From the IMG/VR virus record IMGVR_UViG_3300010163_000019, positions 9,372 through 73,371 of that record: a DNA stretch of 64,000 nt; one strand, written 5' to 3'. Under the pieces are notes generated by a model. It was given only the letters and a program-made list of their open reading frames with translations, did no database searches and had not been told where the DNA came from. The position numbers and the translations under genes are program-made. The stretch comes from a virus (taxonomy: Duplodnaviria; Caudoviricetes). Positions 1 through 64,000 of this stretch are shown here, piece after piece. How positions within the stretch are numbered: the stretch's first letter is position 1; each line of letters starts with the position of its first letter.

Positions 1-1
1 A

Positions 2-193
2 AACGAAAATTATTTCAGAATTATCAATCAATACTCTATGTCAGACATTATATATTATCTGCAAAGTAAAAATGAGAATTATTTAACTGTTATGGGGGAA
101 ATGCTTACAGATGCAGTTAAAACTACATTTAGGGAAACAAGAGTAATTTGTGTTGATGATATATACAAGTATATAACAGAAAATTTGATTTAA
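2..193 (+). CDS. 3' end of a hypothetical protein (truncated by window edge)
   Basis: Open frame from position 2 to TAA at 191-193. Confidence 0.5.
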   Translation, partial: NENYFRIINQYSMSDIIYYLQSKNENYLTVMGEMLTDAVKTTFRETRVICVDDIYKYITENLI

Positions 194-290
194 AGGCGTT
201 TATGACTGGTCAGAAGGCATTAGCGGAAATATTCGTTAGTGCCTTTTATAGTGGCTATAAACCATAAAATTTTAATCAGGAGGAAAAATC

Positions 291-1040
291 ATGAAGAATT
301 GGACTATTACAGAAATTGAAAATATTACAGAGGATTGTGTAAAGGAAATGGCTGTTGATACCATGAAGATTAAAGGACATAATATATATTTTGTGGAGTT
401 TGAGGGCGGTTTTGGTTTTAGTTGTTTAGTTTTCAAAAATAATCATCATATTCACTATGCTAATGATTATCAGCTGCATCATGAAACAGTAAAAACAAAA
501 GAAGAATTGAAACAAATGTATATTAAAACTATGAATAATATTCTTTTTACAGAAGAGGAAATTGCGAAGCCATTAAAGGATTATGACGATTATGGAAGAC
601 GGAGTTATTTCTTACATAATTATTATGGAATGCAGATTGATTATATTTCCATCTTTCAAATATTCAATAGAGAAGAAGAAAGAAAGGCATTTAAGAGCCA
701 GACGGAAAATATGACATACAATCCCGTTGGATTTTGTTATATGAATGATATGGATTTCGTAAGACATCACATTGAACTTTTGGAAACATTAGAAAGGGTA
801 AAAGTAGAAGGTTCTACAAATTATGAGTATCTCAAAAAGGCGTTTTTGTATGAAATGCATAATCATGAGTATGAAATAAATTGGCAAGCTGATTATGATG
901 TATTGTCTGTTTTTGGAAATATTCAGTATTATCATGAAGATTTAAATGCATATTTTGAGGAATTAAAATTTAATGATACACAGAGAAGGGCATATATGGA
1001 TGCAAGAAGTCAGTATTATACAGAAAATAATTGTGAATAG
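291..1040 (+). CDS. Hypothetical protein
   Basis: 249 aa ORF, AGGAGG RBS. Confidence 0.8.
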   Translation: MKNWTITEIENITEDCVKEMAVDTMKIKGHNIYFVEFEGGFGFSCLVFKNNHHIHYANDYQLHHETVKTKEELKQMYIKTMNNILFTEEEIAKPLKDYDDYGRRSYFLHNYYGMQIDYISIFQIFNREEERKAFKSQTENMTYNPVGFCYMNDMDFVRHHIELLETLERVKVEGSTNYEYLKKAFLYEMHNHEYEINWQADYDVLSVFGNIQYYHEDLNAYFEELKFNDTQRRAYMDARSQYYTENNCE

Positions 1041-1131
1041 GAGTTTAAGATAATTTAAAGGATATTTTATTCACTTTTACAAGAATGAAATAGTCAAGGC
1101 TTAAAATAAAACGAAAGAAGGAGCTGATAAG

Positions 1132-2106
1132 TTGACATTTAATTATTATTATGGAGCGGAGGCAGAACAATTTTCTTTTTATCGTATTCCTCGCTTGCTG
1201 ATTAAGGACGAGCGTTTCAAAGGACTTAGCAGCGATGCGAAACTTTTGTACGGATTAATGCTTGACAGAATGTCATTGTCTATCAAAAATGAGTGGTTTG
1301 ATGAGAAAGGCAGAGTATATATCATATATACAATAGACAATATCAGGGAAGATTTAGGATGCAGCAAGGAAAAAGCAGTAAAGGTTCTTGCAGAGCTGGA
1401 TGCAGATAAGGGTATAGGGCTTGTTGAAAAAATACGTCGGGGACTTGGACAGCCAGATATTATTTATATAAAGAACTTTATCACATCAGATGAAGATAAA
1501 AAAGAGTCTTCAAATGCTGATATTTCCACAGAAGTCGGGAAAACCGACTTCAAGAGGTCGGAAAAACTGACTTCAGGAGGTCGGGAAAACCGACTTCAAG
1601 AAGTCGGAAAAACCGACCCTAATTATATTAATTATAATTATACTGATATGAATTATAACAATCCTATCAATCAATCAGAGAAGAATATAGTAGATGACAT
1701 GCTAGTAAATGAAAAAGATGATAGGATTGATGTGATAGATGAAGCAAACATATATATGGAATTAATTCGCGATAATATTGAGTATGAGCATCACATGAAG
1801 TATGACCAGCGCGGGGAAAGGGAGTTGTATGAGGAAATCTATGAAATAATCTGTGATGTGGTATGTGTGAAGCGTGAAAAAATCCGCATCAATGGGGAGG
1901 ATTACCCATATGAGCTTGTAAAATCCTGTTTTCTTAAACTGAATAGTAGTCATGTGGAGTATGTTATGAGGCGCATGAAAGATACTGTTACAAAAATTCT
2001 TAATATCAGGGCATATTTGATTACAGCTCTTTATAATGCCCCCTCCACCATGAATTATTATTATCAGCAAGAGGTGCAACATGATATGTATAGTGGTTAT
2101 GGATAG
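1132..2106 (+). CDS. repA: Replication initiator protein A (RepA_N, DUF6017-like C-terminus)
   Basis: N-terminus FSFYRIPRLL...LSSDAKLLYGLMLDRMSLS...GRVYIIYTI typical of RepA_N; internal iterons. Confidence 0.9.
   Translation: MTFNYYYGAEAEQFSFYRIPRLLIKDERFKGLSSDAKLLYGLMLDRMSLSIKNEWFDEKGRVYIIYTIDNIREDLGCSKEKAVKVLAELDADKGIGLVEKIRRGLGQPDIIYIKNFITSDEDKKESSNADISTEVGKTDFKRSEKLTSGGRENRLQEVGKTDPNYINYNYTDMNYNNPINQSEKNIVDDMLVNEKDDRIDVIDEANIYMELIRDNIEYEHHMKYDQRGERELYEEIYEIICDVVCVKREKIRINGEDYPYELVKSCFLKLNSSHVEYVMRRMKDTVTKILNIRAYLITALYNAPSTMNYYYQQEVQHDMYSGYG
1531..1622 (+). repeat. Four tandem 23-bp iterons inside repA (putative origin)
   Basis: Units at 1531, 1554, 1577, 1600, consensus GARGTCGGRAAAACYGACTTCAR, each internally palindromic; AT-rich tract follows. 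Confidence 0.85.
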
Positions 2107-2186
2107 GAACTATATAATGACAGAAAGATTGATATGATTAAAAATAGTGGATAATACAATGGATTTATGGAAGGAGTTATTTAAAA

Positions 2187-2465
2187 ATGAGAAGAAAATC
2201 GTTAGGAAATGCAAAGTTGATTATTACTATAGAGAGTAATAAGAAAACAAAGGAAATCAGAACTAAGTCTGTGTTTGACAATAGAATACAAAACTATTGG
2301 ACAGAAAAACAGATACAAGAACGTGGAATAGTATCATTTCTGAATTTAGATGATCTAAAAGAGACTTTAAATTGGAATCTAAATGGAGATAGTTTAAAGT
2401 ATCAATTTAAATGGGGACAGTCTGGAAGAAATACTTCAGAAGGTCGCGCTTATATTTTTGAATAA
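2187..2465 (+). CDS. Hypothetical protein
   Basis: 92 aa ORF with RBS. Confidence 0.7.
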   Translation: MRRKSLGNAKLIITIESNKKTKEIRTKSVFDNRIQNYWTEKQIQERGIVSFLNLDDLKETLNWNLNGDSLKYQFKWGQSGRNTSEGRAYIFE

Positions 2466-2519
2466 AGATGAATTTTGGATGGTAAGGAAATGATAATTTT
2501 AAATGGAGGTTTAAAATAG

Positions 2520-3185
2520 ATGAACAAAAATATAGTTTTGAGTATTGATTGGGATTTCTTTATTAATGCTACAGAAAAGGAAAGAATAAGGTTATTTCCT
2601 TGTGATGATATGTATTATGACTCTGAAGATATATTTGATGAATGGGCAGAAATGTATGAAGAAAATGAAGATGAATTATATGATATTGATATAAAAGAAA
2701 AAGAATATAATTATATCTTTCATAAATTAAGAGAATTACTGATTGATAATCCTAATATAAAGGTTGTAATAGCTGATTCACATAGACATATTTACAAACA
2801 CATTAAAAATATGCAAAAAGAATCTGTATATGATTTAAATCTAATCAATATTGATTTTCATCATGATTGTTACAGTAGTGACGAAATAGGCTGTGAGTCT
2901 TGGGTTTATCATCTTATTAAGGAGCATACTGTTTCTAATTTAGTATGGATATGTGACAAAACAAGTGGCATTGATGCGGAGATAATTGATGAAGATTTTG
3001 AGTGGGAAAGTTCAGAAGAAATGGAATCCTGTTTAGATAAAATTGAGAAATATTCATTAATTTTTATTTGTAGGAGTTCAATATATTCTCCTCCACATTT
3101 AAATGCATGTTTTGATAAAATGGTAAATATGATAAAAAAATATTCTACGAATTATTATATCGAAAATGACATCATTATAAAGTAG
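2520..3185 (+). CDS. UPF0489/arginase-deacetylase-fold metallohydrolase-like protein
   Basis: LSIDWDFF, DSH and NIDFHHD motifs. Confidence 0.55.
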   Translation: MNKNIVLSIDWDFFINATEKERIRLFPCDDMYYDSEDIFDEWAEMYEENEDELYDIDIKEKEYNYIFHKLRELLIDNPNIKVVIADSHRHIYKHIKNMQKESVYDLNLINIDFHHDCYSSDEIGCESWVYHLIKEHTVSNLVWICDKTSGIDAEIIDEDFEWESSEEMESCLDKIEKYSLIFICRSSIYSPPHLNACFDKMVNMIKKYSTNYYIENDIIIK

Positions 3186-3437
3186 ATAAAAACGCAATTT
3201 GATCAGGAGCAGAGGAAATATTATACCAACATATAAATTATTATATACTTGCTCAAAAACAGGAATTAAAGTATATACAAATGGAATTTGTAAGAAAATT
3301 GTATATCCGAATAGAAAAATAAAATATATGAAACACTGAAAATCAGGATTTCTTTGCCATATTTTTAGATAAAGAAGTTAGTCAAAAAGAGAAGTAAGTA
3401 TTGGAAACAATATTTATTTCAAAGGAGGGTTAACTTT

Positions 3438-4001
3438 TTGGCTGAAAAGAAAGGCAATAATTACATAATTGATAACAAAAATGGTGTTGCAAAAATTGAA
3501 TTGCAAAGAAGAGGAGACGATAGTTTATGGACTATTATTGATTTAGAAGACTTGGAAAGAGTTTTGAATTTTCCTTTCACATGGTCTGCAAAATATGATC
3601 CTGATTTAGATCAATACTATGCAGAATCTACTATTCACAAAAAACATAATGGAAAAAGATGGTCAACATCAATGAAACTGCACAAGTTTATTATGAATGT
3701 TGAGGAATATAAAGTTGTGGATCACATTAATCATGATACATTGGATAATACAAAAGGAAATTTAAGGGTTATTTCTCATAGCAATAATTCAATGAACAGA
3801 AAATCAAGAAACAGCAATAACAAGTCTGGATATCGGAATGTTTGCTGGAGTAAAAGTGATAATAAATGGATTGTACAGTTACAAGTTAATAAAAAGAATA
3901 CAGTTCTTGGAAAATTTCCTAAAGATCAGTTAAAAGAAGCAGCGAAGTTTGCGGAGGAAAAGAGAAAAGAACTATATGGAGAATTTGCTGGATTTAATTA
4001 A
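3438..4001 (+). CDS. HNH homing endonuclease with AP2 domain
   Basis: VDHINHDTLDN..NLR....N HNH motif; SGYRNVCWSKSDNKW AP2-like C-terminus. Confidence 0.85.
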   Translation: MAEKKGNNYIIDNKNGVAKIELQRRGDDSLWTIIDLEDLERVLNFPFTWSAKYDPDLDQYYAESTIHKKHNGKRWSTSMKLHKFIMNVEEYKVVDHINHDTLDNTKGNLRVISHSNNSMNRKSRNSNNKSGYRNVCWSKSDNKWIVQLQVNKKNTVLGKFPKDQLKEAAKFAEEKRKELYGEFAGFN

Positions 4002-4045
4002 AATCCCACGACATCAGAATTTCATCCAGAGAAGGAGAATGTTTA

Positions 4046-4621
4046 ATGAAAATAGAACAAACATATATTGCAGATGATGGCAAAAGATTTAATGATAGAA
4101 ATAAATGTATAAAATATGAAAGCGAATTAAGAGAGAAAGAACGAAATGAAATTCTTCAGGAAATCAAAAAATTAGATTTAGCAATTTGGAAAAAGTATTA
4201 TCCAGATTATAAAGAAAAAAATGAACCAGAATTGTATCAATCACCTAAGTGGTTACAGAATGATATAGTCGCAATAATTATAGATTTCCCTGAAAGCGAA
4301 AAAGACATAATTTCTATTATTAATAGAGCAAAATATGGGAAAGAAATTATTGCAGATTATTTGAGGTTTGATGTAATAAAAAATGAAATCAAGGTAAGAA
4401 TTGATTTTTTATCAGCGTTATGTTCAATAGAGTCTGGATCAGATTTATCAAGTAGTATTCAATATTCTTTATCGTCTAAAGACTTAATGGAACTTGCAAA
4501 ATTACATAAAGCGAATAGGTGTAGAAGGAAAATTGAAGAATTACTAACAAGTTGTAATTTTCATTATGAGTGCGGAAAATTTATCAATAAAGAATATGAA
4601 GAGTTTTTAAAGAAACCTTAA
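4046..4621 (+). CDS. Hypothetical protein
   Basis: 191 aa ORF with RBS. Confidence 0.75.
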   Translation: MKIEQTYIADDGKRFNDRNKCIKYESELREKERNEILQEIKKLDLAIWKKYYPDYKEKNEPELYQSPKWLQNDIVAIIIDFPESEKDIISIINRAKYGKEIIADYLRFDVIKNEIKVRIDFLSALCSIESGSDLSSSIQYSLSSKDLMELAKLHKANRCRRKIEELLTSCNFHYECGKFINKEYEEFLKKP

Positions 4622-4641
4622 AACTCGTATTTTAAGGCAGG

Positions 4642-4830
4642 ATGGAGGAAAATATTATGAATGTAAGAGACATTCTGAAAAACGAATTAAAACAGAATCA
4701 TAACAATATCATTACTGTTATGGAAAATCATGTAATGCAGATGATTAGATGTGATAGGCACACTGCTAATTTAGTAGCAAATGAGATATTGGAACTTGAC
4801 AGACAAGCAGAAGATATATTGTCGGAATAA
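4642..4830 (+). CDS. Hypothetical protein
   Basis: 62 aa ORF. Confidence 0.6.
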   Translation: MEENIMNVRDILKNELKQNHNNIITVMENHVMQMIRCDRHTANLVANEILELDRQAEDILSE

Positions 4831-4920
4831 AATTCGCATTTCAACTACTAAATTATTAAGAAAATAGAAAAGTATTTGGAGAAATATAGTACAGATATTT
4901 TTTATTATGGAGGAAAATAT

Positions 4921-6516
4921 ATGATACCAAAAGAATTTTACCCTACACCAAAAGAATTGTTACACAAAATTACAGAAGGAATAAATTGGGAACAACTTCA
5001 ATCAGTGTTGGAGCCGTCTGCCGGTAAAGGGGATATAGCGGAATATGTAAAAGAAAAATATAAGAAAGAAACATGGAATCGTGACTTAGATATTGATTGT
5101 ATAGAAATTGACGATACTCTTTGTCAGACTCTTAAAGGGAAAGAATTAAGAGTAGTACATAATGATTTTTTAACGTTCAATACTTTCAAACATTATGATC
5201 TAATCATTATGAACCCGCCATTCAGTGATGGAGCAAAGCATCTCTTACATGCATTATCTCTTCAAAGAGATAATTTTGGAATTGTTTGTATTTTGAATGC
5301 AGAAACGATTAGAAATCCATATACCAATGAAAGAAAAGACCTTGTAAACAGATTGGAAAAGATGAATGCAGAAATTAAGTATATGGAAGGACAATTTTTG
5401 TCGGCAGAACGGCCAACAGGAGTAGAAATAGCGGTAATAAAAATTTTTGTGCCAGAAGAAAAGAAAGAAAGCTATATTTTTGAGGATTTAAAGAGACGGT
5501 CGTATCAAGAAAATATATATGAAGATGTGACCGATTTAGCACCAAATGATTTTATCAAGGCTATTGTACAGAAGTATAATATTGAAGTGGAAGCAGGAAT
5601 AAAACTTATTATGGAATATAAAGCGATGGTTCCACACATATTACAAGATTTTAAAGACAGTTCTTACAATAAGCCAATATTGGAAATGAAAATTCGTGAC
5701 AGAGAACTTTCAACTAATACGTTTGTTAAAGAAGTCAGGCGTAAATATTGGACTGCGTTATTCAGTAATCCTAAATTTACTGGAAAAATGACTTCAAATT
5801 TAGCAAATAAATATCATAATCAGGTTGCGGAACTTACAAATTATGATTTTTCTGAATATAATATTCGGACGATACAAATTGAAATGAGTAAAAATTTAGT
5901 AAGAGGAATAGAAGACTGTATTATTGAATTATTTGATAAATTATCATATCAATACTCATATAGCGATGAACTTTCAAATAACATTCATTATTATAACGGT
6001 TGGAAAACAAATAAAGCATGGTATATAAATAAAAAAGTTATTTTACCATATATGAATGCCTTTAGCAGTTGGAGTGGAAAGTTTGATCCTGATTATCAAG
6101 TGAAATCACAGCTTGCAGATATTGAAAAAGCATTGAATTACTTAGACGGTGGATTAACCGATGGGAGAGATATGGAGTTATGGCTAAGACATGCAGCGGA
6201 AACAGGTCAAACACGAAAGATACAACTTAAATATTTCTATGTAACATTTTATAAAAAAGGGACTTGTCACATTGAGTTTATCAATGAAGACCTTTTAAAG
6301 AAATTAAATATTTTTGGAAGCCAACAGAAAAAATGGTTGCCGCCTGGATATGGAAAAAAGACATATAATGAAATGCAACCAGAAGAAAAAGCGGTTATTG
6401 ATGACTTTGAAGGGAAGGCAAAATATGAAGAAACATTGAAGAACCAGGATTATTTTATTTATAATCCAATGAATTCTATTGGGTGTTTAGAAATGAATAC
6501 AGAAGAAATTGCATGA
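4921..6516 (+). CDS. N6-adenine DNA methyltransferase with DUF4942-like C-terminal domain
   Basis: FYPTP, VLEPSAGKG (motif I), IMNPPF (motif IV); ATG 4921 follows GGAGG. Confidence 0.85.
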   Translation: MIPKEFYPTPKELLHKITEGINWEQLQSVLEPSAGKGDIAEYVKEKYKKETWNRDLDIDCIEIDDTLCQTLKGKELRVVHNDFLTFNTFKHYDLIIMNPPFSDGAKHLLHALSLQRDNFGIVCILNAETIRNPYTNERKDLVNRLEKMNAEIKYMEGQFLSAERPTGVEIAVIKIFVPEEKKESYIFEDLKRRSYQENIYEDVTDLAPNDFIKAIVQKYNIEVEAGIKLIMEYKAMVPHILQDFKDSSYNKPILEMKIRDRELSTNTFVKEVRRKYWTALFSNPKFTGKMTSNLANKYHNQVAELTNYDFSEYNIRTIQIEMSKNLVRGIEDCIIELFDKLSYQYSYSDELSNNIHYYNGWKTNKAWYINKKVILPYMNAFSSWSGKFDPDYQVKSQLADIEKALNYLDGGLTDGRDMELWLRHAAETGQTRKIQLKYFYVTFYKKGTCHIEFINEDLLKKLNIFGSQQKKWLPPGYGKKTYNEMQPEEKAVIDDFEGKAKYEETLKNQDYFIYNPMNSIGCLEMNTEEIA

Positions 6517-6542
6517 CAGGCAATGAAATGAGGTGATTAAAA

Positions 6543-6962
6543 ATGTTTACAATGAAAATTTTTGATGGAGAAGAAGGTATGTTTGATAAAGTGGAGGATG
6601 CGATTAAATATATGAAAGAATCAAACTTTGAAAAAGAAGTATCAATATATGCTGCTGATTCTAATAAAGCATATAAAAAAGCGTTGGAAATTTTTAAGGT
6701 AATAAAAGAGTATAACAAAGGAAAGCCATTAGAGGATCAAATTCTTCCATCAAATCCATTTGGTTTTAGAGGTATTTTGGGATGTTTGGGGGTACAAGTG
6801 TATAGCATTACACTTGGAAAATATAAGAATAATTGTGAATGTATAGCGTTGTTTACTGGGTATAATGAAAGAGTTTTAGATACAAGCGTAGAAAAGGCTC
6901 ATATAGTACCAGGAGTAAAAGCTATGTCATCGTTGGCTTTGATAGGAAGCATGATGCACTAA
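6543..6962 (+). CDS. Hypothetical protein
   Basis: 139 aa ORF with GAGGTG RBS. Confidence 0.7.
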   Translation: MFTMKIFDGEEGMFDKVEDAIKYMKESNFEKEVSIYAADSNKAYKKALEIFKVIKEYNKGKPLEDQILPSNPFGFRGILGCLGVQVYSITLGKYKNNCECIALFTGYNERVLDTSVEKAHIVPGVKAMSSLALIGSMMH

Positions 6963-7093
6963 TGAATTATTACTTAGAAAATTTAAGTAATAATGTTTCA
7001 TGGAAGTTGAAATTAAAATTTGATTTGTTAAACCACAGGAAAATAATCTTGTGGCTTTTGTATTGGAGAAATGATATAATGGAGGAAATAATA

Positions 7094-7270
7094 ATGAATG
7101 AAGAGATAATTGCAAGTTTTATTTGTTGTGGAAAATGTATGGTAGTTGTTAAGCTGGAACATGGTACGCATGTGATGTCATATGAAGAATGGAAGTGGGC
7201 GTATGGACAATTGCACCCTGAGTTGTGGATGAAAGATAAGAAAATGAAGAAAAGTAGAAAAATTTCTTAG
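7094..7270 (+). CDS. Small hypothetical protein
   Basis: ATG 7094 after GGAGG; ORF track extends it upstream to 6962. Confidence 0.5.
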   Translation: MNEEIIASFICCGKCMVVVKLEHGTHVMSYEEWKWAYGQLHPELWMKDKKMKKSRKIS

Positions 7271-7310
7271 AAATTATAGAATGGATTTATAGAAAGAGAG
7301 GATTGATAAT

Positions 7311-7583
7311 ATGATGTATCCATACATGACACTTAATGATGATACAGAAATCACACATTCTGAGATGCAATCAGATGGAAGGGTAAAGGTATATATCGAA
7401 ACGCCGGATGAAAAGGTTTGTTTTCGCCATGCTACATGTTGGTTGCCTGAATATAAGTGGGAAGATATATATGCTTATTCAGATACCGATATTGAAAAGT
7501 TTCAAGAAATTATTGAGTCATCGGCGCATTTGATTATGGAATTTTCACAGGAAGGGGGATTTGATAATGCCTCGAATTTTTAG
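7311..7583 (+). CDS. Putative antitoxin partner of DUF4160 protein
   Basis: Acidic 90 aa ORF overlapping the DUF4160 gene. Confidence 0.5.
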   Translation: MMYPYMTLNDDTEITHSEMQSDGRVKVYIETPDEKVCFRHATCWLPEYKWEDIYAYSDTDIEKFQEIIESSAHLIMEFSQEGGFDNASNF

Positions 7584-7845
7584 ATTGGGTTCATACTGGG
7601 TTTATTTCTGGACAAATGAAAATAAGCCTTTAGAGCCTATACATGTCCATATATCAAGTGGAAGTCCAAGTGCGAATGCGACTAAGATATGGATAACAAA
7701 GAGTGGAAAATGTTATTTGTGCCATAATAAATCAAAGATCCCAGAAAGAACTTTGAGAAATATGATGCGTATGATAGAGACAAGAAGTTCTGATATAATA
7801 AATAAGTGGTACGAATATTTTGGAGAAATTACATATTATTGTTAA
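7567..7845 (+). CDS. DUF4160 family protein (putative type II toxin)
   Basis: YFWTNE..EPIHVHI and AKIW-like (ATKIWI) motifs. Confidence 0.7.
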   Translation: MPRIFRLGSYWVYFWTNENKPLEPIHVHISSGSPSANATKIWITKSGKCYLCHNKSKIPERTLRNMMRMIETRSSDIINKWYEYFGEITYYC

Positions 7846-8039
7846 TGGACTTAAAATCTAAGTTTTAAGTGATAAAAAAGATAATTCATATGAAAGTAAA
7901 AATTACATTTAAGATAAATTAGCATAATGAGCTTAAATATTAAAGTATAATTGAATATTTGGAAATATTAAAAAGCATTTGGAGAATAAGTATCCAGATG
8001 CTTTTTATTATACAAAAAACAAAAATAAACAAGGAGAAG

Positions 8040-8963
8040 ATGATTATGAGATTATCAAGAACTGAAGTAAGGAAACAAAAATTAATGACCAAAGACCAGA
8101 TGATTGACAAAATGAGGAAAATGAACGCCAAACATACTGACAACATGGAAAGTCGCAAGAATGCGCTAAAAACACTTATGAGTGGCATTCCAGTTGGAAA
8201 TAAAGTCTTTGTGTTGGTTCCAGTGGAAGACTTGCATATTGATGAATCCTATCAACGCCCTGTTCAGAGTCATGTAAGGACGATTGCGGAAGAATGGGAT
8301 GATATGAAATGTGATCCTTTAAAAATCAATTACAGAGAAGATGGTTATTTTTATGTCTGGGACGGACAGCATAGATTGGTTGCATTAAAAATCATGGGGA
8401 TTGATTATGTCCTTTGTGTTATAACAGTTGGATTAACACAGAAACAAGAAGCTGCATTGTTTGGTTGTCAAGGAAACGGAATTAAGAAACCTGATCCCTA
8501 TGATATTTTTAAGGCTAATGTGTGTTCTGGGGAACAAATTGATTCGGAAATTAAAAGTATGTGTGACAAATACGACCTTGATGTTAAAAGAAATAGTAAA
8601 CGTGCTGGAAATTTATCTTGTCTTACTCTTGCAAGAGAAATCTTTAAAAGAGGAAGTGAAGAACAAGAATGTTTTGAATGGGTGTTACAGTTGTTACATA
8701 ATGCAAAATGGCATGAATTTGCACAGTCTCATTGCCACAGAATAATAAATGCATTATTTGAAGTACGGAAAGTATTTGAGGAAGAAAATGAATTTATACA
8801 ACGAAAATTAACACTTTATTTGAAGAAAACCAATCCAGATGAGCTACTACTCAATGCTACAATAAAATATCCACAGTTTAAAGATGAGAGTAAGAAGATT
8901 AAATTATATTTAATTGATGTTGTAAATAATAACGAAATGATAATGAACACTTTTGGAAATTAA
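8040..8963 (+). CDS. ParB/Srx-fold protein (DUF6551-like)
   Basis: LHIDESYQR, YVWDGQHRL motifs. Confidence 0.75.
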   Translation: MIMRLSRTEVRKQKLMTKDQMIDKMRKMNAKHTDNMESRKNALKTLMSGIPVGNKVFVLVPVEDLHIDESYQRPVQSHVRTIAEEWDDMKCDPLKINYREDGYFYVWDGQHRLVALKIMGIDYVLCVITVGLTQKQEAALFGCQGNGIKKPDPYDIFKANVCSGEQIDSEIKSMCDKYDLDVKRNSKRAGNLSCLTLAREIFKRGSEEQECFEWVLQLLHNAKWHEFAQSHCHRIINALFEVRKVFEEENEFIQRKLTLYLKKTNPDELLLNATIKYPQFKDESKKIKLYLIDVVNNNEMIMNTFGN

Positions 8964-9055
8964 AAACAGGGTGGAAGATTTATTTACATATTCATGATAT
9001 AAAGGCGCAGAAATGAGTTTATGCTTTCTCATTAATAAAAAAGCAGTAAAAAATT

Positions 9056-10096
9056 ATGATTGGAGGTAATGATATGCAGCAAGCATTAGTATTCGTAAAT
9101 AATTCAGATAGTGATAATACAGAAAGAAAAATATGCGTATATCAAGGAGTAACTTATTTTATCAATACTGAGGACAACACAGGAAAAAATTATATTGAAG
9201 TTAGAGGAACAAAGAAATATCTTGATAAAAATGGAAAGGTTTCTAATAAGCAGCCAAATACACGAAATGTAAGGGACTGCATAAATTCATATGAGGATAT
9301 GCATAAAATACATGATTACTTAATACAACGGAAAAAGTGGAATATATATTTATTGTTTATATTAAATTATAATTTAAGCAGACGAATTGGAGACCTTTTG
9401 AAAGCAAAATGGTCAGATTTTTTTGATGAAGACTGGAAAATTAAAAAGTCATGGGAACTGATAGAGGAAAAAACACATAAGAAAAATGAGATAAAGATTA
9501 ATAAGGCAGTAAGATATGCATTTAAAACTTATTTTGAAAAGGAAACTGCCTTTGAGAAAACAGATAAAAACTATTATGAACCAATATTTAAACAGCTTTA
9601 TGGAACCCATAAAGGCAAGGTTCTTTCCCAGGAAAGGTATAGACAGATTTTAATAAAAATAGGAGATGAACTAGGACTTGAGAAAAAAGTACGTTCTCAT
9701 GGTTTTAGGCGGGGAGCATTTACAAATATGATTGAGTCGCATCCAAATGATCCAAAAGCGAAAATTACAGTGATGAATATATCAAAACATGGAAGTGAAT
9801 CAACGCTGAGTCATTATATAGGAGAAGAAGATAAGGAAAAGGAACGATATCTTGATGATTTAGGTGCTGATTTTGAAAAGTATGTTATAAAGGGAGAAGA
9901 AGTTCCATTTCATAAAAAAGTACCACAGGTAGTCTGTGATACCTCAAAACTTATGGAGTGTATGAGAGATGCAGCATCATATTTTATGATTAAAGGGATA
10001 GAAATGTCAAATGAGTCAGATCCCAAAGTTATTTTGCAAGTGGTAAATGAATCTATGAAAAAGTTAGAGGAAATATTAGAGAATATAACAGAGTAA
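9056..10096 (+). CDS. Tyrosine recombinase/integrase family protein
   Basis: Catalytic set present: LSRRIGDL (R), EEKT (K), SHGFRR (HxxR), SKHGS (H), SHYIG (Y). Confidence 0.85.
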   Translation: MIGGNDMQQALVFVNNSDSDNTERKICVYQGVTYFINTEDNTGKNYIEVRGTKKYLDKNGKVSNKQPNTRNVRDCINSYEDMHKIHDYLIQRKKWNIYLLFILNYNLSRRIGDLLKAKWSDFFDEDWKIKKSWELIEEKTHKKNEIKINKAVRYAFKTYFEKETAFEKTDKNYYEPIFKQLYGTHKGKVLSQERYRQILIKIGDELGLEKKVRSHGFRRGAFTNMIESHPNDPKAKITVMNISKHGSESTLSHYIGEEDKEKERYLDDLGADFEKYVIKGEEVPFHKKVPQVVCDTSKLMECMRDAASYFMIKGIEMSNESDPKVILQVVNESMKKLEEILENITE

Positions 10097-10270
10097 AAAA
10101 TGATATTCTTATGTAGCAAAATGTGATATAATAAGAAAGGGCAACACATGAGCAGAAAATTTGAATTATGGAAAGAGGATTCTTAAAAGTAAAAAGTAAA
10201 AAGTGGAAAGAAGAAAGAGTTAAAGTAGGGAAAGATTGATTTTATTGTGTAAATGTTGTGTATAAATACA

Positions 10271-10299
10271 TTGACTGTTGTGTAATTAGTGTGTATAAT
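10271..10299 (+). promoter_or_regulatory. Sigma70-type promoter of hicAB
   Basis: TTGACT-17 bp-TATAAT, with repeated TGTGTA boxes around it. Confidence 0.75.
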
Positions 10300-10321
10300 A
10301 TAAAGATAGGGAGGAGCACTA

Positions 10322-10498
10322 ATGAAACAAAGAGATTTGATTAAAAAGCTGGAAGCAGGAGGCTTTGTATTTGATCATCATGGAAGTAACCATGATATAT
10401 ACAGGCGAGGAGAAAATGAATTTGAAACGGTTGAAAGACATAAAGAAATACCAGAAAGATTAGCACAAGCGATTTTAAAGAGACGAGGATTGAAATAG
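10322..10498 (+). CDS. hicA: HicA mRNA interferase toxin (58 aa, absent from ORF track)
   Basis: MKQRDLIKKLEAGGFVFDHHGSNHDIY...VERHKEIPERLAQAILKRRGLK; GGAGG RBS. Confidence 0.9.
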   Translation: MKQRDLIKKLEAGGFVFDHHGSNHDIYRRGENEFETVERHKEIPERLAQAILKRRGLK

Positions 10499-10522
10499 TC
10501 GTTAAATAATGGAGGGAATATT

Positions 10523-10936
10523 ATGCAAGCAGTATATCCAGTTTTGTTTACAAAAACGGAAGAATGTATTTTGGTTGAAGTTCCTGATTTGAAGGTTTTA
10601 ACTGAAGGAAAAGATATGAAGAATGCTATTGATATGGCGAGAGATGCAATGGAGTTGACGTGTGTTACTCTGGAAGACCATAAAAAAGAAATTCCAACAC
10701 CATCTGATACATTGGATATTACAAAAGGAACTTTTTCGAAGGATGGAGAAACCATTTTGTCTTTTGTTGATATTGATTCAGGAGAATATAGAAGAAAAAT
10801 AGATACAAAAACAGTTAGAAGAAATGTGGCACTTCCGAGTTGGCTTAATTACGAAGCTGAACATGCTGGAATTAATGTTTCAAGAGTGTTGCAGGAAGCT
10901 TTGATGAATGTGTTGAATGTAAATAGAAACATATAG
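10523..10936 (+). CDS. hicB: HicB antitoxin
   Basis: YPVLF..VEVPDL..TEG..NAIDMARDA; C-terminal RHH RRNVALPSWL..GINVSRVLQEAL. Confidence 0.9.
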   Translation: MQAVYPVLFTKTEECILVEVPDLKVLTEGKDMKNAIDMARDAMELTCVTLEDHKKEIPTPSDTLDITKGTFSKDGETILSFVDIDSGEYRRKIDTKTVRRNVALPSWLNYEAEHAGINVSRVLQEALMNVLNVNRNI

Positions 10937-10940
10937 TGTA

Positions 10941-10975
10941 TGATTGATGGATTGGTTTTACCAGTCCATCAGTTA
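10941..10975 (+). terminator. Hairpin after hicB
   Basis: TGATTGATGGATTGG / CCAGTCCATCAGTTA stem; no clear U tract. Confidence 0.5.
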
Positions 10976-11017
10976 TATAATAAATACTTGATTTCAAAGA
11001 GAAAAGGAGATTAACTT

Positions 11018-11329
11018 ATGGGAAAGAAATTTAAAAAGACAAAAAAAACTAAGAAGTCTGTGTTTTATGAAAATGATGATTATACAGTAAAGATAACAGA
11101 AAGTGGGTATGGATATAAAAAGAATGATATGTTTAAACCATGGTATAATGATGAAAAAGAAGAAGGAGAGTATTTTTTTGCACCGATGGATAAAATGACA
11201 GTTAAAAGTAAGAAAACAGGAAAGAAATCTACGAAAAGGGTTTACCAGGGAAATCCGATATATGATTTAGAAAACGATTTAGATAGTAAATCTATGTTTG
11301 GTGATATGTTTAATAAGATAGATAAATAA
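11018..11329 (+). CDS. Hypothetical protein
   Basis: 103 aa ORF with RBS. Confidence 0.7.
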   Translation: MGKKFKKTKKTKKSVFYENDDYTVKITESGYGYKKNDMFKPWYNDEKEEGEYFFAPMDKMTVKSKKTGKKSTKRVYQGNPIYDLENDLDSKSMFGDMFNKIDK

Positions 11330-11375
11330 ATATGGGAAATGAAATCCGGTTTTCATGTGGAAAAGGTGATAAACA

Positions 11376-11771
11376 ATGGGAGAAGTAGTAAGTTTTGATA
11401 GTCCATATTGGAAAGGTTTTTATCTTCCTGATGGAAAGCAAAGATGGCTATATACCGATGAAGAGTCTGCTATAAAATTAAAGGATAAAGATTTTTTCAA
11501 TAAGGATACTATTGGAATTATCATTTATAAAGGTTATGAGACAGAGGAAAATAAGACTGAGCCGATATCTGATCTGATACACTACATAAGTATTGACTAT
11601 AAGATTGCGAATTATTTTGGTGATACAAGTGGAATGCATTTCAGAAGTAAAAGGTATGTAATAATTGATAATAAGATATATCAGCAGCTTAAATTTGGAG
11701 AAGTGAAGGAAGTGAAACGGATCACAAAGGAATTAAAAGGTGCTTTGAGTGAAATAAAATCGAAGGAATAG
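11376..11771 (+). CDS. Hypothetical protein
   Basis: 131 aa ORF with RBS. Confidence 0.7.
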   Translation: MGEVVSFDSPYWKGFYLPDGKQRWLYTDEESAIKLKDKDFFNKDTIGIIIYKGYETEENKTEPISDLIHYISIDYKIANYFGDTSGMHFRSKRYVIIDNKIYQQLKFGEVKEVKRITKELKGALSEIKSKE

Positions 11772-11803
11772 AATGTGTTTGAAAATACATAGGGAGAAAT
11801 TTT

Positions 11804-12453
11804 ATGGGAATGCGAGAGCGGCGCGATCAAGATGGAAATTTAAAAGGTTATCATAATATGATATTTGATAATATACCAGATGATTATCAAATACAAAAAG
11901 TAATATTAGAAGATAAAGTGTATGATTTGTCATATATTGGTGTAATGAAACACTTGAGAAACATAAAAGCAGGAGAAGAATTTGCAGATAACAGTTTCTA
12001 TTCGTCAGAAGTTTTATCACATATGGCTTTAGATTACCTAAATTCAGCCCGATTTCTTTATCAAGGAATCGTAGCAGATAGAGGACAAGATTTAGTGACA
12101 TATTATTTTATTCCATGTGCATTTCTTTGTAAACACTCAATAGAATTAAAATTAAAAGAATGTTTATTAAGTAAGGAGTTCATGAGTTAAAAGGTCATAG
12201 TGTATTAGGAATCTGGAATGATCTTAATGAAGATCAAATACCTCATGGAACCAAGTTGAAATTGTTTTTATCTGAAGTAGAAAAAATAGATAATAATGAA
12301 ATGGCATTGAGATATGGAATTAGTAAAGGATTAGCTCCTTTACAAGAAAACTTTAAATTTGATATAGATAATTTGATTTCAAATACAATGTTTTTATTTA
12401 ATGTTGTAGACGAATATATAATTTGCAAATATAGGTATAATAGAGGAGAATGA
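11804..12453 (+). pseudogene. HEPN-domain protein split by a frameshift near 12175-12187
   Basis: Frame 1 ends FLCKHSIELKLK; the -1 frame continues ELKGHSVLGIW...D...LRYG, completing a HEPN-type motif series. Confidence 0.65.
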
Positions 12454-12510
12454 GATTTAGCAATAGAATGTTGCTTTTAAGTCATAAATATCAGACAAGC
12501 ATCATATAAT

Positions 12511-12553
12511 AAAAGTGTACACTATTGACATTGTGTACACTTTTTGCTATGAT
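12511..12553 (+). promoter_or_regulatory. Promoter with overlapping 12-bp inverted-repeat operator
   Basis: TTGACA(12525)-17 bp-TATGAT(12548); AAAAGTGTACAC (12511) / GTGTACACTTTT (12533). Confidence 0.8.
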
Positions 12554-12578
12554 GGAGGTATCAAAGGAGATGATAGAA

Positions 12579-13004
12579 ATGTTGATGGAACAGGCTACAA
12601 CTGTGAGAAAAGAGTGGAGTTCAGTTTGCGATAGCGTTATTCATGAAAAACCAAAGTTTATAAAGCGTATAAGAGACAAAATGTGGTTTTCTAATTTGGA
12701 AACAATATCTGAGCTTTTGGAAATATACTATTTTTCTGCCACAAAATTTATTGAAGATGATAATTCTGTTACATTGTCTCTTAATGAAATTGATCTTGTA
12801 GAAAATGGTAAAGACGAGCAAGAAGCACGTTTAAATATGGGTAAAGCTATATTGGAATATGCTGTGGATTATTATAATGAATACGAGACGTATTCTCGCA
12901 GCATCAATAGAAAGAAACATATCCCTTATATTTTTAAAGCATTGATTATAGATAATCCAGAAAAGATAGGAGATATGTTACAATGCCAAGATGGAAAGAA
13001 CTAA
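12579..13004 (+). CDS. Antitoxin, Phd-like N-terminus plus HicB-like fold
   Basis: TLSLNEIDLVENGKDEQEARLNMGKAILEYAVDYY resembles HicB-fold antitoxins; upstream of a HicA-like gene. Confidence 0.6.
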   Translation: MLMEQATTVRKEWSSVCDSVIHEKPKFIKRIRDKMWFSNLETISELLEIYYFSATKFIEDDNSVTLSLNEIDLVENGKDEQEARLNMGKAILEYAVDYYNEYETYSRSINRKKHIPYIFKALIIDNPEKIGDMLQCQDGKN

Positions 13005-13201
13005 AGAGATTTTGTGATAGGGATGGGTGGGAGTTGTATAAAGATACAGATCATTATTTCTATCGGAAAATAGATGATGATGGCAATATCAGATTAACGA
13101 AAGTTTCAAAAGGTTCAGGAGAAATTCGCCCTCATATGTGGAGGGAAATATTAAAGAAACAATTACAAGTTACGCAGGAATATTTTAACAGTAGAATATA
13201 A
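12983..13201 (+). CDS. HicA-like toxin
   Basis: WKELKRFCDRDGW...DHYFYRK...TKVSKGSGEI...ILKKQL. Confidence 0.7.
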   Translation: MPRWKELKRFCDRDGWELYKDTDHYFYRKIDDDGNIRLTKVSKGSGEIRPHMWREILKKQLQVTQEYFNSRI

Positions 13202-13261
13202 TTATACTTAAAAAGTAGAAGTTTTATTTGGAGAAGTGTAAGTATTTTATGTGATATCGAA

Positions 13262-13582
13262 ATGAATGTTCAGTTTTATGATGATCTAATGAGCACAGAA
13301 GGACTTATGAGTATTAACACAATGGCAAAAGAACTTGGAATCGGGGAGTATAAGCTGTTTGCTTTTCTTAGAAAGAAAAAAGTATTTTTCTATGATAAGG
13401 ATATGGTCAATGTGCCTTATGAGCGATTTCGGAAAGAAGGCACATTTGCTGTTAAGGAAACACTATGTTATGATGGAAATTTTCGTAGTGTTACATATGG
13501 AACGAAAATGGGACTTGATTATGTAAGAAAGTTGCTAAGAAAGAGTGGGTATTATGATAATCCTATATCAGATATAAATTAA
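13262..13582 (+). CDS. Phage antirepressor KilAC (ANT) domain protein
   Basis: FYDDL...SINTMAKELGIG..KLFAFLR...PY..F..G.F motif series. Confidence 0.8.
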   Translation: MNVQFYDDLMSTEGLMSINTMAKELGIGEYKLFAFLRKKKVFFYDKDMVNVPYERFRKEGTFAVKETLCYDGNFRSVTYGTKMGLDYVRKLLRKSGYYDNPISDIN

Positions 13583-13659
13583 GGATGCAAGTGGTCGATA
13601 ATCTTTTCAATTATTGAGTATAAAATTGAATTGTTACAAACGAATTGTTTTATAATATA

Positions 13660-13693
13660 AAAGCGATACTTATTGAGATGGGTATCGCTTTTG
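13660..13693 (+). terminator. Rho-independent terminator
   Basis: AAAGCGATAC / GTATCGCTTT stem followed by T tract. Confidence 0.65.
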
Positions 13694-14213
13694 TCAAATT
13701 GCAGTAAATTATGAAAAAATGACGGTTATTTTTTTGTTAGTTTCTAACGAAATTTATTTAAAACATAAGATATGAAAACATGAGGGTAGATTATACGCAT
13801 TGCAGTGTGGTAAAATCAAATTACATATAAAAGAAAATTTAGAATTTGAAATAAGGCTACCGCAATTTTACTGGCTTTAGACGATAGATAGTTTACTAAA
13901 GAAAAATGGTTTTATTTGATACGAATAGAGGGTTTTTAATAATTTATTCAGCGATGTATATTGACAATATAATATTAAGTATTGAAAGTGTGATTTATAA
14001 GTATTTTTTGGAAGTATTAAATGATATTACTTAAAAGTATCACTTTTTCTATCTATAAAATTTATCTCAATGTCACAATCTAGTGCATCACATAATTTTC
14101 TTAACTTGTCAAGCGTGATATTAGTTTGTGAAAATACACTGCTAATAGCTCTAGGAGAGCAGATTCGAGTGATTAGTCATCAGAGAATTAAAAAGAAGAT
14201 CGGACAGTGACAG

Positions 14214-14525
14214 ATGAATTTGAGAAAAAAGAAATTCGACGAATATATTATGCAATATGTAGAAATGACAGTAGAGGAAGCGAAAAAGTGTTGTAAAAAG
14301 AATGCAAAAGTGTTAGTAGCTATACAAGATTTAGCAGAGAAAAACGTTGATATTATGTTTGTTCCAAAGAGAAGAAATGAGTATGAAAAACTTTTTGAAG
14401 ATGTGAAAACGGTTGCTGGTATATGTGATGAATTTATAAACCAATTAAATCTTTTTACTGAAAAACAAGATATAAGGAATATAAGACCCTATGGAAAACA
14501 AAAAAAAGTTTTATTACGAGAGTAG
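14214..14525 (+). CDS. Hypothetical protein
   Basis: 103 aa ORF, weak RBS. Confidence 0.55.
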   Translation: MNLRKKKFDEYIMQYVEMTVEEAKKCCKKNAKVLVAIQDLAEKNVDIMFVPKRRNEYEKLFEDVKTVAGICDEFINQLNLFTEKQDIRNIRPYGKQKKVLLRE

Positions 14526-14577
14526 ATTGTATTTCTAAAAATGAAACAAATATTCCGAACAGATATACGTAAATAAG

Positions 14578-14606
14578 TTGACAAATACAATCACATGTTC
14601 TATACT
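14578..14606 (+). promoter_or_regulatory. Sigma70-type promoter heading the ParB-cluster operon
   Basis: TTGACA-17 bp-TATACT. Confidence 0.75.
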
Positions 14607-14624
14607 TGTATTCATCAGTAACAA

Positions 14625-14790
14625 TTAAATAAAAAAGACCTATCCAATCATACAAACGGTGCGGCAACACCTCTGATGGGCAGGTCTTTACATACACACG
14701 CAGAATGCGCTTATATTATTATTACATATTTAACAATATTAATCAAGTAATTTCAAAAAAGTTAATATTTCAAGCGATTCTGCAAAATAT
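14625..14790. ncRNA. Structured leader / candidate antisense RNA
   Basis: AAAGACCT..AGGTCTTT hairpin with nested GGTG-CGGCAA-CACC; GCAGAATGCGCTT..AAGCGATTCTGC long hairpin; possible minus-strand promoter TTGATT-17-AATAAT. Confidence 0.45.
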
Positions 14791-14826
14791 TCAAATTGAA
14801 AAGAGAATAATTAAATATGGAAATAT

Positions 14827-14899
14827 GGATTTATAGCTCGGTTTGGTAGTAGCAACTGATTTTATCAGCATGTCTTGGGTTCGATTCCCAATAAATCCA
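14827..14899 (+). tRNA. tRNA-like element with a 5-nt anticodon loop (pseudo-tRNA, identity unassignable)
   Basis: Acceptor GGATTTA/TAAATCC, D arm GCTCGGTTTGGTAGTAGC, T arm TTGGG-TTCGATT-CCCAA, anticodon arm ACTGA-TTTTA-TCAGC; no encoded CCA. Confidence 0.7.
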
Positions 14900-14976
14900 T
14901 TGGATTAGTGTATATTTTGTGCACTGTATTTTTTATACCCTTTTACAAGTGGTTCATCACAGGAGGAATGGTAATT

Positions 14977-16071
14977 ATGGAAAAGCGTAATCAAAGTTAC
15001 AACATTGAAGATCTAATTGAGAAAATGGAGAAAAAGAAATTGACATTCGATTATCCCATCCAGCGTGAAGACGGACAGTGGGACAAATCGCAGAAAGCAT
15101 TATTGATAGATACTGTGCTAAACGGTTTTTTGATTCCTCATGTATATATTATTAAAGAGGGTACAGAGGATTTTTCGCCTATGTCAGTGCTTGATGGCAA
15201 ACAGCGTCTTACAACCTTATATGAGTTTGTAAATGATAAATTTGCATTGCCTAAAGATATGGATGATGTTGTGATAACAGATGTGACATTTGATGAAAAT
15301 AAAAATCCTATAAAAGAAGAAAAAATATATAAGGTTGCCGGAAAGAAATTTTCCAAGTTGGATATAGAACTTCAGAAGATTTTTAATAAATATAAGATTG
15401 ATGTGGTTTTGCTTGCAGGATTTACAGATGAACAGATTGAAGATCAGTTTTATCGTTTGAATAATGGCTGTACATTTACAAAATCACAAAAGGCAAATGT
15501 CAAATTGGGAACAGAACTTGCAGGCAAAATTAAAGAGATTGAGGAGTGTGATTTCTTTGAAAATAGAGCAGTGTTTACGAATATACAAAGAAAACGTGGC
15601 GAAATTACAAGCTGTATCTTACAGACAATGATGCTGCTATCAAATTTCGACTATAAAAATTTTGGTGCAAATGAAGTATTGAGATTTGCAGAAGAATTGA
15701 ATGATAATCCTGATTATGAGCTGGTAGAGAAGACGAAAGATTTATATGATAAATTATTCTGTATTCTTCCTAGCTATGATAAGGAAATGGACAAAAATCT
15801 TAAAAAAATACATATACCAGTAATTGTAAAGAATCTTGATTATACTAATGAATTAGAAGAACTGATTACAGACAAAGAGTATGAAGCATTTTTATTGGAT
15901 TGGTTTACGGCGGGTATGGTTTGTAGCAATTATATTGATTATTGTGGACAGGGATCTACTGGTAAAGCAAAGGTTGAAGGAAGAATTTCTTCTATGAAAG
16001 AATCTTTAAAAGTATTTATAGAAAATTTAAGTAGCGGAGGAAGTAGAAATGAGTATGGAAAAGCAGTTTAA
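14977..16071 (+). CDS. DUF262 (ParB/Srx-fold, GmrSD N-terminal-like) protein
   Basis: FDYPIQRE..QW, LIDTVLNG, VLDGKQRLTT, RLNNG. Confidence 0.8.
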   Translation: MEKRNQSYNIEDLIEKMEKKKLTFDYPIQREDGQWDKSQKALLIDTVLNGFLIPHVYIIKEGTEDFSPMSVLDGKQRLTTLYEFVNDKFALPKDMDDVVITDVTFDENKNPIKEEKIYKVAGKKFSKLDIELQKIFNKYKIDVVLLAGFTDEQIEDQFYRLNNGCTFTKSQKANVKLGTELAGKIKEIEECDFFENRAVFTNIQRKRGEITSCILQTMMLLSNFDYKNFGANEVLRFAEELNDNPDYELVEKTKDLYDKLFCILPSYDKEMDKNLKKIHIPVIVKNLDYTNELEELITDKEYEAFLLDWFTAGMVCSNYIDYCGQGSTGKAKVEGRISSMKESLKVFIENLSSGGSRNEYGKAV

Positions 16072-17137
16072 GATATTTCAAATTTCTGAATTGAAACCAC
16101 ATCCGAGAAACCAAACAATTTATGGTGATGAAGAGTCAGATGACACCTTTTCAGAATTAGTGCAGTTAATAAGAAAGCATGGGTTAAGGACAAAAATTAT
16201 TGTGAATGAAAATGGAACTATTATTTCTGGACATCGGCGATTTCGAGCTTTACAGAAACTTGAATATTCTGAAACAGAGTGTGAAGTACGTCATTATGAT
16301 AATGACATGGAAGAACTTAGAGACTTGGTTGTCTGCAATTCTGGTCGTAGACAGAAAACAAGAGTTCAACAGCTTAGAGAGGGTGAGGCTATTTATGAAG
16401 TAGAGTCTTGGAAGGCTAGCATACGACAAAAAGCTGTCTTGAATAACAGTCTCGTTACGGAACAGAGTTCCTTAACGAGAGAAGACGAAAAAGGTGAAAC
16501 CCGCGATATTGTAGCTAAAATTATCAATTGGGGATCTGGTGCTAAAAGTTCTGGAAAGGACTATAGTCTTGGCAGATCAGCTTTGAAAGAATCGGATAGA
16601 CTGCGTAAGGAAGGCAATACAGATTTAGCGGATATTATTGTAACACAAATTAATAAACGTGGTGCACACGCTGCATATGATTTAGCTTTTAAAGTGGATA
16701 TTGACAAATTAAATGATGTGACAATGGCAGGTCTTAGGTCTGGTCAGATTAGTGGAAGAGCTAATACACTGCCGCTTAAACCAGAATATGATAAATCTCC
16801 TAAAAGGGAAGATGATACAAAAAAAGTAATCACTACTTTTACTAAAAACGAGAATACCATAATAACAAGAGCAGATTTAGAAGAGACAGTACAAGAATAT
16901 AATGCTCAAAGTCGTGGTGAAATTGAAATAACAATCCCACAAATGGAAAAAGGTTATGTCAGTAAAACGATTGAAAGTGCAATGAGAGATTTCAAAAATA
17001 AGGTTGCACAATGTATGACTCATCAAAGAGAAATTATAAATCTTAGTGATGAAGAAAAAGCAAGACTCAATAAAATTATGACAAAGTTTATTGAGGATTT
17101 TGAAAAAGATAAAAAATATATCACAGGAGGAATGTAA
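16049..17137 (+). CDS. ParB N-terminal domain protein
   Basis: ISELKPHPRN..IY, IIVNENGTIISGHRRFRAL. Confidence 0.8.
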   Translation: MSMEKQFKIFQISELKPHPRNQTIYGDEESDDTFSELVQLIRKHGLRTKIIVNENGTIISGHRRFRALQKLEYSETECEVRHYDNDMEELRDLVVCNSGRRQKTRVQQLREGEAIYEVESWKASIRQKAVLNNSLVTEQSSLTREDEKGETRDIVAKIINWGSGAKSSGKDYSLGRSALKESDRLRKEGNTDLADIIVTQINKRGAHAAYDLAFKVDIDKLNDVTMAGLRSGQISGRANTLPLKPEYDKSPKREDDTKKVITTFTKNENTIITRADLEETVQEYNAQSRGEIEITIPQMEKGYVSKTIESAMRDFKNKVAQCMTHQREIINLSDEEKARLNKIMTKFIEDFEKDKKYITGGM

Positions 17138-17138
17138 A

Positions 17139-18035
17139 ATGTTAGAAATGTTCAACAGAAAAAATGAATCAGTTTGTAAGAGAGAAAATGAGGACGAAAC
17201 ATTAATTGTCCTATATGATTTGGGATACGATACAGGCATGTATTCTCATATCAAAGTACAATTAGGCCTGATAGATGTAAGAACTGTGAAAAGTGCAGTT
17301 TCCGACGAAGATGGCGGATATCAAAGAATTTTAAAATCTCATAGAATTATAGATATTACAAGTGATTTTCATTGGGCAAAATTCAATCCTATTACAATAT
17401 CTATTAGACAAAATGGTGAAAGATATAATGTTGATGGACAGGCAAGGGTATCAAGTGTTAGAACTTTATATCGCAAGGGAGAAATTTCAACGCCTATGGT
17501 TCCTTGTCTGATTTTAACCAACACAAGCGTTGAAGATGAAGCAATGTTGTTTGGGACTCAGGATGATGGGAAAACACAGCTTAAAGAAAGTCAGAGAATA
17601 AAAAGTAAATATATTGGAAAGGATAAGAAGATTTGTGATTTATCTGATACCTTAGAGGAATGTGGAATTGGATTGTTTAGAGATATACAAGCACGCAAGA
17701 CAATTCAGGAAATCTATAAGAATATTGATAAGGATATCTTTATTAGATTTTGTAAAGTTATTAGTAAGTCTTGGCTGAATGGAACTAAGGCACAAAGAAA
17801 AAATGCCACATGCGCAGATATTTTAACAGGAATTTCAGTATTTTATCAAAAATATGCTGATGTTATTGATGATAAAAATCTAGTAAGCAAATTATCAATG
17901 ACTACCCCAGATGCAGTTCGTGAACTATTTGATAATTACAAAAACAAGCTTGATCCTGATAGAAAATATTTGAAAACATTTACTGAAATTTATAATAAAA
18001 GTAGACGTACTAATAACAGGATTGATTACATATAA
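17139..18035 (+). CDS. ParB/Srx-fold protein (DUF6551-like), paralog of 8040-8963
   Basis: YNVDGQARV and EDEAMLFGTQ vs DGQHRL and KQEAALFGCQ in the paralog. Confidence 0.65.
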   Translation: MLEMFNRKNESVCKRENEDETLIVLYDLGYDTGMYSHIKVQLGLIDVRTVKSAVSDEDGGYQRILKSHRIIDITSDFHWAKFNPITISIRQNGERYNVDGQARVSSVRTLYRKGEISTPMVPCLILTNTSVEDEAMLFGTQDDGKTQLKESQRIKSKYIGKDKKICDLSDTLEECGIGLFRDIQARKTIQEIYKNIDKDIFIRFCKVISKSWLNGTKAQRKNATCADILTGISVFYQKYADVIDDKNLVSKLSMTTPDAVRELFDNYKNKLDPDRKYLKTFTEIYNKSRRTNNRIDYI

Positions 18036-18056
18036 AATCTATTCCGTTTTGTATAG

Positions 18057-18094
18057 GGCATATGTGATTGAAATATGTCATATATGCCTTTTTT
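18057..18094 (+). terminator. Rho-independent terminator
   Basis: GGCATATGTGA..TCATATATGCC stem plus TTTTTT. Confidence 0.7.
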
Positions 18095-18125
18095 GTACCC
18101 ATTTTTAGGAAAGGAGAATGAAAAT

Positions 18126-18769
18126 ATGTTTATTTTAACAGATGGGAAAAATTATATTATGGAGAATCCTGTAAAACAGGGGGTTTATATTAGCACAGTT
18201 TCACCAACTATGGCAAAAAATTTACTTACAAACAGGCAAGAACAGTATTAAATGACAGAAGCAAAAAGAATGCGTGGATTAAGACATACTACATGGTAGA
18301 TGAAGGTACAGGAAAAGTTGCTGAGACATCAGCAAATTATAAGGGGAATGCTGGAATCTATATTGGACAAAACGATATTAAGTTTGATGAATCTATTGTT
18401 ACGAAAATATATGAGGAGACAAAAACAATTACTGGACTTGCAGGTTGGAGTATGGCACAGCTTAAAGCGTATAAGGAACAACTTAATATTGGATTATCAA
18501 AGTATGATTCAGCAGTATCGGATATTGAACATGCTCTTCAAAAATATAAAGAAGTTAATAAAGGCAAGAATCCACAAGCTCATAAAGCTGCAAAAATTGG
18601 TTATCTTTTAGGAGAGATAAGAGATAAGCACGAGAATATTAAACAGTGTATAGATTACATACAGGTATTTGAAAATGCAATTACATATAACTATACAATA
18701 GAGAAGATTAAATTAGAACTTGAAAAAGCAAAACATGCATCTTATCAAGGTCGGACAGAGTATTATTAG
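18126..18769 (+). pseudogene. Hypothetical gene split by a -1 frameshift at 18215-18224
   Basis: ATG 18126 with AAGGAG RBS stops at 18251; the -1 frame is open from the A6 run (AKKFTYKQARTVL...) into ORF 18293-18769. Confidence 0.65.
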
Positions 18770-18791
18770 ATTGCGTTAGAAATATTGGATT

Positions 18792-19004
18792 GTGGAGGGG
18801 AAAAGAATGTGGTGTAAAAAATGTAATATCATAATGAGCATTTCAGGGACTTCGTATCATAAAAAAGAGAATAGAAATGATAAGGGATATAAAAGATATG
18901 ATGAGTGTCCAAGCTGTCATTATAGAAAGTATAATAATGGATTAAATTTTCAAGAAATAATGAATAAGGAAATTCAGAAAAGCAGAAGAAGACAACATAC
19001 ATAA
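18792..19004 (+). CDS. Small zinc-ribbon protein
   Basis: CKKC...CPSC. Confidence 0.65.
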   Translation: MEGKRMWCKKCNIIMSISGTSYHKKENRNDKGYKRYDECPSCHYRKYNNGLNFQEIMNKEIQKSRRRQHT

Positions 19005-19027
19005 AAAATAGACAAAATAAGGCGGTT

Positions 19028-21115
19028 TTGCATATGGGTAAGTACGTTGATTACTATTGTGGTGATAATAATAAGGAATTGAAGAAATTAGTTAATCCTA
19101 TATTAATGAATCATTTTGGGTGGCTTCCAAGTCAATATTATGATGATTTTTATTCCATTTTGGCACAAGTTGTATGGGATTGTGAAAAAAACTTTAATGA
19201 ACAAAAAGTGAAAACTAATAAATTTAAGAGTTATTTATTGTCATGCATAAGTAATAAGATCAAAAGCCAGCTTACCCATATGCATAGAGATAAAAGATGT
19301 TTAAAAGATGATGAAGGGAATCCTGTTTATACAGTTTCTTTAGATTCTCCTGTTGGAGATGATGAAAAGATTACAATTGGAGATACCATTCAGTCAGATT
19401 TTGATATTGATGAAGAATTACAAGGTGTTTTAAAAGATGAAAAATTAGAAAAATTTCTAAATAATTTACCCAGAATACAGCGACAGATTGCAGAAATGAT
19501 TATGGAAGGCTTTTCTATTGATGAAATAAAGCAAAGATTGAAATTAAGTGATAAGAAGTATCATGATAATTTTAATGCCTTAAAATTATTTAAAAATATT
19601 AGCATTTTATGTAATGATCAAAACCAAATAAAAATTATGGAGGATGAGGAAATGAGTATGACTACACAAACACAGACTGCTGAGAATTGTAAAACTGATA
19701 AGATTAGTATTGCTTCTATTATTAAAAAAATAGACAAGCATACAATTCGTTTTGATCACCCGTTACAGAGGGAATCTGATCAATGGTCTCCGTCTATGAA
19801 AGGAAATCTGGTTTCTGATATCCTCCAGGGAAATAAATTACAACCGCTTATTTTTGCAGAACAGATTATTAATGGTGTTCCGATTATATGGGATCTTGAT
19901 GGCAAACAGCGTTGTACAAATGTCTATTTATATTCTAAGAATGGATATAAAGTATCTAAGAATATTAGACGTTGGATGATTAAATACCAGACAACGGAGA
20001 AAGATGAGAACGGGAATGATGTTTTAGATGAGAATGGATTTCCGATTGCAGTAAATGCAGAATTTGATATTCGTGGTAAGAAGTTTTCGGATTTGCCGGA
20101 AGAATTAAGAGATAGATTTTTAGATTATAGTTTTAATTATGATCAGTATCTAAATTGTTCTGAAGAAGATATAGGGTATCATATTGAAAGATATAATGAT
20201 GGAAAAACAATGACAAAACCACAAAAAGGCATTACTAAGATTGGAACGGAATTTGCTGAAATGGTTAAATCAATTTCCAATATGTCATTTTTTAAAAATA
20301 TTGGTGGGTATAAAGTTTCAGAATTTAAGAATGGAGCAATAGATAGAGTAGTAATTGAATCAGTAATGGCTACTAATTATTTTGATGACTGGAAAAAAGA
20401 TATGGAGAAGCAATGTGAATATCTTAAAGAGAATGCTACATCAGAAATATTTGACAATTTTGAAGATATGGTAGAGAGATTAGAAAAGGTTATTACAGAT
20501 GATGTGGCAGATATGTTTGATTCAAAGGATAGTTTTTTGTATTTTGGTTTATTTTCTAAATTTATTAATATTGGATTAAATGATGAAAAGTTTATTGAAT
20601 TCATGGCTGAGTTTACTCGGTCATTACATAGTAAAGAGATTGATGGCATCACATATGATGAACTATGTGTAAATCCAAAAACTGGTAAGGCATATGGAAC
20701 AAAAGATAAGTATATTGTAATTCCTAAAATGGAAAGACTTGAAAATCTTATGTTTGATTTCCTTAATATAAGCAGAAGTAAAATAAAAAATGGTGTAGAT
20801 AAAAATATACTTATCGCTAACTATGTTGATATGTCAATCGAAGAAATAAGTCAAGATATTGATTTTTATGAGGATACTTTGGACGAATTAGAAAACAAAA
20901 CAATTAAAGATGGTTCAAAATTATTGGAACCAGAAAATAGAGTATCTTTATTGGCAATGATTGTTTACTCATTTAAAAATGATGTAGATCTAGATGATTG
21001 GATGGAAGAATATGCAAAGAGCAATAATATGTATTTCCCAGATCAGAGAAAGAATTTCTTATATATGAAGAAAGATTTTATTAATTACATAGAAACAAAA
21101 GAGAAAGCAGGTTAG
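19028..21115 (+). CDS. Sigma70-family sigma factor fused to a DUF262 domain
   Basis: aa 1-200 sigma-like (FKSYLLSCISNKIK, VSLDSPVGDD, LPRIQRQIAEMIMEGFSIDEIKQRL); aa 210-695 DUF262 (FDHPLQRE..QW, DLDGKQR). Confidence 0.7.
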   Translation: MHMGKYVDYYCGDNNKELKKLVNPILMNHFGWLPSQYYDDFYSILAQVVWDCEKNFNEQKVKTNKFKSYLLSCISNKIKSQLTHMHRDKRCLKDDEGNPVYTVSLDSPVGDDEKITIGDTIQSDFDIDEELQGVLKDEKLEKFLNNLPRIQRQIAEMIMEGFSIDEIKQRLKLSDKKYHDNFNALKLFKNISILCNDQNQIKIMEDEEMSMTTQTQTAENCKTDKISIASIIKKIDKHTIRFDHPLQRESDQWSPSMKGNLVSDILQGNKLQPLIFAEQIINGVPIIWDLDGKQRCTNVYLYSKNGYKVSKNIRRWMIKYQTTEKDENGNDVLDENGFPIAVNAEFDIRGKKFSDLPEELRDRFLDYSFNYDQYLNCSEEDIGYHIERYNDGKTMTKPQKGITKIGTEFAEMVKSISNMSFFKNIGGYKVSEFKNGAIDRVVIESVMATNYFDDWKKDMEKQCEYLKENATSEIFDNFEDMVERLEKVITDDVADMFDSKDSFLYFGLFSKFINIGLNDEKFIEFMAEFTRSLHSKEIDGITYDELCVNPKTGKAYGTKDKYIVIPKMERLENLMFDFLNISRSKIKNGVDKNILIANYVDMSIEEISQDIDFYEDTLDELENKTIKDGSKLLEPENRVSLLAMIVYSFKNDVDLDDWMEEYAKSNNMYFPDQRKNFLYMKKDFINYIETKEKAG

Positions 21116-21125
21116 GAGGGATATT

Positions 21126-21464
21126 ATGGGACTAAATATTTCCGAACAGGAAACAACAGTTAGTTTTACACGAGACAGTGATATTTGTACTGTTTACACA
21201 TCTGACAGGACTATTATGACAAGGCTTGATAAATTGGTTGAAAGTGATAGTTCGCCATATTGGAAATTGAAAGAAGAATACAGACTAAATAATGGTGAAT
21301 TGATCGGGAAGACATATGAAACACATAAGCGTTTAATTTCGTTTAGGTCAAACATCACTACAAGAGAACTGTCAGAAGAACAAAAAGAAGCTGCCAGTGA
21401 AAGGTTCAAACAGATGTGGAAAGATAAACGTGAAAATGGAGAAAGTGAGGAAAATGAAATATGA
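21126..21464 (+). CDS. Hypothetical protein
   Basis: 112 aa ORF, AGGAGG RBS. Confidence 0.75.
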   Translation: MGLNISEQETTVSFTRDSDICTVYTSDRTIMTRLDKLVESDSSPYWKLKEEYRLNNGELIGKTYETHKRLISFRSNITTRELSEEQKEAASERFKQMWKDKRENGESEENEI

Positions 21465-21991
21465 GAAGAACAATGAAATTGTCAGATATTAGAATCAAAG
21501 GATCATTTAAAAATTCCGTTCCAAATGATTATAAGATTGCACAGTGTAGGGAATATTGGAATCAGCACGGCATGTATCTTCACGACATTGTTGTGAATAA
21601 TAACAGTCATCTTGTGGATGGTTATATTCAATATTTGGTTTTAAAAGAGAATGGTATAAAAGACATTGTAGTCAATGATTTTGATAAGAGAATATACAAA
21701 AGAAGAAAGCCAAATGTAAGAAAAAGAGATAAGAAGAAAGCAAAATCGTATAAAGACGCAGAAACTCTTTACATATTTGGTATTCATTTAGGAGGAATTA
21801 AAGAACGAGTTTGGAGAGCGCCAAACAAGTTTCAGAAAGAATGGGAAGATATATTAAGTATTGGTGATATCGTAATAGTAAAAACAAAACATGGGAATGC
21901 GCCGATTAAAGTTACAAGAATTGAAAGACTGACTAAATGTCCAGTAGATATACCAGTTAAGAGAATTGTAAAAAGGTTGGTGATAGAATGA
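21461..21991 (+). CDS. Hypothetical protein, possible ParB/Srx-like N-terminus
   Basis: IVVNNNSHLVDGYIQYLVLKENG resembles the ParB core. Confidence 0.45.
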   Translation: MRRTMKLSDIRIKGSFKNSVPNDYKIAQCREYWNQHGMYLHDIVVNNNSHLVDGYIQYLVLKENGIKDIVVNDFDKRIYKRRKPNVRKRDKKKAKSYKDAETLYIFGIHLGGIKERVWRAPNKFQKEWEDILSIGDIVIVKTKHGNAPIKVTRIERLTKCPVDIPVKRIVKRLVIE

Positions 21992-22401
21992 GTTTGATAG
22001 GATATGCATTAAGAATGGCAAAGCAATATTACGAACCCAAAACATATGAACATGCATTAAGAGTTGCAGGGTATGTTGTAGAGAATCCAATGATTCCAGA
22101 GGATAAAATGGATAATTGTATTGCTTTAGCGATTATGCATGATTTAATTGAGGATACAGATTATTCTAATGGCTACTTTGGAAAAGGATATAGTTATTTT
22201 GAAGAATGTTTAAAATTACTTACAAAATCTAAAGATATGGATTATTTAGAATATATAAAGAAAATTAGAGATTTTTCAAATATAAGACCAGAAGCATACT
22301 GGGTTAAGATGGCTGATATGAAGGATCATCTGTCTCAAACAGAAACATTAACGGATAATCTTAAAGAAAAATATTTAAAAGCATTGCCATATTTATTATA
22401 G
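21988..22401 (+). CDS. HD-domain hydrolase (small alarmone hydrolase/Mesh1-like)
   Basis: EHALRVA, AIMHDLIEDT, VKMAD motifs. Confidence 0.75.
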   Translation: MSLIGYALRMAKQYYEPKTYEHALRVAGYVVENPMIPEDKMDNCIALAIMHDLIEDTDYSNGYFGKGYSYFEECLKLLTKSKDMDYLEYIKKIRDFSNIRPEAYWVKMADMKDHLSQTETLTDNLKEKYLKALPYLL

Positions 22402-22430
22402 GAAGGGAAAAGCATTAGAGGTGATTAAAC

Positions 22431-22649
22431 GTGAATATCAAAACATATAAAATTAAACAATATAATTCAACATACAAACATATTCTTGTGGTTGATGGAG
22501 AGCCAGTTTGTGCAGCACAAGGCGGAAAACAGATGAGTAAATGTATCCAATATCTTAGTGGATATAATGTGAATATTAGTGATGGCAGAATTAAAAAGGT
22601 ATTGAACAAGTATCGACACGCTTTAGAAAATGAAGAGTGTAAATCATAA
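22431..22649 (+). CDS. Hypothetical protein
   Basis: 72 aa ORF, GAGGTG RBS. Confidence 0.65.
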   Translation: MNIKTYKIKQYNSTYKHILVVDGEPVCAAQGGKQMSKCIQYLSGYNVNISDGRIKKVLNKYRHALENEECKS

Positions 22650-23514
22650 AAGCCGCATTTCATTGGGATATTTTATTTATTTTAGAGAGGATAAAACAAT
22701 GTATAATACAGATTTTGATATGAAAAAAGCAAGATATTCTGTTATAAAAAAGACAGAATTTATTAAGTATCATAATGGATTGAATGTTGGTTGGAATCGT
22801 TTTATTTACATGGAATCAAAATATGGTATTTATACTTACTCTTTAGAAGATGCAGCGACTTTTATAATAAAGGAACTAATAAAGTTTTATTCAAGTTATG
22901 GTTTAAAAAATAAAGATTTTTACGAAAGAAGAAAACTGTTGCTTGATGAATATGAAAAGTATGTTGTTATGGATTTAAGATTAGAAAAATCCATTTCTGG
23001 ACGAGTTTCTTTCCTTGAAAAAGGAGTATTTGATACTTATGTATTAGGCTCAGTTAGCATCTGGAGTTTTAATGCTACATATCCTTTAATCAATAATATT
23101 ATAGCATGGAATAAAAATAGAATTGATTTAAAATATTTATATCCTGTTTATGTGGTTGATGAAGAACATTATAGATATTCATGGCAAAAAAGGCAGCATA
23201 GACCAAGATTCCATAGTAAAAGATATAAACCTTGTCTTGGAATTCCCAAAAGGGAAAAAGTGGAAGGTTCTGATCCTGAATATAGTTGCGTCTTGTCTGC
23301 AAGACAGAAGAATAGAGAACGGACTTGCAACTGGGGAAAGACATATCATAAGAATAGAAATAATGTTCCTGGTGATTGGAAACATTACAATAAATGCCGG
23401 AAGCAATGGGCAAAGAATATTGAAAATCCGTCATATGAAAAGTTGTCAAAAGCAGTTTGGAAACAAGATCTATTAGAGGAGGAAAAGTTATTTGAACAAT
23501 TTAATGATTTTTGA
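22630..23514 (+). CDS. Hypothetical protein
   Basis: 294 aa ORF. Confidence 0.7.
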   Translation: MKSVNHKSRISLGYFIYFREDKTMYNTDFDMKKARYSVIKKTEFIKYHNGLNVGWNRFIYMESKYGIYTYSLEDAATFIIKELIKFYSSYGLKNKDFYERRKLLLDEYEKYVVMDLRLEKSISGRVSFLEKGVFDTYVLGSVSIWSFNATYPLINNIIAWNKNRIDLKYLYPVYVVDEEHYRYSWQKRQHRPRFHSKRYKPCLGIPKREKVEGSDPEYSCVLSARQKNRERTCNWGKTYHKNRNNVPGDWKHYNKCRKQWAKNIENPSYEKLSKAVWKQDLLEEEKLFEQFNDF

Positions 23515-24298
23515 GGGACATGAAGTAGAAGTTTTTGAGTTAGCTGGGAAAGTTCTATTTAATCCATATCATGTAGGAGAATGTTTAGAACTTACTGACA
23601 GTGCCGTAAGAAAAGCTATATGTAATATGACAGAAAAACAGGTAATTAAGTTGAAAAATTCGGATGTGAAAGAAAGTAACATCCGAAAATTAAATAACGC
23701 AGGTGAAAATTTTCTTACAGAAAGTGGAGTTTATAAATTAATATTTAGAAGTAATAAGCCAAATGCAGAGGCGTTTACAGATTGGGTGACAGACGAGGTA
23801 TTGCCCACAATACGTAAAACTGGCGGGTATGTAAATAATGATGATTTATTTATAGCAACATATTTACCTTATGCAGATGAATCAATAAAATTGATGTTTA
23901 AATCCACGCTATCTACAGTTAGAAAACAAAATGAAATTATTGAAAATCAAAAGAAAGAAATTGAGCATAAGGAAGATGTAATTATTGGGCTTGTGGATGA
24001 AATTTCTCTTGCTGAGAAGCGGCAGATACTTAATCGCGTTGTAAGATACAATCATGCAAATTATCGTGAACGATGGTCTGTTTTATATAGAGAATTTGAA
24101 AATAAATATCATATCAATCTGCAAAACAAGTTTGAAACATATAATGAAACACATAAACCTAAATGTAAGGGGAAATTGGATTACATAGACAAAGTTATGA
24201 ATAAAGTATCAGAGCTATATGAGATAGCAGCAAAACTTTTTGAAAATGATGTTAAGGCATTGGTGGAAGAAATGTATAGTATAACAGGTAAAAATTGA
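23492..24298 (+). CDS. BRO-N domain antirepressor
   Basis: NFLTESGVYKLIFRSNKPNAEAFTDWVTDEVLPTIRKTGGY. Confidence 0.9.
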   Translation: MNNLMIFEGHEVEVFELAGKVLFNPYHVGECLELTDSAVRKAICNMTEKQVIKLKNSDVKESNIRKLNNAGENFLTESGVYKLIFRSNKPNAEAFTDWVTDEVLPTIRKTGGYVNNDDLFIATYLPYADESIKLMFKSTLSTVRKQNEIIENQKKEIEHKEDVIIGLVDEISLAEKRQILNRVVRYNHANYRERWSVLYREFENKYHINLQNKFETYNETHKPKCKGKLDYIDKVMNKVSELYEIAAKLFENDVKALVEEMYSITGKN

Positions 24299-24305
24299 TA
24301 TATTT

Positions 24306-24740
24306 ATGGATTGGAGAAAATTGATGAAAAAAATTTGTAATTGTGGATATGAGACAGAAAAAAAGAATTTTAATTTCTGTCCTTTGTGTGGAAACAAATT
24401 AATGATTTTAGAGCTAGAAGCAGATGGAACATATGAGGCTGAAAGAAAAGCATGTAGAATTATTGATCATGATTGGATGAATCCTAATAAAATTTATTAC
24501 TATAAGGTGAGTCCAATAGATAAAGAATTAGTTTGGATCTATAAATCGCCCGTTTCGCCACACTGGATATTCGGATGTCATATTTCAAAGGTTAAGCCAT
24601 TGGAAGTAGAAAGAATTGAAAGATGTTCCTTTAGAAAAAATGATGAATGTGGACATATGGGTTCATGTAAAATGTGTCCTGTTTATAAGGGTGATGTGGA
24701 TGAACTTATTATGAATCTTGTCAATGTAATAAAAGAGTAG
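24306..24740 (+). CDS. Hypothetical Cys-rich protein
   Basis: CNCG..CPLCG zinc ribbon. Confidence 0.65.
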   Translation: MDWRKLMKKICNCGYETEKKNFNFCPLCGNKLMILELEADGTYEAERKACRIIDHDWMNPNKIYYYKVSPIDKELVWIYKSPVSPHWIFGCHISKVKPLEVERIERCSFRKNDECGHMGSCKMCPVYKGDVDELIMNLVNVIKE

Positions 24741-24751
24741 GAGAAATAATT

Positions 24752-25036
24752 ATGGAAAATAAGATTTGTACAGAACAGTTTTGTGGTGTTGATATTTTTA
24801 ATTGGAAAGAATGGGATGTTATGGACACCGATAACTTTTATTTTTATAACGTAGAATTTTTTATGCCATCAATGCAGAAATACAATGGTATGAATGTAAG
24901 CAGATGGTTTGATGGAAAGATGGAAATACATAAGGACAGTGATCCAGATGCTGATGAATCTGTTTTTGATGTTGTTTGGAGTGGATATGTTACAGATATT
25001 CATGAGGTTATGGAAGCATTGAACAGGAAAGTATAA
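24752..25036 (+). CDS. Hypothetical protein
   Basis: 94 aa ORF with RBS. Confidence 0.7.
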   Translation: MENKICTEQFCGVDIFNWKEWDVMDTDNFYFYNVEFFMPSMQKYNGMNVSRWFDGKMEIHKDSDPDADESVFDVVWSGYVTDIHEVMEALNRKV

Positions 25037-25128
25037 AAGGCAATGAAAACTACGTATGATTGATGAAATAGATATATTATAGTTTAGATTCGATATAACC
25101 ACAATATATAGAATGAAGGGAGAAGAGT

Positions 25129-25687
25129 ATGATAGCGATAAATTGTGAAGAAGAAAAATTGTATGGATGCCCAAGTTGTGGATGTGATACATGGGTTAGA
25201 GATAGCTTTTTAAGGTAATCAGCCTGCTGGCACATGTAAGTCATGTAGGCTTCATTATCAGATTTTTGCGAATGGAATAAGGAAGTCTTTTGTTGGATTT
25301 GGAACAAATAGAAAAGATAAAGATGGAAACACAATTATGGAATATCCAGTTTTGTCTCCTCATCCAAGAAAAGGTATTCCTTCTCGGCACTGGGAAGCTC
25401 CTGATTTTAAACCTGAATATGGTGAATATTGGAGTCCTAGAGGAATCGGTTATGATTTGAGTGGGTTTGTCAAATCATAACAGGCTGGTGAGCGTTTACT
25501 AGAAATAGTTAAAGAAGTATTAGGGAAAGAGGAACCTGCTTCTTGGCTTGATTGGAGAGAATATGAGCCAGAGTGGATTCAGTTTAAATTTCAAAAAGAG
25601 GAATTTGATTTGGAGAAGCTGGAGAAGATGGCTATTGAAAATGACAAAATTTTAAATAAGGAAATTCTAATTACATGTAAGTTATAG
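25129..25687 (+). pseudogene. Disrupted hypothetical gene (frameshift near 25210 and in-frame TAA at 25478)
   Basis: CPSCGC zinc-ribbon start, shifted frame reads GNQPAGTCKSC...FVKS*QAGERLL...CKL*. Confidence 0.6.
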
Positions 25688-25691
25688 GGGA

Positions 25692-25991
25692 TTGGGGGTG
25701 ATGGTAATGAGTTATATAATGTTGCAATTTAAGGAAGTCGCAAAAAATATTTTAGATTTGGAAGAAAAGAAAAAGCTGATGCGTTCCAATTTTGAGAAAT
25801 CCACAAGTGAATTATCTGAGTGTTTTCATTGGATTATGGAGGCAGAATTAGATGGTAGAAAGCATACATGTCTTACTATTTATACATGTCCAGAGTTATA
25901 TGCAAAAGAATTAGAAGGTATGGGATTTGTTGTAGAAGAACAAAGAAATGTTTTTGATACTCTTTGTGGATATGATATTAAATGGCAATGA
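25692..25991 (+). CDS. Hypothetical protein
   Basis: 99 aa ORF. Confidence 0.65.
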   Translation: MGVMVMSYIMLQFKEVAKNILDLEEKKKLMRSNFEKSTSELSECFHWIMEAELDGRKHTCLTIYTCPELYAKELEGMGFVVEEQRNVFDTLCGYDIKWQ

Positions 25992-26017
25992 AACTAACAT
26001 TTTATTCAGATAAATGA

Positions 26018-26359
26018 ATGATTAAAGAAAGGAAAAACAATACAATGGAAAAGTATTATAACCAAAATGGTGAACTTGGAGTATTAATTAGTCCAGGATT
26101 TGGTGCTGGTTGGAGTACATGGAATGATGAAAGAATTGCATATGATAAAAGAGTTGTGGAATATTGGTTAAATGAAAATCCAACATCAGAAGAAATGAAG
26201 GAATTTCTTGAATCTATTGGATATGGAAATATATATATGGGAGGTTATAGTTCTCTTACAATTAGATATATTCCAAGAGGAACGATGTTCTGTATTCATG
26301 AATATGACGGTTCAGAGTCAATTGAAACACCTGAAACAATGTGTATGATGGTATCTTAA
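26018..26359 (+). CDS. Phage hypothetical protein
   Basis: GVLISPGFGAGWSTWN...EYDGSE pattern I associate with phage proteins. Confidence 0.7.
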   Translation: MIKERKNNTMEKYYNQNGELGVLISPGFGAGWSTWNDERIAYDKRVVEYWLNENPTSEEMKEFLESIGYGNIYMGGYSSLTIRYIPRGTMFCIHEYDGSESIETPETMCMMVS

Positions 26360-26381
26360 TAGTGTTGAAAGGAAAATATTT

Positions 26382-26912
26382 ATGTTTAAAGTAGAAAAAG
26401 ATTTTGAGTATCAGGGACATAGATGCGTTGTAATTTTCACGGACATGGGGCATAGATGTGGTTATGTTTCTGTAAATGAGAACAGTCCATTATGGTGTAA
26501 AGATTATTCTGATTATTTGGACATTAAAAAGACTGAATTAAATGGAGAAGAAATAGGAAAAAGAGGAATAATTCCACTACTTATGTCTGCCTGTGATAAA
26601 GATGAAAGAATACAAATTGACTCTTATTTTGATGTCCATGGTGGAATTACATATTCTGGTGGTGGTATTGGGTCAAAATATCCCGTAGAAAGTGATTTAT
26701 ATTGGTTTGGATTCGATTGCGCCCATTGTTATGATTTGATAGATTGTGAAAAATTAAGAGAATATTTTCTAAATGAAAAATTTACAGAATCCAGAATTGC
26801 TATGGCATTGAATTTTGAAGGTAGTGAAGTTAGGACTTTGGAATATGTTGAGCAGGAATGCAAGAATTTGGCGGATCAAATAGAAAATGTAGAAAATATA
26901 TTAAGGCAATGA
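26382..26912 (+). CDS. Phage hypothetical protein
   Basis: GHRCGYV, DVHGGITY, WFGFDCAH motifs. Confidence 0.75.
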   Translation: MFKVEKDFEYQGHRCVVIFTDMGHRCGYVSVNENSPLWCKDYSDYLDIKKTELNGEEIGKRGIIPLLMSACDKDERIQIDSYFDVHGGITYSGGGIGSKYPVESDLYWFGFDCAHCYDLIDCEKLREYFLNEKFTESRIAMALNFEGSEVRTLEYVEQECKNLADQIENVENILRQ

Positions 26913-27181
26913 ATTCATTTCAAATAACATTATATAAATTAAAAATGGAGGTACAGTATGTCAAAATATAGAATGGAATTAGTAGATACTTGTTCTATGC
27001 GTAGTGGTGTGATATTTGAGTGTAATGCTGATAATGAAAAAGAGGCGTTAGAGAAAATGTATAAAAAGTTTTCTGGTGGTGTATGCGCTACAAAAATTGA
27101 AAAAGTAGAAGACAATGAATTTATACGTTGAAAATTTGTTTTAAGTGTGGAAAAACAAAATATAGAAAGAAGTGATTAATT

Positions 27182-27733
27182 ATAGGATTAAATATAGGAT
27201 ATTTAACATCTGATAAAGAAGATAGTGAATTGTATACACCTGCATATGCAGTAGATCTAATTATAAAATACCTTCCAAAAGATAAGATTATTTGGTGTCC
27301 ATTTTCTGAAGAATGGTCAATGTTTTACAAAAGGTTGAAAGAGGTAGGATTTAAAGTTATTAGAAGTTCATTAGTGGAGGGTCAAGATTTCTTTGAGTAT
27401 AAACCAGACAAATTTGATTTAATTGTAGATAATCCACCATTTTCAACAAAAGATAAAGTCTTAGAACGATTATATTCATTTAACAAACCGTTTGCAATTC
27501 TGTTACCCTTAAATTCCCTACAAGGCAAATCAAGATATAAATATTTTAAACAGGGTATTCAGATATTAAGTTTCGATGCGAGAGTTTCTTATCATGACAG
27601 AAATCATATGAAGAATGTAGTAAAAGGAAGTCCATTTGCAACGGCATATTTTTGTAGAGATTTGTTGCCAAAAGATTTGATTATAGAGAAATTGGTTACA
27701 TACGAAAGACCATTGTTGGAAAGAAAACGATAA
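27182..27733 (+). CDS. Phage N6-adenine methyltransferase (probable ATA start)
   Basis: ELYTP, IWCPF, IVDNPPFS; open frame extends to ATA 27182. Confidence 0.75.
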   Translation: MGLNIGYLTSDKEDSELYTPAYAVDLIIKYLPKDKIIWCPFSEEWSMFYKRLKEVGFKVIRSSLVEGQDFFEYKPDKFDLIVDNPPFSTKDKVLERLYSFNKPFAILLPLNSLQGKSRYKYFKQGIQILSFDARVSYHDRNHMKNVVKGSPFATAYFCRDLLPKDLIIEKLVTYERPLLERKR

Positions 27734-27757
27734 AATTAATTGGAGGTAAATATTTAA

Positions 27758-27943
27758 ATGATATATATTTGTGTAAGAACTTATAGTAATGGAAAATACA
27801 TGAATAAAGTATATAATGTGTTTTTTGAATGGTTATCTCAGGCTGAAAAGATGGCAGGTGAATTAAACAAAATAGATCGTGATGGTGGTGAAAAATGGAT
27901 TTGTATTCCTCTAAATAAATATGTAGAAAGCGTACATGATTAA
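27758..27943 (+). CDS. Hypothetical protein
   Basis: 61 aa ORF, GGAGG RBS. Confidence 0.6.
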   Translation: MIYICVRTYSNGKYMNKVYNVFFEWLSQAEKMAGELNKIDRDGGEKWICIPLNKYVESVHD

Positions 27944-27958
27944 AAATAATATAAAATA

Positions 27959-28753
27959 TTGAAGAACAAAGGATATAGAATTATGAGTGAATTTAAGAGT
28001 GCAATTATTTTAAAGAACAAAGTAGTTTTAGCACCAGAAGGGAATGAAAATCATTCAGATTTATTGGAAAGTCTTGGAATTGAAGATACTTATATGAATG
28101 CGTCAAGGATATTTGTAAGAGTTGAGTTGATTCCAAAAGATAATAATAAAATGAATGACGTAAAGGATTGGAAATATAGAGTAGTTCAAGATATTTTACC
28201 TGATTGGTATGAAAAGGATTCAAAGAGATATGAGCAGGATTTTAGAGATGCAGTTGAAGAATGTATAAAAGAATGGAGAAAACAGTTTAAATTTATTTGT
28301 GGGTATTATTGGACAAGTGTTAAAGATGGAAATTTTACATATTACTTTATGAATGGGATTTTTAAAGAATCAAAGTTTGGTAAAACAAACAATTATGCTG
28401 AATCTAATATTCGTAATATTCTTGTTAATAGTAAATTGGCTGCGGATTTAAAGAAAGAATTTGGAAATAAACTTGTTCCTATTTCTTTAGATTTAACAGC
28501 TATGGATGGATCGAAAGATTATGGAAGTATTGAAGGAGATATTTTAGCTATTTTAAACATTCAATTACTTATGAAATTTGGAGAGAGTATTCCATTAATT
28601 GGTGACTGGTATTGGCTTGCGACACCTAATCAGACACCAAAAAGAGGAGACGATCTTTGTGTTCAGTTTGTCGATGCCGATAGCTTTGTGGGATGCTGTG
28701 ATTGTAATGATGATACGATGGGGGTGTTTCCGTTTTTTATCCTTCAATCTTAA
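27959..28753 (+). CDS. Hypothetical protein (DUF6273-like C-terminus possible)
   Basis: WYWLATPN..C..V......GVFP. Confidence 0.55.
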   Translation: MKNKGYRIMSEFKSAIILKNKVVLAPEGNENHSDLLESLGIEDTYMNASRIFVRVELIPKDNNKMNDVKDWKYRVVQDILPDWYEKDSKRYEQDFRDAVEECIKEWRKQFKFICGYYWTSVKDGNFTYYFMNGIFKESKFGKTNNYAESNIRNILVNSKLAADLKKEFGNKLVPISLDLTAMDGSKDYGSIEGDILAILNIQLLMKFGESIPLIGDWYWLATPNQTPKRGDDLCVQFVDADSFVGCCDCNDDTMGVFPFFILQS

Positions 28754-28897
28754 ATCTTTGAATTTTAAGAAAACATATCAGATTACAAATAAACAGATGA
28801 GAACATAAACTTAGTCCTTGCAAATGGTCCATATGTTATTGGAAATATATGAAAAATAATAAAACACGAGTTTTATGTGAAATGGAGGTAAAACCGT

Positions 28898-29356
28898 ATG
28901 ATGACAGTAAGAGAATTATTTCAAAAAACGCATTACGAAGATGTTTGGAAAGAGTATATAAAAATAGAAGATTTAGATGAAGAAAAATATCCTTACGATA
29001 AAGAAGGACGAAAAAGGGTATTTGATTTTGTAAAAGACTATAAAGGTGAGAAAGCTGAAAAACATATTATTGTATGTATTAAAGACTGTGTAAATTTTTT
29101 GGCTGTTTCAGGGTTTTATACTGATACTGATTTGCCATGTAATATTGAAGAAATGAGTAATGAAGATCTCTGGAAAATTGAAACATATGGATTAGAATGT
29201 AGTGAATTTTATGAATGGTGTGATTGGAAAGTATTTGACTTATCCATTCAAACATATGGAGAAGTAGTATGTGCAGCATACATATTATATGAAATGACCT
29301 ATCATGGAACCACGGAAGAAGTACGAAGAGAACGATTGAAAAGTATTTTGGAATAG
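28898..29356 (+). CDS. Hypothetical protein
   Basis: 152 aa ORF, GGAGG RBS. Confidence 0.7.
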   Translation: MMTVRELFQKTHYEDVWKEYIKIEDLDEEKYPYDKEGRKRVFDFVKDYKGEKAEKHIIVCIKDCVNFLAVSGFYTDTDLPCNIEEMSNEDLWKIETYGLECSEFYEWCDWKVFDLSIQTYGEVVCAAYILYEMTYHGTTEEVRRERLKSILE

Positions 29357-29386
29357 TGGGTAGCAATAAAATTTCCGTTTTATTTA

Positions 29387-29794
29387 TTGAGAGAAGGAGA
29401 CAAATGTATGATTAATTTAAATGATTTAACTGTTGAGGATTTAAAAGATATTGAAGAATTACAGAAATTTAGAAAAGAGTCTCAAAGATTATATAATATT
29501 GTTGTTAATAATCAGAAAGTGCCATTGATTCTTGATGATAAGAATAGATATAAATTATGGGATGATACAAACAATGCTGAGTATCTTGCACTCATTGATG
29601 GTGAATGGATATGGCAAGCAAGATATTTACATCAAAAGTATGATGTTCCAATTAATGTAGAAAAAATATATAAGACTATGGTAAATGCCTATGAAATGGA
29701 AAAGGATATAACGAAGGGGGGGTTTGCTAATGGCAATAAGGAAGCAATAGGCTATTTTACGGCTTATGTAAACAAATTGATAACCAAGCAATGA
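29387..29794 (+). CDS. Hypothetical protein
   Basis: 135 aa ORF. Confidence 0.7.
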   Translation: MREGDKCMINLNDLTVEDLKDIEELQKFRKESQRLYNIVVNNQKVPLILDDKNRYKLWDDTNNAEYLALIDGEWIWQARYLHQKYDVPINVEKIYKTMVNAYEMEKDITKGGFANGNKEAIGYFTAYVNKLITKQ

Positions 29795-30189
29795 ATCGAA
29801 GGTTTTATATAATAAATTTGGAAGTTTGGTATGACAAAGTTAATAGACAGCATGTTTGATATAAATTGTAATACTTGTATCTGCAACAAATGTAGGCATA
29901 ACACTAAATATGGATTTAATCAATGTTTTAATTGTCGTGATTGTTATGAAGGAAATAATCATTGTGAAGAATGTTCTATGTTTGAAGAAGGAGTGGATGA
30001 AGAGTGACAGATAATGAAAGAGAACTAATTGGCATAATTGAAACATTATGTGATACAGTTAGTGATTCTCCTTGTGGTTGTGATGCTTGCCCCTATGTTG
30101 ATACAAAAACTGATGGACAATGCGAAGTATATAATGTTGTTGAAAAATGTAAATAAAAGAAACATTTTAATTGGAAAGAAGGTGAATTT

Positions 30190-30561
30190 GTGTATCAAAA
30201 TTGTTGTAAGAAATGTGGAAGTATATCTTTACATATAGAAATAAAAGGCAATAATACTGGTCTATATTGTGATGATTGTGGAACTTGGGTAAAGTGGTTA
30301 TCGAAAAATGAATTAAGAGTATTTGAACACAAGAAAAAAGAGGAAAGTAATAATGTATCTCCCAATAGTGAAGATATGATATTAAGATTTAAAAAATTTG
30401 TTGAGTTTCTTGATAAGACAATTGATGCAGAATATAGTAAATTACCATTGTCCACAGAGGATGCAATTAGAAAGAATTCGTATTGTCTAGCTTTAGAACG
30501 CGATAAGAGAGCAATCCAAAATATCTTGAATGGACATGAGTTTAATTATATAGGAGAGTGA
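30190..30561 (+). CDS. Zinc-ribbon hypothetical protein
   Basis: CKKCG...CDDCG. Confidence 0.7.
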   Translation: MYQNCCKKCGSISLHIEIKGNNTGLYCDDCGTWVKWLSKNELRVFEHKKKEESNNVSPNSEDMILRFKKFVEFLDKTIDAEYSKLPLSTEDAIRKNSYCLALERDKRAIQNILNGHEFNYIGE

Positions 30562-30649
30562 GTAAGCATTCTGATGCATTTAATAACAAGCAGAGTGTTT
30601 ATTAACACAAAATAAATCCTTTAAGTAGTGAATAGAATCCCACGTTTCA

Positions 30650-31138
30650 ATGAAAAGGAAGGAGAAATATATTATGGGATATAAATATATTGATGACAAA
30701 ATTGAACCATATTTAGATATCTTAATTGATTGTGTGAAATTAAATGGTGAAGCAATAGAGGAACAAATTAAGAGGATTACAAGTGATACAGATACAATGG
30801 GAGAGTGTTTGGAAGATAATTTTCTTGCCTTCAAATTACATTCCAAAAAGGTTAGAGATGAGTATGAAAAAGCAGTTACAGAAGAACTACAGAAATCAGA
30901 AAAGGTATGGGAGAAATGTGATAATTTAATACACGAGTCTAAACCTAAAATTGAAAGAGTAAAAGATGATATGCAAGAATTATTAGACATGATTTCTGAA
31001 GTGGATAAATCATTGGATTCTATGCCAGTTTATAAGGCAGAGAAATTTATTGAGCTTATTGAAAAGTTTAATAATATGCCATCAGTGGAGAAGAAATTAT
31101 TTACAAAATTATTAGAAGTAAGTAATGATATGGTTTAA
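30650..31138 (+). CDS. Coiled-coil hypothetical protein
   Basis: 162 aa ORF. Confidence 0.7.
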   Translation: MKRKEKYIMGYKYIDDKIEPYLDILIDCVKLNGEAIEEQIKRITSDTDTMGECLEDNFLAFKLHSKKVRDEYEKAVTEELQKSEKVWEKCDNLIHESKPKIERVKDDMQELLDMISEVDKSLDSMPVYKAEKFIELIEKFNNMPSVEKKLFTKLLEVSNDMV

Positions 31139-31152
31139 AATCTGCGATTCCT

Positions 31153-31341
31153 GTGGTGAAAGGTGAAAAGTATATGGTAGAAACTATTAGTGAAAATGAT
31201 GAGAAGAGATTCAAAGAAAAAGTAGAAAACTTTCTTTTACAAGGATATAAAATTTCTTCAACAAATTGCGGTTATTCTGGTGAAATTGGCAGTAATGTAT
31301 ATAATTGTGAATACTGGATGGCGATTTTGATTAAGGAGTAA
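31153..31341 (+). CDS. Hypothetical protein
   Basis: 62 aa ORF. Confidence 0.6.
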   Translation: MVKGEKYMVETISENDEKRFKEKVENFLLQGYKISSTNCGYSGEIGSNVYNCEYWMAILIKE

Positions 31342-31344
31342 GAA

Positions 31345-31821
31345 ATGAAAATATGTGTTACTGGTCATAGACCAAATAAGATGTATGGTTATGACATTTA
31401 TAATAAACAATGGACGGAATTAAAAAATAAATTCAAAGAATTACTTGTAGAAAACAATTGTGGTGAAGCAATTACTGGCATGGCATTAGGGGTAGATACA
31501 GTATTTGCATTAGCTGTTTTAGAATTAAGAGAAGAAGGATATGATATAAAACTACATTGTGCAATCCCATGTAAAAATCATTCGTGTAAGTGGATTAAGG
31601 AAAGTGTTGATTTGTACAATGATATTTTATCCAAAGCAGATATGGTGAAATTTGTGTCAGATGAAGAATACAAACCTTGGTTGATGCAAAAGAGAAATGA
31701 ATATATGGTTGATTTAGCAGATAAGGTTATTGCTGTTTGGGATGGTTTTAATGGTGGTACTGGTAATTGTGTAAGATATGCTGAGAAATGTGGTAAAGAA
31801 ATTATTAGGATTGTGCCATAA
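31345..31821 (+). CDS. SLOG family protein (YpsA/DUF1273-like)
   Basis: CVTGHRP, GMALGVD, KRNEYMVD...AVWDG..GGTGNCV. Confidence 0.85.
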   Translation: MKICVTGHRPNKMYGYDIYNKQWTELKNKFKELLVENNCGEAITGMALGVDTVFALAVLELREEGYDIKLHCAIPCKNHSCKWIKESVDLYNDILSKADMVKFVSDEEYKPWLMQKRNEYMVDLADKVIAVWDGFNGGTGNCVRYAEKCGKEIIRIVP

Positions 31822-31844
31822 ATTTTAATATATAGGGAGATTTT

Positions 31845-32144
31845 ATGAAAAAGAAAGACTTAAAATCTGGAATGATTGTTATGACCAATAACGGATTTTT
31901 CTATTTGGTGTTACGTGATACGGGTATGGATATTTCTGAATACAAAGACAAAGATGTCTTTCTTGGAGTTAGTGCAAGCGGAAATATTATATCAGGGTGG
32001 ATGAGATTATCAGATTATAGTGATGAATTAGAAAATAAAGATAATGATTATACTATTGCAGAAGTATTTGTTGTAAATCGTGCAGCTAATATTGGAAAAA
32101 TAAAACACTATAAAAGCATATGGAAAAGAGAATTGAATAGATAA
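31845..32144 (+). CDS. Hypothetical protein
   Basis: 99 aa ORF. Confidence 0.7.
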   Translation: MKKKDLKSGMIVMTNNGFFYLVLRDTGMDISEYKDKDVFLGVSASGNIISGWMRLSDYSDELENKDNDYTIAEVFVVNRAANIGKIKHYKSIWKRELNR

Positions 32145-32178
32145 ATCTTGTATTTCAAAAGGAGAAAGGAAAGAGAAG

Positions 32179-32361
32179 ATGTTTAAATGGAAATTTGATG
32201 CAGTAATTTATAGAAAATCCAGTGGTGAAGTGTTATTTTCCAAAATGTGTGATACATATGAGGAGGCACAAAAGGTAATTGAAGAAAATATTAGTAACTA
32301 TGCGGATAAAGACTATCCGCCAACAGGACATATCAATAAAGAATATGTACAAGTAGATTAA
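32179..32361 (+). CDS. Hypothetical protein
   Basis: 60 aa ORF with RBS. Confidence 0.6.
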   Translation: MFKWKFDAVIYRKSSGEVLFSKMCDTYEEAQKVIEENISNYADKDYPPTGHINKEYVQVD

Positions 32362-32375
32362 AGGAGAAGGATGAA

Positions 32376-33467
32376 ATGTCAAATAGAAAATTAGCACATG
32401 TTGAAAAAATAGAATGGATAAAACCGATTGAGGGGAAAGATAGAATAGCATTGGCAGGTGTGCTTGGTTGGACAGTAATAGTCCAGAAATCAGATTATGA
32501 AGTTGGTCAAAAATGCGTATTTTGTGAAATTGATTCTGTGTTTCCAGAAAAGCCAGAATTTGAGTTTTTGAGAAGTAAGAAATTTAGGATCAAAACAATG
32601 AAAATGAGTGGTGTTTTGAGTCAAGGAATTTGCTTCCCATTGTCTATATTGCCAGAAGGCAATTATGAAATTGGAGATGATGTGACAGACATCATAGGAA
32701 TTACACAGTATGAGCCAACGATGGACAAAGAAGAATTATGTGATACAGAAAATGAAAAGAGTGTAAAAAAATATCCACAATTTCTTATGAGATGGGCATG
32801 GTTTAGAAAACTTGTTCTGCCAAAGAAACAGTCAAAAGGTTTTCCAAGTTTTATCAGTAAAACTGATGAAACGAGAATTCAAAATGCACCATTTTATCTT
32901 GAAATGGAATGCAATTATGTGGCGACAGAAAAAGTAGATGGGCAGTCTGGTTCCTTTACATTGCAGCGAATTAAAGGAAAGCATTTCTGGAACAAAGATA
33001 CTTATGATTTTGCCGTATGTTCAAGAAATCTTAGGAAGTGGAAGAAAGACACATCTTCGTTTTGGAGCGTGGCAGAGAAATATAATATTGAGCAGATTCT
33101 ACATCAACTTATTGGAGATAATGAGTGGGTTGCGATTCAGGGTGAGTGTATAGCATCAAATGTACAGGGAAATAAATATAAGGTTACTGAGCCAGATTTG
33201 TATGTATTCAATCTGATTTATCCAAGTGGAAGAGTTGGATCAGTCGAAGCAAAAAGGATTGTTGGTGAATATGGATTAAAGTTTGTGCCAATCATTGATG
33301 AATCAGTAAATCTTAAAGGTATGAGCGTAGCTGATGTATTAAAATATGCAACAGGTAAAAGTCAGTTATATGACACTTTAAGAGAGGGTATCGTATTTAG
33401 AAGTTTAGATGGTAAACAGTCATTTAAGGCGGTTAGTCCAGATTTTCTGATTAAACATGGGGAATAG
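32376..33467 (+). CDS. RNA ligase, Rnl2/DRB0094 family
   Basis: N-terminal RKLA..I..I.PIEG.DRI; TEKVDG (motif I), QGE, REGIVFR, SFKAVS. Confidence 0.85.
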   Translation: MSNRKLAHVEKIEWIKPIEGKDRIALAGVLGWTVIVQKSDYEVGQKCVFCEIDSVFPEKPEFEFLRSKKFRIKTMKMSGVLSQGICFPLSILPEGNYEIGDDVTDIIGITQYEPTMDKEELCDTENEKSVKKYPQFLMRWAWFRKLVLPKKQSKGFPSFISKTDETRIQNAPFYLEMECNYVATEKVDGQSGSFTLQRIKGKHFWNKDTYDFAVCSRNLRKWKKDTSSFWSVAEKYNIEQILHQLIGDNEWVAIQGECIASNVQGNKYKVTEPDLYVFNLIYPSGRVGSVEAKRIVGEYGLKFVPIIDESVNLKGMSVADVLKYATGKSQLYDTLREGIVFRSLDGKQSFKAVSPDFLIKHGE

Positions 33468-33512
33468 GTAATCAATAAATTCGAGATTTTAAGGTAGAAA
33501 AGAGGTGATATA

Positions 33513-33809
33513 ATAAGTAAATTTAAGATTGTATCAGATGAATATTATTCAAATTGTCTAATAGAAGCAATAAGAGCAAAGATACATAATCCACAAATAA
33601 AGATATATTTTTGCAAACCTCGGATTGCTGAAAATGGTAGATTTCAGATGTTTCATTTTATGTGGAGTGATGGAATAGCAGATTATGATTTTTCTGATTT
33701 AAATGATGAAGAAACGCCTTGGTATAAAGACTTTGTTTTTAAAGGACATTTGAGAAAATTTAAGAGAGGTTTTGCAGAAAGATATAGTACATATAGAAAT
33801 AACTTGTGA
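33513..33809 (+). CDS. Hypothetical protein with ATA start (absent from ORF track)
   Basis: 98 codons open after GAGGTGA RBS. Confidence 0.6.
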   Translation: MSKFKIVSDEYYSNCLIEAIRAKIHNPQIKIYFCKPRIAENGRFQMFHFMWSDGIADYDFSDLNDEETPWYKDFVFKGHLRKFKRGFAERYSTYRNNL

Positions 33810-33934
33810 TAAAAGTCAATGTGTCAGACCTTATTAAATTTGACACTTTATTGTTATAGATATTCTAAAATAAATAAAACAGAAAAGAAAAAGAATCAGA
33901 ATATTATGAAGGGTATGATGATTAAAAAGAACAA

Positions 33935-34351
33935 ATGAAAGAGATTATAGACTTTAAGATAGAAATGAGGGATTTTATATTTTCGATGGGTGATGTTGGA
34001 AAAGCTTTAAAATTGATTTCTGAAAGAATATTGAATACAAATTATGATGATTATTGTGAAAATGAAACATGTAAACCATATGGATGTTTAGAGTGTAAGA
34101 ACTTTGGACGACAGGAGGGATATAATCAACAAAGAGGAAGTTTTATTTTTCAACACTTTAAATGTAAAAAGCAAACAGATAGAGATATGTATAATCATGA
34201 CAATACATACAACATATTTGATATAGAATCTGATTGTAGTCCATACTTTCATTATGATAATGCAAAAGGAGAGTGCCCATATTTTGAGTGTAGTGAAAAT
34301 GATTTGGTTTATATGTCCGAAAAAGAGAAAAGGAAGTGTATAGGGCGATAA
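33935..34351 (+). CDS. Hypothetical Cys-containing protein
   Basis: 138 aa ORF. Confidence 0.65.
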   Translation: MKEIIDFKIEMRDFIFSMGDVGKALKLISERILNTNYDDYCENETCKPYGCLECKNFGRQEGYNQQRGSFIFQHFKCKKQTDRDMYNHDNTYNIFDIESDCSPYFHYDNAKGECPYFECSENDLVYMSEKEKRKCIGR

Positions 34352-34385
34352 ATAATCTGTTTTGTTGTTAAAATTAAAAATAATA

Positions 34386-34432
34386 CAGAAAGGACAAAGG
34401 TGCTGCAGCCGTAAGAGAATTCTGCCTTTCTG
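34386..34432 (+). promoter_or_regulatory. Dual-palindrome leader element, variant (A)
   Basis: CAGAAAGG..CCTTTCTG encloses GCTGCAGC and AGAATTCT. Confidence 0.55.
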
Positions 34433-34443
34433 GGTGAAGAAAA

Positions 34444-35200
34444 ATATTCGAGAATAGTAATTATGAATTATGGCAAGGTGATTGTCTGAAATTGATGGAC
34501 AATATCCCTGACAAATCAGTAGATGCAATTATAACTGACCTACCTTATGGGTCTACACGATGTCGTTGGGATAGCATCATTCCCTTTGAACCACTATGGA
34601 AACAGTTTAACAGAATTATAAGAGATAATGGCGCGATAGTGTTATTTGGAACAGAACCATTTTCAAGTCATTTAAGGTTAAGCAATCTGAAAAATTATAA
34701 GTATGACTGGATATGGGATTAAAGTAAAAGGAACAGGATTTTTAAACGCTAAAAAACAACCAATGAGAAATCATGAGTTGATTAGTGTTTTTTACAAGAA
34801 ACAATGTACATATAATCCTCAAAAAACATATGGACACAAGATGAAAAAATCTTATCGAAGTAAAGATTTGCAGACGGAAGTGTATGGTGAAATGAAAAAT
34901 GACTATACATATGAGTCTACAGAGCGTTATCCAAGAAGTATTCAAGTGTTTTCTACAGATACTCAAAATTCATCGTTGCATCCAACACAGAAACCAGTAG
35001 CTTTAATTGAATATTTGATTAAAACTTATACGAATGAAGGAGAAATAATACTTGATTCCTGTGCTGGTTCTGGAACGACTGGTGTTGCATGTTTAAATAC
35101 CAATAGAAAATGTATTTTGATTGAAAAGGATATAGATATATTCAATGTATCAAGAAATAGAATAGAAGGTATTATAAGTGAAAGAAAAAATAATTCCTAA
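34444..35200 (+). pseudogene. Beta-class N4/N6 DNA methyltransferase with +1 frameshift near 34720
   Basis: ELWQGDCL, DAIITDLPYG, YDWIWD then shifted KVKGTGFLNAKKQP, HPTQKP, ILDSCAGSGTT. Confidence 0.8.
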
Positions 35201-35732
35201 AGGTACACAATTTGGTAGATTAACGGTATTAGAAAAAACTGATAAGAGAAATAGATCGGGAAGAAAGCTATATAAATGTAAATGCTCTTGTGGAAACATT
35301 CATTATGTGTCTAATGATTGTTTAAGAAGTGGAAGATCAAAGTCGTGTGGATGTTTAAAGATTGAAACAGTAAGATCTCAAGGTTTTAAAAACAGAGAAG
35401 AAGCAATTATAAGATCATTATATAGTCAAACGAAAAAGAGACACAGGAATCATAATGATCCAGAACCTCCAATTTCATATAAAGATTATTACAAATTAAT
35501 ACATATGCCATGTTTTTATTGTGGAGAAAAATATAGTAGTGAAGCAAAAGATGATAAAACAGATACTACAGTAAAATATAATGGGTTGGATAGAATTGAT
35601 AGCTCAAAAGGATATTCTCAAAATAATGTTGTAACATGTTGTAAAAAATGTAATATTGCGAAATCAACTATGACTATTATTGAATTTAAGGAATGGATAA
35701 ATAAGATATATTTTAAATTTGGCACTAGTTAA
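35178..35732 (+). CDS. HNH-type homing endonuclease
   Basis: FGRLTVL..CKCSCG..KSCGC DNA-binding domain; CFYCG..GLDRIDSSKGY..NVVTCCKKCN. Confidence 0.8.
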   Translation: MKEKIIPKGTQFGRLTVLEKTDKRNRSGRKLYKCKCSCGNIHYVSNDCLRSGRSKSCGCLKIETVRSQGFKNREEAIIRSLYSQTKKRHRNHNDPEPPISYKDYYKLIHMPCFYCGEKYSSEAKDDKTDTTVKYNGLDRIDSSKGYSQNNVVTCCKKCNIAKSTMTIIEFKEWINKIYFKFGTS

Positions 35733-35910
35733 TATGTGGAATTGCTGCAATTAACACAAACAGGAAAGTAATTTGCATAGAGAATGATAAAAAGATTTTT
35801 GATATTGGTAGAAATAGGATTATGGAACATTTAAAAGAAAGAAACAGCATTTAGACGAGGAAAAGCCAATTTCAAAGAAAAAATTTAAATGAGAAAGGTG
35901 GTGAAAAGTA

Positions 35911-36267
35911 GTGCTGCATCCAAGTAAGTTTTTTGAATGGTGTGCGATCAGAACAGGAATTGATGTGTTTGAAAATTTTGATGATAGTCTAAAGAAAATG
36001 TTGATGAATATCCATCCTAGAAATTTTATCAAATCCAAATTAGAACTTCCGGTTTATAAAGTATCTGTAGGATACGAGACAGAAAAAGGCAATTATAAAG
36101 AAGCCGAAAAATATATGATCCTAAATAATAGTAATGAACAAGAATATGATGATATGTGGGCTGATATGTTTGCTAAAGATTACGAGTCAGAACATAAAAC
36201 ATCTATTAAAAATATACAAATATTAAATGTAGAATTTGTAGGAGATGCTGTGCTACAGATTGGTTAG
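35911..36267 (+). CDS. Hypothetical protein
   Basis: 118 aa ORF. Confidence 0.7.
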   Translation: MLHPSKFFEWCAIRTGIDVFENFDDSLKKMLMNIHPRNFIKSKLELPVYKVSVGYETEKGNYKEAEKYMILNNSNEQEYDDMWADMFAKDYESEHKTSIKNIQILNVEFVGDAVLQIG

Positions 36268-36271
36268 TCCA

Positions 36272-36476
36272 TCACCCAAAGTATTTATAACCTTTAGCTA
36301 ATAAAGGTTGTCACAAGATTGTTTATTGTGGCACGTTGATAATAAATAATCGAAAAAGTTATGTGGTAGTGACGTAAAAAGACACCCGCGAATACGAATA
36401 TAATTCGTGAATAAAGTATGGCTTTACCTCACGTAAACGTAGATCAATTACGTGAGGAAAGATACATATTGGGTGA
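36272..36476 (+). promoter_or_regulatory. Highly structured leader sequestering the SD and probable TTG start
   Basis: TCACCCAA/TTGGGTGA 8 bp, CCTCACGTAA/TTACGTGAGG 10 bp, two further hairpins. Confidence 0.5.
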
Positions 36477-37491
36477 AAAGACTTTAGTAGGGCTATTAGA
36501 AAACTGTCCTAAAAATCAAATTATTGGAGATAATCTGGTAAGAGCATGGTCGAGGATAAATAGTGATAAATATGAAAAAATAGTATGTTCAATATCTGGC
36601 GGATCAGATAGTGATGTGATGTTAGATATTTGTATAAAATGTGACAAGGATAACAAAATTGAATATGTTTGGTTTGATACTGGCTTAGAGTATCAGGCAA
36701 CAAAAGAACATTTAAAATATCTTGAAAAGAAATATGGTATAGAAATCAAATCATATAAAGCGATAAAACCAATTCCAACAACTTGTAAACAGTATGGTCA
36801 ACCATTTTTATCAAAACAGGTAAGCGAATATATAAAAAGACTTCAAAGTCATAATTTTAAATGGGAGGATAAATCGTTTGAGGAATTATATCAAGAGTAT
36901 CCAAAATGTAAGGCTGCATTGCTATGGTGGTGTAATAAAAAAGAATGTAATTCTTTTAATATCCAATGGAATAAATGGTTAAAAGAATTTTTGATAGAAA
37001 ATCCTCCAACATTTTCAATTTCAAGTGTCTGTTGCAAATATGCAAAGAAAGATGTGTCTCATAAACTATTAGATGAAAATAGATATGATTTGAATATTGT
37101 CGGTGTAAGAAAAGCAGAGGGAGGTGTCAGAGCAGGATCATATAAAAGTTGCTTTGATGAAAATGGTAAAAGTAAGTGTGGATCATATGATAACTATCGT
37201 CCTTTATTCTGGTATAAAAGATCTGATAAAGAAGATTATGAAAATCATTATGGGATTGTACATAGCAGATGTTATACAGAATATGGTCTTTCGCGTACTG
37301 GTTGCGCAGGTTGTCCATACGGCAGATACTTTGAACGAGAGTTGGAAATTATAGAGAAGTATGAACCAAAGTTATTTGTAGCCGTAAACAATATTTTTAA
37401 AGATAGCTATGAGTACACAAGAAAGTACAAAGAATTTTGTAAGGATATGGATGAGAAAAGAGAAATAAGTAAGTGTATCCGAAAAATTTGA
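36418..37491 (+). CDS. PAPS reductase family (PP-loop) protein
   Basis: SISGGSDS, WFDTGLEY, GVRKAEG, RTGCAGCPY; likely start TTG 36469. Confidence 0.85.
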   Translation: MALPHVNVDQLREERYILGEKTLVGLLENCPKNQIIGDNLVRAWSRINSDKYEKIVCSISGGSDSDVMLDICIKCDKDNKIEYVWFDTGLEYQATKEHLKYLEKKYGIEIKSYKAIKPIPTTCKQYGQPFLSKQVSEYIKRLQSHNFKWEDKSFEELYQEYPKCKAALLWWCNKKECNSFNIQWNKWLKEFLIENPPTFSISSVCCKYAKKDVSHKLLDENRYDLNIVGVRKAEGGVRAGSYKSCFDENGKSKCGSYDNYRPLFWYKRSDKEDYENHYGIVHSRCYTEYGLSRTGCAGCPYGRYFERELEIIEKYEPKLFVAVNNIFKDSYEYTRKYKEFCKDMDEKREISKCIRKI

Positions 37492-37709
37492 TTCATGATG
37501 TAAGGAGGAACTTATGGATATTAGAGAAAGATTAATTCAGGCATTAGATGATTTTGGTGTTGGAAATGAAATGTATGATGAAACTAATGAGTCTTTGGCA
37601 AATTATTTAATAGAGGTAATTGCTGAATTAAGTCAGTAATTAGATAATGTTCATTATCAAAAAGTAGAAGTAACAAATAAGCATATGCAAAAATTAAAAT
37701 AATAAAAAC

Positions 37710-37763
37710 AGGAGGAAATGAGGTTTCTGCGCAGAATAAATCATGATTTACTCCTAATAAAGA
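37710..37763 (+). promoter_or_regulatory. Dual-palindrome leader element (B)
   Basis: AGGAGG-AAAT-GAGGTTT-CTGCGCAG-AAT-AAATCATGATTT-ACTCCTAA-6 nt-ATG. Confidence 0.75.
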
Positions 37764-38651
37764 ATGGAATATCAAAAGAAAATTAAGTGTGAACTGTATA
37801 GGGATTCTATGCAGAATTATAAGAAATATGCAATTCATCCTGCTCAGTTAATCATAGCAGACGTTCCTTATAACGTAGGAAATAATTTTTATGGCTCAAA
37901 TCCGATGTGGTACAACGGAGGAGATAACAAAAAAGGCGAAAGTAAATTAGCAGGTAAAGCAGCTTTCAACTCTGATTTCAATTTTAATCTGTATGAGTAT
38001 TTTCATTTTTGTTCCAAGATGCTTAAAAAGGATGATACAAGACCAGTTCCAAGAGGCAGAAGTAGCGATTCGCCTTGTATGATAGTTTTTTGTTCATTTG
38101 AACAGATTCAGACACTTATTAAAGCTGCTGAAAAACATGGATTTATTCATTACATACCGCTTGTATTCTGTAAGAATTATAGTCCACAGGTGCTTAAAGC
38201 AAATATGCGTGTAGTAGGTGCAACAGAATATGCTTTGCTTTTATATCGTGATAAGTTACCTAAATTCAGAAATGGTCTTCAGATTGATGAGAATGGTAAG
38301 AATATTCCAGGCACAGGACATATGATTTTTAACTGGTTTGATGGTGGCAATGAAGACGAATGGGGAAAAACTTATTACAACAACGGTACATATATGATGT
38401 GGGAAAAGGATAAGTCAAAGGAAGTTCCTAAAATCCATCCAGCTCAGAAGCCAGTCGCGGTTTTGAAACGTTTGATTGAGATATTTACCGACCCTGGCGA
38501 TGTGGTTATTGATCCGTGTGCCGGAAGTGGAGCTACGTTAAGAGCAGCTTATGAACTTGGTAGAAGTGCTTATGGGTTTGAAATTGACCGTAATTTCTAT
38601 CAGAGAGCAAAAGATGAGATGTTGAACTTTGAAAAGGATAATGAAAATTGA
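37764..38651 (+). CDS. Beta-class N4/N6 DNA methyltransferase
   Basis: IIADVPYN, HPAQKP, VIDPCAGSG. Confidence 0.9.
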   Translation: MEYQKKIKCELYRDSMQNYKKYAIHPAQLIIADVPYNVGNNFYGSNPMWYNGGDNKKGESKLAGKAAFNSDFNFNLYEYFHFCSKMLKKDDTRPVPRGRSSDSPCMIVFCSFEQIQTLIKAAEKHGFIHYIPLVFCKNYSPQVLKANMRVVGATEYALLLYRDKLPKFRNGLQIDENGKNIPGTGHMIFNWFDGGNEDEWGKTYYNNGTYMMWEKDKSKEVPKIHPAQKPVAVLKRLIEIFTDPGDVVIDPCAGSGATLRAAYELGRSAYGFEIDRNFYQRAKDEMLNFEKDNEN

Positions 38652-39439
38652 AAGAAGAATTGATACAAGATAATGGAATCTACAATTATGATGCATCTGA
38701 TTTTATTCATGCACTATATGAGGATTATGGAGATGAAAGTATAGACATGTTTCTTTGTGATTTTCCCTATACATTTAAAGGAAAGAACAGAGTGACAGCA
38801 AATAAATGGGATTTACCAATAGATGATAAAGAGTTTTTTGAAATTGCTATGAAAATGCTAACACCAGAGGGGTGTATAGCATTAACAGCAGGGCAACCAT
38901 TTACAAGTTATTTAGTAATGAATCATCTTGACTGTTTTAAATATGAATGGATTTGGGAGAAAGATAATGGTAGCAATTTTTCAAGTGTGAATCATCAACC
39001 ATTTAAGGTTCACGAATCTGTATTAATTTTTGGGAAAGCTCCAACTACATATAATAAAGCAGAAAGATATATGAAGTATAATCCGCAATTTACAGATGGA
39101 AAGCCTTATAAGATGAAGAGAAGTGGAATGACTGAGAATTTGGCTACTTCATCTGGTTATGAAAGAACAAATGGAGAATATGAAGGTAAACGTTATCCAA
39201 GAAGTGTTGTCAAATTTAACTTGGAAAAGGGACTTCATCCTACACAAAAACCTACAAAATTATTTGAGTATCTCATTAAAACTTATACTAACGAAGGCGG
39301 GCGGGTTGTTGATGTGTGTTGTGGTAGTGGAACAACTGCTAAAGCGGCACAGAACACAGGAAGAGTTTATATTGTAAATGATAATAATTTGGATTATGTG
39401 AGAATCTCTGAAAAACGATTAGGTGTTATTAATGGTTGA
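38648..39439 (+). CDS. Beta-class N4/N6 DNA methyltransferase
   Basis: LCDFPYT, YEWIWEK, HPTQKP, VVDVCCGSGTT. Confidence 0.9.
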   Translation: MKEELIQDNGIYNYDASDFIHALYEDYGDESIDMFLCDFPYTFKGKNRVTANKWDLPIDDKEFFEIAMKMLTPEGCIALTAGQPFTSYLVMNHLDCFKYEWIWEKDNGSNFSSVNHQPFKVHESVLIFGKAPTTYNKAERYMKYNPQFTDGKPYKMKRSGMTENLATSSGYERTNGEYEGKRYPRSVVKFNLEKGLHPTQKPTKLFEYLIKTYTNEGGRVVDVCCGSGTTAKAAQNTGRVYIVNDNNLDYVRISEKRLGVING

Positions 39440-48700: not shown

Positions 48701-48929
48701 AATGGATAAAAGTGCATTGGATCAGGCAAATTCGATAATAAGTGCGATGAAAGTATTAGACGATTTAAACATTGTTATGAACGTACCATATCCTCAATTT
48801 TCGTGCAGTGATACGGAAGTTAATTCAGCTTGTTTTGATAAGATTACATTAAACAATCTAAAAATAATTATAAAAGATTTTATAGAAAAGAGAAAATTAG
48901 AATTACAGAAGGAGTTTGAATCATTATAA
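48654..48929 (+). CDS. Hypothetical protein
   Basis: Likely ATG near 48702. Confidence 0.6.
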   Translation: MQFWRREQLWKVWNCRMDKSALDQANSIISAMKVLDDLNIVMNVPYPQFSCSDTEVNSACFDKITLNNLKIIIKDFIEKRKLELQKEFESL

Positions 48930-48956
48930 ATATTTATGTGTTGAAAGGAAAACATA

Positions 48957-49355
48957 ATGGTAGAATTAAAACTTAATTTTGATGAACTTACTGAAATGTC
49001 TTTAGAAGATGCAAAGAAAATTATTGAAGAATTTGATAATGAAAGTTTTCTTGAAGATATTAGAGAAGAAGTAAAAGGAACTAATTATGGTGTAAAGGTA
49101 CTTGATGAAGGTGATTGGATAGACGAAGGAAAATATCAGTATAGAACAGATATTGGAGTTTTATGCGAGTTTGATGATAAATGGAACATAGCAAAGATGT
49201 TTGATATTGCAGTTACTTCTGAAATTACACGCAATGGATCTTATTTCAGTGATTACAACTATGATTATGATGATTTGGTGGTAAATAAGATTATTAAGAA
49301 AGTTATTCCAAAGCAGATTATTCCTGAGAGAACAGTGGTTACTTTAGAGGGATGA
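48957..49355 (+). CDS. Hypothetical protein
   Basis: 132 aa ORF. Confidence 0.7.
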   Translation: MVELKLNFDELTEMSLEDAKKIIEEFDNESFLEDIREEVKGTNYGVKVLDEGDWIDEGKYQYRTDIGVLCEFDDKWNIAKMFDIAVTSEITRNGSYFSDYNYDYDDLVVNKIIKKVIPKQIIPERTVVTLEG

Positions 49356-49781
49356 ATGTGCGATTTTATGGCATATAGAAGGGGTGATATTATAGAAGAA
49401 AATATAAATAATGCATTTAAATCTATGAGGATGATAACAGAGAAAATACCTACTGTTGCTATTTGTGGTATGGGAAAATCAATAAATAATTTAGCAAAAA
49501 AAATGATAAAAGCTGAAGAAGAATATATAAAAATGGAACAGATGAAGGTTTTAGGTTTGAATGAGGAAATATTGAACTGTAGATCGACTCTAACATTAGA
49601 AGAATTGAATAAAATGTTTTGTGAAATTGATACAGAAATAATTGATACAGAAAGTATCTCAAATCTTAAAAAGAGAATAAAGTATTGCAAAAACCCTATG
49701 GAACGAAAACAGTTAGAAAAAAAATTGAATGATTTGTATAAAGAGCAAAAAAGGAATAGAAAAAATGTTAAAAACAAGTGA
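49356..49781 (+). CDS. Hypothetical protein
   Basis: 141 aa ORF. Confidence 0.65.
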   Translation: MCDFMAYRRGDIIEENINNAFKSMRMITEKIPTVAICGMGKSINNLAKKMIKAEEEYIKMEQMKVLGLNEEILNCRSTLTLEELNKMFCEIDTEIIDTESISNLKKRIKYCKNPMERKQLEKKLNDLYKEQKRNRKNVKNK

Positions 49782-50118
49782 AGTAATCAATTATATAGAA
49801 AAAATGTATGATATTAAATTGATGGATTATCAGAAAGAATTTGTTAAGCACATTATCCAAGGAGATGTGATTTATACTCCAAGATGTTTTGGAAGAAGCA
49901 TGATTTATAACGGTTATGCTGATTATTTGAAAAATGTTATTGGTAAAGAAACCGACTATTCTGTAGATCCAAATGATTTTGATAAGATTTATACATATAG
50001 GGATGTACCAATAGGTGCCTTATATCCAAGTGAGCATATTGAAAGTGCTATGAATAAAAATAAGAAACTGTTTGAAAAAGAATATGAGTGTAAGTATGGA
50101 CTAAATACGAAGTCTTAA
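49729..50118 (+). CDS. Hypothetical protein
   Basis: 129 aa ORF. Confidence 0.65.
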   Translation: MICIKSKKGIEKMLKTSEVINYIEKMYDIKLMDYQKEFVKHIIQGDVIYTPRCFGRSMIYNGYADYLKNVIGKETDYSVDPNDFDKIYTYRDVPIGALYPSEHIESAMNKNKKLFEKEYECKYGLNTKS

Positions 50119-50135
50119 AATTCTTATTTCAAAGG

Positions 50136-50453
50136 GTGAGTTTGGAGGAGGTGAGATTTATAAAAACAAGCAATCCATTAACAATAGGACAGTTAAAGGA
50201 GTGGTGTGATGATAACAATATCTTAGATGATACACCAATTGGTATTTACTTGGGAGATTCAGAAAGAGGAGATATTGCATTTGGTGTAATTGGCGATACT
50301 AAAAGCGAATATAATGATGATTTCTATGTGACCAATCTTACTGAAACGACAGGAGAACATTGTTATTGTAAGAATATTTATAGTCTATTTGAAGATGCAA
50401 ATTCAGATAAAGTTGTAATGATTACAGATGGGTGCCACAGTGAAGAGGTATAG
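50136..50453 (+). CDS. Hypothetical protein
   Basis: 105 aa ORF. Confidence 0.6.
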   Translation: MSLEEVRFIKTSNPLTIGQLKEWCDDNNILDDTPIGIYLGDSERGDIAFGVIGDTKSEYNDDFYVTNLTETTGEHCYCKNIYSLFEDANSDKVVMITDGCHSEEV

Positions 50454-50802
50454 ATTGGATGGAGGTAAAATATTGGAGAAACAAGAGAATGTATTAGTAG
50501 CTATTCCACATCAAGAGATTTTTAAAGATATTCTTATTTTGGATAATGAAAAGGATATTATTTTGAGTAGCATAAAAGTATATACACTCAAAGAAAATTA
50601 CATTGATAAGAATGTAAATTTTGATATATGTGTATCTGGCGATAAAATGATACTTCGTCCATTAGAAAAATCAAACGAATATATACTATTTTGTCAAAGG
50701 GTTTTGAGTGCATCTGTTATTAAAATTGAAGCAACTGAATATTTTAGCAAGACTGAAAAAGATGGAAGTTTTACATTTTATATGGAGAATAAAGAAAAAT
50801 AA
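50428..50802 (+). CDS. Hypothetical protein
   Basis: 124 aa ORF. Confidence 0.6.
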   Translation: MGATVKRYRLDGGKILEKQENVLVAIPHQEIFKDILILDNEKDIILSSIKVYTLKENYIDKNVNFDICVSGDKMILRPLEKSNEYILFCQRVLSASVIKIEATEYFSKTEKDGSFTFYMENKEK

Positions 50803-50980
50803 GGAGAAAATATACATATGGGACTTACAGCGAAACAGGTGGGTAAAATGAGAAGTATCACAAGAAAGTTAGAGAACCAGTTAGCAGAGGAAGCAAAGTT
50901 ACAGAAAGAGAAGAAGGAGATGAAGAAAAATAGTAAAAATAATTGAAACAAATCTAAGTTTAGATAATATCAACAATATT

Positions 50981-51214
50981 ATGGATCATCAGAGTAGAAT
51001 TGTAGAAGTAAATAGTTGGGAAGATTATTGTAAGGCATTTCAAGAATACAGAGGTGATTCGGTAGAGTTTAAATCTTTGACACTTATGAAAGGCGATACA
51101 CTTCAAAAGAATTGTAGTATTACAAATTTCGTGTATGACGAATTCCATTTATCATGTGACATTTTGAAAGGTAAGATTAGAACTAAGAAATTAGCGTATC
51201 TGGTAATAGAATAA
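50981..51214 (+). CDS. Hypothetical protein
   Basis: 77 aa ORF. Confidence 0.55.
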   Translation: MDHQSRIVEVNSWEDYCKAFQEYRGDSVEFKSLTLMKGDTLQKNCSITNFVYDEFHLSCDILKGKIRTKKLAYLVIE

Positions 51215-51262
51215 TAGATAGTAACAGTTAAACATTTCGCACAATTATTCGTAGAAAATCCA

Positions 51263-51428
51263 ATATTAACAACTTAACAGACATATCCGTTTTGGGTGGT
51301 GAACAGCATACCCTTGGCTTAGATTACGTAAAAATTCAGTTTAAATAAGCCATAAACCACTGATGACATAGATTTTAACATAAAGTTATTATCCTATGTT
51401 CCAGTCTGAAAAGGCTGTTGATGTTATA
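51263..51428 (+). ncRNA. Candidate multi-branched cis-regulatory RNA ahead of the replisome operon
   Basis: Nested pairings CAGAC/GTCTG, GTGGT/ACCAC, GGCTTA/TAAGCC, ACATAG/CTATGT. Confidence 0.5.
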
Positions 51429-51479
51429 TATGATGTGAAAATTTTAAAATAATTTTATTTACAGGAGGATATTAAATTA

Positions 51480-52658
51480 ATGGCAAAAAAGGAAAAGAGA
51501 GTGTTAGAAAAGAAGAACTGGTCAAATTCATTTATACTTATTGGTGAAGCAAAGATCAATGAATATACTTATAAGACAGATGAGAAGTCAGAGAAGTCAG
51601 ATTGGATTTATAACAGTCTAAACTTGGGTGTATATTGCGGAGAAACTTGCGGAACTGTATATGCAGAATTGATGGGGGGATATGGAGCAGAAAGAGATAA
51701 TGTGGTTTATGTTCATGGTAAAGACGAAGATGGCAAAGATGATTTTGACAATAAATTTACTATTGATTGGGAGGATAGATTTGATGAAACAATTCTTGAA
51801 TCCGTTGGTGATCTTTGCTTCCTGACCGTAGGTTTGGAACGTGATAAAGGTGGAAAAGTGTTTTATAAGAAATTCCTTTCGCCTTATGACATGATTGCTT
51901 ATATCAAGGACAACTTGGAAGAGGGTACGGTAGTAAATGTCAAAGGCAATCTGAAATACTCTACATACAACGAAGTGACACAGGTTAAGAAAGAAATCAA
52001 CAGTGTTGTACTTTCTAAGGTAGATGATAGTAGTAAATATTGCGCAAGATTCACTCAGACAATGTTGCTTACAAAAGACAGCGTAGGTAAGGCAGATAAG
52101 GATACTGGCGTTCTTCCTATTTACGCAAAAGTGCTTGATTACGTCAAGGAATATAAGAGTAAGGAAGTAAAGACTAATATTCCATATGATAAGACATTTG
52201 AATATGAGCTAAATCTTTCTGAACCTGAAACTTGTAAAAAGGTTGTAGAGAAAGTATTTAAAGTACAAAAGGGTGTAACAGAAGTTACATTTGAAGGCGA
52301 TTTGATTGAGGGTGGGGCTGTGGTTACAGCTACAGAAGATGACATTCCTGATGATATCAAGACTCTTATCGAGATCGGTGTTTATACTCTCGAAGAAGCA
52401 CTGGCAAAATGCACTGTAAGTTCTGGCAGAGAAAAGAGAATGGTAATCAGAAAGCCTTCTATTAAGATGGTTGAGGACAAGGAGGGCAACAAGACCCCTA
52501 TTATTCAGAAGTTTGAGAAGAAGTACGAGGAAGAGGATCTAATTCTTGATTTTATGATTGGTAATAATGATAGCAAAGATACATTTGAAGAAACAGCAGA
52601 TACAGATGATGAAGAGATTCCTGTTAATAATGACACTGATTGGCTGAATAATCTGTAA
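51480..52658 (+). CDS. Probable single-stranded DNA-binding protein (SPbeta YorF-like)
   Basis: First gene of the replication operon; acidic tail ending NNDTDWLNNL. Confidence 0.6.
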   Translation: MAKKEKRVLEKKNWSNSFILIGEAKINEYTYKTDEKSEKSDWIYNSLNLGVYCGETCGTVYAELMGGYGAERDNVVYVHGKDEDGKDDFDNKFTIDWEDRFDETILESVGDLCFLTVGLERDKGGKVFYKKFLSPYDMIAYIKDNLEEGTVVNVKGNLKYSTYNEVTQVKKEINSVVLSKVDDSSKYCARFTQTMLLTKDSVGKADKDTGVLPIYAKVLDYVKEYKSKEVKTNIPYDKTFEYELNLSEPETCKKVVEKVFKVQKGVTEVTFEGDLIEGGAVVTATEDDIPDDIKTLIEIGVYTLEEALAKCTVSSGREKRMVIRKPSIKMVEDKEGNKTPIIQKFEKKYEEEDLILDFMIGNNDSKDTFEETADTDDEEIPVNNDTDWLNNL

Positions 52659-52684
52659 AAATATAGAGTTTATTTATATAGAGG

Positions 52685-53875
52685 TTGTTTAAATGCAACC
52701 TCACAAATTCAACATATAAGGAGAATAATAAAATGGGAAAATACGGTAAAAAGAACCATGTAAAGTTAGACCCTTTGGCATATAATATTTGCCTTCTTGG
52801 GGAAAGTAAAGTTGGTAAAACTACTTTGATTAAAGAAGTCTGCGAGAAACTTTCTGGCGAGGATGGATATATGTTCCTAGAGTGCGGACAGGAACGTGGT
52901 GCAGATGCTATTGAAGGAATTAATCATGTAAATTGTCCTGAGTGGAATATGGATTATGATGAAATTACAAACAGTGTTGGGTTTGAAGATGTATGTGATG
53001 ACATTATTGATAATAAGACATCTGAATATCCAGATTTGAAAGTAGTTATTATTGATACATATGATCAGTTGATTAATATTGCAGAAAGTGAATCAATAAG
53101 ACTGTGGAATAGGGATAATCCAGACAAGAGAACAAATAGTATTAATGCAGCATGGGGTGGTTTTGGTAAAGGAGAAAAGAAAGCAATTGAAATTATGTTT
53201 GATAAGATTGCAGAGTTAAGAAGTGTTGGAGTATCGACTATTATTATTGGACACATTAAGACAAAAGATATTTCTGATCCTGTATCTGGTGAGACATATC
53301 AGATTCTTACATCAGACCAGCAGCAGAATTATTTCAATGCACTTAAAAAGAATCTTCATTTTCTTGGTCTTGCTTATATTGACAGACAAATTGTTAAAGA
53401 GAAGATAGGAAAGAAAAATATTGTTACAAACAAAGAGGAACAGGTTAATAAAGTTAAAGGCGAGTCAAGAAAAATTAAGTTTAGAGATGATAATTTCTGT
53501 GTAGATAGTGGTTCTAGGTTTGCAGAAATTATTGATGAAATTGATTTGGATGCAGAACAATTTATTACGGCTATTACAGATGCAATCAAAGCTGAACAGT
53601 CCAAGTCTGGTAAATCTTTTGATGAAACCAAGGCAGAGCAGGAAGCAAAAGAAGCGGAAAAGTTAAAAGAGATTACAAAGGCAGAACAAAATAAGAAGGA
53701 AGCGAAGAAACTGGAAGACGTAGTATCAAGGATTACTGATTTTATCAAAGAGAATAAGTCAAATATGGATAAGATCAAGCCTATTATTGCAAAGTCAAAG
53801 GAACTTGGATATGATAATCCGACTCTGATTACAGATATTGACGATGCCAATAAGGTATTAGCACTGATTTCATAA
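52685..53875 (+). CDS. AAA_24/Sak4-like ATPase (YorG-like)
   Basis: Walker A GESKVGKT, Walker B VIIDT, IIIGH. Confidence 0.8.
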   Translation: MFKCNLTNSTYKENNKMGKYGKKNHVKLDPLAYNICLLGESKVGKTTLIKEVCEKLSGEDGYMFLECGQERGADAIEGINHVNCPEWNMDYDEITNSVGFEDVCDDIIDNKTSEYPDLKVVIIDTYDQLINIAESESIRLWNRDNPDKRTNSINAAWGGFGKGEKKAIEIMFDKIAELRSVGVSTIIIGHIKTKDISDPVSGETYQILTSDQQQNYFNALKKNLHFLGLAYIDRQIVKEKIGKKNIVTNKEEQVNKVKGESRKIKFRDDNFCVDSGSRFAEIIDEIDLDAEQFITAITDAIKAEQSKSGKSFDETKAEQEAKEAEKLKEITKAEQNKKEAKKLEDVVSRITDFIKENKSNMDKIKPIIAKSKELGYDNPTLITDIDDANKVLALIS

Positions 53876-53895
53876 TATTCTAGGGAGGAATTGAA

Positions 53896-54357
53896 TTGAG
53901 AAGTAAGAAAATGACGAGTGTTGAAAAAGAGCAATGGGATAAATTATACCAGTATGTAAAAAATGAGATACTCTTATATGACGGCTCTCAGTCAATTCCT
54001 TCTGGTCTTGTATTAAGGCTAAAAGGGTTGACAAAAGGAAAGTATATAGAAAATAGAAACACTAAGGATAAAGCAGATTATTCTTATGAGATTGTTTTAT
54101 ATACTTTCCAAATTTGTAAACCATCAATTATGAGTGCTATTTCAAATAAGGTATTTGAGTCTGAAAGTAATAAGTTCAACTATATATGCAAAATAGTAGA
54201 GAATAATATCAATGATGTTTATTTGAGGGTACAAAGAGCGAAGAAATCAGAAGAAAATATAGATAAGTTAGACACGAATATTTTATCTCATAATGGTGGT
54301 GAATATCAAAAAAAGACAGAAGAATTGAGAAATAAAAGACTAAATGAATTGTGGTAA
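53896..54357 (+). CDS. Hypothetical replication-operon protein (YorH-like position)
   Basis: 153 aa between ATPase and helicase. Confidence 0.7.
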   Translation: MRSKKMTSVEKEQWDKLYQYVKNEILLYDGSQSIPSGLVLRLKGLTKGKYIENRNTKDKADYSYEIVLYTFQICKPSIMSAISNKVFESESNKFNYICKIVENNINDVYLRVQRAKKSEENIDKLDTNILSHNGGEYQKKTEELRNKRLNELW

Positions 54358-55879
54358 GGTGGTGAAAAATATATCAACAGTAAAATCTTCCACAAAAGGA
54401 AAGAAATTAAGTGCTTTTGAACAGGAATTGATTGATACAATCAAAAAAATAAATGAATATAAAGAAGCGGCGGAGGCAAATATAGTTTCAATTCTATATA
54501 AGGTTCCAGATGCTATTTATGATACAAACTTAGAACTTGAGGAATTTAATAATAATATTTGGAGAGTCTATTGGACGATTGCAAATGATATTATTAAACT
54601 TGAAAAGAAAAGTTCTCTTGATGATATTACAGTTGGTTTATATCTCGAAAAACATTCTAAACTAAGAGCAAAATATGATGAATACGGTGGATATGACACT
54701 ATTGTAAACGCTGGTACATATGTCAAAGAAGAAAATTTGTATGGATATATTCAGGAATTACGAAAATGGAATAGTGTTATTAAACTGGCTAAACGAGGGT
54801 GTCCTGTTAAAGATAGACTCAGCGAATATTGCGATATGACTGCCGAAGAAATATATAACGAGTGGGAAGCGTTTATCAATGATATTTTTGTAAATGTGGA
54901 TTGTGATGTAAAAAGTTACGATATTTGTGATGGCATATATGATCTGATTGAAAGATTGGATAAAGGCGTTGCCATAGGACTTCCATATAACAATATGGAG
55001 ATGATGACGAAAGAAACAGGGGGGCAATATCTTGGTTCTATCACTTTGGTTGGTGGACTTAGTAATGTGGGTAAATCAACATTTGCTAGAAATGCAACAA
55101 TTCCAACGGCAATAAAAGAAAAAGAACGTGTCGTTGCTATGATCAATGAGGACAATTTGGATAAGTGGCAAAGGGAACTACTTATATTTGTTGCTAATAA
55201 TATTATCAAGGAAGATCTGCAAAAGCATATTGTAAGAGATGGGCATTATCAAGAGGATACTAAAAGTTTACTGTATAAAGCAGCAGATTGGTTAGTAGAG
55301 CAGACACAAAATCATATTTTAACAATTGTTCCGTTTACACAGTATAAAACGAAAAATGCAATAAAAATTATCAAAAAATATTCCAGTATGGGTGTTAAAT
55401 ATTTTATTCTGGATACTTATAAGTTGGATGCTGGAGATGTGAGTGACAAATCATGGCTTGAAATGCAGCAAAATATGGTTGAGATAAATGATGTGATAAA
55501 ACCAGAATCAAAAAATTTACATATTCTAATTACATTCCAATTAGCGAAAGGAAGCGTAAAGCAAAGATTTTATACACAAGACAATATAGGAATGTCAAAA
55601 AATATTATTGATCCTGCATCAACTTGTATTATGATTCGTGATTTATATGATGATGAATATACAGGGGAACGGAGAGAACTAAAAGTTTATAGACTTGAAG
55701 GAAAAAATGGGAAAACTAAAATACCTGTTAAGTTAGATAAAGATAATCATTATCAGATAGCATTTATTATTAAAAACAGGGAAGGTTCTGCAAATAGATA
55801 CCAAGTGGTGTTTCTTCATGATATGTCAAGAAATATCATGAAAGAAATTGGTATTACAAATGTTTCAGTAGATTTTTAA
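54344..55879 (+). CDS. Replicative DnaB-like helicase
   Basis: GGLSNVGKST Walker A, FILDTYK, TFQLA, KNREG. Confidence 0.8.
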   Translation: MNCGKVVKNISTVKSSTKGKKLSAFEQELIDTIKKINEYKEAAEANIVSILYKVPDAIYDTNLELEEFNNNIWRVYWTIANDIIKLEKKSSLDDITVGLYLEKHSKLRAKYDEYGGYDTIVNAGTYVKEENLYGYIQELRKWNSVIKLAKRGCPVKDRLSEYCDMTAEEIYNEWEAFINDIFVNVDCDVKSYDICDGIYDLIERLDKGVAIGLPYNNMEMMTKETGGQYLGSITLVGGLSNVGKSTFARNATIPTAIKEKERVVAMINEDNLDKWQRELLIFVANNIIKEDLQKHIVRDGHYQEDTKSLLYKAADWLVEQTQNHILTIVPFTQYKTKNAIKIIKKYSSMGVKYFILDTYKLDAGDVSDKSWLEMQQNMVEINDVIKPESKNLHILITFQLAKGSVKQRFYTQDNIGMSKNIIDPASTCIMIRDLYDDEYTGERRELKVYRLEGKNGKTKIPVKLDKDNHYQIAFIIKNREGSANRYQVVFLHDMSRNIMKEIGITNVSVDF

Positions 55880-55897
55880 GGTGGTGATTATGAATAT

Positions 55898-56986
55898 ATG
55901 ACCGTTATCGAACTAAAGGAGTGGATATATAGTAACGGCAAAATTGAGTTTATATTAAATGAAATTGGGTGCGGTCATATAGTTTACCACTCATCTAAAG
56001 AATATTATAGCTGCTCAAATTGTAACGGTGATAACAAGGGTGCAGTTAATATAAAAAACAATAAATATTTGAGTTGTGTGAATTATACCAGAGAAAAGGA
56101 GTTTGATGAGAACTCCGATTTGCTTACATTGGTTCAGTACAACAAAAGAATTAATGATAGTAAATTTTCATTTTTTGATACAGTGAAGTATTTACATAAA
56201 ATTTTAGGATTACCACTTACATTTAAGAAGCAAGAAGAGAAAAAAGAGGTAGTTGATCCACTATATATATTTAAAAAAGTAAGGACAAGACATAAAAGGC
56301 AGAATGTATTAGATTTTCATGTGTTAAATGAAAATGAATTACAAGATTTTGTACCATATGTACATATTGATTTTTTCCGAGAAGGAATTATGTCTTGGAC
56401 AGTGAAAAAATTTGGTCTTGCATACAGTTACAGATATAAAAGAAATGTTATTCCTTTAAGGTATTGGCTCACTGGTGAACTGCTTGGTTTTAATATGAGG
56501 ACTTCTGTAGAAAATTATGAACTATTTGATATTAAGAAATATTTCATTACACCTGGTTATCCCAAACAAATGAATCTATTTGGATTATGGGAGAACAAAG
56601 AAATAATTCAAGATAAAGGATATGTTGTTGTATATGAAGCAGAGAAATCTGTATTAAAAAGAGATAGTTTGAATGATGGAACTGGTGTAGCTTTAAGTGG
56701 GCATGAAATATCAGATGAACAAGTGAAGATACTTATAGGATTAAACTGTGAGATTATCATTGCACTAGACAAGGATATTGATATTGAACACATTAGGCAT
56801 TGCTGTGAAAAATTTTATGGAATAAGAAAGGTTTCGTATTTATACGATAGATGGGATTTGCTTGGAGAGAAGGATTCGCCAGCAGATTCCATAAATAAAA
56901 TATTTGAATTTATGATGCAGTATAGGACAGTTTATGACTATGGAGAACATAAAAAATATTTACAAAGTTTGAATAAAAAGAAGTGA
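55898..56986 (+). CDS. DNA primase (Toprim)
   Basis: CGH..CSNCNG zinc region; VVYEAEKS, IIALDKD. Confidence 0.8.
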   Translation: MTVIELKEWIYSNGKIEFILNEIGCGHIVYHSSKEYYSCSNCNGDNKGAVNIKNNKYLSCVNYTREKEFDENSDLLTLVQYNKRINDSKFSFFDTVKYLHKILGLPLTFKKQEEKKEVVDPLYIFKKVRTRHKRQNVLDFHVLNENELQDFVPYVHIDFFREGIMSWTVKKFGLAYSYRYKRNVIPLRYWLTGELLGFNMRTSVENYELFDIKKYFITPGYPKQMNLFGLWENKEIIQDKGYVVVYEAEKSVLKRDSLNDGTGVALSGHEISDEQVKILIGLNCEIIIALDKDIDIEHIRHCCEKFYGIRKVSYLYDRWDLLGEKDSPADSINKIFEFMMQYRTVYDYGEHKKYLQSLNKKK

Positions 56987-56993
56987 GGTATGA

Positions 56994-58184
56994 ATGGGAA
57001 GAAAAACAGGAGAAGAATTAGAGCAAGTTAAAAGAAAATATGGAGTAGATCGGTTATGGAGTTGGTCACGTTTTAACTCTTATCACAATAGCCATTTTGA
57101 GTATTACTTAAAATACATAAAAAATGTGCCAGAAGATAGACAGGATTGTATTTACACAGTTACAGGCGGTATGTCGCATGAGATAATGGAGAACTTATAC
57201 TTAGGAAATATTAAGTATGAAGATATGGATAGCGAATTTGAAGATGCATGGATGACAGCCGGTATTGCAGAACTTAAATTTGATAGAAATGATAGCGAGA
57301 AAAACAAGAAGATTGCTGATAAATACTATAAAAACCTAAAACATTTCTTTAATAATCACCATACAATCCCTTACAAAGTTGAAATTGAAAGATTTATTAG
57401 TGTCCTGATAGGTAAAAATGTATTTCAGGGATACATAGATGTATGTTTTAAAGATAGTGATGGGTGTTTCAATATCTTAGATTGGAAGACATCTTCTATA
57501 TATAAGGGAGAAAAAGCATTAAATGAATGTGGGCAGTTGGTTGTTTATGCAATAGGTCTACATCAGATGGGTGTTCCATATGAAAAGATAAAGATTTGTT
57601 GGAACTTCTTGAAATATGTAAAAGTTGATTGTGAACAGACTAATGGAAAGTGGACTACAAGAGAAATTGATAGATGTGAAATAGGTAATAAACTACAGAC
57701 AAGTGTAAAAATGTGGTTAAAGAAATTAGGATATGAAAATGAACTTGTAGAATATCTTGATATATTGGCACAGACAAATGATATAAAGTGTCTGCCAAAT
57801 GATGTACAAGCAAAATATAAATTCCATGATTGTATTGTCTATGTGGATTTGACACAGGATCTTATCAACAGATGGGTTACAGACATTACCAATACGATTG
57901 ATGAGATTGTGGAAAAAGAAGAGAAATATGAAAATGAAAAATTAATTAATAAAGAGAATGCCGAAATGGTATTTTTTGACACTCCAGAACAAGTCGAAAA
58001 GCAAAGCTATTATTTTTCAACATTATGTGCATATTCCCCCAATTTACATAAACCATATAAAAAATATCTGGACGCATTAGCAGCACAGCAAAATGGAGAT
58101 GACTTTTTTAGCGGTGTTGGTAGTGGTATATCTGAAAACAGTGATGATAAAGACGGAGATTTATCTTGGTTAGACAATCTGTAA
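56994..58184 (+). CDS. PD-(D/E)xK nuclease (Cas4/RecB-like)
   Basis: WSWSR, EIERF, QGYIDV...ILDWKT, QL..Y. Confidence 0.8.
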   Translation: MGRKTGEELEQVKRKYGVDRLWSWSRFNSYHNSHFEYYLKYIKNVPEDRQDCIYTVTGGMSHEIMENLYLGNIKYEDMDSEFEDAWMTAGIAELKFDRNDSEKNKKIADKYYKNLKHFFNNHHTIPYKVEIERFISVLIGKNVFQGYIDVCFKDSDGCFNILDWKTSSIYKGEKALNECGQLVVYAIGLHQMGVPYEKIKICWNFLKYVKVDCEQTNGKWTTREIDRCEIGNKLQTSVKMWLKKLGYENELVEYLDILAQTNDIKCLPNDVQAKYKFHDCIVYVDLTQDLINRWVTDITNTIDEIVEKEEKYENEKLINKENAEMVFFDTPEQVEKQSYYFSTLCAYSPNLHKPYKKYLDALAAQQNGDDFFSGVGSGISENSDDKDGDLSWLDNL

Positions 58185-58198
58185 AAGGTGGTGGTTGA

Positions 58199-61100
58199 TT
58201 GAATTATACAGTATATCATCTACATAGTGATTTGAGTAACGGAGTTACGAATATAGATAGTGTTACCAAATATAACGAATATATTTCATATGCACAATCA
58301 TTAGGAATGAAAACTATGGGATTTTCAGAGCATGGTTCTATACTGGAATGGGTGCATAAAAAAACAAAAATTGAATCATGTGGCATGAAATATATCCATG
58401 CAGAAGAATTTTATGTGACAGAACAATTATACTTTGAGCCTGATACAACAGAATTGTGCGAGTCGTTACTTGGTACAGATAAAAAAGAAGCACAAGAGGA
58501 AATTAGTAAATATATTGAAGAGAATAAAACTCAAAAAAGAGACAATTATCACTGTGTTTTGATCGCCAAAAACTATGCTGGGGTAGTAGAATTGAATGAA
58601 TTATCTTCCAGAGCGTTTGTAAGAGACGGTCATTTTTATTACAATCCTAGAATTTCATTTGATGAGTTGATTTCTACGTCAGACAACATAATTATATGCA
58701 CAGCATGTATTGGCGGCATATTAGCCAGTGGGACAAAGGAAATACAAGAGAAGTTTTTGCAGTTCCTAATTGATAATAAGCATAGATGTTATTTAGAAAT
58801 ACAGCATCATTGTGATGATATGCAGATTAAGTATAATCAATATCTTGCTTTTATTTCAAAGAAACATGGAATACCTTTGATTGCAGGAACAGATACACAT
58901 GCTTTAGATGAAAGACATTTGCTTGGCAGAACAATTATGCAGAAGTCAAAAGAGGTTAAATTTGATAATGAATCAAATTGGGATCTGACTTTTAAGAGTT
59001 ATGATGAACTTGTAAAGGCATACGAAAAGCAGAGAGCATTATCTAAAGGTATTTATTTGGAAGCAATAGAAAATACTAATGTTATGGCTGATTCCATAGA
59101 AGAATTTAGTTTGGATTATTCAAAGAAATATCCTAAATTATACAATGATTCTATGGGAGTTTTTAAACAGAAAATATTAGATGGTATTAAGAAGAGGAGT
59201 GTAAATAAGTATAGCAATTTTCAAGAATATAAAGATAAGATTGTGTATGAGATAGAAACATACAAACATAATGACGCAATCGATTTCATGTTGCTTGAAG
59301 AAGACTATAAGAGAGAACTTAGAAAACAGGGTGTACATTATGGATATTCAAGAGGATCTGTGTCTGGAAGTATCATAGCATATTTGCTTGGAATTACAGA
59401 TGTTGACAGTATTAAATACAATCTGAATTTTGAGAGGTTCATGAATAAGGAGAGAATTAGTCTTGCAGATGTAGATTCAGATTGGTTCAGTGAAGATAGG
59501 TGGAAAGTCAGAAAATACCTATTTGAAAAAGAAGGGTTGTATTGTTGTAATATTATTACTTTTAACACAATAAAAATGCGAGGTGCAATTAAGGATGTTG
59601 GAAGGGCGTTAGGAATGACACCACAAGAAACACAGGAATTATCTAATCTTGTTCAGGAGGATGAAAATAAAAAAGAATTTGTTGATGAAAAGGTTAGAAA
59701 TAAACATAAGGAATTGTTTGAGTATGTAGACATTGTGGTTGGTACTATTACATCACTTGGCAGACACGCAGCCGGACTTGTCGTATCTCCACATGAAGTA
59801 GACAAGGCGTTTGGTACATTGTATATATCTTCAGATGATAAGCCGATTTCACAGATAAATATGAAAGAGATAGATTCTTTGAATTATGTGAAGTTGGATA
59901 TTCTTGGACTTGATTGTGTTGGACTAATAGATAAAACATGTAAAGCTGTTGGCATTCCATTTATTACACCAGATAATATTGATTTCAATGATAAAAATGT
60001 ATGGGACGATATTGCAAAAGATACTACTTTGATTTTTCAGTTTGAATCTGATTTTGCTGGTTCATATCTAAGAGATATTCTAAGCGAGTCAACCATCAAA
60101 AATATCAAAAAACAGAATCCAAACTTCTCATATATAGACTTAATGAGTATGGCTAATGGTGCAATCAGGCCAGCAGGTGCTTCTTACAGAACAGAATTAT
60201 CACAAGGAATTTATAGGGATAATGGACATGTTGCATTGAATGATTTTCTGACGCCTACCCTTGGCTATTTAGTATATCAGGAACAGATCATAGAATTTTT
60301 GTATAAGTTTTGTGGTTTTACAATGGGTGAAGCTGATATTGTGCGTAGGCACTTTAGTAAGAAAACAGGTACAGAAAATGATATTCCAGTCATTAAAGAT
60401 GGCGGGTATATGCTTGATGATAAAGGAAAACCAGTAAATAACCACTACATCAAAGGATTTATACAAACAATGAAAGATGAATATGATGTGGAGAATGAAA
60501 AGGCAGAAGAACTAATTGTAAACTTTCTTCAAGTAATTATAGATGCGTCAGCCTACTTGTTTTCTAAAAACCATGCTGATCCATATTCATTTTTGGGATT
60601 TGCCTGTGGTTATTTAAGGCATTATTACACGATTGAAACTTTAACGTCTGCTCTCAATATTTATACATCTGACAAAGAAAAGTCTTTGAATATCAAAGAA
60701 TATATCTTGTCAAAAGGTTATACGATAGAGCCAATAAGATTCAGAAAATCAAAAGCAGAATATGAGTATGACAAAGATGGTGGTACGATTTATCAGGGAA
60801 TTGGAGCAATTAAATATTGTAATGATACCATTGCTGAAGAACTATATGCACTAAGAAATAATAAATACGATTCATTTGTAGAACTTATAAAGGATATAAA
60901 AGAGCATACATCTGTAAATTCCAGGCAGTTAGAAATCCTTACTGGTTTAAATTTCTTTTCAGAGTTTGGCAAAAATAAATATCTGTTAGGAGTTATACAG
61001 GTTTATGACAAATTTGCAACTTGTAAGCAGATAAAAAAGAGCAAATTAGAAGAATTAGGGGTTTCTGAATATATAGCGAAGAAGTATTCAGGAAAAGAAA

Positions 61101-61513
61101 CAAATTCTTTATTTAAAGAAATAGACAATATTGGTTTGGTTAAGGAATTGTGTAGCCATATAGAGAATAGGGAAATGGGAATCATTGAGATGATCAAATT
61201 TGAAAAGGAACATCTTGAAATGGTGGTATATACCAATCCTAAAGTTAGTGACAATTATTATATCATTGTAGACTACAAAACATTTAAAGATGCTACAAAA
61301 CCATATTTTACAGCACGAAAAGTAAGGACTGGTGAAGAAATACATTCAAGGATTAAACAGGGTAGAATATTTAAGGAAAGTCCGTTTGGATTATATTCGG
61401 TACTGAAAATAAAGGAATTTGATAAAGAATTTAAAAAGAAACCTATCAACGGTGTCTGGACAGTAACAGATGAGTTAGAAGATGTGTTGACAAATTATGA
61501 AGTAATTAAGTAG
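58199..61513 (+). CDS. dnaE: DNA polymerase III alpha subunit (PHP + family C polymerase)
   Basis: HLHSD, FSEHG, GYSRGSVSGS, FERF, LADVDSD, HAAG, KLDILGL, YQEQ, FSKNHA. Confidence 0.95.
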   Translation: MNYTVYHLHSDLSNGVTNIDSVTKYNEYISYAQSLGMKTMGFSEHGSILEWVHKKTKIESCGMKYIHAEEFYVTEQLYFEPDTTELCESLLGTDKKEAQEEISKYIEENKTQKRDNYHCVLIAKNYAGVVELNELSSRAFVRDGHFYYNPRISFDELISTSDNIIICTACIGGILASGTKEIQEKFLQFLIDNKHRCYLEIQHHCDDMQIKYNQYLAFISKKHGIPLIAGTDTHALDERHLLGRTIMQKSKEVKFDNESNWDLTFKSYDELVKAYEKQRALSKGIYLEAIENTNVMADSIEEFSLDYSKKYPKLYNDSMGVFKQKILDGIKKRSVNKYSNFQEYKDKIVYEIETYKHNDAIDFMLLEEDYKRELRKQGVHYGYSRGSVSGSIIAYLLGITDVDSIKYNLNFERFMNKERISLADVDSDWFSEDRWKVRKYLFEKEGLYCCNIITFNTIKMRGAIKDVGRALGMTPQETQELSNLVQEDENKKEFVDEKVRNKHKELFEYVDIVVGTITSLGRHAAGLVVSPHEVDKAFGTLYISSDDKPISQINMKEIDSLNYVKLDILGLDCVGLIDKTCKAVGIPFITPDNIDFNDKNVWDDIAKDTTLIFQFESDFAGSYLRDILSESTIKNIKKQNPNFSYIDLMSMANGAIRPAGASYRTELSQGIYRDNGHVALNDFLTPTLGYLVYQEQIIEFLYKFCGFTMGEADIVRRHFSKKTGTENDIPVIKDGGYMLDDKGKPVNNHYIKGFIQTMKDEYDVENEKAEELIVNFLQVIIDASAYLFSKNHADPYSFLGFACGYLRHYYTIETLTSALNIYTSDKEKSLNIKEYILSKGYTIEPIRFRKSKAEYEYDKDGGTIYQGIGAIKYCNDTIAEELYALRNNKYDSFVELIKDIKEHTSVNSRQLEILTGLNFFSEFGKNKYLLGVIQVYDKFATCKQIKKSKLEELGVSEYIAKKYSGKETNSLFKEIDNIGLVKELCSHIENREMGIIEMIKFEKEHLEMVVYTNPKVSDNYYIIVDYKTFKDATKPYFTARKVRTGEEIHSRIKQGRIFKESPFGLYSVLKIKEFDKEFKKKPINGVWTVTDELEDVLTNYEVIK

Positions 61514-61523
61514 GCGAGGTTAT

Positions 61524-63821
61524 ATGTTGAAAAGTAACAATGAAAAAGAAGTATTATTTAAAGGAAGAATTGTCAGACCTATATATGAAAGTGAAGATTA
61601 CAGGGTATATGCGGTAGATGTCGATAAAGATACCTACCCAGATATCAAACTCACAAAGTATGGGAATGCAACAATATCTGGCGAGATACATGAGTTGGGT
61701 AAAGGAATCGAATATGAGATAAAGGCGGTTGAACAGCTAACAAAAAATGGTTGGGGATACAAAGTTATCAATATCCGAAGAAACAAACCACAATCTGCTG
61801 ATGACATGTATGTTTTCTTGCAAGAAATCTTGACACTCAATCAGGCACAGACATTATATAAGGTATATCCAGATATTGTTGATCGTGTAATGAATAATAA
61901 TCTTAATGATATCGATTTAAATAAATTGCATGGAATTAAGGAATATACGTTTAATATTATTAAAGATAAGATTGTTGAAAATTTCTGCCTGGCAGAATTA
62001 GTGGTAGAGTTTCAAGGATTATTGAGCCTTCCCATGTTGAAAAAGTTGTATGAAAAGTATGCATCAATTACCATGATTAAGAAGAAACTCAAAGAAAATC
62101 CGTATAAATGTTTATGTGGATTAGCCAGAGTGGGATTTGCAACAGCAGATAGCATTTTGCTTGAATTGGAAAAGGCTTCAAAAGAGAATGTAAAAAATGG
62201 TAAACCAGAAATTATTGAGTTTGAGTCAGAATTAAGAACCAGCAATCATAGATGTTTATCCTGTATGTTATACCTATTGGAGAAAAATGAGGAAGATGGA
62301 CACACATTAATGTCAATCAATGAGTTAAGGAATCAATGTATGAAGATGGTTCCGGCATGTTCTAATCATTTTGTAGAGTGTATGAAACACGAAAGTATTT
62401 ATTATGACAAGGAATCTATGGTTGTTTCGATCAGAAGGACATATGAAATAGAGAAATATATAGCAGAGAAGATAGTTGCTGGTCTTGCAAATACAAAAAA
62501 TAGATGGGATTTTGATTATAAGAAATATCACACTGTTAATGGCTGTGAATTATCAGATGAACAGGTAAAAATCGTAGAGAATATCTGTAAATATAATGTC
62601 TGTATTTTGAACGGAGCAGGAGGAACAGGAAAATCCTTTTGTACTCAGGCAGTCATCAATATGCTGAAGGATAACAATAAATCATTTAGACTGTTTTCTC
62701 CGACTGGCAAAGCAGCAAAGGTATTATCTGATTATACAAAAGAACATGCTATGACAATACATAGAGGGCTTGGATATATGCCGCCTGATACATGGAGTTT
62801 TAATGAAGAACACAAATTGGATTGTAATGTGCTGATTATTGACGAGTTTTCCATGACAGATATTTTCTTATTCAAAAGAGTATTGGATGCCGTTGACTTT
62901 AATAAAACAAAGTTGCTATTGATAGGAGATAATGCACAGCTTCCATCAGTATCATGTGGGAATCTGCTTCATGATTTTATGCAGACAAATATTATTCCAA
63001 CGGTTACATTAACAAAAGTTTTCCGTTATGGAGAAGGTGGATTGATGAAAATTGCAACAGATGTTCGCTTTTGTAAAGAATATCTTACAGGAATTAATAA
63101 TCAATTTACATGGTTTGGTACAAATAAAGACTATGCCTTTGTCAATGTTGGTAGTGATATCATGGTGAAAAATGCAGTTGCTTTGTACAGTAAATTGCTT
63201 TCACAGGGATATAAAGTTGAGGATATACAGTTGCTTACATTATATAAGAAGGGAGATGTCGGAACCGTAGTAATAAACAACGCAATACAGAAAGTTGCTA
63301 ATCCTAATTATGGCAGCACAGAATGTATGAAAGTTGGAGATACAGTTTATTTCAAAGGGGATCAGATTATACAAAATGTCAATAACTATCATGCACAGCT
63401 ATTTGTAGATGATGATTATGGATTTGATGAAGATTTGAGAGAAACTTTTATTGCAAATGGAGAAACGGGTATTGTAAAGGATGTATTTACAAGTTATCTA
63501 ATCATTGATTTTGATAGTGTAAAGGTAAAGTATTACAGAAATGATATGCAGATGGTTGGTCTTGGATATTGTATCACGATCCATAAATCACAGGGAAGTT
63601 CAATAAAGGTGGTGATTTTGCTTACGCCTCAGTCTCATGCGTATATGCTAAATTCCAATCTCATATATGTAGGATTAACCAGAATGAAAGAGAAGTGTTT
63701 TCATTTAGGGAATATAGATACTGTAAACCAGTCTGTAAAAAAGAAAGCAAATTTTGTTAGAAATACATTTATGCAGAGATTGATAAAGGAAAGTTGCGAG
63801 AATTTGAAGAAAACAGCATAA
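61524..63821 (+). CDS. recD2: ATP-dependent RecD-like helicase
   Basis: NGAGGTGKS, TIHR, IIDEFSM, GDNAQLPSV, ITIHKSQGS, YVGLTR. Confidence 0.9.
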   Translation: MLKSNNEKEVLFKGRIVRPIYESEDYRVYAVDVDKDTYPDIKLTKYGNATISGEIHELGKGIEYEIKAVEQLTKNGWGYKVINIRRNKPQSADDMYVFLQEILTLNQAQTLYKVYPDIVDRVMNNNLNDIDLNKLHGIKEYTFNIIKDKIVENFCLAELVVEFQGLLSLPMLKKLYEKYASITMIKKKLKENPYKCLCGLARVGFATADSILLELEKASKENVKNGKPEIIEFESELRTSNHRCLSCMLYLLEKNEEDGHTLMSINELRNQCMKMVPACSNHFVECMKHESIYYDKESMVVSIRRTYEIEKYIAEKIVAGLANTKNRWDFDYKKYHTVNGCELSDEQVKIVENICKYNVCILNGAGGTGKSFCTQAVINMLKDNNKSFRLFSPTGKAAKVLSDYTKEHAMTIHRGLGYMPPDTWSFNEEHKLDCNVLIIDEFSMTDIFLFKRVLDAVDFNKTKLLLIGDNAQLPSVSCGNLLHDFMQTNIIPTVTLTKVFRYGEGGLMKIATDVRFCKEYLTGINNQFTWFGTNKDYAFVNVGSDIMVKNAVALYSKLLSQGYKVEDIQLLTLYKKGDVGTVVINNAIQKVANPNYGSTECMKVGDTVYFKGDQIIQNVNNYHAQLFVDDDYGFDEDLRETFIANGETGIVKDVFTSYLIIDFDSVKVKYYRNDMQMVGLGYCITIHKSQGSSIKVVILLTPQSHAYMLNSNLIYVGLTRMKEKCFHLGNIDTVNQSVKKKANFVRNTFMQRLIKESCENLKKTA

Positions 63822-64000
63822 AAATTATCTATATATAGTAGTTTGCAAAATAAAAGCTACTATATATAGACTAAAAATGGCAATGAAATAGGACTTTCAA
63901 AGAGTGACATTATGTAACATCACATATCCACTTTTGAATAGAGTTAAAGTTTTTTAATGACATTTGGAATTTAATGTCTTGCTGGAATTCTTGTGCTGGT

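Follow-up and report, generated by a model that had tools for sequence, protein, structure and literature searches.

A dyad-symmetric site with private spacers at accessory-gene junctions of SPbeta-like phages: candidate joints for slot-by-slot gene exchange

Introduction

In the Cre/loxP system, the lox site consists of two inverted 13 bp arms around an asymmetric 8 bp spacer, and the partners of an exchange share that spacer. Heterospecific lox sites have different spacers and therefore do not cross-react, which makes it possible to swap a segment lying between two such sites with precision. In nature, a phage carries one lox site; heterospecific sets come from engineering, and we know of no natural system of this kind. 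Among natural plasmids, those of Acinetobacter carry pdif sites, which are 28 bp long, have distinct XerC and XerD arms and are acted upon by the host recombinases XerC/XerD (PMC6449649).

In this study, we analysed a 64,000 nucleotide stretch of viral DNA (the window), whose contig is a fragment (44% complete) of a gut SPbeta-like phage. About 25 gene junctions in the window are marked by a dyad-symmetric 16 bp site, which comprises TRAAW, a six-base spacer and TTTYA, and Bacillus phage SPbeta has its early-gene junctions filled with this word as well. The arms are generic and inverted (AATRAAAY / RTTTYATT), and the 6 bp spacers are asymmetric and private. The conserved part of each arm spans 5-8 bp, as compared to 11 bp in dif and 11-13 bp across dif, lox and FRT.

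Results

A first-pass annotation of the window had reported 15 exact and five one-mismatch copies of the site. All 15 exact copies were confirmed, and each of the others (3187, 12464, 30634, 34349 and 44018) is off the pattern at a single position. Four of these five have a same-centre counterpart in G001, the closest relative of the window contig and itself a fragment (63% complete); three of the counterparts are perfect and one again carries a single mismatch. Five copies absent from the annotation (10981, 13263, 22647, 30154 and 39915; "new" below) appear to be real, and further pattern matches at 6030, 7873 (minus strand) and 49353 are coding or doubtful. The sites, which are listed without strand (.), are as follows:

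3187..3202, site with one mismatch (position 15 G), spacer ACGCAA; just past a TAG stop; G001 lacks a copy with this spacer
4619..4634, site, spacer CTCGTA; stop codon is positions 1-3; next start 22 nt on
4828..4843, site, spacer TTCGCA; stop codon is positions 1-3
7852..7867, site, spacer TCTAAG; collinear in G001 with same spacer, flanks unrelated
10981..10996, site (new), spacer ACTTGA; start codon 21 nt downstream; compared with G001
11340..11355, site, spacer TCCGGT; same spacer in G001, flanks unrelated
12464..12479, site with one mismatch (position 3 G), spacer TGTTGC; G001 copy perfect, same spacer
13263..13278, site (new), spacer GTTCAG; compared with G001
22647..22662, site (new), spacer GCCGCA; stop codon is positions 1-3; compared with G001
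25989..26004, site, spacer CTAACA; stop codon is positions 1-3; compared with G001
28860..28875, site (pattern match), spacer CACGAG; compared with G001
29367..29382, site (pattern match), spacer TTTCCG; compared with G001
29792..29807, site, spacer CGAAGG; stop codon is positions 1-3; compared with G001
30154..30169, site (new), spacer GAAACA; left edge of a G001 homology block; same spacer at 104850 in G002
30634..30649, site with one mismatch (position 1 A), spacer CCCACG; G001 copy perfect, same spacer
32142..32157, site, spacer CTTGTA; stop codon is positions 1-3
33476..33491, site (pattern match), spacer TCGAGA; compared with G001
34349..34364, site with one mismatch (position 16 G), spacer AATCTG; G001 copy perfect, same spacer
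39437..39452, site, spacer CATCGG; left border of the minus-strand slot
39915..39930, site (new), spacer TTTTGC; right border of the minus-strand slot
44018..44033, site with one mismatch (position 1 C), spacer CCAGAG; right edge of a G001 homology block
45456..45471, site (pattern match), spacer GGTTAA; compared with G001
46605..46620, site (pattern match), spacer TCTTGG; compared with G001
50116..50131, site, spacer TTCTTA; stop codon is positions 1-3; compared with G001
63884..63899, site, spacer ATAGGA; follows a RecD2-like gene; hot spot among relatives

The site word genuinely marks gene junctions. On both strands of the whole window, the pattern matches 38 times versus 14.1 ± 4.3 expected, and a count of at least 38 was seen in none of 100 shuffles. 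Chance frequency had been estimated by hand to lie far below the density at junctions, and indeed the intergenic segments, with each stop codon kept, hold 19 copies, compared with 1.0 ± 1.0 in a mononucleotide control (2000 shuffles, maximum of 7 copies) and 1.4 ± 1.2 in the dinucleotide equivalent. The coding DNA of the window contains three copies in 60 kb. When all 5-mer dyads were scanned without bias, the site ranked first in the motif-bearing genome G002 (19 versus 0.25 expected) and in SPbeta (34 versus 0.7). In the unrelated Firmicute phages phiC2 (4 matches versus 5.4 expected) and SPP1 (0 versus 1.1), the site pattern is not in excess. The best dyad of the motif-free genome G004, AAGAA-N8-TTCTT (7 copies), lacks a stop-codon or ribosome-site context, is therefore unlike a junction motif, and was rejected as one.

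The logo of the site is AATRAAAY-N4-RTTTYATT, with a gap of strictly 6 bp between the 5-mers. The likeness to the core site of tyrosine recombinases, which the first-pass annotation had pointed out, was borne out by a spacing test, in which inverted arms around a 6 bp centre gave 24 matches versus 6.0 expected, and N3-5, N7-9 and the everted arrangement of the arms stayed at expectation. The half-sites lie ~11 bp apart, centre to centre, or one helical turn. It had also been claimed that the spacers all differ and are often GC-richer than their surroundings. The second claim stands (GC content of 0.43 versus 0.31 for the genome). As to the first, no spacer is repeated within a genome; however, chance alone would give the same result, as only 0.1-0.8 repeats are expected, and a test for the avoidance of repeated spacers therefore has no power.

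Within the accessory-gene arrays, the sites come after a stop codon and ahead of the Shine-Dalgarno sequence that follows it, and the distance to the next start codon is 20-26 nt in the window and 10-14 nt in distant relatives. The stop codon forms positions 1-3 of the left arm in seven of the 15 exact sites, rather than in eight as first counted, and in 10 sites overall. As had been noticed, there are no copies from 13263 to 22647, which covers the ParB-type operon, or from 50116 to 63884, which covers the replisome, and one copy directly follows the replisome. The flanking genes in the window are co-oriented, except for one small minus-strand gene (39497-39649), whose slot is bordered by the spacers, or barcodes, CATCGG and TTTTGC; these are 478 bp apart in the window and 4236 bp apart in G001. 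One slot bears its own promoter on the opposite strand. A comparison of the flanks revealed no conserved promoter-like sequence next to the sites. Sites are few in the half of these genomes that holds the structural genes.

The idea that accessory genes are exchanged at these sites was supported by related phages, in which breakpoints fall at the borders of the N6 spacer. The window contig and G001 have identical spacers at 20 collinear sites, and at 16 of the 20 both 80-nt flanks score no higher than background. In the arms, by contrast with the identical spacers, identity at the wobble positions is at the level of chance (0.50 at position 2 and 0.45 at position 15). Since the wobble positions of the adjoining arms change along with the genes, the points of exchange lie at the spacer borders, on both sides. 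Site 63884 is followed by at least five different downstream sequences among close relatives (83-97% nucleotide identity), and in every relative compared the divergence starts at motif positions 15-18. Of 526 homology-block ends in nine SPbeta-family genomes, 137 fall inside a site or no more than 5 nt from it, versus 9 expected at random, with block starts peaking at site positions -1 to 1 and ends at 17-18. The spacer goes with the conserved flank (72 and 72 pairs for, 8 and 1 pairs against), the order of the barcodes is collinear across all nine genomes, and breakpoints occur at motif junctions in 4.6 of eight relatives, as opposed to 1.16 at other junctions. Thus, the order and identity of the spacers are kept among related phages while the genes between them are replaced. 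One of these slots is occupied in the SPbeta family by the anti-defence genes Gad1 and Gad2.

We also inspected published laboratory recombinants of phi3Ts and SPbeta. Most of their junctions fall in long homology. The junction that has just 30 bp of homology has at its centre a shared site with the barcode TGCATA, and the sole junction called non-homologous (N1) lies within ~20 nt of a shared site with the barcode TATTCC, its exact base not being fixed by the published table and the chromosome-to-phage conversion being inferred from other entries that fit gene ends.

The window encodes one candidate for an enzyme acting at the sites, which had been proposed as their partner:

9056..10096, (+) strand, tyrosine recombinase gene (Pfam PF00589)

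As reported earlier, its catalytic residues (R, K, HxxR, H, Y) are all present in an alignment, and it has a homologue in G001 (45%). Neither the motif-bearing G002 nor SPbeta has a homologue, and on these comparisons the gene is unlikely to be their partner. The tyrosine recombinase family that does co-vary with the motif is a different one, the Xer-like YomM family, whose gene belongs to the tail-gene module. In an unbiased scan of ten complete genomes, this was the only protein family that matched the presence and absence of the motif. All 10 motif-rich genomes with a completeness of 67% or more have a YomM-like gene, and none of five motif-free complete genomes does, the latter being spread over three separate clades of the DnaE tree; the link is thus one of co-occurrence in 15 genomes, with three independent contrasts. 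The YomM-like ORF alone shows the pattern of the motif among all ORFs of G002 (283) and G008 (244). The window contig and G001 (44% and 63% complete) are both fragments and have no YomM-like gene.

Members of the YomM family have the two-domain build of Xer proteins and keep R-K-HxxR-H/W-Y, with the exception of SPbeta's own YomM, in which the second catalytic arginine is replaced by lysine. They align over their full length with XerC, XerA and XerD models, but score far below the cut-offs (92.7 versus 335 bits). SPbeta yomM lies in the late/structural gene region, and in the three distant relatives that were checked (phiL47, PBC2 and a Staphylococcus SPbeta-like phage) the gene adjoins the tape-measure gene. 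The 949-group, SEP9/6ec and L. plantarum phages, which we take to be virulent and hence without a prophage to silence, have YomM-like genes as well. Among these phages, the word is enriched in phiL47 and 8014-B2; SEP9 has a distant YomM-like gene and, with a degenerate pattern, no clear excess of the word (17/17 versus 19/15). In the SPbeta reviews and papers that we consulted, and in the paper on phiL47, the site goes unmentioned and the recombinase is not remarked upon.

Several other candidates were rejected. The HU-like (YonN) and YonO-like proteins are both present in motif-free genomes, and the only other ORF with nearly the right pattern (78 aa; G008 74315-74551) belongs to no informative family and is missing from SPbeta. 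The site is not a promoter of the YonO RNA polymerase, which starts transcription at a single site upstream of yonK (PMC5467207). Nor is it SPBRE, as the word upstream of the ten MrpR targets in SPbeta, ~AAAAATATGTATATA, differs from it.

Discussion

We see about an even chance that the sites are dif/lox-like recombination joints with private spacers, which would serve the slot-by-slot exchange of genes. A recombinase, for which the YomM family is our candidate, would bind the arms and exchange strands across the spacer. Exchange would need identical spacers, as is the case with Cre/lox and Xer/dif, and the one possible partner of a site would therefore be its counterpart in a relative that is co-infecting or resident, and different sites of one genome would not pair. 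The outcome would be a natural form of recombinase-mediated cassette exchange, in which genes are replaced slot by slot without deletions. A further, speculative role might be in circularising or resolving phage DNA. The more specific proposal, that SPbeta-like phages harbour dozens of natural "barcoded lox" sites at which one phage-encoded YomM-family recombinase acts through identical centres, is put forward tentatively, at somewhat less than even.

Several observations count against recombination joints. The conserved part of each arm is short (5-8 bp), a strict rule of spacer identity leaves the first arrival of non-homologous genes between the same barcodes unexplained, SPbeta YomM has lost a catalytic arginine, and the structural half of the genomes has few sites. 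Furthermore, the same pattern of breakpoints could arise by ordinary homologous recombination over stretches of 12-30 bp of identity if intact gene units are selected for; most of the laboratory junctions lie in long homology.

That last process is also part of a less likely alternative, in which a dimeric DNA-binding regulator uses the sites as operators, roadblocks or punctuation marks and the exchange is a by-product of short-homology recombination and selection for intact genes. The regulator could even be the YomM-like protein acting without catalysis, as MrpR, a repressor of the recombinase fold, does at SPBRE, and the missing arginine in SPbeta YomM would fit. So would the position of the sites just upstream of the Shine-Dalgarno sequence, their absence from tightly coupled operons, their dyad form with half-sites one helical turn apart, and the precedents of SPBRE/MrpR (PMC10516654) and the mycobacteriophage stoperators (PMC9283540). 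However, no regulator besides the YomM family tracks the motif, and that family otherwise retains its catalytic residues; YomM-like genes occur in presumably virulent phages, with the word enriched in phiL47 and 8014-B2; and the sites lack promoter-like conservation beside them. In addition, nothing would account for a spacer that is not contacted being conserved better than the rest of the site, with the arm wobble positions randomised.

The first-pass annotation had favoured an integron-like system, in which promoterless cassettes, each with its own site, are captured or shuffled by the recombinase encoded at 9056-10096. Small co-oriented accessory genes separated by recombinase-type sites, and a window recombinase with intact catalytic residues, gave this reading its appeal, but we now regard it as very improbable. 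It is already contradicted by the sites, which do not travel with the genes but stay put, each with its private spacer and in a fixed barcode order, while the genes change. Integron attC sites are ~57-141 bp long, have paired inner and outer boxes and move with their own cassette; the present sites, at 16-20 bp, have none of these properties. Moreover, the recombinase is missing from motif-bearing G002 and SPbeta, the NCBIfam integron-integrase models yield no match for the window recombinase and give the YomM-like protein 41 bits against a cut-off of 265, and the slot with its own promoter on the other strand is not promoterless.

Equally hard to credit is an RNA role for the site, in which polycistronic mRNA would carry it as a small hairpin or AU-rich signal for the processing, stability or translation of the next gene. 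Such a role would suit the roughly constant distance to the next ribosome-binding site and the co-directional flanking genes (bar the minus-strand gene at 39497-39649), but the 20-mers have a mean folding energy of -0.9 kcal/mol and a median arm-pairing probability in context of 0.04, A.C mismatches at positions 2/15 are as common as G.U and G-C, positions 6/11 vary independently, and a strict dyad with fixed spacing has no reason in a single-stranded signal. The arms act as independent DNA half-sites, and the site is read as DNA.

If the sites are indeed barcoded joints, co-infecting phages and prophages could use them for ordered, scar-free swaps of accessory and anti-defence genes, and the joints might also permit RecA-independent circularisation of terminally redundant DNA. 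They would explain the fast turnover of accessory genes without scrambling of the genome in large temperate and virulent Firmicute phages, and would give a role to the puzzling "integrase" beside the tape-measure gene in phiL47, PBC2 and the Staphylococcus SPbeta-like phage. Short, mutually exclusive sites and one enzyme would also be a ready-made toolkit for ordered cassette exchange. Because both SPbeta and phi3T of Bacillus subtilis have the system, it is directly testable in a standard laboratory model.

Four described systems invite comparison. SPBRE, the MrpR/YopR operator of SPbeta, is likewise a repeated intergenic element of the same phage family with a binder of the tyrosine-recombinase fold, but this 15 bp element (~AAAAATATGTATATA) sits at ~10 promoters (PMC10516654), whereas the present site is four times commoner and marks promoter-less junctions. 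The stoperators of cluster A mycobacteriophages are also short sites, present in dozens in short intergenic gaps and often touching stop or start codons; they are asymmetric, oriented with transcription, bound by a monomeric immunity repressor and devoid of a private centre (PMC9283540, PMC6550527), whereas the present site is dyad-symmetric and we identified no operator-promoter copy of it. The PeSL cassettes of T4-type phages resemble it in being intergenic repeats, located in hyperplastic regions, at which indels and replacements that distinguish close relatives begin and end, but are longer units of a sigma-70 type promoter and a terminator stem-loop, whose exchange is ascribed to homologous recombination (PMC2839356, PMC4122927); the present site is 16-20 bp long, has recombinase-type geometry and lacks a promoter or stable hairpin. 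Finally, the pdif/dif modules share with it the many dif-like sites with a 6 bp centre in accessory regions, flanking adaptive modules in varied contexts (PMC6449649). Those modules move between plasmids with their sites, whereas here the genes change and the sites stay, with arms that are short and alike, private spacers in a fixed order and a candidate enzyme that is encoded by the phage.

Occurrence of the junction site in an SPbeta-like phage lineage

The window spans bases 9372-73371 of its parent contig. This contig comprises 73,371 bp with a G+C content of 31%, carries nearly all of its genes on one strand, and is 44% complete according to CheckV. The nearest relatives of its DnaE-type polymerase belong to large Firmicute phages, and there are 66 related loci in IMG/VR. 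G002, a complete relative of 151.5 kb, has several genes in common with Bacillus phage SPbeta, namely those encoding YonO RNA polymerase, HU-like YonN, YonJ, terminase, portal, YorJ, DnaE, and a YomM-like tyrosine recombinase.

The first-pass annotation had listed 15 exact copies of the 16-bp word TRAAW-N6-TTTYA at gene junctions, every one of which we confirmed at its position, and five one-mismatch copies, which are as described; it had overlooked five further good copies (10981, 13263, 22647, 30154, and 39915). On the contig, 22 of 26 motif positions lie in the 13.6 kb of non-coding DNA, and four in the 59.8 kb of coding DNA. When every intergenic segment was shuffled separately with its stop codon retained, only 1.0-1.4 copies were expected, as against 19 observed. 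Enrichment occurs at the 6-base gap only, with gaps of 3-5 and 7-9 bases and the everted arrangement all at expectation. The extended logo reads (G)(C)AA-TRAAAY-N4-RTTTYA-W, and the next start codon usually lies 20-26 nt past the end of the site.

The SPbeta genome contains 45 copies versus 7.5 expected; most of them mark junctions of early genes, and in many the stop codon supplies positions 1-3. Relatives with a DnaE of just 45-50% identity likewise show enrichment of the word, which lies there 1-4 nt 5' of the ribosome-binding site. We found no mention of the site in the SPbeta literature accessible to us. There was no motif excess in the unrelated Firmicute phages phiC2 (28.8% G+C) and SPP1. 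The latter has zero copies of the N6 form; the same arms with 7- and 8-base gaps are over-represented in it (5 and 4 copies versus ~0.7 expected). Two motif-free relatives represented by whole records, G011 and G012, have other over-represented dyads, TAATG-N9-CATTA (8 versus 0.3) and AAAAT-N7-ATTTT (9 versus 0.3), which might be different junction words.

Site centres as positional barcodes at points of gene exchange

The close relative G001 has replisome genes ~90% identical in DNA to those of our phage (G000), yet just 32 of 123 genes are common to the two. Twenty sites pair with a G001 site that has the same 6-base centre, the pairs being perfectly collinear, and at 16 of these 20 pairs neither 80-nt flank scores above background. 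Whereas the centres of the pairs are identical, their arm wobble positions agree no more often than by chance (position 2, 0.50; position 15, 0.45); the arms therefore move along with the genes beside them, the centre remaining as a positional barcode. Downstream of site 63884 (centre ATAGGA), itself 3' of a RecD2-like gene, at least five different sequences occur among close relatives at 83-97% nucleotide identity, and divergence starts at motif positions 15-18 in every relative. Barcode sharing is limited to fairly close relatives, with very few barcodes common to G000 and G002.

Gene exchange at the sites, which had been suggested from the single sequence, was supported across nine SPbeta-family genomes, in which 137 of 526 homology-block ends fall inside a site or within 5 nt of one, compared with 9 at random. 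Blocks most often start at site positions -1 to 1 and end at positions 17-18. The centre accompanies whichever flank is kept (72 and 72 pairs, versus 8 and 1 contrary). Barcode order is collinear in all nine genomes, with differing inter-barcode distances, and breakpoints occur at motif junctions in 4.6 of 8 relatives, as against 1.16 of 8 at other junctions. We conclude that the site holds a private centre and marks the exchange points of accessory genes.

As the main rival explanation, the site may instead serve for the binding of a regulator, recombination over short homology being incidentally tolerated there, and the breakpoint data alone fit this as well as they fit a recombination site. 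The integron-like cassette system originally proposed fails, because the sites remain in place while the genes move.

Genes and slots of the window

The following features lie in and around the slots, the gene spaces between neighbouring junction sites:

8040-8963, DUF6551 ParB-fold protein
10523-10936, HicB-like antitoxin, in its own slot
12525-13004, PHD-like antitoxin domain protein, in its own slot
13262-13582, KilAC antirepressor fragment, in its own slot
14826-14900, tRNA-Lys (anticodon UUU), directly upstream of the ParB-type operon
14977-16071, GmrSD_N/DUF262 ParB-fold protein
16049-17137, ParB_N protein
17139-18035, DUF6551 ParB-fold protein
19028-21115, 695-aa protein; N-terminal part has a match to Pfam PF07638 (ECF sigma factor, region 4) at residues 119-177

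Junction sites at 10981, 11340, 12464, and 13263 lie among the HicB-like, PHD-like, and KilAC slots (10523-13582). A cluster of ParB-fold proteins extends across 8040-21991, and we found no junction sites within its ParB-type block (14977-21464). The slot at 39437-39931 holds the only clear minus-strand gene of the window, with a TTTACA-17-TATAAT promoter, an AGGAGG ribosome site, and a terminator; its product is a 48-aa peptide, basic then hydrophobic, that is type I toxin-like or holin-like. The two barcodes bordering this slot flank 4.2 kb of other DNA in G001. In the SPbeta family (L086-L092), the annotated anti-Gabija genes Gad1 and Gad2 occupy one hypervariable slot after yoqX, adjoining the CAGAGA and ACGATA barcodes; exchanged cargo therefore includes anti-defence genes.

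Co-occurrence of a YomM-family recombinase with the site

As partner of the site, the first-pass annotation had put forward the tyrosine recombinase encoded at 9056-10096. Its catalytic residues are indeed intact, but it has a homologue in G001 only, and none in G002 or SPbeta. We divided 15 related genomes according to motif excess and used the YomM-like protein of G002 as a query against them. It was present in all 10 motif-rich genomes of at least 67% completeness and in none of the five motif-free ones, whose completeness is 98% or more and which fall in three separate clades of a quick DnaE tree. The only motif-rich genomes without a match were two fragments (63% and 46% complete). HU-like and YonO-like genes do not follow the motif, being found in some motif-free genomes, and other tyrosine recombinases are present in G004 and G011, the sole motif-free genomes examined for these. 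In an unbiased comparison of all ORFs of G002 (283) and G008 (244) with ten complete genomes, the YomM-like recombinase was the sole ORF found in every motif-rich and no motif-free genome. We conclude that one Xer-like recombinase family co-varies with the site.

The YomM family has the Xer build of a SAM-like N-terminal domain and a catalytic domain, and its best relatives of solved structure are Xer proteins; the YomM-like protein aligns at full length to the XerC, XerA, and XerD models, with scores far under the cut-offs. The catalytic set R-K-HxxR-H/W-Y is retained, except in SPbeta YomM, which has Lys at the second Arg. In phiL47, PBC2, and a Staphylococcus SPbeta-like phage, the recombinase gene is immediately 5' of the tape-measure gene. 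YomM-like genes also occur in 949-group, SEP9/6ec, and L. plantarum phages. These are virulent phages, in which the protein would not serve as a lysogeny integrase. phiL47, PBC2, and 8014-B2 also contain more copies of the word than expected.

Junctions of laboratory recombinants

In a published study of phi3Ts-SPbeta recombinants, 15 of 16 junctions lay within homology, mostly of kilobase length; the same table includes one junction with just 30 bp of homology and one termed non-homologous. Chromosome coordinates were converted to phage coordinates with an offset chosen by fit to several gene ends in that table. On these coordinates, the 30-bp junction falls on SPbeta site 69424, and the same 16-mer (centre TGCATA) occurs in phi3Ts 8 nt off the published coordinate. 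This junction clearly coincides with a shared site. The "non-homologous" junction falls, though not fixed to the base, at SPbeta site 116415, whose 16-mer (centre TATTCC) occurs in phi3Ts 16 nt off the published coordinate.

Nature of the site and a proposed mechanism

Among known SPbeta elements, the MrpR operator SPBRE is a different word, and only one YonO promoter exists, so that neither is the site. A stable RNA hairpin was rejected on a mean minimum free energy of -0.9 kcal/mol for the 20-mers and a median arm-pairing probability of 0.04 in context. At the 20 intergenic sites, positions 2 and 15 combine as if independent (A..T 8, A..C 5, G..T 5, G..C 2), as they do in genome-wide tallies of G000 and G001; nor does position 6 (Y) covary with position 11 (R). 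The site behaves as a pair of DNA half-sites that vary independently and are spaced by one helical turn. It is genuine, lineage-specific, and recognised as DNA.

For the recombination-site reading, we propose that the YomM-family recombinase would bind the arms and exchange strands across the centre, and that exchange would require identical centres. Such a rule would explain both the lack of deletion between sites of one genome and the position-specific exchange. Among known systems, the site comes closest to the pdif/dif modules of Acinetobacter plasmids (PMC6449649) and the PeSL cassettes of T4-type phages; heterospecific lox sites provide an engineering analogue of the barcoded sites.
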